Assembly: GCA_046539325.1 (NCBI GenBank)
Contig: JBKHHD010000010.1
Span: 1-23,031 of the forward strand
Source of the DNA: Candidatus Aenigmatarchaeota archaeon
GTDB taxonomy: Archaea > Aenigmatarchaeota > Aenigmatarchaeia > PWEA01
DNA: 23,031 bases
Direction of reading: 5' to 3'
In this document: one piece after another, positions 1 through 23,031 of the stretch
Numbering within the stretch: position 1 is the stretch's first letter
Layout: each line of letters begins with the position of its first letter
Notes under the pieces: generated by a model
The model's database searches: none
The model's input: the letters and a program-made list of their open reading frames with translations, nothing else
Told to the model about the DNA's origin: nothing
Translations under genes and position numbers: made by a program

Positions 1-1047
1 GAGACCGTTTCTGTTGAAGCCGCCCCGGATGATGGCTGGGAGTTCGTGGAATGGGAGGGAGATGTCGACACAGACAACAAAACTCTCGAGCTAACCATGG
101 ACGGGAACAAATCCGTAACCGCGCTCTTCGAAGAATCCGACACGGAAGAAAACGGCACGGCAAACTCCATAGAAATTGTTGAACTTCCGGAAGCTGTCGG
201 TTTCGGCGAAACCTTCAACATAGGACTGGATGTAACGAGGAACAAGACTCAGGCACATACAGTTTATATAAACGTGAGAAGGCCGGAGGACAACTGGCGT
301 GTTACAGAGGAAGTTGTAACCAAGGTGGGAGACAGGACCGAAGGAAGGAATATGAACTACAGCCTTTTTGTTCCTGTTTCGCTTGATCCCAACTGCGACG
401 GAAATTTTAGCACCGGAGAGTACGAGGTAGTGGCCGAAGGTCTAGGCGAAGAGGACAGAAAATACCTCGAAATATCGGATCTGGAGGATTCATGTGAAAA
501 GAAAGTTGAGAAAGAGGTCGTGGAAAGGGAAACGGAGACGGTCTACAGGGAAAGAGAGTTTGAACTGATAGGACACGACAAAGAGGTCGAGCAAGGAGCT
601 AAAATAAACACAGAGGTTCTTATAAGGAATCCTGGGAACAACACAGAGAACTTCACTGTTTACTCTTATGCTTACGACGGTAAAACACCCCTTACCAAGG
701 GAGGATGGACCGGAAACGAAAGGTCGATCGAACTCAAGGCAGAAGAGAAGGAGATTTTAAGGCTAAAAAATACTGTAAAGGATTCTGCCCCGGTCGGAGT
801 ACATGATTTCAAAGTGAGGATAGAGGACGAGGAGGATCTAGAGTCGGAGGTAGAGATACGTGAGAAGAAAAATACCACAGCCGAAGAAGACAAGGAACAA
901 AATCAGACAGAGGAGGAAACCGTTGCCGAGGACAAAGATAATGAGACTGAAGGAACAAAGGAGACAAAAACGTCGGCTACAGGAGATATTTACAGACGAA
1001 GAGGCCCACTTGAAAGCATTATCCAGTCCTTGATTAACCTGTTCTAG
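1..1047 (+). CDS. Secreted/surface protein, 5'-truncated; InlB-B/Flg_new-like repeat followed by Ig-like domains and an acidic linker
   Basis: Frame is open from base 1 (ETVSVEAAPDDGWEFVEWEGD...LTMDGNKSVTALF, typical of divergent InlB B-repeats). Beta-rich domains, E/T-rich linker, C-terminal 'TG...LESIIQSLINLF' tail. Confidence 0.6.
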   Translation, partial: ETVSVEAAPDDGWEFVEWEGDVDTDNKTLELTMDGNKSVTALFEESDTEENGTANSIEIVELPEAVGFGETFNIGLDVTRNKTQAHTVYINVRRPEDNWRVTEEVVTKVGDRTEGRNMNYSLFVPVSLDPNCDGNFSTGEYEVVAEGLGEEDRKYLEISDLEDSCEKKVEKEVVERETETVYREREFELIGHDKEVEQGAKINTEVLIRNPGNNTENFTVYSYAYDGKTPLTKGGWTGNERSIELKAEEKEILRLKNTVKDSAPVGVHDFKVRIEDEEDLESEVEIREKKNTTAEEDKEQNQTEEETVAEDKDNETEGTKETKTSATGDIYRRRGPLESIIQSLINLF

Positions 1048-2732
1048 AGAACTTTTTCGAGAATCTTGCCGTAGACAGGCCTGGTTATTAGGACTCCTGC
1101 AAGAACTCCAATTATTGTTGTAATGGCGAAACCTCTCATCATCCCTGTGCCCACGAATCCCAGAACAACCATGGCCATTATAGTGGTCGCTGCTGCCGTG
1201 AAAACTATAAAGAAGGCCCTCTTAATCCTTCTTTTGAGTGAGTATCTGCTCTTGTCTTCATCCTTCTGTCTTACAGTCTCCGAGGTTATAACGATCTGAT
1301 CGTCCACAGAGGAACCAATGGCTGCTATGATTCCTGCTATAGCAGGCAGATCTATGGTCCAGTTTACCAGAGAGGCAACTCCAAGTATTATCAATACTTC
1401 GGAAAAGGAGGTGAGAAGTACCGGGGCAACTATCTCTTTCCTCCTGAAAATTATGTATACTAAGACCGTGACGGCCAAGAGAGCTCCGAAACCTGCTATT
1501 ATCGAGGACCGTATCATCTCTTCACCAAGTCTTGGACTTATCGAATCAAGCTGAACCCTCTTGAGCTCCACAGGAAGCTTACCGCTGTCGAGCACAGACT
1601 GAAGCCTTCCCATCTCTTCAAGGGCACCCTCCTTTGTCTCTCTTGATCCTGTGATAACGGGCTCATTTACAACATCCCCTATAAGAGTCGGTTGTATACT
1701 AAGCTCTGTAACCGGTTCTTTATCCATAAAGAGGTGCATCATAGAGTCCTCGTGTCCCTGGGTTAGAACTGAAAACCTCTCGGCACCAGAATCGGATATG
1801 AGAATTCTAAAACTGAACTCATACAGTCCGCTCTCTCTGTTCTGCCTTACATAGGCGTCTCTTCCTGACCTGTAAACATGTTTTATGTCCTCTGAGTCGT
1901 ATATCTTACCGGCTATAACTACGCTATCCTCCGTTATGTTCCGGGTCTCAAAGGTTATATTCATCTCGCCTACGCCATCGGCGTGGGGCTCCTCTACAGT
2001 AAGGTTAAAGGTGGTGTTCTCCTTAAGAAGCTTGTCCTGGTAATATACGGCACCGTCCTCCCTTCTGAGGGTATGTGTTTCTTCGTCAACTACAAAGTCT
2101 GTAGTGGTCCCGTTGTCGAAGTCCACCTGCCTCGGTATAAATGCCTCAAAGTTCCCCGTCCTTTCAATAAGTCCCGTCACTACGTCTCTTCCGACGCCGG
2201 CAGCCTCAATCTGAATGTAGTCGTTTCCGAGGGTCTCAAACTCCATTTCCTCAAGACCGAACACGTTCAGCCTGGTACTGAGGGCGGTTATAGTTTCAGT
2301 GAGTATTTCACTTTTCTCTGTCTGGTTCAAACCCTCCTCAAACTGTGGCTCGAGAAGGACACGTGTCCCTCCGACAAGGTCCATTCCAAGATCCAGATTT
2401 ACCAGTCTTGCCTCCTCTGTTTCAAGACCAAGCCCTGTTCCGTCTGACTGCACTACAACAAGACCTTCATTGGCGGTCTGAACGTTCATAGTACCTTCAT
2501 AATTCTCAAACTCCATGAGATCCCTTGGACCGTTTACGGAAACCTCATTTATACTGAGAATTCTATCGCCCGTCTCTACACTTCCTTCAAACGGCGAGTC
2601 GTCTCCTATATCAGTAACTACGGCCCCACTGGCAAATGGGTTTGAGAAAAGGGAAAATAGTGAGAGAGCCAGGGCTACAATGAGTACCCACACTCTCCAC
2701 TCATCCAACAAACTTTTAACAGTATCTATCAT
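1044..2732 (-). CDS. secD: Protein translocase subunit SecD
   Basis: LGMDLVGGTRVLL, RLNVFGLEE, IDLPAIAGIIAAIGSSVDDQIVI, MRGFAITTIIG motifs; six-TM pattern; adjacent to secF. Confidence 0.93.
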   Translation of the reverse strand: MIDTVKSLLDEWRVWVLIVALALSLFSLFSNPFASGAVVTDIGDDSPFEGSVETGDRILSINEVSVNGPRDLMEFENYEGTMNVQTANEGLVVVQSDGTGLGLETEEARLVNLDLGMDLVGGTRVLLEPQFEEGLNQTEKSEILTETITALSTRLNVFGLEEMEFETLGNDYIQIEAAGVGRDVVTGLIERTGNFEAFIPRQVDFDNGTTTDFVVDEETHTLRREDGAVYYQDKLLKENTTFNLTVEEPHADGVGEMNITFETRNITEDSVVIAGKIYDSEDIKHVYRSGRDAYVRQNRESGLYEFSFRILISDSGAERFSVLTQGHEDSMMHLFMDKEPVTELSIQPTLIGDVVNEPVITGSRETKEGALEEMGRLQSVLDSGKLPVELKRVQLDSISPRLGEEMIRSSIIAGFGALLAVTVLVYIIFRRKEIVAPVLLTSFSEVLIILGVASLVNWTIDLPAIAGIIAAIGSSVDDQIVITSETVRQKDEDKSRYSLKRRIKRAFFIVFTAAATTIMAMVVLGFVGTGMMRGFAITTIIGVLAGVLITRPVYGKILEKVL

Positions 2733-3625
2733 CTTTCAACCCACCATCTAATGAGAGATGCGTTTCCGAACCATGTAGATACGAAATCTATCAAGAGAGC
2801 TATTATTAAAACGGAGGCCACCTCTCTAAGTGCAGCTGCAGTAGTGGCCAAATATAGAATCGTGAGGGCTGATAAAGTCGTGGTCATCATTCCCATGTTT
2901 GTCTTCATTGCCGAAAAAACTCTCTCAGAAACTGTGCCTTTCTTCCTCTTTATAACTCTTGTCACCAGAACCACATCTGAGTCGACGGAATAACCTATAA
3001 CCAAAAGCAGACCTGCGAAGGACGCAAGGGTCATGGGTATCTGGAAGACCTGCATCATGGCAAGTACAACTATCATATCCATGCTAACGGCATAAAGTAT
3101 AGCTACGACCGGAACGAAGTCCCTGAAAACAAACAGTACAACTACTCCCATAAATACAAAGGCACCTATGAGTGCAAGGCGTGACTGCTCCCAAAACCCT
3201 CCTGCGAGGCTCGGATCCACTTCATTGAAGGTATACTCATCGACCTCCATACCGTAGTCGCGTAGTATATTGATTATTTCATCTTCAGTGGAGTCTATAC
3301 GTGTCCTCACCTCTATTCCACGGGACGTTGCCGACACTGATTGCCTCACCTGAGCTTCAACGTCTGCATCCGCAAAATGCCTCTCTAGGTCCCTGGAACT
3401 TATATCCATATCCTCAGGTATCTCCGCTGTAAGCTGATTTCCTCCTTTGAGGGTAAGACCTTTAAGAAACCACTCGCCGGCCTCTTTGTTTCCTCTCTCC
3501 CTCTGCATGTTGAAGTAAAGGAAGCTTGAAGAGGCTATAAGTAGAACTAGCGAAATCGCGAAAAGCATTCTCTTGTCTGCTCCGTCATACCAATCCTGAA
3601 GACCCTTTATCGTACTCTCGAGCAT
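2729..3625 (-). CDS. secF: Protein translocase subunit SecF
   Basis: GLTLKGG and LASFAGLLLVIGYSVDSDVVL motifs; ATGA overlap with secD. Confidence 0.93.
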   Translation of the reverse strand: MLESTIKGLQDWYDGADKRMLFAISLVLLIASSSFLYFNMQRERGNKEAGEWFLKGLTLKGGNQLTAEIPEDMDISSRDLERHFADADVEAQVRQSVSATSRGIEVRTRIDSTEDEIINILRDYGMEVDEYTFNEVDPSLAGGFWEQSRLALIGAFVFMGVVVLFVFRDFVPVVAILYAVSMDMIVVLAMMQVFQIPMTLASFAGLLLVIGYSVDSDVVLVTRVIKRKKGTVSERVFSAMKTNMGMMTTTLSALTILYLATTAAALREVASVLIIALLIDFVSTWFGNASLIRWWVER

Positions 3626-3711
3626 ACTAACCTCTTTTTTAGTTCAATGTTATTAAAAACTATGGAACACAGTTTGTATAAGACTTAATATAAATAAATA
3701 TAGGTGTGCGA
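3626..3711. promoter_or_regulatory. Divergent promoter region (secF / TctA-like)
   Basis: AT-rich gap with TATA-like TTAATATAAATA at about 3685-3696 and TTATTAAAAA at about 3650-3659; AGGTG RBS before ATG 3712. Confidence 0.5.
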
Positions 3712-4893
3712 ATGCTCGAGGTTCTAGCATTCCTGCTTGCTGGTGTCCTCATAGGAATACTCACAGGTCTTATACCCGGTTTTCATCCCAATCTTATAGC
3801 AACGCTTGCGGTTAGCTATGCGTTCTTCTCGCCCCTCAGTTCTTCAGTGCTTCTGGTTTCTGCCGGCGTGACGAACACTTTCGTGAACTTCATACCGGCA
3901 GTTTACCTTGGTGCTCCTTCCGCTTCCACGGCACTTTCCGTTCTTCCAGGCCACAAGCTTCTTCTCAAAGGAAGGGGAAGAGAAGCTATAAGACTTACGG
4001 TTGTTGGTGGTTTAGTCTCGGTATTCCTTGCAACTGCTCTCTTCCCGGTTCTTTACTTCGGACTCGAAACAGCTTACGGGGCACTTGAATCCTACATTCC
4101 CTACCTACTTATTGGTATAATTCTCTACATGGTTTGGAAGGATAGGAGGGTGGATTCGGTATTTTTCTTCTTTCTGTCGGGTCTTCTCGGATATGTGGTT
4201 CTTGAGCACAACTTTATAGGAACTATGCACGACCTTTTTCCGCTTCTGGCTGGCCTTTTTGGTATCCCTATGCTTGTCCATTCGTTCAGAAAGGATCCAA
4301 AAATACCAATGGAAGATAGATCCATAGAACATATAAGCAGTAGGGAAGTCCTGAGAGAAGGAACTTTGGGTTCAATAGCTGGAATAATAGTTGGCTTGCT
4401 ACCAGGAATAGGTTCAGCGCAGGCAACCTACTTAGTAAGAGAGGTCACTGACGAGGACAGTGAAAGAGGGTTCATGCTTGCTATTGGTGGTGTAAACACC
4501 TCCAATATACTTGTCTCAGTTTTCGCAGTATACCTTATAGGGAAAGGAAGGAGCGGTGTAGCTGTTTCAATACAGAACCTCATCCAAAATATAACCTTCA
4601 ATGAAGTAACTGTCCTTGTCCTTACAGGATTAATATCAGCAGGCCTTGCGGCTGCAGCTGCTATATACCTTGCAAGACACAGCCTCCGCCTCTTCAGAAA
4701 CCTCAACTACAGAAAGCTCTGCATGGCTGTTATGGTTTTTATATTCTCTGTTTCAGGCCTGCTGACAGGTCTGAAGGGTCTTGCTGTAGCTGCAGTGGCT
4801 TCATTTATAGGACTTTCCTGCCTACTTTCAGGCTCAAGGAGGAGCTACCTTATGGGCTCCATACTTTTTCCTGTAATCCTGTTCTTTCTGTAG
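3712..4893 (+). CDS. Tripartite tricarboxylate transporter TctA-family (archaeal DUF112) membrane protein
   Basis: Two repeats of the GLIPG/GLLPG motif, FIPAVYLGAP, SVLPGHKLLLKGRG; highly hydrophobic. Start placed at ATG 3712 after AGGTG. Confidence 0.85.
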   Translation: MLEVLAFLLAGVLIGILTGLIPGFHPNLIATLAVSYAFFSPLSSSVLLVSAGVTNTFVNFIPAVYLGAPSASTALSVLPGHKLLLKGRGREAIRLTVVGGLVSVFLATALFPVLYFGLETAYGALESYIPYLLIGIILYMVWKDRRVDSVFFFFLSGLLGYVVLEHNFIGTMHDLFPLLAGLFGIPMLVHSFRKDPKIPMEDRSIEHISSREVLREGTLGSIAGIIVGLLPGIGSAQATYLVREVTDEDSERGFMLAIGGVNTSNILVSVFAVYLIGKGRSGVAVSIQNLIQNITFNEVTVLVLTGLISAGLAAAAAIYLARHSLRLFRNLNYRKLCMAVMVFIFSVSGLLTGLKGLAVAAVASFIGLSCLLSGSRRSYLMGSILFPVILFFL

Positions 4894-4901
4894 TGCCTAA
4901 A
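4889..4901 (+). repeat. Dispersed 14-bp motif, copy 1 (13/14: cTGTAGTGCCTAAA)
   Basis: Contains both the TAG stop of the TctA-like gene (4891-4893) and the opposite-strand TAG stop of the PAP2 gene (4897-4899). Confidence 0.9.
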
Positions 4902-5346
4902 AGTCTTTCAGAAATGAACCGAGCTTTCGGTTTATATAGTCCTTTTTTGAAAGACAAAGGTAGGAAACAAAAAGCGCTATGATGATACTAGCGGCTAAAT
5001 CCACGGGCACGTGAACATTAAAATGGATCCTTGTGTAGGCTACCAAACCTCCGTAGGCTAGAATCAGGGACCTACCCTTCCACGAAGGAAAAAATAAAAG
5101 TGGTGTGAATGCAATGGAGGTATGTCCTGAGGGAAAACGTGGTGTAACAACGTCAATTAAAGCGCCCTCAGGCCTCGGAACATTCAATCCGTACTTCAGT
5201 CCGTAGGTCACAACTAAAACAAAGAAGAGGGAAGATATGTAAGGGTAGAGTTTCTCCCTGTCCCTGTAGTAGAGGTAGAGAGGAACTAGAAAAAAAGCTA
5301 CAAACCTTGCTGTGTATGTTGTAATTAGTAAAAGTCCATCAATCAT
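4897..5346 (-). CDS. PAP2-family phosphatase
   Basis: KYGLNVPRP, FPSGH and TRIHFNVHVPVD match the three PAP2 motifs. Confidence 0.9.
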   Translation of the reverse strand: MIDGLLLITTYTARFVAFFLVPLYLYYRDREKLYPYISSLFFVLVVTYGLKYGLNVPRPEGALIDVVTPRFPSGHTSIAFTPLLFFPSWKGRSLILAYGGLVAYTRIHFNVHVPVDLAASIIIALFVSYLCLSKKDYINRKLGSFLKDF

Positions 5347-8074
5347 CCATATTGACCTTCTTTCCTATTGAGCCGTTGCCTACTATGTAAACGTCTCCAC
5401 CGCAGCTACACCTCCCTTTAAGCGGAACGCGCCTGAAGTCCTTTTTACAGTCCTTGCACTGAAAACCGTTGAGTTCTTCTACAGTAGTATCATCGGGATC
5501 CTTGTTGACGGAAACGTCCCTGTCCCTGTTAACTGTGCTCCCGTTTACAATTTCATCCATGGTGGCCTGTCTTCCGTCGCCTAAAAGCTCCTGTTTATCG
5601 ACACCTATAACGTTGAAAATTCTCTCCAGTGGTGGAAGAAGCTGGGAGTTGATGTAGTAGTCTGTGTCGACCTTCAGATTGTTCTCCCTTATATAGTCTG
5701 GGTCTTCGACACGCTTTGAAATCATCTGGTTACCTTCTATTATAACGTAGGGAATCCTCTGTCCGGGTGTCGGAGCATTCGAAGGATCTCTCTTTTCCAT
5801 TTTCTTCGCAAGCTCTATATGTGGAAGAACTCCATCGTAACTGTCTATCTTCTTGGTTATCGACTTCACGACCTGAAGTTTTTCCAAAGAAACCTCTCTG
5901 TTGGATATTTTTTGTATGATTTCCTTGACGTGGTCTATAGCCTTGTTTATGTCTCCTTCCTTCAGTATTATATCTATAACGTCCTCCATCGTGTCTGAAA
6001 CTATTTCAGGCCAGTCCCTTCTAACGGTTTCTATGCCCTTCATATCTATACCTTCCTCCCAGTCATCCCCGCTCTTTTCAAACTTCCAGCCAGCATATCT
6101 CTTCTTCGTCAAAATCAGGAAGGATCGGTATATCTTCTCAGGCTCAAGTATAAGCCTTCGAGGAAGCTCGTCCGTTATAAACTGGGATATCTCCTGTGAG
6201 ATCTTATGTGCCTCGTCAAGGTTCTTAGTCTCTGCGTCTATCATAACCGAGTCCGTGTCACCATAGACAGTCCTGTAGCCGTACTCGTCCTCGATCATAT
6301 CCCTTGTTTTTTCAATTGTAACTCTGCCCCAAGCAGTTATAGCGTTAGCTATCTCCAGTCGGTACAGCCTCGTTCTGTAGTAGCCTGTGTAGCCGTAGAA
6401 GCTGTTTGTCATTATCTTTATAGCTAGCTGCTTAGCGTCGAGTCTGTTGTACTCCTTTTCATTACCCCCCTCCTTCGCCTTTGCCCTTTCCTTTTTAACC
6501 TCCGTCCTAGCGTCAATAAGATCTTCGACTGTCTTTGCGAGGATTCCTTTTCTAACGTCCCTGTTCACGAAGTAGCCTCCTGTGGGTGATTCATTCACAT
6601 CGTCCTCATCGAGATCGTATTCATCTAAGTCTTCTAAAAGAAGCGTTGTAGGGCAGATATTATAAGTACTCATTATAGACGGGTACAGCGACTTGAAGTC
6701 AAGTACAGCTATGCAGGATTCTGTGTGAAGACCCTTGTCCGGTTCCAGAACAAGTCCACCCTTGAGAGCTTCCTCCTTCCTTCTCTCGTTTCTCCTTTCC
6801 ATTTCCTCGTCTGAAGGCTTTTCCGGGAAGACGAAGTCCCTCTCTCTGAACTCATATAGAAGCATGTTGCTTATACGCTGTGTCTGCCCGCCGAAGCAGT
6901 CACTGAGAACAAGCCTTGAGATCTTCGCTAGCTCAAAGAACTTGTCAAGAAGGCTCTGCTCCAAAAGCAGCCTTAATGCAAGTTCAGCGTCCTTCTCACA
7001 GTAGTCAATAAACCTCTGAAGATCTTCCCCTGAGGAGTTCCATAACTCCTTCATCTCCTCGTACTCTACGTCCTCCTTATTCTCGCCGAGCAGTTCCTCG
7101 GAAACGCTGTCGAGGTCGTACCGCATCATTCTGTGGTATACATCGTTCTTAAGGATCGTATAAGGATCAGCTATCACCCTTCCTGTTATCTTCACGTCCG
7201 TGCTGTTCCCGTATGTATTACAGTAAACGTTTTTCTCGCACCTTCCAAAGTCCTTTCTCAGGTCGTGTTTGTCCAGTCTCTTAACAAGGTAAGAAAGGTC
7301 GAAGTCCTCTACATTGTAACCGGTTATGACGTCCGGATCGTACTCATTTATTATATCAAGGAACTCCTCAAGCATCTCCTCCTCGTTTTCAAAGTGTCTG
7401 CCTGTCGTGCTTCCAGGTTTAGCTACAAGCACCATATTTTTCTGACCCTTATGCTCGGGCGAGAAGGAACATGAGATAAGAACTATAGGGTCCTTGTCCG
7501 CATCGACCATTCGTCCCTCTTCCTGTGCAATACACTCTATGTCGAAGGAAAGGTATTTCAGGTTAGCGTTTTTCCTAGCTTCAATTGGTTCTATGTTTTC
7601 AACCTCTACGGCCTTACAGTTAACTATCTCTGTGTCCACGTACTTACCGTCTACTTCAACCCAGTGCATACCACCTAGATCGTTGTCTATTATGTACCTG
7701 TACTTGAACAGTATGTCTGTCTCGTATAGATTCTTTACAGGACCTTTATCTCTCAAGTACTCCCTCATCTCACGAACCGTGGACGGGTTTCTGAGAACTA
7801 TCTTAAGTATCTTCTTCTTTTCGTCGTCATAGCCTATGGGTGTGTATCTTTCCACTTCCCCTATCTTCTCTACGGCGCCTTCGTACTCATCCTCTATAAG
7901 CTCTAAAATTTCCTCCTTAGAACCGTTGTGGTTTTCCGGCAAACAGTAGAAATAAGGTCTGAAGCTATTGTCAAGGGCGCAGACAGTTTCACCGTCTTCG
8001 GTCTTGCCGAAAAGTCTGACTACAGGCTTGTTGTTAACCATCTTGTAGTCAGCGTCGAGTATCTGCATTTTCAT
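5339..8074 (-). CDS. polB: Family B DNA polymerase with C-terminal Zn finger
   Basis: ExoI FDIE, ExoII YNVEDFDLSYL, ExoIII YCEKDA; polymerase motifs DFKSLYPS, KIMTNSFYGY, YGDTDS, KKRY; C-terminal CKDC...CSC. Likely start ATG 8074 (MKMQILD). Confidence 0.97.
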   Translation of the reverse strand: MKMQILDADYKMVNNKPVVRLFGKTEDGETVCALDNSFRPYFYCLPENHNGSKEEILELIEDEYEGAVEKIGEVERYTPIGYDDEKKKILKIVLRNPSTVREMREYLRDKGPVKNLYETDILFKYRYIIDNDLGGMHWVEVDGKYVDTEIVNCKAVEVENIEPIEARKNANLKYLSFDIECIAQEEGRMVDADKDPIVLISCSFSPEHKGQKNMVLVAKPGSTTGRHFENEEEMLEEFLDIINEYDPDVITGYNVEDFDLSYLVKRLDKHDLRKDFGRCEKNVYCNTYGNSTDVKITGRVIADPYTILKNDVYHRMMRYDLDSVSEELLGENKEDVEYEEMKELWNSSGEDLQRFIDYCEKDAELALRLLLEQSLLDKFFELAKISRLVLSDCFGGQTQRISNMLLYEFRERDFVFPEKPSDEEMERRNERRKEEALKGGLVLEPDKGLHTESCIAVLDFKSLYPSIMSTYNICPTTLLLEDLDEYDLDEDDVNESPTGGYFVNRDVRKGILAKTVEDLIDARTEVKKERAKAKEGGNEKEYNRLDAKQLAIKIMTNSFYGYTGYYRTRLYRLEIANAITAWGRVTIEKTRDMIEDEYGYRTVYGDTDSVMIDAETKNLDEAHKISQEISQFITDELPRRLILEPEKIYRSFLILTKKRYAGWKFEKSGDDWEEGIDMKGIETVRRDWPEIVSDTMEDVIDIILKEGDINKAIDHVKEIIQKISNREVSLEKLQVVKSITKKIDSYDGVLPHIELAKKMEKRDPSNAPTPGQRIPYVIIEGNQMISKRVEDPDYIRENNLKVDTDYYINSQLLPPLERIFNVIGVDKQELLGDGRQATMDEIVNGSTVNRDRDVSVNKDPDDTTVEELNGFQCKDCKKDFRRVPLKGRCSCGGDVYIVGNGSIGKKVNMDD

Positions 8075-8142
8075 ATTATCTTTAACCCACAAACCTTAGT
8101 TGTTTTTCTAAGGTTATATCTCTTAAATTTTTCCTGTTAAAT

Positions 8143-9150
8143 TCAGATCTCAATTTCATCAACTTCCCTCGTCTTAAGGTTTACTAAAAAGGCTGTATCG
8201 TCCGTAGTGGAAAGTAATGTAACACCTTTATAGTTTGTCATAACGCTTTCATTTCCCTTAACGTGAAGTATATCAGGAACCTTCCTTATAAGGTATCTGT
8301 CCTGTAATGAATGCATCTCTAAAGGATCCAGATGTCTCTTCTTCAACAGAGCTACCAGGGCTTCCTTTGTGTCCGCTTCAAGCTCTCTTTCAGCCTTCAC
8401 TAAGGCTTCACCGTCGTGAAGAAGGATATGTAAGTCTCCAAGATCACACCTCACGGGATCTATATCCGAAAGCTCGTCAGGTTCCTCGGAGATATGAACT
8501 GCCTCTTTATCTCCTTTTTGTTCAGAAGCGCAGAAAACATAATCAGGCTCTATATCCCTTAAACGTTCCTTCACGTCATCGTTGACCTCAGAAACAAAGA
8601 GCGCAGTGAACTCCTGATCAAGTGTCGGTACGTTTCTTCTTATAGGAACGTCGGGGTTGACTATCTTACTTGGACTCATTATTACATCTTCATTCACGAT
8701 AACCTCTCCCTTAACCCCAATTACCTCGTCCTCGAGAAACTTCTCGTCTGTCTTAAGGGTAAGCTCCCCCGTCTTATCCTCAATTAAAACATTACCGTCG
8801 TCTACCTTTCTCACCATTCCTATTACGGAGGACTTTCCTGAGGATAGGTTGTTTATAGAGGATATATTTGCGTCGTCCAGCCTGTTTTTAACCTCCTCTT
8901 TGAGAAACTCAAATCTATCGAGGTAGAACTCTGTAAGTTCAGAAACATGTACTTCACCCCCTCCGCCTTCACCGTGATGAACTATCTCTGGCTTAGGGAT
9001 CTTTACTTCTTGGATATCTTTCTTAGTAATAACAAGTCCGCTTGATTCTATTACTCTTTCCATATCTTCAGTTTCCAGACTACCTGCTTCTTCTAAGACT
9101 TCTGGACTTAACAGCTTTCCCTTACTAAGGAAGTCTTCTACTGCGTTCAT
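8143..9150 (-). CDS. PolD small subunit (DP1)-like protein, shortened, nuclease motifs degenerate
   Basis: OB-fold segment SVIGMV...IEDKTG...LEDEVIGVKG, plus KKRHLDP and VPDILH are DP1-like. Metal-binding motifs SDxH, GD, GNHD and GHxH are not recognisable. Start is 9150 (TGATG overlap) or 9159. Confidence 0.8.
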   Translation of the reverse strand: MNAVEDFLSKGKLLSPEVLEEAGSLETEDMERVIESSGLVITKKDIQEVKIPKPEIVHHGEGGGGEVHVSELTEFYLDRFEFLKEEVKNRLDDANISSINNLSSGKSSVIGMVRKVDDGNVLIEDKTGELTLKTDEKFLEDEVIGVKGEVIVNEDVIMSPSKIVNPDVPIRRNVPTLDQEFTALFVSEVNDDVKERLRDIEPDYVFCASEQKGDKEAVHISEEPDELSDIDPVRCDLGDLHILLHDGEALVKAERELEADTKEALVALLKKRHLDPLEMHSLQDRYLIRKVPDILHVKGNESVMTNYKGVTLLSTTDDTAFLVNLKTREVDEIEI

Positions 9151-9296
9151 CAGAACCATTTATTTTCTGTTAAAAAACTTCCAAGGCTTTCTTTGGGAAC
9201 TATGAACTCTTTCATTCCTTCATTTTCCTTCATGAATGAAACCTTTACCTTTGAAATACCTCTGTCTTCCCATTCCTTAAGAACCATCTTTTTCAT
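9150..9296 (-). CDS. Small hypothetical protein, 48 aa (MKKMVLKEWEDRGISKVKVSFMKENEGMKEFIVPKESLGSFLTENKWF); not in the ORF track
   Basis: Translated by hand. Starts 1 nt after the cdc6 stop, and its TGA overlaps the DP1-like ATG (TGATG), filling the gap exactly. Confidence 0.65.
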   Translation of the reverse strand: MKKMVLKEWEDRGISKVKVSFMKENEGMKEFIVPKESLGSFLTENKWF

Positions 9297-9297
9297 T

Positions 9298-10509
9298 TTA
9301 TCCAAAATAATATTTTTCTTTGAGAAGGTTTTTGACCTGGTTTTTCACGTTTGTAGATACTGCAGGCTTTATCATCCTCGTCCTTCCGTAACGTCCCTGT
9401 GAAGTCACCTGGGCCTGAATTATTCCAAGCATGTCAAGCTCAGAAATTAAGTCTGAAACGCGTCTCTGTGTGAGTGGCTCGAGGCCTGAGGTCTTACATA
9501 CCTCTTCGTAGAGTGAATGAACCTCTCCTGTCTGAACCATCTCTTTTCTCTCTTCAAACAAGTTTATTATAGACCAAAGGACGGCCTGTGACTGCCTGGG
9601 CTGGCTTTCAACAACTTCGAGAATCTTGTTCCTATCTATCTCATCTTCAGCCCTGTCGACGTGCTTTGCTTCAACTTTCTTCGCATCTGATCTTTCCGCA
9701 AGCTCTCCAGAAACCCTAAGCAGGTCTATAGCTCTTCTGGCATCGCCATGCTCCTGCGCTGCAAGAGCGGCACATTTCTTCACCACTCCACCCCCAACAA
9801 CATCGTCGTGAAAAGCTTCATCGGCTCTTCCCTGAAGTATATCTTCAAGCTGTTTGGCGTTGTAAGGGCTGAACAGTATCTCTTCCTCAGAAAGGCTTGA
9901 CCTAACTCTAGGATCCAGATCGTTTGTAAAGGAAAGATCGTTGGAGATTCCAACAAGGCTCAGCTTCGAGTTCTCCAACTCTTCGTTAACCCTCGTTAAG
10001 TTATAGAGGAACTCGTCACCTGTCTTCTCAACAAGCGAATCAATTTCATCAAGAATTAAGACAAGAATTCTCTTCTCTTCATCAAGAGCGTCGAAAAATC
10101 TCTCGTAAACCTCATCCGTAGGTAGGCCCGTTGAAGGAACATCCTTGCCGAACTTCCTAGCCAGTTCAGCTATAAGCCTATACTCTGTATCGGCTACTTT
10201 TCTCAGCTTACAGTTGAGGTATACGATCTTAACTTCGGTCCCGTTCTCCTCACTCTTCTCCCTCAGTTTCTCTGTAACCCGTTTTATTACTGCACTCTTT
10301 CCTGTTCCCGTCTTACCGTAAACAAATAAATTTGACGGCTTGTTACCCTTTAAGGAAGGCGCGAGAAGAGAAGCTATAGATCTTATTTCTCTATTCCTGT
10401 GCGGAAGATTTTCAGGATTGTAGTTTGTAGAGAGAAGATCCTTATCGTAGAATAGACTCTCCTTTTCCATGTACTCGTCAAAAATTGTATCCAATGATTG
10501 CTGCTGCAT
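9298..10509 (-). CDS. cdc6: Orc1/Cdc6 replication initiator
   Basis: Walker A GKTGTGKS, Walker B ILDEID, sensor-2 GDARRAIDLLR, winged-helix tail SQGRYGRTR. Start at ATG 10509 after GGGGTG RBS. Confidence 0.97.
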   Translation of the reverse strand: MQQQSLDTIFDEYMEKESLFYDKDLLSTNYNPENLPHRNREIRSIASLLAPSLKGNKPSNLFVYGKTGTGKSAVIKRVTEKLREKSEENGTEVKIVYLNCKLRKVADTEYRLIAELARKFGKDVPSTGLPTDEVYERFFDALDEEKRILVLILDEIDSLVEKTGDEFLYNLTRVNEELENSKLSLVGISNDLSFTNDLDPRVRSSLSEEEILFSPYNAKQLEDILQGRADEAFHDDVVGGGVVKKCAALAAQEHGDARRAIDLLRVSGELAERSDAKKVEAKHVDRAEDEIDRNKILEVVESQPRQSQAVLWSIINLFEERKEMVQTGEVHSLYEEVCKTSGLEPLTQRRVSDLISELDMLGIIQAQVTSQGRYGRTRMIKPAVSTNVKNQVKNLLKEKYYFG

Positions 10510-10573
10510 GTAAACACCCCACTCAATCCCCACACCCCAAAACCGGGGACGTTTTGTTGGTAAAGATAATTTA

Positions 10574-10590
10574 GGTTTTATATAAAAAGC
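10574..10590 (-). promoter_or_regulatory. TATA box of cdc6
   Basis: TTTTATATAAAA at 10576-10587, directly beside the first ORB-like element. Confidence 0.55.
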
Positions 10591-10592
10591 TA

Positions 10593-10899
10593 TTTGCACG
10601 TGAAACGAGGGGGTCCTTAATATGAATACAGAAACCCCTTTATTTCAGGTGGAGAAAGTTTCTACTTGAAATCAGGGGGTATTTCCTTAACGTGGAAAAT
10701 ATTACACCCCTTTATTTCACGTGGAGTATTAAATGAAATTATATGAAGATGAAAAATTTTGAACTCTGAGGCTCTCACACCCTTATTTCATGTGGAAAAT
10801 AATCCTTGTATGTATGTATAAAAACGTATAACAATGTTATAATGAAAGAAAAATCCCACCCACCTCCTGATTTTTACTTTCCAAAAGAAATCGGGGTGT
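10593..10899. promoter_or_regulatory. Archaeal replication origin (oriC) with ORB elements and an AT-rich unwinding region
   Basis: Six 22-bp elements resembling TTCCAnnTGAAAnnnGGGGT: 10593-10614(+), 10634-10655(-), 10659-10680(+), 10706-10727(-), 10777-10798(-), 10878-10899(+). AT-rich stretch at about 10800-10853. Directly upstream of cdc6. Confidence 0.9.
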
Positions 10900-10930
10900 C
10901 AGGACCTTTGTTTTTCTTTAAAGGAAAAAA

Positions 10931-10944
10931 ATGTAGTGCCTAAA
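10931..10944 (+). repeat. Dispersed 14-bp motif, copy 2 (ATGTAGTGCCTAAA)
   Basis: Exact copy; supplies the TAG stop (10940-10942) of the 49-aa ORF; inverted partner of copy 3. Confidence 0.95.
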
Positions 10945-11089
10945 AACTATCAAGTTCTTCTTTCGAGACTTCACCTTTCGGGCCTAAATACTTGAGAACT
11001 TCCTGCCTAATAGAATCCCCTTCTCTCACACTCTTCACGAGATAGAGATACTTATTCCCGTTTATTTCCTTTTCACGTATGAAGGCCAT
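10940..11089 (-). CDS. Small putative DNA-binding protein, 49 aa ([49 protein letters not shown]); not in the ORF track
   Basis: Translated by hand. The pattern FIRxKxINGxxYxYLVxSxRxGxxxRQxxLKYLG resembles the beta-strand N-terminal domain of IS1634-type transposases and small archaeal DNA-binding proteins (recognition only, not searched). TATA-like TTAAATA on the minus strand at 11128-11134. Confidence 0.8.
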
Positions 11090-11096
11090 AGGCTCT

Positions 11097-11110
11097 TTTA
11101 GGCACTACAT
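11097..11110 (-). repeat. Dispersed 14-bp motif, copy 3
   Basis: TTTAGGCACTACAT, exact reverse complement; lies 7 nt upstream of the ATG of the 49-aa ORF. Confidence 0.95.
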
Positions 11111-11134
11111 ACTTTTCAAAGTAAGGGTATTTAA

Positions 11135-11156
11135 TTTCAAAATGAAATATGGGTAT
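11135..11156 (+). promoter_or_regulatory. Degenerate ORB-like element
   Basis: TTTCAAAATGAAATATGGGTAT aligns with the origin ORB TTTCCACATGAAATAAGGGTGT with 4 mismatches. Confidence 0.5.
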
Positions 11157-11193
11157 AAACTTCTTTTTACTACAGAACAGTTCCTGGACAGAG

Positions 11194-11207
11194 TTTAGGC
11201 ACTACAT
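11194..11207 (-). repeat. Dispersed 14-bp motif, copy 4
   Basis: TTTAGGCACTACAT, exact; shares one base with the pyrI TGA stop. Confidence 0.95.
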
Positions 11208-11659
11208 CATATATCTAACTCAAAGCTTGTGAACTTCCTTTCACAGTACTCACACTGTAAAAGTACTGGCTCCCTCTCCCTTACCTTGAAAGCTGCTTTC
11301 AGCGGTTCATCAGTGTTAGTCACACACTGTGGGTTAGGACAGCTTAAAAATCCTTGAATATTTTGAGGAAGGTCAAGTCTATCCTTCTCGAGAACCTCGT
11401 AGTCCTCTATTATATTAACCGTAGCTTCTGGAGCCAGTATAGCAACGGACTTCACCTCCCTTTCCTTCAACTTTCTACCTTCAACCTTCACTATATCTTT
11501 CCTTTTCATCTTTGAACTTTTCACGTTCATCAATAAAGAAACTGTTTTCTCTGAGTCGCCGTTGAGGCCAAGAAGGCTAAGTATATCCAGACCTCTGCCT
11601 GCTGGTATATGGTCTATTACTGTTCCATCGGAAATCTTACTTACCTTGAGATCAGGCAT
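11207..11659 (-). CDS. pyrI: Aspartate carbamoyltransferase regulatory chain
   Basis: GTVIDHIPAG, KDIVKVE, and Zn ligands CPNPQC...CEYCE. Confidence 0.96.
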   Translation of the reverse strand: MPDLKVSKISDGTVIDHIPAGRGLDILSLLGLNGDSEKTVSLLMNVKSSKMKRKDIVKVEGRKLKEREVKSVAILAPEATVNIIEDYEVLEKDRLDLPQNIQGFLSCPNPQCVTNTDEPLKAAFKVREREPVLLQCEYCERKFTSFELDI

Positions 11660-12554
11660 CTATATCAACTCCAAGTAGCTCAAGAATTATGCCCATTCTC
11701 GTAGGAACTCCGTTTTTCGCCTGCTCGAAGTAATGGGCCTGTGGAAGCTCATCCACTCCAGGCTTTATCTCACCAACCCTTGGTAGTGGGTGCATAAGGG
11801 TACTATTATCCTTCATTTCCTCTACTCTTTCCTTGTCAAGTATGAATGCGTCCTTAACCCTCTCGTACTCCTGCTTGTCAGGGAACCTCTCCTTCTGTAT
11901 CCTTGTCGCGTAGAGCACGTCTAAGTCCTTGATCCTCATCTCCGTAGTCTCCTCCTCTACACCTACCTCCCTTACGATATTTCTCGGCATCTTAGTTTCC
12001 TCCGGCGAGATCAGTCTTATATCCACGTCGTAATTATCAAGCGCCTCTGCTAAAGAATGGACAGTCCTTCCGTACTTCAGATCTCCCATCATCCCTACCT
12101 TCAGTCCATCGATCCTCCCAAACTCCTTCTTTATAGTGTACAGATCCAAGAGCGTCTGTGTAGGATGCTGGTTTGCTCCATCCCCGCCGTTGATCACGGG
12201 AACGCCCGTCTTTTCAGCCAGCATTCTTGCCGTTCCTTCGTAAGGACTTCTTATAACACAGATGTCTGTGTAGCCGGCTACAACTATGCCCGTGTCTGTG
12301 ATGTTCTCACCCTTCTCTATGGAGCTCACTTCTTCTGTCAGATTTATTGTAGAACCACCAAGACGCATCATAGCCGTTTCAAACGAAAGCCTTGTTCTCG
12401 TCGAAGGTTCTAGGAATATAGTGGAAAGTACGTGTCCAGGAAGAACTTCAGCAGCCTTTCTTTTACTTATTTTTTCGGCCTGAGAAGCCTTGGAAAGAAA
12501 AGACTCTATGTCGTCGCGTGTCAGGTCGTTTATCGATATTAAATTTTCCTTCAC
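11652..12554 (-). CDS. pyrB: Aspartate carbamoyltransferase catalytic chain
   Basis: FLEPSTRTRLSFE, HPTQTLLD, GDLKYGRTVHSL, TRIQKERF and HPLPR motifs. Confidence 0.97.
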   Translation of the reverse strand: MKENLISINDLTRDDIESFLSKASQAEKISKRKAAEVLPGHVLSTIFLEPSTRTRLSFETAMMRLGGSTINLTEEVSSIEKGENITDTGIVVAGYTDICVIRSPYEGTARMLAEKTGVPVINGGDGANQHPTQTLLDLYTIKKEFGRIDGLKVGMMGDLKYGRTVHSLAEALDNYDVDIRLISPEETKMPRNIVREVGVEEETTEMRIKDLDVLYATRIQKERFPDKQEYERVKDAFILDKERVEEMKDNSTLMHPLPRVGEIKPGVDELPQAHYFEQAKNGVPTRMGIILELLGVDIDA

Positions 12555-12625
12555 ACACGACCCTAGATAAGTTGTATTTTCATTTATTTAAGCTTTTAAT
12601 ACCCTCGGCACAAAAAGGATAAACC

Positions 12626-12964
12626 ATGATGCCGAATCTAGATCCGTCGAAGATCCAGCAGATGATGGAGAAGATGGGAATGGATACCGAGGAGATAGAC
12701 GCCGTAGAGGTCGAAATAAAAACGAAGACAGGTAAACTTCTTGTAAAGAACCCTTCAGTCATGAAGGTCAACGTGAAAGGAAAAGAGATGCTTCAGGTAG
12801 AAGGAGAGTTTGTAGAGACCGAAGGCGAAGAAAAGGAAATTGAGTTCACAGAGGAAGACGTCAAGACAGTCGTAGAGAAGACTGGAGCTTCAGAGGAAGA
12901 AGCGAAGAAGGCGCTAGAGGAAGAAGGCGACCTTGCTATGGCGGTCATGAAGCTAAAGGGTTAA
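12626..12964 (+). CDS. nac: Nascent polypeptide-associated complex protein (archaeal NAC)
   Basis: MMEKMGM N-terminus, NAC domain, and UBA-like tail EEDVKTVVEKTGASEEEAKKALEE-GDLAMAVMKL. Confidence 0.93.
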   Translation: MMPNLDPSKIQQMMEKMGMDTEEIDAVEVEIKTKTGKLLVKNPSVMKVNVKGKEMLQVEGEFVETEGEEKEIEFTEEDVKTVVEKTGASEEEAKKALEEEGDLAMAVMKLKG

Positions 12965-13010
12965 ACAACCCCGCCACTTTTTTATTTCTCTCCGTTAATG
13001 CTTAAACCGG

Positions 13011-13700
13011 ATGATATCCGTAGTCCTTCCTACGTACAATGAGAGGAAGAATTTAGAGGAAGTTGTTGAAAGGATCTGCTCCTGTATTGAAGGTGACTTC
13101 GAGATAGTTGTTGTTGACGATGATTCTCCCGACGGGACCTGGGAACTTGCAGAGGAACTTTCTTCAGAATACAAGAACCTACGCTCAGTAAGAAGAAGAG
13201 AGGACAGGGGCCTTGCGAAGTCAGTGGTCCGAGGGTTTCAAGAATCAAAGGGTGGAAGGATAGTTGTGATGGACGCAGACCTTCAGCACCCACCCGAAAA
13301 GATTCCAGAGCTCGTAGAGGCACTGGAGGACAACGACCTAGCTGTTGGTTCCCGTAAGGTCGAAGGGGGTGAGGTGGAAAACTGGCCCTGGCATCGTGAG
13401 TTTGTTTCATTTGGCGCAGAGAGGATAGCCCGTTTTTTTCTTCAGGACGTTAATAGCGTGAAAGATATAATGTCAGGATTTTTTGCTGTAAGGAAAGAGG
13501 TGGTGGAGAACGTAAATTTCAACCCCATTGGCTACAAGATACTTCTGGAAATTCTCGTGAAGTGTGATTACTCATCTCTGAAGGAGATTCCTTATACGTT
13601 CAAGGACAGAGAAACGGGATCCAGTTCCTTGGGCTTCAGGCAGTATATAACGTATCTCAGACATCTGTTCAGGCTTTGTATTTATGATTTATTCTGTTGA
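13011..13700 (+). CDS. GT2 polyprenol-phosphate mannosyltransferase (DPM1-like)
   Basis: SVVLPTYNE, VVDDDSPDGT, VMDADLQHPPE, SGFFA and GYKILLE motifs. Confidence 0.9.
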   Translation: MISVVLPTYNERKNLEEVVERICSCIEGDFEIVVVDDDSPDGTWELAEELSSEYKNLRSVRRREDRGLAKSVVRGFQESKGGRIVVMDADLQHPPEKIPELVEALEDNDLAVGSRKVEGGEVENWPWHREFVSFGAERIARFFLQDVNSVKDIMSGFFAVRKEVVENVNFNPIGYKILLEILVKCDYSSLKEIPYTFKDRETGSSSLGFRQYITYLRHLFRLCIYDLFC

Positions 13701-14495
13701 AATTTCAAGGTAGAGTACCACCAAAGCTCCTGCTGTTCCTGCAGCTATAATCGGTACATTTCCCAGGACCGAGGACTTTACTGTTATTCTTCTAAAAGGA
13801 GCTCTGAGCGCGCCAACTACCAGGCCTGTAAGGAAGGTGAGTGTAGCGCACCTGTCCCATTCGAACAGTCTGTCTACGGCCTTTGGAAAGGTCAGAAAGG
13901 CAAGCATCATCCCTGCTACAACAGCTCCTATCTCCTTCCAGAACACCAGAAACTCCTTCAGCGCGTTAAGCATGTACTCGTACTGACCAAGAAGCAGCAT
14001 GACAAAGGAACCGGATACACCCGGAAGGAGCATTGCACATATAGCAAGGAAGCCGGCGACGAAGAGCAAAGGTAGCGCATGGTACGAGCCCAGGGGTTCC
14101 AGACCTCCCACGTAAAAGGTCAGTACGAAGCCAACTATTCCAAGACCCACGGTTTTCATATCCAACCTTTCCGTCTTCATGTAGGTGGTCACCGCTGCGG
14201 CAGCTATAAGCCCAAAAAAGAAGGCAAAGAGTGCGCTCTCATACAGTTCCATGGCCCGGAGTATTATTCGCGAGAGAAGGAGAAATGAAGCGGCCATACC
14301 AAGACCAATGGTAACCAGAAACTCCAGATCCGTTTCCTTGTCCGTGAAGGGGTTCAGTGAGTCCACGGCTCCTATAAATCTCTCGTATATGTTGGTTACA
14401 AGGGCCATGGTCCCGGCGGATACACCTGGAATTATCTGCGCCACACCCATCAACAGTCCCTTGAGGAACAGGGAAACCCTCTTCTTCAGTTCCAT
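13689..14495 (-). CDS. DUF368 membrane protein (polyprenyl-phosphate translocase family)
   Basis: Repeated re-entrant motifs KGLLMGVAQIIPGVSAGT and AMLLPGVSGS. Confidence 0.9.
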   Translation of the reverse strand: MELKKRVSLFLKGLLMGVAQIIPGVSAGTMALVTNIYERFIGAVDSLNPFTDKETDLEFLVTIGLGMAASFLLLSRIILRAMELYESALFAFFFGLIAAAAVTTYMKTERLDMKTVGLGIVGFVLTFYVGGLEPLGSYHALPLLFVAGFLAICAMLLPGVSGSFVMLLLGQYEYMLNALKEFLVFWKEIGAVVAGMMLAFLTFPKAVDRLFEWDRCATLTFLTGLVVGALRAPFRRITVKSSVLGNVPIIAAGTAGALVVLYLEISTE

Positions 14496-14554
14496 GGTTA
14501 CAGTTTTCCCTCCAGATAAATAAATTGTTGGAGAACAAATGCGTAAGGGGTAGA

Positions 14555-14983
14555 ATGGCTTACAGCCTGCCTTATATATATGTCCGTGGAAAGGTCACAC
14601 AAGGCCTTGGGAGGAGCGCTCGCTACCTTTCGAAGAGCGGCTACAGGGACCAGTTCAGGAACAAGCTGAAAATAGACCCGAGGCTCGGTACCCTGAACCT
14701 CAAGCTGGACGACAGAAACAAAAAGAAGTTAGAAGATATAAGCTGGCATGGAGGAATTTCGATAGAAGGCTTCGTAGAAAACGGAGAAAGGCATGGAGCG
14801 ACGGAGGCCTTTCCAGCAAACATACGAGGCGTGGAATGCGCTGTCGTGATTCCCGAGGAAAGGGACAGCTACAGGATAATGGAGGTCGTAGCGAACTCCC
14901 GCCTGAGAAAACAGCTCAACCTAAGGGATGGCGACATCCTGGATGTTAAGGTCTTCATAGAGCCAGAGGAGTCCTGGCTGTAA
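14555..14983 (+). CDS. ribK: CTP-dependent riboflavin kinase (archaeal)
   Basis: GKVTQGLG...YRDQF...GTLNLKL...EVVANSRLRKQLNLRDGD; start ATG 14555. Some conserved positions diverge. Confidence 0.82.
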   Translation: MAYSLPYIYVRGKVTQGLGRSARYLSKSGYRDQFRNKLKIDPRLGTLNLKLDDRNKKKLEDISWHGGISIEGFVENGERHGATEAFPANIRGVECAVVIPEERDSYRIMEVVANSRLRKQLNLRDGDILDVKVFIEPEESWL

Positions 14984-14984
14984 G

Positions 14985-14998
14985 ATGTAGTGCCTAAA
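14985..14998 (+). repeat. Dispersed 14-bp motif, copy 5
   Basis: Exact; begins 1 nt after the ribK TAA stop. Confidence 0.95.
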
Positions 14999-15037
14999 AA
15001 CTCAACTAATAAATATCTTAATATAGAACTTGTTGAC

Positions 15038-15874
15038 ATGCCAGTGAAGAAAGCTGTAATACCTGCAGCAGGCTACGGAACAAGGTCCAGACCCCTCTCT
15101 AAAGCCGTTCCTAAGGAGCTTTTTCCTGTAGACGAGGAAGACAGGCCTGTGATACACTACGTGGTTAAGGAGGCGCTTGACGCAGACATCGAAGAAATAG
15201 GCATAATCACGAGGGAAGGCAAGGGCATAAGAGAATATTTTGAGGAAGACAAACGCAAGGAAAAGATGAATAACAAAGGACTTGACGACTTGCTTGAAGA
15301 TATGAAAGAACTGGAAGAGATGGGCGGACACATCAAGTATATACCACAAGAAGAGCAGAAAGGTCTGGGCCACGCAGTACAGCAGGCCGAGGACTTCGTG
15401 GGTGGTGATGACTTCGCAATTCTTTTCGGTGACAGCTTTTTCGACGTGTATAGAGGAGAGAACCCGCTGAAGGATATGATCGAGGTCTACGATGACTACA
15501 ACGGATCAACTGTTATAGCCGCGCAGCGCTACGAAGGCGACGAGGTTTCCTCGCACGGAATGATGGATGTAGAACAGGTGGAGGGGGATATATACGAGGT
15601 CTTCGATGCCATAGAGAAGCCTGATGTAGGTGAGGAGCCTTCTAATATAGGAACGAGCTGCCGGTATATAATATCTTCGAAGGTGTTTGAGTCACTGGAA
15701 GAGATAGGCCGGGGCGCAGAGAACGAGCTACAGCTAACTGACGCAATGGTACACAACATAAAGGAGAAAGGAGAAAGGACCTACGCATATGTGTTGCCTT
15801 ACAAGAGATACCACGTCTCCAACAGAGGAGATAGATTCCAGGCCGAGAAGGATTTAACAGGCTTAAGAAAATAA
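15038..15874 (+). CDS. galU: UTP--glucose-1-phosphate uridylyltransferase-like nucleotidyltransferase
   Basis: KAVIPAAGYGTR...PKEL, QEEQKGLGHAV, EKP and ELQLTDA motifs; start ATG 15038. Confidence 0.88.
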   Translation: MPVKKAVIPAAGYGTRSRPLSKAVPKELFPVDEEDRPVIHYVVKEALDADIEEIGIITREGKGIREYFEEDKRKEKMNNKGLDDLLEDMKELEEMGGHIKYIPQEEQKGLGHAVQQAEDFVGGDDFAILFGDSFFDVYRGENPLKDMIEVYDDYNGSTVIAAQRYEGDEVSSHGMMDVEQVEGDIYEVFDAIEKPDVGEEPSNIGTSCRYIISSKVFESLEEIGRGAENELQLTDAMVHNIKEKGERTYAYVLPYKRYHVSNRGDRFQAEKDLTGLRK

Positions 15875-15889
15875 TTCATTTTCCTCGGG

Positions 15890-15903
15890 ATGTAGTGCCT
15901 AAA
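15890..15903 (+). repeat. Dispersed 14-bp motif, copy 6
   Basis: Exact; lies in the 30-bp gap between the convergent galU and phosphodiesterase stops. Confidence 0.95.
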
Positions 15904-15904
15904 A

Positions 15905-16678
15905 TCAACCGAAAGCATCCATCACAGCTCTGTACACGTCCTGCGGCTCTTTTATCTCTCTGTCCACGTTCGTGATAACCACTGCTTCTTCGTGGTGGTC
16001 ACCCTTCAGTTCTCCTTGGTCCGTCTCCTTAGGCAGTGTCTGTACCTCCGCCTCGCCAAACGAACAGAAACCATGGTCCGAGATAAGGATAAGTCTGTTG
16101 TCTTCCTCTTCCAGAAAGCCTGTATCAAAAAGTATCTCACCCAGCCTCTTGTCCACTTCCTTGTACCAGTCCAGGACCATGTCCTCACCCCAGTGGAAGT
16201 GCTGAACCCTGTCCAGCGTAGTGAAAACAGACACAAGAACGTCAGGCTTTTCTTCAAGTTCTTCCTTTGTCTTTTCCGTGACTTTTTCTAGCTCTTTGTT
16301 CCACTCCCCTTCGTTGGTGGGAAGTCCGTAACCGACCGGCTCGAAGTCCACGTTATAGCTGTAGGGCGGAACCACAAACGGGACGTTGAGAGCTCTGACA
16401 TCCTTTGTTTCGTTCAGCTCATCCCACAAAAAGTCAACGTCCAGTTCTTCCCTGCTTACAATATCCCCGTTCTCCATGAACTCCTTGTGCCCGTGGTCGT
16501 CGTAGTAGGTTCCGGAAAACATTCCTGTCCATATCAGCGGAGACAGGGGATCTTCCTTCAGCTCCACAGTCCCTGCTTCTCCCTCTTCCATAAGTCTCTT
16601 CCAGTTCGGAAGCTCATCCAGATTAGGCTTTATCATCTTCCAGGTAGCTGCGTCCACGCCAAGAACTAAAAACGTCAT
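15905..16678 (-). CDS. Alkaline phosphatase superfamily protein (nucleotide pyrophosphatase/phosphodiesterase-like)
   Basis: VLGVDAA, SPLIWTGMFSG, LDRVQHFHW, ILISDHGF and GDH metal-site motifs. Confidence 0.85.
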   Translation of the reverse strand: MTFLVLGVDAATWKMIKPNLDELPNWKRLMEEGEAGTVELKEDPLSPLIWTGMFSGTYYDDHGHKEFMENGDIVSREELDVDFLWDELNETKDVRALNVPFVVPPYSYNVDFEPVGYGLPTNEGEWNKELEKVTEKTKEELEEKPDVLVSVFTTLDRVQHFHWGEDMVLDWYKEVDKRLGEILFDTGFLEEEDNRLILISDHGFCSFGEAEVQTLPKETDQGELKGDHHEEAVVITNVDREIKEPQDVYRAVMDAFG

Positions 16679-16679
16679 G

Positions 16680-17897
16680 CTATCTCACCACGATTCCGCC
16701 GCCGTTTATCCTTCTATTCCTATCGATTACGAATCGCCCGGTTTCCATTATCTCACTAAAGTTATCTACGGCCACAGGCTTTTCCAAGGTCAACGTGACC
16801 TCTCCTACCTCATGCTGTCCTAGAGCATCTGCGTCTTCCTCTGCTACTTCCAACGTAGAGGAGTCCAGTCTTTTACTTATTTCGCTTATAACTCCTTCAG
16901 ATTCCTGCGTAGTGCATTTGAAGGTTATTTCTTCCTCTTTGCTTATTTTGTCGGGGTTTATCCAGAAGATGTTCGCTTCTACTTTCTTTGACACTTCCGG
17001 AACCTTTTCAGCATCTGAAACCATGTCTCCCCTTTCTAATCCCTTTGTACTCAAAACAAGGCCCTTAGATTCTCCTGCTTCAGCTTTTTTTGTTTCTTTT
17101 CCGAACTCCTTCACCTCTTTGACCTCCGCTTCCTCGTCCCCCGGGAACACCTTAACACTGTCGCCCTGTTTCACAGTTCCTGACTCAACCTTTCCGACGA
17201 CCACCTCTTCGCCATCCACATCGTAAATGTCCTGTACGGGGAATCTCAACGGCTTCTCCGTGGGTTCGGGCTTCGTTTCAAACCTCTCCAGAGCATCTAG
17301 AACAGTAGGCCCGTCGTACCATTCCATCTTCTCTGACTTATCCACAACATTATCCCCTTCTTCTGCGGATATAGGAATGACGTAGTTTGGATCTATATTT
17401 ATTTCTTCCAGAAACTCCTCCATCTCTTCCTTCACTTCCTCGTACCTCTCCTCCTTCCTCCCAACAAGGTCCATCTTGTTCATCGCGACCACGACCTGAT
17501 CGATGCCGAGCAAGGACAAAATATATGCGTGTCTCTTCGTTTGTGGCATCACACCCTCCTTTGCATCAATTACAAGAACGCCCGCCTCTGCCTGCGAAGC
17601 GCCCGTGATCATATTTTTAATGAACTCCTTGTGTCCGGGAGCGTCTATGATAGTATAATTCCTGTCGTCCGTGGAGAAGTAGGTCTGTGCCGTATCTATA
17701 GTGATGCCTTGATCCCTCTCCTCCTTCAGGTGGTCCATGACGTGGGCGAACTTTATGTCTCCTTCCTTGTCCTTCACGTCCATCAGTTTGTCCGCGGACA
17801 GTGACTTCGTATCGTAGAACAACCGTCCAATAAGCGTTGACTTTCCGTGGTCTATGTGCCCTACAAGCACCATCTTCAGATTTTCCTTTTCACTCAT
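16680..17897 (-). CDS. cysN: Sulfate adenylyltransferase GTPase subunit
   Basis: GHIDHGKSTLIGRL, ERDQGITID, DAPGH and NKMD motifs; EF-Tu-like; in the same operon as cysD. Confidence 0.9.
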   Translation of the reverse strand: MSEKENLKMVLVGHIDHGKSTLIGRLFYDTKSLSADKLMDVKDKEGDIKFAHVMDHLKEERDQGITIDTAQTYFSTDDRNYTIIDAPGHKEFIKNMITGASQAEAGVLVIDAKEGVMPQTKRHAYILSLLGIDQVVVAMNKMDLVGRKEERYEEVKEEMEEFLEEINIDPNYVIPISAEEGDNVVDKSEKMEWYDGPTVLDALERFETKPEPTEKPLRFPVQDIYDVDGEEVVVGKVESGTVKQGDSVKVFPGDEEAEVKEVKEFGKETKKAEAGESKGLVLSTKGLERGDMVSDAEKVPEVSKKVEANIFWINPDKISKEEEITFKCTTQESEGVISEISKRLDSSTLEVAEEDADALGQHEVGEVTLTLEKPVAVDNFSEIMETGRFVIDRNRRINGGGIVVR

Positions 17898-17901
17898 GAA
17901 A

Positions 17902-18792
17902 TCACCTTCTATTTCTAATTACCGGGTTTATATTTTCAAAGAAGACGTCGACATTGGATTTTGATACCCAGACATTGTTTTGCTGCTCATTGCATTTTAC
18001 ACCCAATTTCCCTAGTACATCAGCAAGAAATTCAATTGATTTTTCATCATAAGAACAAATTCTTGGAGACCCCGAAGGATGTATATTTCCATCAGACTCA
18101 TACCTTCCTTCAATATACTTCCATGCTATTTCCTCTGATTGAAGAAGCCATTGTTTTTTATCTTCTCTTGTAAAATTTTCTACCCATTCAATTAGTTTTT
18201 TTGAGGAAGCCCAAACAGTTTCTCTGTCCCTTCCACTTCTTTTTCCTCTGCCAGGATTCAGCCCAATTTTTCCCAGGTATTTAGAAAACTTGTCAGCAAA
18301 GTCAGAAGATTTTACTTCTAAACCAATAGTCGATTTTTTATCATGAAAACCATCACCATCTATAACGCCAAGGACGTAAGCCATTTCTTTCTTCTTATTA
18401 AATTTTAATTCATTGGTATTTTTCTTGGCGAATTTCCTCAATCTTTCTACAACTTCTTCACTTTTATTGTATTCAGCTGCAGATCTAGCAACACCTAACT
18501 TCATTGCCTTCAGTTTAATAGCCTCCCAATTTCTTTTGGGTAGTAGTTCCAACATTTTTTCTTTCCCGGCCTTGAGATAGTTTTCTTTAAGGATTTCCTC
18601 CTCTTCATCAGTCCATTTATCATGTGACCGAGTCTCAATACCGAAGCCCTTTAGTTTCCTTGAGATTAAGGGTTGTGAGACCCCAAATTTATCTGCTACT
18701 TCACCTTGGGTCATACCTCTTTCCTTATAAAGTTCAATAAGCGTATCCTTTGATAGATTGCCCTTCTCTTCTGGTGTTTTTATATTGTTCAT
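17902..18792 (-). mobile_element. LAGLIDADG homing endonuclease gene with N-terminal HTH and Myb-like repeat, inserted between cysD and cysN
   Basis: Two LAGLIDADG motifs, YVLGVIDGDG and YIEGRYESDG. N-terminal MTQGEVADKFGVSQPLISRKL (HTH) and KWTDEEEEILKENY. Lys-rich and visibly more AT-rich than its neighbours. Confidence 0.85.
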
Positions 18793-19637
18793 AGTATCCC
18801 ATTAAGTGGGAAAGCGAAAGCAATGCCGGTTATAATCATATACCCCAATGCTCTCAACTTTTGCATGATCTTCTCTTTATCCTGGCTTCTCCCGCTCCTC
18901 TCGCCTTCCTCCGTTTGTTTTATCTCGTCTATCATCCCGTTCACAGAGGTTATGTTCGACTCCACGGGCGTGGTACACGGCTCACAGCCCAACGAACGAA
19001 AGCGTTTCATCTTACCGTCCCTTTCCTCTGCAAAGTAAAGTGGATTCACTGGAAGATCCTCCCTTTTGATATATCTCCATATATCTACCTCCGTCCAGTG
19101 CAACAGCGGGTGCACACGGATATGCTCCTCTTCTTCTTTTTTTGTTTTATACTGTCCCCACATCTCCGGGGGCTGGTCCTCGTAGTCCCACTCGAACTCG
19201 TCGTCCCTCGGTGAGTAGTATCTTTCCTTCGCTCTAATTCCATGCTCATCTCTCCTTATTCCAAGGAACAACGCGTCAAAGCCTTCTTCATCAATAACCT
19301 TCTTCAACGCTTCCGTCTTCCTCAGGTTACAGCACTTCAGGTTTTCGTCCGGCCCGACACCTTCTTCATCTGCTTCATCGTTGTACGCTATCTCCAGGTC
19401 CAGGCCCCACTTATCTGCAAGCTCGTCCCTGAACTCGTACATCTCATCGAAATGGAATCCTGTGTCTATGTATATCATAGGGAAGGGAATGTCTCCGAAA
19501 AAAGCCTTCTTGCACAGCCAGGCCAAAACAGTAGAATCTTTCCCAGCACTCCACAGGGCAGCCACGTCGTCGAAGTTGTTGTACGCCTCCCTTATTATGT
19601 ATATGCTCCTTGCCTCAAGTTCATCAAGTCTGTCCAT
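18789..19637 (-). CDS. cysD: Sulfate adenylyltransferase subunit 2
   Basis: LDELEARSIYIIREA, WSAGKDS PP-loop, GIRRDE...RAKER, RVHPLLHWTE, RFRSLGC, and LRALGYM near the C-terminus. Confidence 0.92.
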   Translation of the reverse strand: MDRLDELEARSIYIIREAYNNFDDVAALWSAGKDSTVLAWLCKKAFFGDIPFPMIYIDTGFHFDEMYEFRDELADKWGLDLEIAYNDEADEEGVGPDENLKCCNLRKTEALKKVIDEEGFDALFLGIRRDEHGIRAKERYYSPRDDEFEWDYEDQPPEMWGQYKTKKEEEEHIRVHPLLHWTEVDIWRYIKREDLPVNPLYFAEERDGKMKRFRSLGCEPCTTPVESNITSVNGMIDEIKQTEEGERSGRSQDKEKIMQKLRALGYMIITGIAFAFPLNGIL

Positions 19638-19641
19638 AATA

Positions 19642-19857
19642 TCACCTGTCCAGATATCCTAACCTTTCCAGCCTCTTCCTCACCTTTTCCATGTCCACGT
19701 CCAGCTCCTCCGGCCCGTCGAACTCGCCCTGCGCCGCTATATCACGCAGCACGAACTTCACGAACTCCGTAACAGAGTTAAAACCCGTCCCCTCCACGAT
19801 ACCGTCGATCCTGTCGTAGAGGACCTTGGGAATCTTTATGTTGGCCCTTTCAGCCAT
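19642..19857 (-). CDS. CopG/ribbon-helix-helix protein, 71 aa
   Basis: NIKIPKVLYDRI...GFNSVTEFVKFVLR RHH pattern; C-terminal KVRKRLERLGYL. Confidence 0.8.
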   Translation of the reverse strand: MAERANIKIPKVLYDRIDGIVEGTGFNSVTEFVKFVLRDIAAQGEFDGPEELDVDMEKVRKRLERLGYLDR

Positions 19858-19890
19858 AGGGATATTATAGGGATGTTACCTTTAAAAAAC
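19856..19890 (-). promoter_or_regulatory. Promoter of the RHH-cysD-cysN operon with an 8-bp direct repeat
   Basis: Minus-strand TTTTTAAA TATA-like box at 19881-19888; ATAGGGAT occurs at 19856-19863 and 19867-19874. Confidence 0.5.
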
Positions 19891-19902
19891 TAACCCAGAA
19901 GA

Positions 19903-19916
19903 ATGTAGTGCCTAAA
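19903..19916 (+). repeat. Dispersed 14-bp motif, copy 7
   Basis: Exact; 1 nt beyond the stop of the 60-aa RHH gene. Same ATGTAGTGCCTAAAATCA context as copy 6. Confidence 0.95.
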
Positions 19917-19917
19917 A

Positions 19918-20100
19918 TCAGTCCATGTAACCCAGACTCCTCAGTCTGCTCTTCACCTTTTCCTCTTCCTCCTCGTCGACCTTGCTCGCCACCTTCTCCA
20001 GAATCTTCTTTATGTAGATGTCTGCGGAGTCAAAGCCCTTCTTCTTGGCCCTGATCTTGATCTTCTCATAAGTTTCGTCGTCGACTTCAACTTCAGCCAT
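19918..20100 (-). CDS. CopG/ribbon-helix-helix-like protein, 60 aa
   Basis: EVEVDDETYEKIK...GFDSADIYIKKILE; C-terminal KVKSRLRSLGYMD; GGAGG RBS upstream. Confidence 0.75.
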   Translation of the reverse strand: MAEVEVDDETYEKIKIRAKKKGFDSADIYIKKILEKVASKVDEEEEEKVKSRLRSLGYMD

Positions 20101-20109
20101 ACTATCCTC

Positions 20110-21069
20110 CTATATTTTGTCCTCGTTCCTTAAATACCATTCCAGGGTCTCTTCTAACCCTTCCTTTACATCCACGGAAGGCTCGAATCCGAGAACCTCT
20201 TTCACCTTCGATATATCCGCGAAGTTTCTTCTTATCTCGCCCTTCCGTTCCTCCTTGTTAATGACTTCCGGAAACTCCACGTTCTTCTTTTCAGCCACGT
20301 CTTCTAAATATCCTATAAGCTCGTTCACAGACGTCTCTTCTCCAGTTCCCAGCTGCAGCAGCTCAAACCCTTCCTTGTCCTCTTTCAGTGCCATGTATAT
20401 TCCCCTGCAGATATCTTCTGTGTGTATGTAGTCCCGCGTCTGCTCACCGTCGCCGTACACGAACAGCTCTTCACCCTTGAGTATCCTCCTTATGAACTTG
20501 TGAACAACGCTCTCCTTGTGAAGCGAGTGCGGACCGTAGACGTTGGAGAAGCGCAGAGCGACCGTATTCAAACCAAATGAACCTGCGTAAGCGCTGCAGT
20601 ATCCTTCGCCTGAAAGCTTGCTCGCTCCGTAGGGCGCCAGAGGTCGTGGGACATCCTGCTCGGAGACAGGCGGTTCCACCTCGCCGAGCGGCGCTGCAGA
20701 GGAGGCCTGCACGAACTTATCCAAACCTTCCTCCTTGCTGGCCTCAAGCACGTTCAGCAGTCCGTTAACGTTCACGTCGGCGTCGAACTTAGGATCTTCA
20801 ACCGAAGGCATAACACCGACCTGCGCCGCCAGGTTCACAACATAGTCGCAGCCTTTCACCACTTCCTTTACCATCTCTTCGTCCCTTATATCGCCTTCCA
20901 CCAGCTCCACCCTTCCACCATCAAAACTGTCCAGGTTCTTCACAGCGCCAAAGCCACGCGCAGAGAGGTTGTCAATAACCCTGATCTGCCAGTCAGTCTT
21001 CCTAAGGATAAAACTAACAAAATTAGTTCCGATAAATCCTGCGCCGCCCGTTACAAGTATCCTTTTCAT
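20110..21069 (-). CDS. NAD-dependent nucleotide-sugar epimerase/dehydratase
   Basis: VTGGAGFIG, NLAA, ASSAA, YGASK, RFSNVYGP and GDGEQTRDY motifs; start ATG 21069 (ATGA overlap). Confidence 0.92.
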   Translation of the reverse strand: MKRILVTGGAGFIGTNFVSFILRKTDWQIRVIDNLSARGFGAVKNLDSFDGGRVELVEGDIRDEEMVKEVVKGCDYVVNLAAQVGVMPSVEDPKFDADVNVNGLLNVLEASKEEGLDKFVQASSAAPLGEVEPPVSEQDVPRPLAPYGASKLSGEGYCSAYAGSFGLNTVALRFSNVYGPHSLHKESVVHKFIRRILKGEELFVYGDGEQTRDYIHTEDICRGIYMALKEDKEGFELLQLGTGEETSVNELIGYLEDVAEKKNVEFPEVINKEERKGEIRRNFADISKVKEVLGFEPSVDVKEGLEETLEWYLRNEDKI

Positions 21070-21680
21070 GCTTTCACCAGGTGCGAAACAACGTGGAAGA
21101 ACTGCCAGAAGTGCTCCCACATAACTCTTCTTGGTTTGTCTATCTTTTTAGTATTTGCGGGAACCTCTCCTATCCTCGCACCCTTGTTCTTCGCCTCCAG
21201 GGCAAAGGTCCCGCAGGTACATGTAGTGCCTAAATCCATCTCCTTCGCAAGTTCCTTTGTCAATGCCCTGAACCCGGTCCCTGTATCGCTGACGTCCACT
21301 TTGAAGTTGGCAAGCCAGTTCAGAAACCTCTCCGAAGGCCTGGGTATAACTTCACGTGCCCCGAACACCAGATCCTTTTCACCTTCCACAACGGGCTCGA
21401 CCATCCTCTTCACGTCCTCCGGCTTGTGCTCGCCGTCGGCGTCCATCGTGACTATTACATCGCCGCTCGCTTCCTTGAACCCGGTTTTTATACCGTCTAT
21501 ATATCCATTGCCTCTATTCTCAATAACTTTAGCTCCGGCCTCCTTCGCCTCCTTGATAGTTCTGTCTTCGGAACCATCATCCACGACCAGTATTTCATAT
21601 TCTTCAGAAAGAGAATCCACTACCTCGCCTACCCTCTCTTCTTCGTTGTACGCGGGAATAACTACCGAGACGTCAGCCAT
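21066..21680 (-). CDS. GT2 glycosyltransferase
   Basis: SVVIPAYNEE, VVDDGSEDRT, TMDADGEH and DTGTGFRA motifs. Confidence 0.9.
   Translation of the reverse strand: MADVSVVIPAYNEEERVGEVVDSLSEEYEILVVDDGSEDRTIKEAKEAGAKVIENRGNGYIDGIKTGFKEASGDVIVTMDADGEHKPEDVKRMVEPVVEGEKDLVFGAREVIPRPSERFLNWLANFKVDVSDTGTGFRALTKELAKEMDLGTTCTCGTFALEAKNKGARIGEVPANTKKIDKPRRVMWEHFWQFFHVVSHLVKA
21221..21234 (+). repeat. Dispersed 14-bp motif, copy 8 (intragenic)
   Basis: Exact; lies inside the GT2 CDS, where it encodes part of D-L-G-T-T-C on the minus strand. Confidence 0.93.
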
Positions 21681-21996
21681 ATATATCCACGTGCCTTCCT
21701 ATCATTTCCTTTAGCTGGCCCTTCGTCTTTGCTGCCATCTCCCTCTCTACCACTTCTCCGTCCACGAAGAGTATGTGCGTGGGAGTCTCCTCTATCCCGT
21801 ACTTTCCAGAAACCTTCTTGTTCTTGTCTATGTTCAGGTAACAGACCTTGACCTCGTCGCCGATCTCCTTTTCCAGCTTCTTCACTAGTGGCTTCATCTG
21901 CTGGCAGGCCAGACACCATGATCCCCAGAAGTCGACAAATACAGGTCCTTCCTCCTCCAGAACCTCTTCCTCGAAGTTGGAGTCGTTTACCTCCAT
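21673..21996 (-). CDS. trxA: Thioredoxin
   Basis: FVDFWGSWCLACQQM active site and cis-Pro motif ETPT; 107 aa. Confidence 0.9.
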   Translation of the reverse strand: MEVNDSNFEEEVLEEEGPVFVDFWGSWCLACQQMKPLVKKLEKEIGDEVKVCYLNIDKNKKVSGKYGIEETPTHILFVDGEVVEREMAAKTKGQLKEMIGRHVDIYG

Positions 21997-21997
21997 A

Positions 21998-23031
21998 TCA
22001 ATCTTCCTTGCCTGTGTTGACCACGGACTTGTAGCTTCCGTAGTCCTTTGATCCGGGTTCGTAGACCTCTATTATATCCGGCTTTTTCTTCTCGCCGCTC
22101 CACTGTGTCTCAGGAATGATGCACTCCTTAGAGTCCTCAATCCTCTTCCTACACTTCTCTTTACTCAGAAGCTCGACCATCCTGCCTATCTCCTGCTTCA
22201 GCCCGACTTCTCTTTGGAAGTCGAACTCGTTCGGAAGCTTTCTACTCACAACCTCAATGGGGTGTTTGTCCGACTCCACCCGTGGATTCTCCAGCCTCTG
22301 GATCTCCACCTCCTTGCCCATCTTGTCGCTCGCCACGTCTGCAACTGCGTCCGCGAGCTCCTTCACCTTGTAGGTTCCTGAGACCTGGTTCACGGTGTTG
22401 TACTCCCCTGGCTCCGGTGGTGAGGAAATTATACGCATCATACACTGCATCGCGTCCTCCAGTCCGATAAAGCCACGCGCTTGTTCACCCTTTCCGTAGA
22501 CAGTAAGAGGGACGTCGCTTACGGCCTGTGCGACAAAGCGGTTCACGACGGTTCCGAACCACTCGTCCACGTCCAGCCTAGTCCTCAGCCTCGGATCCTT
22601 CGCCACCTCTTCCGTATGCACCCCGAAGATAACGCCCTGCATTATATCCACGCTTCTAAGCCACCAGTATTTGCAGGCCTCGTATATGTTGTACGTGTCC
22701 TGGACCTTGCTTACATGGTAGAAGGAAGGCGGATTTCTAGGGGTCAGTTCGCCACCCATGGACCACTTCCTGTCCTCCCATTCTATCATAGCGTCTGCGG
22801 GGAATGTACCTTCAAACAGCGGACGTCCGGTAAGGGGGGCGCCGTACTCTCCCATGGTATTTCCACTCCATACCGGCTTTCCATTTCTTCTCACCAAAAC
22901 AATACCTTCACCATCACCTACTTTGACACAATAGACTTTTCCATCGTAATCTTTGTAACCATCGGTTTTCTCTTGGTTGTGGTTGACGTGAACCCTTGGT
23001 GTCTGACAGATATTCACTTGATAACCTTCCT
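21998..23031 (-). CDS. sqdB: UDP-sulfoquinovose synthase (SqdB/Agl3), 5'-truncated, intein-containing
   Basis: TMGEYG, SFYHVSK, DIMQGVIFG, FGTVVNRFVAQA, PLTVYGKGEQARG and NPRVE are SQD1/SqdB signatures. Frame is open to the window end. Confidence 0.9.
   Translation of the reverse strand, partial: EGYQVNICQTPRVHVNHNQEKTDGYKDYDGKVYCVKVGDGEGIVLVRRNGKPVWSGNTMGEYGAPLTGRPLFEGTFPADAMIEWEDRKWSMGGELTPRNPPSFYHVSKVQDTYNIYEACKYWWLRSVDIMQGVIFGVHTEEVAKDPRLRTRLDVDEWFGTVVNRFVAQAVSDVPLTVYGKGEQARGFIGLEDAMQCMMRIISSPPEPGEYNTVNQVSGTYKVKELADAVADVASDKMGKEVEIQRLENPRVESDKHPIEVVSRKLPNEFDFQREVGLKQEIGRMVELLSKEKCRKRIEDSKECIIPETQWSGEKKKPDIIEVYEPGSKDYGSYKSVVNTGKED
22859..23031 (-). mobile_element. C-terminal part of an intein in sqdB
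   Basis: Block F/G-like YDGKVYCVKV...VLVRRNGKPVWSGN followed by +1 Thr of TMGEYG; DNA is more AT-rich than the extein. Confidence 0.88.

Follow-up and report, generated by a model that had tools for sequence, protein, structure and literature searches.

Bacterial REP sequences form palindromic hairpins, whose copies number from tens to hundreds, and their partner RAYT is a domesticated IS200/IS605-type transposase that has kept its catalytic domain. In the Tus-Ter system of Escherichia coli the Ter sites are asymmetric, number about ten per genome and lie at the terminus, with one of them in the tus promoter. ParB-parS and SegB systems have an origin-proximal cluster of sites, some of them in genes, and the gene of the binder lies beside its own sites. 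Transposases themselves can give rise to truncated, DNA-binding-only derivatives of the IS1 InsA type, which regulate their element. For the IS1634 family of insertion sequences, PMC2266710 gives a length of 1.5-2 kb, poorly conserved ends and 5-6-bp direct repeats, features which were also drawn from the elements analysed here.

The stretch of archaeal DNA analysed here (the window, 23,031 nt) contains a repeated 14-mer, ATGTAGTGCCTAAA, with the conserved 13-nt core TGTAGTGCCTAAA. From comparative sequence analysis we consider it likely that this 14-mer is the cognate site of a family of 49-55-aa proteins encoded beside oriC.

A dispersed word in the window and in related genomes

Allowing up to two mismatches, we found eight matches to ATGTAGTGCCTAAA in the window, seven of them exact and one with 13 of 14 positions, compared with 0.09 expected and a maximum of one (100 dinucleotide shuffles). 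These are the same eight places as in the preliminary description, except that its position 4889 is the start of the 13-nt core and the 14-mer itself starts at 4888. The copies and the landmarks around them are as follows:

4888..4901, plus strand: motif copy CTGTAGTGCCTAAA, core intact with the mismatch at position 1, between the convergent TctA and PAP2 genes
9298..10599, minus strand: orc1/cdc6 gene with the Pfam domains Cdc6_C, Cdc6_lid and AAA
10594..10899, no strand: predicted oriC with five to six ORB-like repeats of the ACCCCTTTATTTCAnGTGGAG type in both orientations, distinct from the motif
10931..10944, plus strand: motif copy bordering oriC on the outside, with a CTA that forms the stop codon (TAG) of the 49-aa minus-strand gene
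10940..11089, minus strand: 49-aa gene (P0001), whose stand-alone product is homologous to the N-terminal domain of IS1634-family transposases and is the proposed motif binder
11097..11110, minus strand: motif copy in putative operator position, ending 7 nt before the ATG of the 49-aa gene, directly after the TATA-like TTTGAAAAGTA
11110..11120, minus strand: putative TATA-like box TTTGAAAAGTA of the promoter of the 49-aa gene
11194..11207, minus strand: further motif copy upstream of the putative operator copy, at a distance of 97 nt
14985..14998, plus strand: motif copy 1 nt past the riboflavin-kinase stop codon, left border of a variable one-gene segment
15890..15903, plus strand: motif copy at the right-hand end of the variable segment, where the NTP-transferase and phosphodiesterase genes converge, at or within 1-2 nt of the phosphodiesterase stop codon
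19903..19916, plus strand: motif copy 1 nt from the stop codon of a 60-aa RHH-like ORF, with an orthologous copy in G001
21221..21234, plus strand: motif copy within the coding sequence of a GT2 glycosyltransferase, where the minus strand encodes L-G-T-T, with an orthologous copy in G001

In an alignment of the window copies the 13 core columns are the sole invariant ones, in agreement with the earlier remark that the flanks are otherwise unrelated. Six of the eight copies, as many as had been described, overlap a stop codon or lie within 1-2 nt of one; at 4888 the TAG is the stop codon of TctA and the CTA is the TAG of PAP2 on the other strand, and the first base of the 11194 copy is the last base of the stop codon of pyrI (PyrI). 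The 14985 copy also lies about 10 nt ahead of a TATA-like box of the NTP-transferase gene. The orthologous site of the 4888 copy is kept in G002, G003, G004 and G007, in G003 as two tandem copies 17 nt apart.

The 715-kb genome (G000) contains 18 exact cores, where 0.03 are expected, and three cores with one mismatch (1.0 expected), while cores with two mismatches (10) stay below the expected 18. Eight of the 18 exact cores are located on the 23-kb origin contig, which is 3% of the genome. The comparison within the family comprised nine genomes of 0.6-0.7 Mb with fragmented assemblies and a total of 126 sites, and the core is present in all nine, with 7-19 exact copies each. Absence of the motif outside the window, which the preliminary description had named as a refutation, is contradicted by these genome-wide and family-wide counts. 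Among 32 genomes of other families the core was found in one, as a single copy, and a reversed control word had no copies in the same genome comparison. Dispersal seems to be special to this archaeal family, because the variant word TGTAGTGGTTAAC is dispersed in none of 371 genomes of the class. The 7-19 copies per genome of 0.6-0.7 Mb make the earlier suggestion of a DNA uptake signal unlikely, for which hundreds to thousands of copies would be expected, and we rejected it.

With respect to genes, 30 of the 126 sites touch a stop codon, 37 lie within ORFs of at least 150 aa, 17 in doubtful small ORFs and 42 at other intergenic places; 21 sites are located between divergent gene starts and 21 between convergent gene ends. 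The preference for gene 3' ends therefore describes the window (6/8) and does not extend to the family (30/126). The site is non-palindromic and without dyad symmetry on direct inspection, and it is used in either orientation relative to genes (13 versus 10 in tandem contexts, with sense and antisense coding groups about equal). An RNA-level signal, at which transcripts would be terminated, processed or bound, would fit the copies at stop codons (six in the window, 30 in the family) and the TTTT with which the antisense strand of the motif opens. We nevertheless regard it as highly improbable: neither orientation with respect to the flanking or host gene is preferred, divergent gene starts enclose 21 sites, and what is constant in three lineages is the distance from the TATA-like box and not that from the ATG. 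As the preliminary description had stated, there is no hairpin; the eight 54-nt contexts have no common fold and Rfam gave no match in the window. An intrinsic terminator or structured RNA was rejected on the missing shared fold, the missing Rfam matches and the free orientation.

Conservation is concentrated on the word itself. Flank identity is 17-57% in five non-coding site groups whose motif is 100% identical, and the mean flank identity across all nine site groups examined is 50-63%. Outside the core, information at the 126 sites is restricted to -1 (A or C in 110), +1 (A in 93) and +3 (C in 62). Only substitutions separate the coding copies from the G000 orthologue, with no gaps at the motif, and in one case the peptide RVVPKQ is unchanged and the codons are different. 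The family-wide counts, the invariant orthologous copies amid diverged flanks and the coding copies born by substitution argue that the motif is kept by selection as DNA, in either orientation.

The opposite view, in which the sites are inert remnants left by the ends of an IS or MITE, or artefacts of assembly or adapters, can draw on the core word being common to subterminal regions of IS1634-family elements and on a 22-nt inverted repeat (91% complementary) that flanks the small gene. It is already contradicted, and its remaining probability is close to negligible. There is no flank similarity beyond -1, +1 and +3 and there are no target duplications, so that an origin from IS/MITE ends, another refutation named beforehand, does not apply; the orthologous copies are exact in nine separately assembled genomes while their flanks diverge. 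Furthermore, contigs of two sequencing runs, which may however be the source of the window, span it without differences. IS or MITE copies as such were also rejected, with neither shared flanks nor paired inverted ends nor target-site duplications.

The 49-aa gene beside oriC and its putative operator

Three copies are located next to the predicted oriC, as had been noted earlier, beside the ORB-like repeats that adjoin orc1/cdc6. Two things had been overlooked there: the true ORB repeats of oriC differ in sequence from the motif, and a 49-aa gene lies between the origin-side copies. Equivalent ORB-like clusters adjoin orc1 in six of six related genomes examined, and we rejected the motif as an origin recognition box on the finding that a different 21-nt repeat fills this role in all six.

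The 49-aa gene between the origin-side copies is the key to the element. It occurs once per genome, in synteny with oriC, and is conserved in two genera, with proteins of 49-55 aa among the orthologues. It was found in six of the nine family genomes, always adjoining oriC, and in none of the 32 genomes of other families apart from three weak matches. We did not find it in G002, G003 and G006, which are 83-90% complete, although the motif is present there; the G003 contig ends inside oriC. Since relatives share many features, the match between gene and motif occurrence is weak when taken alone. The predicted structure consists of three long antiparallel beta strands and a short helix. A comparison with solved DNA-binding proteins gave no match to this fold (Foldseek E >1; VIA-align Z <4), and no sequence relative was found in the PDB.

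Using a profile built from 11 orthologues, we obtained matches to proteins of about 550 aa with the domain PF01609 at E values around 1e-10, with 50-65% identity over 69-92% of the query. One of these homologues corresponds to the NCBIfam IS1634 equivalog NF033559 ("IS1634 family transposase") with an E value of 1.7e-105. The homology is limited to the N-terminal ~40 residues of the IS1634-family transposases. The DDE catalytic domain PF01609 is absent from the 49-aa protein, and PF01609/DDE_Tnp_1 was found in none of the nine family genomes. Judged by its sequence, the protein is a relative of one transposase domain and not a transposase. The module is widespread, with 1396 cluster representatives at E <=1e-3, none of which has a Pfam model covering it, and it heads IS1634 transposases and many archaeal fusion proteins. 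Homologous domains replace the N-terminal part of CarH-like B12 proteins and precede Fic, HNH and HTH_32 domains; in these fusions the module appears to occupy the place expected of a DNA-binding domain.

Sequences related to the core are also present in the insertion sequences. We examined 55 of 80 such bacterial IS1634-type loci for the hexamer GTAGTG. Read on the sense strand, it is located between -70 and -83 relative to the transposase start in 29 of the 55, and between +23 and +99 after the transposase stop likewise in 29. Either flank contains it in 37 loci and both flanks in 21; 18 loci have no exact GTAGTG in either flank. The antisense hexamer was found in none of the 55 loci on either side and in 6% of shuffled flanks. 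Extended subterminal words in these bacterial elements include TGTAGTGCTAAAT and ATGTAGTGCC. Only the subterminal words resemble the motif; the terminal inverted repeats (CCCAACTTGAACAGT) are unlike it.

Another regularity concerns the promoter of the small gene. In six of six genomes the motif lies between the TATA-like box and the ATG, starting 2-3 nt after a conserved TTT(G/A)AAAA directly upstream of it and ending 6-7 nt before the ATG. The same geometry is present in eight of nine close metagenome loci, and the ninth is a fused 234-aa form without the motif at this place. Several loci have a second copy 25-97 nt upstream, among them G001 (35 nt), G008 (25 nt) and metagenome loci. Variant words are found at this promoter place in nine loci that belong to two other subgroups of the protein. 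Six of these metagenome loci, which encode 43-53% identical homologues fused to other C-terminal parts, carry TGTAGTGGTTAA(C/A/G) at -20 and again at -84 to -86, and three further ones have TGTTGTGCCTAA(A/C) or AGTTGTGCCTATA directly after the TATA-like box. A fixed place in the promoter of the putative binder and co-variation across lineages are the marks expected of an autoregulated operator, and the small gene shows both. Promoter position, co-varying words and the GTAGTG cores of IS1634 elements make the link between protein and site well supported by comparison. The general idea of the preliminary description, a DNA-level, protein-bound site kept by selection, is thus strengthened by the conservation in the family, the freedom of orientation, the substitution-born coding copies and a candidate binder.

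In the mechanism that we propose, the site would be an asymmetric 13-16-bp sequence, (A/C)TGTAGTGCCTAAA(A), bound by the protein encoded at window positions 10940-11089 on the minus strand. This protein is a stand-alone version of the N-terminal module of IS1634-family DDE transposases, lacking the catalytic part, and its site may descend from the subterminal sites at both ends of IS1634-type elements. As the site is without symmetry, the protein presumably binds as a monomer, and it may repress its own promoter.

Possible roles of the dispersed copies

At the other 7-19 sites per genome the protein could act as a steric peg. As our tentative first choice, the dispersed copies would serve as blocks or insulators for transcription and for the edge of the origin in a spacer-poor genome, although 37 of the 126 sites are located inside long ORFs, where a roadblock would seem harmful. 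Bound or repeated sites may in addition be places of gene-content change as a by-product.

A classical regulon, with the small protein or another factor as an ordinary transcription factor on the promoters adjoining the sites, would predict activation or repression from sites just upstream of BRE/TATA and repression from sites downstream. The motif precedes the TATA-like boxes of a thiI-like gene (C3 12840), of the NTP-transferase gene (window 14986) and, in inverted orientation, of herA (C1 51463) by 10-11 nt; in another conserved group it precedes such a box by 18 nt, and the 21 sites between divergent gene starts are in line with this view. Several neighbour genes act on DNA (orc1, herA, topo VI-A, an SF1 helicase, a Cas4-like nuclease and thyX), a theme recognised after the fact and without background comparison. 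However, the 21 sites between convergent gene ends have no promoter within reach, 37 sites lie within ORFs of at least 150 aa, the distances from site to start codon are not uniform, and regulons usually have degenerate sites, unlike the all-or-none distribution found here. We therefore think a regulon rather unlikely.

To a similar degree we doubt a role in chromosome organisation at the origin, be it as a centromere, as a loading or anchoring site (parS-ParB, SegB or matS-like) or as a mark of the oriC edge. Although the module has undergone local inversions, the gene stays beside oriC in six of six genomes; in all six the outermost ORB has a site at a distance of 17-200 nt, and the sites are used whatever the coding context or strand, as is the case for parS and matS. 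The origin contig holds eight of 18 sites in G000 and seven of 18 in G001, and SMC as well as four ATPases of the ParA/MinD type are present. Compared with parS and ParB, however, the site is non-palindromic and has no dyad symmetry, the candidate binder is a three-stranded sheet without a second domain for recruitment, and no gene for an ATPase partner is adjacent. In these fragmented assemblies the sites of G000 and G001 are clearly clustered near oriC, those of the other genomes weakly; beyond the protein's own two to three sites, only one or two further sites each were found in G004, G007 and G008.

Another set of observations concerns variable gene segments. If the site were a recombination or cassette junction, segments would be inserted, lost or inverted there, either through a site-specific enzyme or because forks stall and switch template at repeats occupied by protein. 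Between phosphodiesterase and riboflavin kinase, G007 has one site and no gene, G000 has the NTP_transferase gene between two sites, G001 has an HTH gene and a nucleotidyltransferase gene between two sites, and G005 has a 150-aa gene and one site. Alleles of the type site-insert-site versus single site also occur at pyrI/small gene (G000 versus G007) and nifU/thiI (G000 versus G008), and the small-gene module with its inverted flanking sites is flipped in G001, G005 and G008 compared with G000, G004 and G007. Variable or contig-terminal DNA contains 13 of the 18 sites in G000 (35% of the genome, p=0.0016) and 10 of the 18 in G001 (34%, p=0.05), and seven of the 126 sites are less than 100 nt from a contig end, where about 2.3 are expected. 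Nevertheless, 23 of the 50 site groups are common to several genomes at fixed places, the highest site density per kb is found at conserved junctions, and the coding sites were born by point substitution. Tyrosine recombinases, serine recombinases and DDE_Tnp_1 transposases were found in none of the nine family genomes, an excised or joined form was not seen in four metagenome runs, and the synteny test rests on crude ORF calls. A junction function is in our view distinctly unlikely.

A more far-reaching variant, to which we assign an equally low probability, is that a family of ultra-small archaea domesticated only the IS1634 DNA-binding head, together with its subterminal word, and placed the gene at the origin. 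The pegs would then be junctions of a recombinase-free exchange of gene cassettes, or polar barriers that stall forks and RNA polymerase and in this way drive the exchange. If this is true, it would be a new route by which a part of a transposon organises the chromosome and accessory genes.

Comparison with known systems and implications

If the link between protein and site holds, a DNA word would be assigned to a widespread unnamed module, i.e. a new DNA-binding fold family, and IS1634-family elements would be predicted to be recognised via subterminal sites with a GTAGTG core. Furthermore, a site of 13 bp that lies at the edge of the origin as well as at variable junctions would offer a handle on the chromosome biology of DPANN-type archaea. 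These archaea have tiny, uncultivated genomes with very few recognisable regulators, and a Xer-type recombinase was not detected in this family.

With ORB and mini-ORB elements the motif shares the repetition beside orc1/cdc6; it differs in lying outside the ACCCCTTTATTTCAnGTGGAG cluster and also far from the origin. As in integrons, direct copies bracket single variable genes at several loci, but here imperfect hairpins are missing, most sites are fixed between species and an integrase of known type was found in none of the nine genomes; attC sites were rejected on the lack of a hairpin and of PF00589 (0/9 genomes). ParB-parS and archaeal SegB resemble the locus in their origin-proximal sites, some in genes, with the binder gene alongside, whereas here the site is non-palindromic, the protein has neither an HTH nor an RHH fold and no ParA/SegA gene is adjacent.

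Tus-Ter is comparable in information content, in the number of about ten copies, in sites within genes or at gene ends, in one site in the own promoter and, if the protein indeed binds as a monomer, in the mode of recognition. In contrast to Tus-Ter, the protein has an unrelated fold, the origin and not the terminus is where the sites are found, and no opposed polarity around a landmark was seen, with different orc1-side orientations in G001 and G004. The IS1634 elements have the GTAGTG core at fixed subterminal places at both ends, with one copy upstream of the gene as in our locus. They differ in the DDE domain, missing here together with any such transposase in all nine family genomes, and in the terminal inverted repeats and 5-6-bp target duplications, which the dispersed copies lack; the small gene instead has one copy per genome, is syntenic with oriC and is conserved in two genera. 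REP/RAYT likewise combines a single-copy, transposase-derived gene with a short clade-specific word that flanks it and is dispersed mostly between genes, but the word described here is asymmetric, has 7-19 copies, is about 30% coding and would be served by a binding module only, from an unrelated DDE family. Should the proposed link be correct, this would be a case of prokaryotic transposase domestication cut down to the binding domain, with a logic like that of CENP-B and SETMAR in eukaryotes and REP/RAYT in bacteria.

The dispersed word and its conservation

The 14-mer ATGTAGTGCCTAAA occurs in the 23-kb window in seven exact copies and in one copy with the first base changed, whereas shuffling gives an expectation of 0.09, and the recurrence claimed in the preliminary description is thus borne out. 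An alignment of the eight contexts left only the 13 core columns invariant, in agreement with the claim that the flanks are otherwise unrelated, and the reported lack of a hairpin is confirmed by the absence of a fold common to these contexts. As there is also no Rfam match anywhere in the window, we reject the motif as an intrinsic terminator, tRNA part or known RNA. What is conserved is the 13-mer TGTAGTGCCTAAA. The genome to which the window belongs (G000; 715 kb, 91% complete) consists of ten contigs, of which the window is one, and a genome-wide count run as a check gave 18 exact and three one-mismatch copies versus 0.03 and 1.0 expected from a composition model, together with ten two-mismatch copies (18 expected). 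The distribution of the motif is therefore all-or-none. Eight of the 18 exact copies are located on the window contig.

The comparison was extended to draft assemblies of 41 related genomes, for which we used our own longest-ORF calls: nine belong to the family of the window (G000, seven others from the same genus and one from another genus) and 32 to 18 other families. Far from being confined to the window, the motif has 7 to 19 exact copies in each of the nine family genomes, counts that are not independent because the genomes are kin. A single copy was found in one of the 32 genomes of other families, and the reversed control word does not occur in any of the 41.

Outside the core of the 126 sites collected from the family, only positions -1 (A in 75, C in 35), +1 (A in 93) and +3 (C in 62) are informative, and since a longer shared element is absent, the sites are not MITE copies or IS ends. 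They form 50 positional groups, 23 of them common to two to seven genomes and 27 restricted to one. Non-coding groups have an identical motif between 40-nt flanks of 17-57% identity, most clearly at C6 22109 and C6 66541 (positions on contig C6); the orc1 region of the family genomes has 69-85% identity to the window. ORFs of at least 150 amino acids contain 37 of the sites; the GT2 gene of the window, a Cas4-like nuclease gene and, in five genomes from both genera, an Elp3-type gene are among the hosts. For coding sites present in a relative but missing in G000, several alignments are gapless at the motif and differ there by substitutions only, and in one case the peptide RVVPKQ is unchanged with different codons. 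Sites thus arise by point change and are then kept. Furthermore, the sites are free in orientation (13 versus 10 in tandem gene contexts, sense and antisense about equal in coding groups), which favours a function at the DNA level and disfavours one at the RNA level. These comparisons indicate that selection acts on the DNA word itself.

The description of the motif as lying mostly at gene 3' ends holds for the window, where six of the eight copies contact a stop codon as stated, but not for the family, where 30 of the 126 sites do so, 37 lie in the long ORFs, 17 in small ORFs of doubtful status and 42 in other intergenic positions (21 of these between divergent starts). The copy at 4888 provides TAG for the tctA gene and, as CTA on the other strand, also the TAG of the PAP2 gene. 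Such contacts are expected of an incompressible word that carries stops in three of six frames when spacers are squeezed out.

Tandem direct copies were observed at G003:C16:5323-5352 (17 nt apart), G008:C12:13099-13136 (25 nt) and G004:C13:8619-8698 (67 nt), and at the TctA/PAP2 junction of G003 just 4 nt separates two copies, as if an intervening segment had been lost or a copy duplicated. At G000:C1:51440-51462 and its orthologues, in the divergent region between herA and an hxlR-type gene, the 20 nt upstream of the motif, GGTYTTTAGAAARGTYACGGTGAGA, are 84% identical in five genomes and the other flank 30-40%, suggesting that the motif adjoins a second conserved element, of promoter or operator type. 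Several genes adjoining or hosting sites act on DNA or nucleotides (orc1, polB in G007, herA, topo VI-A, an SF1 helicase, the Cas4-like nuclease, thyX, pyrI), a possible theme that was seen after the fact.

The origin region and the 49-amino-acid protein

The following features of the window are considered here.

Whole window: secD/F, tctA, PAP2 gene, polB, pyrI/pyrB, NAC, glycosylation genes, EF-Tu-type GTPase gene and others
9298-10599, minus strand: orc1/cdc6
10594-10899: well-formed predicted oriC adjoining orc1/cdc6, an AT-rich stretch (about 10800-10860) surrounded by ORB-like 21-mers of both orientations
10940-11089, minus strand: 49-aa ORF (P0001) between the inverted motif copies 10931(+) and 11097(-)
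17902-18792, minus strand: gene of a 296-aa HTH + LAGLIDADG_3 protein (segment 17892-18836)
19642-20100, minus strand: two small ORFs around motif copy 19903
20110-21120: epimerase gene
21066-21680: GT2 gene

The 600-bp gap upstream of orc1 contains five to six repeats of 21 nt, ACCCCTTTATTTCAnGTGGAG, of the origin recognition box (ORB) type in both orientations; polB follows 1.2 kb beyond orc1, and equivalent clusters are present in six of six relatives examined. The motif as an ORB is rejected because this different repeat makes up the cluster: the origin recognition element is the 21-nt repeat, not the 14-mer. The three motif copies previously noticed by oriC are indeed there, all just outside the ORB cluster.

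The small gene is kept in six of the nine family genomes and adjoins the ORB cluster each time; it was not found in G002 and G006, which are fragmented, or in G003, where the contig stops within oriC. In all six genomes the 3' end of the motif lies 6-7 nt before the ATG of the gene, its start lies 2-3 nt after a TTT(G/A)AAAA box, and 17-200 nt separate the outermost ORB from the nearest motif site. If the mRNA is leaderless, the motif is positioned between TATA box and start, and in archaeal transcription this is the usual place for the operator of a repressor. A second copy is located 25-97 nt upstream in G000, G001 and G008, and an inverted copy makes the stop codon of the gene in G000, G004 and G007. 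The same promoter geometry was found at eight of nine close metagenome loci, the ninth being a 234-aa read-through fusion. At this locus (L301, 3001-3705) the small gene has no stop, reads through the inverted motif (ELGTT) and has no motif in front; the C-terminal part of the protein carries a HEIAH motif and could belong to a metallopeptidase, SprT-like.

Neither Pfam nor NCBIfam has a model for the 49-aa protein. Its AlphaFold model (pLDDT 90) consists of three long antiparallel strands and a short C-terminal helix. A Foldseek search of the PDB gave nothing at an E-value of 0.001 or better, a sequence profile against the PDB gave no meaningful solved relative, and the ESM Atlas returned unnamed small clusters alone; the best Z in a wide VIA-align search was 3.9, a weak score with tied rows that include PC4/Pur-alpha-like and arm-type integrase domains. 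Among 1.8 billion representatives, a profile search found 1396 proteins at an E-value of 1e-3 or better, nearly always with an N-terminal match. The named longer homologues are mostly DDE transposases (PF01609) of about 550 aa from the IS1634 family, one of which matches NF033559 at E 1.7e-105. Other fusion partners are Fic, HNH, HTH_32, ddrB-ParB and nucleotidyltransferase parts, and in proteins with B12-binding domains, which match CarH from its position 80 on, the domain occupies the place of the DNA-binding domain of CarH. As the matches to IS1634 transposases are N-terminal and the catalytic PF01609 was not found in any of the nine family genomes, the 49-aa protein is a stand-alone, single-copy relative of the transposase N-terminal module.

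Genes of the Phage_integrase (Xer-type), Resolvase and DDE_Tnp_1 types were not found in the nine family genomes (77-94% complete), with control genomes positive; absence of a Xer-type recombinase would be unusual for archaea.

Some further genes of the window deserve mention. The LAGLIDADG_3 gene, located between the genes of the EF-Tu-type GTPase and the PAPS reductase where the GC content is low (38.8% in 18001-19000), is free-standing, homing-endonuclease-like or WhiA-like, and has no flanking motif. It looks inserted, since in two metagenome runs a more abundant relative joins 17891 to 18837 with 13 other letters between. The two ORFs around 19903 may form a small antitoxin-type pair: the 60-aa product, 95% identical in G001, weakly matches the FitA-like ribbon-helix-helix type (E 0.002), and the 71-aa product has a faint HicB-like match. 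The GT2 and epimerase genes overlap by 55 nt as called (21066-21120), and because the overlap also exists in G001 it is probably real, or the true start of the epimerase lies later.

Related words beside homologues in other lineages

Words related to the motif accompany the domain in other lineages, and TGTAGTGGTTAAC and TGTTGTGCCTAAA are regarded as variant words. Distant metagenome homologues share 43-62% identity and carry other C-terminal parts as fusions. All of six such loci have TGTAGTGGTTAA(C/A/G) at -20 and again at -84 to -86, and three loci of another subgroup have TGTTGTGCCTAA(A/C) or AGTTGTGCCTATA directly 3' of a TATA-like box, 20-41 nt before the ATG; the spacing that is constant is the one to the TATA-like box. 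In 371 genomes of the class, TGTAGTGGTTAAC occurs as six single copies, similar to the reversed control, and none is next to a homologue. Weak homologues in G022 and G031, two further genomes, have no repeated word around their genes.

Bacterial IS1634-family elements, with ends set from multi-copy genomes, have the terminal inverted repeat (TIR) CCCAACTTGAACAGT and a 5-6-bp duplication, which fits a published account (PMC2266710). This TIR bears no resemblance to the motif, and we reject the motif as a bacterial TIR. Of 80 fetched loci of the IS1634 type, 55 were examined; the other 25 were truncated matches or additional copies within one record and were dropped. In 29 of 55 loci a sense-strand GTAGTG hexamer precedes the transposase start by 70-83 nt, and in 29 one follows the stop by 23-99 nt; both positions fall inside the element ends. 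It occurs in either flank at 37 loci and in both at 21, and 18 have no exact copy in either; shuffled flanks contain it in 6%, and the antisense hexamer is found in none of the 55 on either side. In 90 kb of coding sequence there are two sense and six antisense copies. The extended words include TGTAGTGCTAAAT, ATGTAGTGCCACG and ATGTAGTGGTAACAC, the first being the archaeal motif minus one base.

Three independent comparisons, of family promoters, distant homologues and bacterial IS elements, thus point to a tie between the N-terminal module and the word. Judged from these comparisons together, the motif core is the ancestral subterminal word of the IS1634 family, with the N-terminal module most likely as its reader. 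The motif has the fixed promoter place and the co-varying words in other lineages that are expected of an autoregulated operator.

Possible roles of the dispersed sites

Since the 49-aa protein is a single domain, it would act most simply by steric means. We tentatively suggest, as the most likely of the roles considered, that the sites could serve as steric pegs, with the protein an autorepressor that also blocks or insulates transcription and the origin edge locally. Such a block would fit the operator position of the motif in the promoter of the small gene itself, three genes with a motif 10-11 nt upstream of TATA-like boxes, the 21 of 126 sites wedged between convergent genes and the site at the oriC edge in six of six genomes. 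A classical regulon is given a lower probability; the convergent and coding sites and the absence of degenerate copies speak against a pure regulon.

A role in origin function or chromosome organisation would be in line with the linkage of the small gene to oriC through several local inversions and with the excess of sites near oriC in two genomes: 3% of G000 contains 8 of its 18 sites, and the origin contig of G001 has 7 of 18. This excess is small in G004, G007 and G008, and none of the SMC and four ParA/MinD-type genes present is beside the small gene. We give this role about the same low probability as a classical regulon. The polarity of sites relative to oriC has no consistent pattern in the fragmented contigs.

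A slightly lower probability still is given to the sites being recombination junctions involved in gene turnover. In favour of this, direct motif copies bracket variable segments at several loci. The junction of the phosphodiesterase and riboflavin-kinase genes, for example, contains nothing in G007, an NTP-transferase gene in G000, an HTH gene and a nucleotidyltransferase pair in G001 and a 150-aa gene in G005. The small-gene module is inverted in three of six genomes, and for seven of the 126 sites a contig end is no more than 100 nt away, versus about 2.3 expected from rounded contig numbers. A comparison of G000 and G001, which used 479 reciprocal best hits between crude ORF calls, assigns 13 and 10 of their 18 sites each, respectively, to DNA that is variable or contig-terminal and accounts for 35% and 34% of the two genomes (p=0.0016 and 0.05). 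Against turnover, conserved junctions have the highest density of sites per kb, neither tyrosine nor serine recombinases were found in the nine family genomes, and four metagenome runs revealed no joined form at any motif site.

The motif was also rejected as an IS or MITE copy, an attC site and an uptake sequence, as it fails the defining tests of each. The element is best filed as a putative site-specific DNA-binding protein with an autoregulatory operator and a few dispersed, selected sites. In the literature searched, no paper contained the 13-mer, and no description of this domain or such a system was found. In REP/RAYT systems a transposase-derived gene is flanked by its word, which is also dispersed between genes; InsA of IS1 is a DNA-binding-only transposase derivative; and Tus-Ter has an asymmetric site in about ten copies, one of them in the tus promoter. 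By analogy, REP/RAYT, IS1 InsA-type derivatives, Tus-Ter and ParB-parS would be closest in logic to the motif and its proposed reader, and new here would be the fold family, the origin from the head of an IS1634 transposase and the host group.

Follow-up and report, generated by a model that had tools for sequence, protein, structure and literature searches.

The window analysed here, a 23,031-nt stretch of DNA, carries a gene for a family B DNA polymerase (PolB), a DP1-like gene directly upstream of it and, just upstream of this pair, an Orc1/Cdc6 initiator gene and a set of ORB-like repeats (Table 1). The PolB frame is likely to start at the ATG at 8074, because the database form of the protein has the corresponding length of 911 aa. 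The sequence-only reading had ended the DP1-like gene at 9150, which is the Met4 start also found in 335-aa homologues, and the initiator gene likely starts near 10509, because its family match begins at residue 31. The three direct repeats have a spacing of 72 and 71, and incomplete copies in inverted orientation lie at 10597-10614 and 10669-10680; the repeat gave 3 matches against 0.00 expected from 100 shuffles and presumably resembles the consensus of archaeal ORB elements. No Rfam family or tRNA was detected in the window, and named relatives carry the label Candidatus Aenigmatarchaeota.

Table 1. Positions in the window of the polymerase pair, its predicted domains and the adjoining origin features
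Feature	Position	Strand	Details
Family B DNA polymerase (PolB)	5339..8092	-	917-aa ORF from TTG; exonuclease and polymerase motifs intact
3'-5' exonuclease domain of PolB	7103..7729	-	Residues 122-330; DNA_pol_B_exo1
Polymerase domain of PolB	5606..6895	-	Residues 400-829; DNA_pol_B
PIP-like motif QATMDEIV	5546..5569	-	PolB residues 842-849, after the thumb; putative PCNA binding
Variable charged linker	5465..5545	-	PolB residues 850-876, 27 residues
DP2 Zn-III-like Cys4 finger and 17-residue end	5342..5464	-	C879, C882, C895, C897; KxFRRxP loop
Putative inactivated DP1/B-subunit-like protein	8143..9159	-	338 aa; alternative start Met4 at 9150
N-terminal helical domain of DP1-like protein	9004..9159	-	Residues 1-52; helices 2-52 in AF2 model
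OB fold of DP1-like protein	8656..8838	-	Residues 108-168; five strands in AF2 model
Reduced phosphoesterase-fold remnant of DP1-like protein	8146..8613	-	Residues 183-338; no metal ligands
Orc1/Cdc6 initiator	9298..10599	-	NCBIfam NF001625 2.6e-157, above cut-off; Pfam Cdc6_C, Cdc6_lid
ORB-like origin repeats	10597..10797	.	Three direct 21-nt copies at 10634, 10706 and 10777

PolB was matched by the Pfam families DNA_pol_B (3.2e-111) and DNA_pol_B_exo1 (4.6e-36), and its best solved relative is the catalytic subunit of human Pol delta (6s1m_A, E 1.5e-116). With both domains matched and the sequences FDIE, NVEDFD, YCEKD, DFKSLYPS, KIMTNSFYG, YGDTDS and KKRY present, which correspond to exonuclease and polymerase motifs, the polymerase is intact, as the sequence-only reading had held. 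Beyond the thumb, the protein continues with QATMDEIV, the 27-residue linker and a final segment, FQCKDCKKDFRRVPLKGRCSCGGDVYI, that makes up the last 41 residues. The QATMDEIV pattern is Qxx[LIM]xx followed by two hydrophobic, non-aromatic residues, so that the aromatics of the motif are absent; it occurs at the same position in 20 of 20 PolB tails inspected across the phylum and in all ten aligned tails. The linker differs across the phylum in both length and sequence.

The final segment contains a four-cysteine finger, and in an alignment of ten tails C50, C53, R58, R59, P61, G64, C66, C68 and G70 are invariant. NCBIfam DP2 model NF003103 matches the PolB tail over model positions 1041-1080 of 1125 (E 5.3e-5), and a DP2 model search of the genome in six frames matched the tail at E 8.1e-7. 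When the ten-tail profile was searched against the PDB, the sole significant matches were to Zn-III of DP2 from T. kodakarensis (E 1.4e-6) and P. abyssi (E 3.7e-6), aligning FQC..C...FRRxPLxGxCxCGG with FRCVKCNTK[FY]RRPPLxGKCxxCGG, and the next match was an unrelated finger at E 0.05. The tail letters were as originally quoted, and the DP2-type assignment first made from them is borne out; these matches support derivation of the finger from Zn-III of DP2, the large subunit of PolD. Comparison with the Pol alpha and epsilon CTDs, also proposed at that stage, gave a different outcome: neither was among the PDB matches at E <= 10, which were solely DP2 and unrelated fingers, and likeness to those CTDs was rejected. 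Judged by its sequence, the PolB tail amounts to a finger alone and falls short of a complete CTD of the eukaryotic type.

The DP1-like protein retains the fold of DP1 and of eukaryotic B-subunits. NCBIfam DP1 model NF003118 matches residues 59-192, the OB part (E 8.8e-22), the N-terminal domain can be aligned with that of canonical DP1, and residues E127 and D128 do not vary among DP1 and DP1-like sequences; Pfam, including PF04042 (DNA_pol_E_B), gave no match at E <= 0.1. The AF2 model (pLDDT 87.2) retrieved P. abyssi DP1 with Foldseek (E 1.8e-18), followed by the B-subunits of human Pol epsilon (7pfo_A, 4.2e-16) and Pol delta (6tny_B, 9.9e-16), as well as 5vbn_A (4.6e-13) and 4y97_C (2.7e-10). 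When aligned with canonical DP1, the protein proves to have lost all five phosphoesterase motifs: SDxH of motif I reads SEVN, GD of motif II reads SE, GNHD of motif III is gone, the His of motif IV lies one column off and GHxH of motif V reads G-NES. The catalytic ligands are thus absent from a recognisable DP1/B-subunit fold with a reduced phosphoesterase part, in line with the initial view of this neighbour as inactivated, and sequence and model together support a non-catalytic B-subunit. Some other Aenigmatarchaeota lineages have a DP1-like protein that retains motifs I, II, IV and V.

The source genome (715 kb, 10 contigs, 91% complete) encodes PCNA and GINS, with a GINS protein at C1:63865-64182. 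A check for separate, intact DP1 and DP2 had been suggested from the window, and neither was found in this 91%-complete genome: DP2 was not detected by a six-frame profile search that included the DP2 N-terminal domain, and canonical DP1 was not detected, the degenerate gene being the sole DP1-like gene. PF04042 had zero matches in the six-frame search, and one PolB was found, with no second copy in the 91%-complete assembly. In a first set of Aenigmatarchaeota loci, 10 of 10 have the DP1-like gene immediately upstream of PolB, as do 14 of 20 further loci of the phylum, two of these 20 being repeats from the first set; the gene is absent within ~3 kb upstream of PolB in 4 of the 20.

Structure prediction was consistent with an interaction between the two proteins. 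The complex of the PolB tail with the DP1-like protein was weakly predicted, with a score of 0.51 against 0.00 for the best of three controls; of 157 solved complexes, 116 pass the mark applied, as do 2 of 215 mismatched pairs, but scores of 0.60 or lower comprise only 18 of the 157 solved complexes plus both passing mismatches. Runs shared at least 40% of contacts, with a partner pLDDT of at least 47; a low partner value of 48 was taken as a sign of the linker. Since a like complex, DP1 with the DP2 CTD, has already been solved, the pass may reflect prior exposure of the predictor to it. A 2025 paper (PMC12680538) reports that a DP1 from Aenigmatarchaeota bound a PolB of this kind in a yeast two-hybrid assay; the same paper describes the CTD in this phylum as degenerate and as having a different predicted structure. 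In PolD, the KxRRxP loop of Zn-III sits in the groove between the OB and phosphoesterase domains of DP1 (Raia et al. 2019, PMC6355029), and a 20-residue Zn-III peptide, cited in the same paper, binds at the nanomolar level. Affinity for the DP1-like protein could differ from that in PolD, because the PolB tail, with 17 residues after the finger, lacks the DP1-contacting helical bundle.

The two genes very probably encode the replicative DNA polymerase of the cell, a two-subunit, eukaryote-like enzyme. A PolB plus B-subunit heterodimer had been put forward as the possible replicase in the sequence-only reading, and the proposal gains support from the Zn-III-like tail, the ligand-less DP1-like protein, the lack of a detected PolD, and the Orc1/Cdc6 gene and ORB-like repeats that do adjoin the pair, as had been noted. 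PolB would be the catalytic subunit, performing synthesis and proofreading. Beyond its thumb would follow a degenerate PCNA-binding motif, a flexible linker and a single finger derived from DP2 Zn-III, whose basic KxFRRxP loop may dock between the OB fold and the phosphoesterase remnant of the DP1-like protein, in the manner of DP2 Zn-III in PolD. The DP1-like protein, its nuclease ligands gone, would act as a non-catalytic B-subunit, and its N-terminal helical domain, which is retained, probably connects the enzyme with GINS/CMG at the replication fork, a GINS-binding role suggested by PMC9023282. We infer that the pair is the sole replicase and that it contacts PCNA and GINS.

Other explanations were weighed against this assignment. 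The finger might be a generic zinc ribbon that contacts DNA, primase or other partners, with the DP1-like protein having a separate function, such as a scaffold associated with GINS. Such a role would fit the weak complex prediction, the missing helical bundle and the position of Zn-III in PolD, where it is also close to the nascent duplex (PMC6355029). However, DP2 Zn-III accounts for the only significant PDB matches, the RRxP loop is conserved, across the phylum the finger occurs together with the DP1-like gene and next to it, and two-hybrid binding is reported for Aenigmatarchaeota (PMC12680538); we regard a generic ribbon as improbable. If the pair belonged instead to an integrated mobile element or virus, as Kazlauskas et al. 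suggest for the origin of B6 (PMC7544198), it would not be part of the chromosomal replisome. Yet the pair lies between cdc6/oriC and housekeeping genes, a placement kept in 6 of the 10 and 10 of the 20 loci, and includes the only PolB of the genome; viral contigs yielded no relatives in two pattern-based scans of limited sensitivity, one using the tail and the other the DP1-like alignments. That the pair belongs to such an element seems highly improbable.

A PolD that is present but unassembled, leaving PolB as an accessory enzyme as in PolD-bearing archaea, would be compatible with a genome that is 91% complete and in 10 contigs, but the phylum survey speaks against it. The sample comprised 151 Aenigmatarchaeota genomes, 7 of them, source included, from the family of the source genome. 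Only 7 of the 151 genomes, which all belong to a single family (f7), gave a match to the DP2 catalytic domain; none of the 7 genomes of the source family did, and DP2 went undetected in 144 of 151 genomes overall. The tail profile matched in 146 of 151 genomes, mostly on frames of 870-960 aa outside f7; in the seven f7 genomes it matched only DP2-sized frames, DP2 fragments and two ~205-aa frames, and PolB in that DP2-keeping family is shorter (762-777 aa). Together with the degenerate state of the only DP1-like gene in the source genome, this leaves an overlooked PolD with very little credence.

On a more tentative reading, held with rather less than even expectation, this lineage could have the most reduced eukaryote-like replicase, combining a stripped B-subunit, a bare Zn-III ribbon as tether on a flexible linker behind an internal PIP-like motif, and PolB in the operon slot of DP2; the B-subunit would have shed every nuclease ligand and ~100 residues of the phosphoesterase domain. 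PolB would then occupy the slot of DP2 in the colinear cdc6-DP1-DP2 arrangement seen at two loci of other archaea (L021 and L025), as if it had replaced DP2 there and kept the 3' end of its gene; at a third locus (L018) DP2 lies nearby on the opposite strand, and 0 of 4 DP2 loci of f7 have DP1 or cdc6 alongside. Because other lineages keep four of five DP1 motifs, a graded series of B-subunit inactivation may survive within the phylum. The architecture bears on the origin of eukaryotic replicative polymerases as a case of a family B enzyme adopting the DP1-binding tail of PolD. This evolutionary point is already published, with binding data for this phylum, and the window adds only one more clean, origin-adjacent example and an indication of the extent to which the small subunit may degenerate.

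The suspicion that the architecture was perhaps not wholly new proved well founded. Kazlauskas et al. 2020 defined the PolB group B6-aenigma1, with an inactive DP1 named 'Aenigma_GB_GCA_002789635-like', in DP2-less Aenigmarchaeota (PMC7544198), and the same architecture is termed 'PolB with degenerate DP2CTD' in PMC12680538. Table S4 of the former lists a DP1 at 3687-4719 and a B6 at 4779-7476 on one contig; three orthologues of the PolB described here (L008, L014 and L010, with 90, 83 and 81% identity) correspond to rows labelled B6, and a fourth (L012, 81% identity) is labelled B4 (PMC7544198). B6-aenigma1 shares with our pair a family B polymerase whose one metal motif at the C-terminus resembles DP2 Zn-III most closely, an inactive DP1 encoded directly upstream and a host phylum without DP2. 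Nothing of substance differs, the present case being from a lineage of acidic proteins with all five phosphoesterase motifs gone, and on sequence grounds the pair appears to be an ordinary member of this published group. Archaeal PolD (P. abyssi 6t8h and 6hms) has in common with it the DP1 fold (N-terminal, OB and phosphoesterase domains), a Zn-III finger with an RRxP loop, and a cdc6 gene adjoining DP1, as at L018, L021 and L025. In contrast, the catalytic subunit of PolD is the double-psi-barrel DP2 rather than a family B enzyme, its DP1 carries the nuclease ligands that the DP1-like protein lacks, and its CTD has the helical bundle absent here. Eukaryotic Pol delta, alpha and epsilon pair a family B subunit, through a C-terminal metal element, with an inactive, DP1-derived B-subunit, an arrangement weakly predicted here for PolB and the DP1-like protein, and the DP1-like fold matches the B-subunits p50, p59 and p70. 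Their CTDs, however, place CysA and CysB on a helical bundle, whereas PolB here has one Cys4 motif and no bundle, and their B-subunits belong to Pfam DNA_pol_E_B, which leaves the small subunit described here unmatched.

The window carries three co-oriented minus-strand genes, encoding Orc1/Cdc6, a 338-aa DP1-like protein and a 917-aa family B polymerase (PolB). PolB is complete (Pfam DNA_pol_B, 3.2e-111; DNA_pol_B_exo1, 4.6e-36), with the usual exonuclease and polymerase motifs visible in its translation; among solved structures it comes closest to the human Pol delta catalytic subunit (6s1m_A, E = 1.5e-116), with Thermococcales PolBs ranking just behind. Named relatives of both PolB and the DP1-like protein are Candidatus Aenigmatarchaeota. 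The tail quoted by the sequence-only reading (motif, linker and finger) recurs identically in the translation, and its proposed similarity to the C-terminal finger of DP2 held: it matches NCBIfam DP2 model NF003103 over positions 1041-1080 of 1125 (E = 5.3e-5), and a six-frame search of the genome with this model recovered the tail at E = 8.1e-7, the only other DP2-like signal being one 29-residue match (E = 0.004). A profile of ten PolB tails searched against all PDB sequences matched DP2 of T. kodakarensis (E = 1.4e-6) and P. abyssi (E = 3.7e-6) over DP2 residues 1121-1164, the Zn-III finger. At the sequence level the likeness to DP2 is specific, because the next PDB match is an unrelated zinc finger (E = 0.05) and neither Pol alpha nor Pol epsilon is matched by any chain at E <= 10; similarity to eukaryotic C-terminal domains is undetectable by sequence.

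Coordinates of features in the window, the genome and compared loci
Feature	Position	Strand or orientation	Evidence or remark
Orc1/Cdc6	9298-10599	-	NCBIfam NF001625, 2.6e-157, above model cut-off
DP1-like ORF, 338 aa	8143-9159	-	ORF; DP1 model matches
PolB ORF, 917 aa	5339-8092	-	ORF; Pfam matches
PIP-like motif QATMDEIV	PolB residues 842-849		after thumb
Charged linker, 27 residues	PolB, after QATMDEIV		
Finger FQCKDCKKDFRRVPLKGRCSCGGDVYI	PolB, after linker		then 14 more residues to C-terminus
Membrane-protein ORF, 149 aa	4897-5346	-	overlaps PolB ORF at 5339-5346
Second repeat set, TTTAGGCACTACAT	10924-10945 / 11096-11117 / 11184-11207	two direct, one inverted	
PCNA and GINS (Sld5-family) genes	G000 (own genome):C1:61751-64182	same strand	~1.8 kb apart
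Motif-retaining DP1-like ORFs	L031 4468-5640; L033 2974-4083; L034 1720-2940	-; -; +	proteins P0024-P0026, P0031
Long PolB frames	L031 205-4404; L039 231-4247	-; -	

The 338-aa protein has no match in a Pfam search; NCBIfam DP1 models match it across the OB region (E = 8.8e-22) and, in the six-frame search, over a C-terminal stretch. Its AlphaFold2 model (26-sequence alignment, mean pLDDT 87.2) finds P. abyssi DP1 as best Foldseek match in the PDB (1.8e-18), and also matches the human Pol epsilon B-subunit (4.2e-16) and Pol delta p50 (9.9e-16). Alignment with canonical DP1 bears out the claimed absence of metallophosphoesterase ligands, as all five motifs are lost: SDxH (motif I) reads SEVN, GD (II) reads SE, the GNHD region (III) is deleted, the His in YHG (IV) is shifted one column and GHxH (V) reads G-NES. 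The columns invariant between active DP1 and DP1-like proteins (E127, D128, P169, P235, R275, H276, P279, Y310 and K311) are all non-catalytic, and the N-terminal helical domain is retained. Motif decay is graded across the phylum. Some lineages (loci L031, L033 and L034) have the PolB finger and keep DP1 motifs I (SDxH), II (GD), IV (His) and V (GHxH), with motif III partly kept (GN.D); nuclease activity might persist in the small subunit of these lineages.

Apart from the pair, which had been proposed as a possible replicase, no separate intact DP1 or DP2 was found: the 715-kb, 10-contig assembly, scored 91% complete and including the window as contig 10, holds one PolB and has no DP2 N-terminal domain, no PF04042 match and no second DP1-like gene at a convincing score. 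The genome also encodes GINS and PCNA. All ten Aenigmatarchaeota loci of a first set (PolB identity 41-90%) place the DP1-like gene immediately upstream of PolB, with cdc6 upstream of the DP1-like gene in six (one locus ends at a contig edge) and the finger in all nine readable tails, the tenth being masked. Among twenty further phylum loci, two of which repeat loci of the first set, PolB is immediately preceded by the DP1-like gene in 14; that gene lies within 2.2 kb in one and is absent within about 3 kb in four, one locus being uninformative; the cdc6, DP1-like, PolB order is complete in ten. The Cys4 pattern is present in all 20 of these tails, as is, where the window PolB has QATMDEIV, a motif of the form Qxx[LIM]xx-hydrophobic-hydrophobic. 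The DP2 catalytic domain was detected in 7 of 151 sampled phylum genomes, every one in a single family, f7, and the tail profile in 146. Tail-profile matches in f7 fall within DP2-sized frames or DP2 fragments, and those outside it mostly in frames of 870-960 aa; the five f7 genomes examined all have a shorter PolB (762-777 aa, one frame cut at 500 aa). Some phylum PolB frames span 1300-1730 aa versus about 900 (including 1317-1730 aa in genomes G022, G115 and G118), probably owing to putative inteins. The colinear cdc6-DP1-DP2 order in loci L021 and L025 suggests that PolB may have replaced DP2 in place; f7 does not back this reading, since none of its four DP2 loci adjoins DP1 or cdc6.

Upstream of cdc6 is a 600-bp spacer of lower GC with three direct 21-nt repeats (spacing 72 and 71 bp) and inverted partial copies; the repeat pattern occurs three times in the window versus 0.00 expected (100 shuffles). 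These repeats appear to resemble archaeal ORB elements. Farther along, the spacer that separates them from pyrI contains the second repeat set. The 149-aa membrane-protein ORF starts 8 bases ahead of the PolB stop codon, an overlap that suggests co-transcription.

In PolD, a Zn-III loop with KxRRxP occupies an acidic groove where the OB and phosphoesterase domains of DP1 meet, and a 20-residue Zn-III peptide is cited as binding at nanomolar strength (Raia et al. 2019, PMC6355029). Since the window PolB tail keeps K-D-F-R-R-V-P, its finger would be a dock for the small subunit, and QATMDEIV would contact PCNA; the small-subunit N-terminal domain could provide a link to GINS, as the T. kodakarensis DP1N is a binding partner of Gins51 (PMC9023282). 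Complex prediction for the pair weakly supports the heterodimer of the sequence-only reading, scoring 0.51 against 0.00 for the best control, with runs sharing at least 40% of contacts and partner pLDDT of at least 47. The mark passed is reached by 116/157 solved complexes and 2/215 mismatches, but only 18 of the 157, together with both passing mismatches, gave scores at or below 0.60. As a like complex has been solved, the passing score could be memorisation by the predictor and not evidence of binding by this pair.

Kazlauskas et al. 2020 (PMC7544198) describe a PolB group, B6-aenigma1, whose single C-terminal metal motif is most like DP2 Zn-III, most Aenigmarchaeota as without DP2 and one DP1 group as inactive; in Table S4, DP1 is directly upstream of B6 on the reference contig, and the genes of L008, L010 and L014, 81-90% identical to the window PolB, are labelled B6. 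The row PWHK01000017.1:5614-8116, the L012 PolB (81% identical), is labelled B4, which against the B6 of its three sister genes looks like a best-hit assignment artefact. PMC12680538 describes Aenigmatarchaeota as without DP2 and keeping DP1, with a 'degenerate DP2CTD' on PolB that DP1 binds in yeast two-hybrid, and argues that the 'B6-aenigma2' sequences, which have two motifs, stem from contamination by a different lineage. Given the B6 group, inactive DP1 and Table S4 of the former and the two-hybrid result of the latter, the pairing of PolB with an inactive DP1 is already in print, including a binding experiment of the kind that the sequence-only reading proposed.

Follow-up and report, generated by a model that had tools for sequence, protein, structure and literature searches.

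ORF49, a predicted small motif-binding protein encoded beside the putative replication origin of an Aenigmatarchaeota archaeon

Beside the putative replication origin of a Candidatus Aenigmatarchaeota archaeon lies a short gene, ORF49, whose product is probably a stand-alone motif-binding module, likely to repress its own gene and to act locally at motif copies dispersed over the genome. The gene was studied in a stretch of 23,031 nucleotides, referred to here as the window. An original prediction, made from the letters of the window, had proposed a DNA-binding mini-protein, domesticated from a transposase, that represses itself, binds the same motif chromosome-wide and may serve replication, segregation or chromosome organization. 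The observation behind this prediction was confirmed, and its interpretation is partly supported.

ORF49 is a conserved gene adjoining oriC and cdc6

The origin region is marked by an orc1/cdc6 initiator gene (9298..10599, minus strand; Pfam Cdc6_C, E=4.7e-29, and Cdc6_lid, E=7.2e-25) and by a putative oriC (10594..10905, without strand assignment) that combines ORB-like repeats, some of them weaker and inverted, with an A+T-rich stretch. The ORB-like direct repeats, three of 21 nt each, occupy positions 10634-10654, 10706-10726 and 10777-10797, and the ORB-like 21-mer has no other place in the genome within four mismatches; the A+T-rich stretch (10800-10850) is 78% A+T. An A+T-rich stretch with ORB repeats next to orc1/cdc6 is the architecture given for archaeal origins in PMC4010727, and it is present here at the sequence level; an oriC beside cdc6 is plausible at this position.

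ORF49 (10940..11089, minus strand), taken from the ORF list, encodes 49 aa between an ATG at 11087-11089 and a TAG at 10940-10942, and its listed peptide equals the one quoted in the original prediction. It lies 35 nt from the outermost ORB-like element. The gene is single-copy in its genome and adjoins oriC/cdc6 in six of six genomes, with an orientation that varies among them. Ten homologues of 49-57 aa share 69-84% identity. ORF49 was found in six of the nine genomes of the family; of the three misses, two are genomes whose cdc6 contig breaks off 215 and 371 nt from cdc6 and one is a genome without a cdc6 match, and the gene is thus present in all six related genomes with the origin region assembled. 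Among orthologues dN ranges over 0.04-0.30. Of the 15 pairs, 14 have saturated dS, and the remaining one, the closest, gives a dN/dS of 0.11. Because orthologues occupy all six assembled regions and this one ratio is low with dS saturated elsewhere, ORF49 is judged a real, conserved gene under purifying selection, in line with the original claim of a complete gene. A cluster look-up gave no names for the five orthologue clusters.

A motif copy is fixed between the TATA-like box and the start codon

Two inverted motif copies stand at the ends of the gene. The first, ATGTAGTGCCTAAAA (10931..10945, minus strand), overlaps the ORF49 stop and lies ~25-35 nt from the outermost ORB-like element. The second, TTTTAGGCACTACAT (11096..11110, plus strand), is its exact reverse complement; read towards the gene it is ATGTAGTGCCTAAAA, and 6-7 nt separate its end from the ATG. 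This second copy is the proposed operator. The inverted pair has 22-nt arms that are 91% complementary, with a perfect 15-nt core. A TATA-like box, TTTGAAAA on the gene strand (11113..11120, minus strand), placed by alignment, directly abuts the proximal copy, and a distal copy, TTTAGGCACTACAT (11194..11207, plus strand), lies 83 nt beyond 11110 and abuts the pyrI stop codon; an orthologue of this distal copy follows pyrI at the related locus L016. The ORF, the 15-bp inverted repeats, of which one was said to supply the stop and the other to precede the ATG closely, and the third copy were all found where the original prediction had placed them.

Comparison of the orthologues separates the two inverted copies. 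A 13-nt sequence, TGTAGTGCCTAAA, is invariant before ORF49 in all six aligned species, even though synonymous sites have reached saturation, and ends 6-9 nt from the ATG; in an alignment anchored at the ATG the six orthologues have TTTGAAAA or TTTAAAA(G) at the TATA-like position, where Fic-type relatives carry TTTATAAATA or TTTAAATA. The site thus falls between the TATA-like box and the ATG in six of six orthologues and in the Fic-type relatives. The stop-overlapping copy, in contrast, occurs only in G000, G004 and G007. The bracketing described in the original prediction therefore stands for its promoter side, conserved in all six species, but not for its stop side, and the bracket is not a conserved feature of ORF49, the stop-side copy being present in three of six species only. 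Two loci of the ORF49 family, L002 and L003, have a single upstream motif copy only, and at L019 the proximal copy is in the opposite orientation. Sequencing runs that contain the locus or part of it comprise four DNA runs of one study and no RNA run.

Diverged relatives carry their own motif at the same promoter position

Diverged archaeal members of the family each have a related motif of their own (TGTAGTGGTTAA, TGTAGTACATAA, GTGCCCGTAA, TGTGGGGGTAAA) between the TATA-like box and the ATG, and in most cases this motif recurs once upstream. In Fic-fused relatives from Woesearchaeota, Nanoarchaeota and Methanosarcinales, TGTAGTGGTTAA or a one-mismatch variant stands at this place in seven of seven cases (the Fic-type site is also given as TGTAGTGGTTAAC), and 64-66 nt upstream, on the far side of the TATA box, lies a second copy; these copies are direct, not inverted. 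Other subfamilies have ATGTAGTACATAA (direct pair), GTGCCCGTAA (inverted pair), TGTGGGGGTAAA (inverted pair), TGTGCCCGTAT or TGTGGACATA at the same position. In 12 of 20 family genes, vs 1 of 88 other ORFs at the same loci, the 32 nt before the ATG contain a 10-mer that is exactly repeated between -200 and -33, and the other eight family promoters lack such a repeat; the 20 promoters are non-independent (six orthologues and seven close Fic relatives), and about 6-9 subfamilies carry the argument. The covariation of motif and protein, which the original prediction had named as a check, takes the form of a motif that differs by module subfamily at a constant promoter position. The motif accordingly appears to be tied to the N-terminal module and not to lineage, and the motifs of diverged relatives lend strong, if indirect, support to the binding of the motif at the module gene's own promoter.

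The archaeal Fic proteins, together with one nucleotidyltransferase, have modules 41-52% identical to that of ORF49 and a similar promoter layout, in which the TATA box abuts a TGT-type motif whose end is ~8 nt from the ATG, and a further copy lies upstream. They differ from ORF49 in carrying an enzymatic domain and in having the exact motif at their own locus alone, whereas ORF49 is the module by itself and its motif is dispersed. Since, in five of five Fic-type genomes, the exact motif has no copies outside the locus of the gene itself, self-regulation looks like the ancestral use of the module and dispersal like a novelty of the stand-alone form.

Published work already includes Fic-HTH DNA-binding domain fusions with proposed autoregulation (in passages of PMC2686095), and the passages of that paper on archaea, DNA binding and N-termini do not contain the beta-sheet module. 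A search of openly accessible literature listings and abstracts returned no description of the module or the motif.

The module is widespread and predicted to form a small beta-sheet

The module matches 1396 cluster representatives at E<=1e-3. It forms the N-terminus of IS1634 transposases, archaeal Fic proteins, one nucleotidyltransferase and HTH proteins, and it also occurs as many stand-alone small proteins. The resemblance to the N-terminus of IS1634 transposases noted in the original prediction is well founded: by tblastn, ORF49 and IS1634 copies are 48-59% identical over ~36-45 residues (residues 3-38 up to 3-47), and two of the matched bacterial proteins (544 and 554 aa) belong to NCBIfam transpos_IS1634 (NF033559; E=4e-111 and 1e-108) and carry DDE_Tnp_1. 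The NF033559 model begins only at residue 26-27 of these transposases, so the N-terminal module itself is unmodelled there. The homologous N-terminal module is common to both, but the transposases add a DDE domain (NF033559, ~480 positions), while ORF49 has none, is single-copy and is fixed beside the origin. The further step taken in the original prediction, that ORF49 was domesticated from a transposase, does not follow, the module being equally N-terminal in Fic, nucleotidyltransferase and HTH proteins and frequent in stand-alone small proteins. In the transposases the module presumably targets DNA. Transposases, Fic proteins and the nucleotidyltransferase would all be proteins in need of a DNA-targeting or autoregulatory part, which we count in favour of the DNA-binding reading. 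Elements present in several copies in three alphaproteobacterial genomes served to define the ends of IS1634, which read CCCGACTTGAACAGTG and CCGATCTTCGACAGTG; the left ends share with TGTAGTG only an ACAGTG core.

The AF2 model of ORF49 (pLDDT 93.1) has strands at residues 2-9, 12-23 and 26-37 and a helix at 43-48, a confidently predicted three-stranded antiparallel beta-sheet with a short helix. Searches of Pfam, NCBIfam and PHROGs gave sub-threshold results only (DUF5772, E=0.13; phrog_33620, E=0.19; no row in NCBIfam), the best match of a PDB profile search (E=0.22) was noise, and the ESM Atlas returned only small-protein clusters without names. Foldseek against the PDB had no match at E<=0.001, and the wide fold search with VIA-align reached a best Z of 4.0, with no chain at Z>=5; neither result allows ORF49 to be assigned to a fold family. 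Profile search and structure prediction, both proposed in the original prediction, yielded a confident AF2 fold but no named family. Consistent with the absence of a catalytic domain noted there, the protein has 49 aa and no transposase match in Pfam or NCBIfam.

Arm-type integrase DNA-binding domains (3jtz, 3rmp) and PC4/Pur-alpha-like binders also combine a three-stranded sheet with a helix, and both fold searches place them among their top rows, with scores no better than noise (Foldseek E=0.6-1, Z=3.4-3.6). For 3jtz, Foldseek gave E=0.6 and VIA-align Z=3.4 with an rmsd of 2.4 over 43 residues, and unrelated rows score equally; the PDB profile search found no sequence relation between these domains and ORF49. 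A two-copy complex prediction scored 0.00 and speaks neither for nor against a homodimer.

The motif recurs at conserved places throughout the family genomes

In the window, the 13-mer with up to two mismatches is present in eight copies (seven exact), compared with a shuffle mean of 0.46 and a maximum of 3; since none of 100 shuffles reaches eight, the repeats at the ORF49 locus are not due to chance. The whole 715,179-bp genome contains 22 sites for the 14-mer with up to two mismatches (13 exact), eight of them on the 23-kb origin contig. The exact 12-mer is seen 19 times against ~0.1 expected; 8 of the 19 fall on the origin contig, which is 3.2% of the genome (P=6e-8), and 13 of the 19 are found outside long ORFs, with coding sequence making up 90% of the genome (P=1e-9). 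Each of the nine family genomes holds 8-20 copies, the 52 other genomes of the class hold one in total, and the reversed 12-mer, used as a control, is absent from the nine family genomes. The dispersed motif of the original prediction is thereby extended to a family-specific set that co-occurs with the gene. Within 10 kb of the gene lie 7 of 19 sites in G000, 6 of 19 in G001, 3 of 14 in G004, 3 of 10 in G005, 4 of 14 in G007 and 5 of 17 in G008, with ~3% expected.

Dispersed sites keep their position between species despite saturated dS and are mostly non-coding; they lie for the most part in very short spacers at gene ends, before promoters or after tRNA genes. The dispersed copies of the window, all on the minus strand, mostly follow this habit. 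A copy with one mismatch (4888..4901) spans the stop codons of TctA and of PAP2, two genes that converge there, and has orthologues at L014 and L016. The copy at 14985..14998 lies 1 nt after the riboflavin kinase stop and upstream of a nucleotidyl transferase gene (orthologues at L015, L016 and L018), that at 15890..15903 lies where the nucleotidyl transferase gene and the phosphodiesterase gene converge, between their ends (orthologues at L016 and L018), and that at 19903..19916 follows the stop of a small conserved ORF by 1 nt (orthologue in G001, L103). A further copy (21221..21234) lies inside a GT2 glycosyltransferase gene, where it encodes L-G-T-T, and G001 has an orthologous coding copy (L103). 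Many copies in the genomes are likewise at convergent gene ends or within genes, encoding LGTT, and a promoter role is not possible at such places. The genes that flank the sites share no functional theme (HerA, HxlR, IscU, ThiI, SF1 helicase, GAPDH, and sugar and lipid enzymes). On contig C2, a motif cluster is adjoined by a 348-aa P-loop protein with Walker-A-level matches only and without a PDB relative.

Only the stand-alone family has dispersed sites. A homologue from another lineage, at L019, has a module 70% identical to that of ORF49 and the same motif in six copies within 14 kb; no cdc6 was found within the 14 kb examined.

A model of ORF49 action and its alternatives

ORF49 would belong, as a stand-alone protein, to a widespread type of small DNA-binding module that has so far gone undescribed, and it most likely recognizes the asymmetric site (T)TTTAGGCACTACAT. 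The gene is probably leaderless, with one site between the TATA-like box and the start codon, and ORF49 bound to this site would keep RNA polymerase off the promoter and so repress its own synthesis. In the Aenigmatarchaeota-like family the same site is fixed at ~10-20 further places per genome, about a third of them within 10 kb of oriC/cdc6, beside the ORF49 gene, and there bound ORF49 would most likely act locally on transcription, as a repressor, an activator or a roadblock. An additional role at the origin may exist. Archaeal promoter-occluding repressors bind an operator located downstream of the TATA box and ahead of the transcription start, and those known are HTH, wHTH or RHH proteins. 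The ORF49 site would resemble such operators in lying directly 3' of a TATA-like box and before the start codon, whereas the protein differs from these repressors in being a 49-residue beta-sheet module without a Pfam or PDB relative.

A second reading, which we consider possible but doubtful, is that ORF49 on its clustered sites organizes the origin region. It would mark the oriC-proximal region in a centromere-like or origin-regulating manner, in functional analogy to ParB-parS, SegB or origin-side regulatory repeats, and could do so in addition to autoregulation. The short distance between ORF49 and the outermost ORB-like element and the constant neighbourhood of oriC/cdc6 in six genomes, despite differing orientation, are in its favour, as are the 8 of 19 sites on the origin contig, the 3-7 sites within 10 kb of the gene in six genomes, and the replication genes nearby (PolB, a PolD-small-subunit-like gene and cdc6). 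Sets of parS sites resemble those of ORF49 in number (10-20) and in gene-end placement, which also counts for it. Both ParB-parS and SegB, like ORF49 as putative binder, have few identical sites around the origin and a binder gene beside the origin, flanked by sites. The likeness ends with the proteins and the site. ParB has an HTH/CTPase domain, a palindromic site and a partner Walker ATPase, none of which is seen for ORF49 in Pfam/NCBIfam, the AF2 model or the window proteins; SegB has an RHH fold (strand-helix-helix), whereas the ORF49 model has three strands and one short helix. No ParA/SegA-type ATPase was present among the 20 window proteins scanned, and TTTAGGCACTACAT is asymmetric, that is, not its own reverse complement.

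Two in every three sites fall in other parts of the genome. As the six genomes are related and retain a common gene order, their clustering amounts to a single observation, and, the contigs being unordered, site distances from oriC hold within contigs only. The L019 locus has a motif cluster but no cdc6 in the 14 kb covered, so the clustering could be tied to the gene and not to the origin. A replication or segregation role as in the original prediction, for which gene position and site clustering are the evidence, is possible but doubtful. An elaborated version, in which ORF49 encoded at oriC coats the site cluster and controls firing or anchors the origin for segregation, would constitute a minimal origin-domain system, with a module recruited from the self-regulating part of Fic or transposase genes in a genome-reduced DPANN host without ParA/SegA-type machinery; we hold this to be unlikely.

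It is decidedly improbable that the motif belongs to another factor or process (an HxlR-type regulator, a terminator-associated signal or a recombination site), with ORF49 as one of its targets and perhaps no DNA binder at all. Many copies directly follow stop codons or lie 35-45 nt past tRNA genes, and a T run precedes them, as would fit a 3'-end signal; an HxlR-type regulator gene, a possible rival binder, is flanked by two motif copies, and the fold searches named no DNA-binding family for ORF49. Yet copies occur in both orientations relative to the upstream genes, which a strand-specific RNA signal would not allow. The motif also varies with the module subfamily at a fixed promoter place, across distant archaeal phyla and unrelated C-terminal domains, and in all five Fic-type genomes the exact motif is found only at the module-bearing gene.

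An element acting at the RNA level, in which the inverted copies pair in the transcript as a 15-bp stem around ORF49 and serve processing, stability or circularization, would agree with the perfect 15-nt inverted repeat in G000 and with copies that overlap or directly follow the stop in G004 and G007. It is very improbable given that the stop-side copy is absent from three of six species, the Fic-type copies are direct, and the upstream copy, abutted by the TATA-like box, is probably untranscribed; Rfam and tRNA scans of the window found nothing. Finally, a 180-bp unit that is a MITE, the refuting case named in the original prediction, or a decayed IS1634 element, with the motif as terminal inverted repeats, is suggested by the 15-bp repeats and the homology to a transposase N-terminus but has a negligible chance, and present-day mobility is excluded: only the 14-mer is repeated and not the 180-bp unit, the ORF is single-copy, keeps its position beside oriC/cdc6 in six of six species and is under purifying selection, the other motif copies are solitary, orthologous between species and immobile, and the IS1634 ends appear unlike the motif.

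Implications

If ORF49 is a stand-alone motif-binding module that represses its own gene and acts locally elsewhere, a widespread small DNA-binding module, with 1396 cluster representatives and without a Pfam model or solved structure, would be defined, and it would account for the N-terminal part of IS1634 transposases as well as of numerous archaeal Fic and nucleotidyltransferase proteins. Each module gene would bring its own cognate site at a fixed place, which would make the recognition code directly testable. DPANN archaea, which have very few recognizable regulators, would gain a candidate for a global, site-specific factor whose target set is small and conserved. The control of archaeal replication initiation is described in passages of PMC4010727 as poorly understood, and a conserved binder gene with a site cluster at oriC would give a handle on it, even if ORF49 has no role at the origin.

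ORF49 lies beside a putative replication origin

The 715-kb genome is assembled in 10 contigs, one of them the 23-kb window, whose genes and elements are ordered SecD/F, TctA, PAP2, PolB, a PolD-small-subunit-like gene, cdc6, ORB-like repeats, ORF49, pyrI, pyrB, NAC and onwards. The three ORB-like repeats (21 nt each, at 10634, 10706 and 10777) occur nowhere else in the genome and are followed by a stretch of 78% A+T. Together with cdc6, they match the general archaeal origin layout, outlined in PMC4010727 as ORBs flanking an A+T-rich region beside cdc6, and mark a putative oriC. The end of ORF49, a minus-strand gene of 49 codons with an ATG start (10940-11089), is separated from the last ORB-like element by 35 nt. 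A motif copy, ATGTAGTGCCTAAAA (10931-10945), recurs as its reverse complement at 11096-11110; the left repeat contains the TAG stop of ORF49, the right repeat lies 6-7 nt from its ATG, and a third copy is found at 11194-11207. The original prediction had described these repeats, the third copy and the ORF, and re-reading the sequence with a repeat and ORF listing reproduced their coordinates exactly.

The PolD-like gene between PolB and cdc6 (8143-9159) encodes a 338-aa protein with zero Pfam matches and a partial match to DNA polymerase II (PolD) small-subunit models that falls far under cut-offs (E=9e-22, 78 bits vs 445). At 17902-18792, flanked by genes for an aIF2-gamma-like GTPase and a PAPS reductase, a 296-aa protein gives LAGLIDADG_3 and weak HTH matches.

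ORF49 is a conserved gene

ORF49 is a real gene, with 10 homologues of 49-57 aa sharing 69-84% identity and 20 invariant positions. In 14 of 15 pairs synonymous sites have reached saturation, and dN/dS is 0.11 in the sole computable pair. Whole-genome searches located the gene in 6 of 9 family genomes; because in two of the misses the cdc6 contig stops short, 215 and 371 nt away from cdc6, and a cdc6 match was not found either in the third, this amounts to 6/6 genomes in which the region is assembled.

The motif is non-random and lineage-specific

The window holds 8 motif copies; shuffled sequences average 0.46. Allowing up to 2 mismatches, the 14-mer has 22 sites in the genome (13 exact, 5 with one mismatch, 4 with two), 8 of them on the window contig. 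The exact 12-mer occurs 19 times (~0.1 expected): 13 copies avoid the long ORFs, although coding sequence fills 90% of the genome (P=1e-9), and 8 lie on the 3.2% of the genome represented by the window contig (P=6e-8). Among 61 related genomes, all nine of one family carry 8-20 exact 12-mers each, and the other 52 carry 1 in total; the reversed-motif control gave 0 in the nine family genomes.

Fold and distribution of the module

AlphaFold2, run with a 62-row alignment, predicted for ORF49, with a pLDDT of 93.1, an antiparallel sheet of three long strands (2-9, 12-23, 26-37) plus one short helix (43-48). Pfam, NCBIfam and PHROG returned no family match, and neither a solved relative by sequence nor a convincing fold match was found; arm-type integrase domains and PC4/Pur-alpha-like binders appeared among the top fold-search rows at noise level. 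A profile search of 1.84 billion representatives retrieved 1396 proteins at E<=1e-3 that carry this unit of three-stranded beta-sheet and helix (the module), mostly N-terminally; among the best 150, 61 have at most 90 aa and 89 are longer. Most of 40 longer members scanned lack a known domain; Fic was recognized in three, and ParB-like, HTH, DnaB_2 and other domains in single members.

In bacteria, the module stands at the head of multi-copy IS1634 transposases, and two such proteins match NF033559 (E=1e-108 and 4e-111), bearing out the likeness to IS1634 transposase N-termini originally recognized; domestication of ORF49 from a transposase, proposed at the same time, is not established. In alphaproteobacterial genomes (loci L038-L093), IS1634-family elements of ~1.9 kb are present in many copies per genome, with the ends CCCGA(C/G)TTGAACAGTG / CCCAACTTCAACAGC and CCGATCTTCGACAGTG / CCGATCTTCGACACCG; most copies of one group are identical only from the transposase ATG onwards, and a few share a longer upstream stretch.

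Module genes carry related motifs at their promoters

In all six ORF49 orthologues, 13 nt (TGTAGTGCCTAAA) do not vary; TTTGAAAA or TTTAAAA adjoins them on the 5' side, and 6-9 nt separate the motif end from the ATG. Seven Fic-fused proteins from Woesearchaeota, Nanoarchaeota and Methanosarcinales (305-318 aa, one only 216 aa at a contig end; 46-52% identity to the module) are encoded by genes that all carry TGTAGTGGTTAA, exact or with one mismatch, at a distance of 8-9 nt from the ATG, with TTTATAAATA or TTTAAATA directly 5' and a second direct copy 64-66 nt upstream. Their promoters (L022, L024, L027, L028, L030, L032, L082) are nearly identical across distant archaeal phyla, in the order site, ~52 nt with the TATA box, site, 8-9 nt, ATG; L024 and L032 have a second such site pair 3' of the Fic stop.

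Members of other families bear different yet related words at the equivalent promoter position: ATGTAGTACATAA as a direct pair, GTGCCCGTAA as an inverted pair that flanks the TATA box and recurs 3' of the stop, TGTGGGGGTAAA as an inverted pair, and TGTGCCCGTAT, TGTGGACATA and TTGTTGTGCCTAAC. When a non-A+T-rich 10-mer from the 32 nt upstream of the ATG was sought at -200 to -33, it recurred exactly in 12 of 20 module-family genes, promoters that are not independent, with ~6-9 subfamilies bearing the argument, vs 1 of 88 other ORFs (>=150 aa) in the identical loci. The co-variation of motif and protein for which the original prediction had called was thus found, as related but different motifs across module subfamilies. 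Because these genes share only the N-terminal module, their C-terminal parts being Fic, nucleotidyltransferase, HTH or nothing, and because motif and protein co-vary, the most economical reading is that the module binds the motif. Lying as it does between a TATA-like box and a start that is probably leaderless, the site is placed where an archaeal repressor would exclude RNA polymerase.

Dispersed sites in the stand-alone family

In five Fic-type genomes (archaea whose Fic proteins begin with the module), the exact motif is confined to the gene's own locus (2, 2, 3, 2 and 4 copies), which suggests self-regulation as the module's common use; one-mismatch matches in these genomes are no commoner than those of the reversed control. 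The stand-alone family is distinguished by chromosome-wide dispersal of the motif. Its dispersed copies, in both orientations, are stable; positions at which copies are orthologous between species include the convergent TctA/PAP2 ends, with both stop codons within the motif; positions 3' of riboflavin kinase, a phosphodiesterase gene and pyrI; positions 5' of NAC and of HerA; the IscU/ThiI spacer; and positions 35-45 nt 3' of three different tRNA genes. The flanking genes revealed no common theme. A MITE is excluded, since ORF49 has no paralogue in the genome and the dispersed copies are orthologous rather than mobile. Comparison across genomes supports the core of the original prediction: a putative mini-protein that recognises a specific sequence, present on its own promoter and again across the genome.

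Several copies have individual features. The tRNA-linked ones (contig C6 of the window's genome, 22001-22122; L098, L099, L111) always read TTTAGGCACTACA in the tRNA direction. Intragenic copies (window 21221-21234; C5 4818 and 7504; L094, L095, L103, L110) are orthologous too, encoding L-G-T-T in several genes and, on the opposite strand, D-V-V-P-K in another. On C2 (60966-62081; L116 966-2081), three copies fall in a mostly non-coding stretch of 1.1 kb; the outer two have ~30 nt of additional flanking sequence in common (cactattttct..tggaTTTTAGGCACTACAG) and so form direct repeats bounding the segment; adjoining it is a gene for a 348-aa P-loop protein that matches MobB and CbiA/ParA at Walker-A level only. 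On C1 (51462-52127; L112), a 130-aa HxlR-family regulator gene lies between two copies, the downstream one with 2 mismatches, and HerA is transcribed divergently from the upstream one. In the relative G001, the ends of C3 and C8 (L096, L100) are identical up to a motif copy, where the two contigs probably abut.

Sites cluster around the putative origin

In each of six genomes, ORF49 has 3-7 of the 10-19 exact sites within 10 kb, and one motif copy is always found some 20-40 nt from an ORB-like element. The direction of ORF49 relative to oriC varies: it faces oriC in the window's genome (G000) and the relatives G004 and G007, and the opposite way in G001, G005 and G008. In both arrangements the left and right motif copies have the same orientation on the chromosome as before (window 10931-11110 compared with loci L002-L006 and L014-L018). 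This is the pattern that an inversion between copies would leave, and it looks like a past inversion between the inverted motif copies within the family.

Site clustering and ORB proximity fit an origin-linked role without establishing one, and the replication or segregation function first proposed is likewise not established: the compared genomes are kin with conserved gene order, a partner ATPase was not seen, and another archaeon (L019) has a 160-aa homologue and the same motif six times in 14 kb, without cdc6 in those 14 kb. That homologue adjoins TBP, a UvrD-type helicase-nuclease, a restriction-modification pair and a resolvase; the serine-recombinase (Resolvase) gene and a divergent 432-aa ORF (10834-13022), both adjoining the homologue, have motif copies on either side, at 11489 and 13012. 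Taken together, the comparisons point to ORF49, built on an undescribed module, as a putative site-specific and autoregulatory DNA binder with an unusual, origin-centred set of sites.
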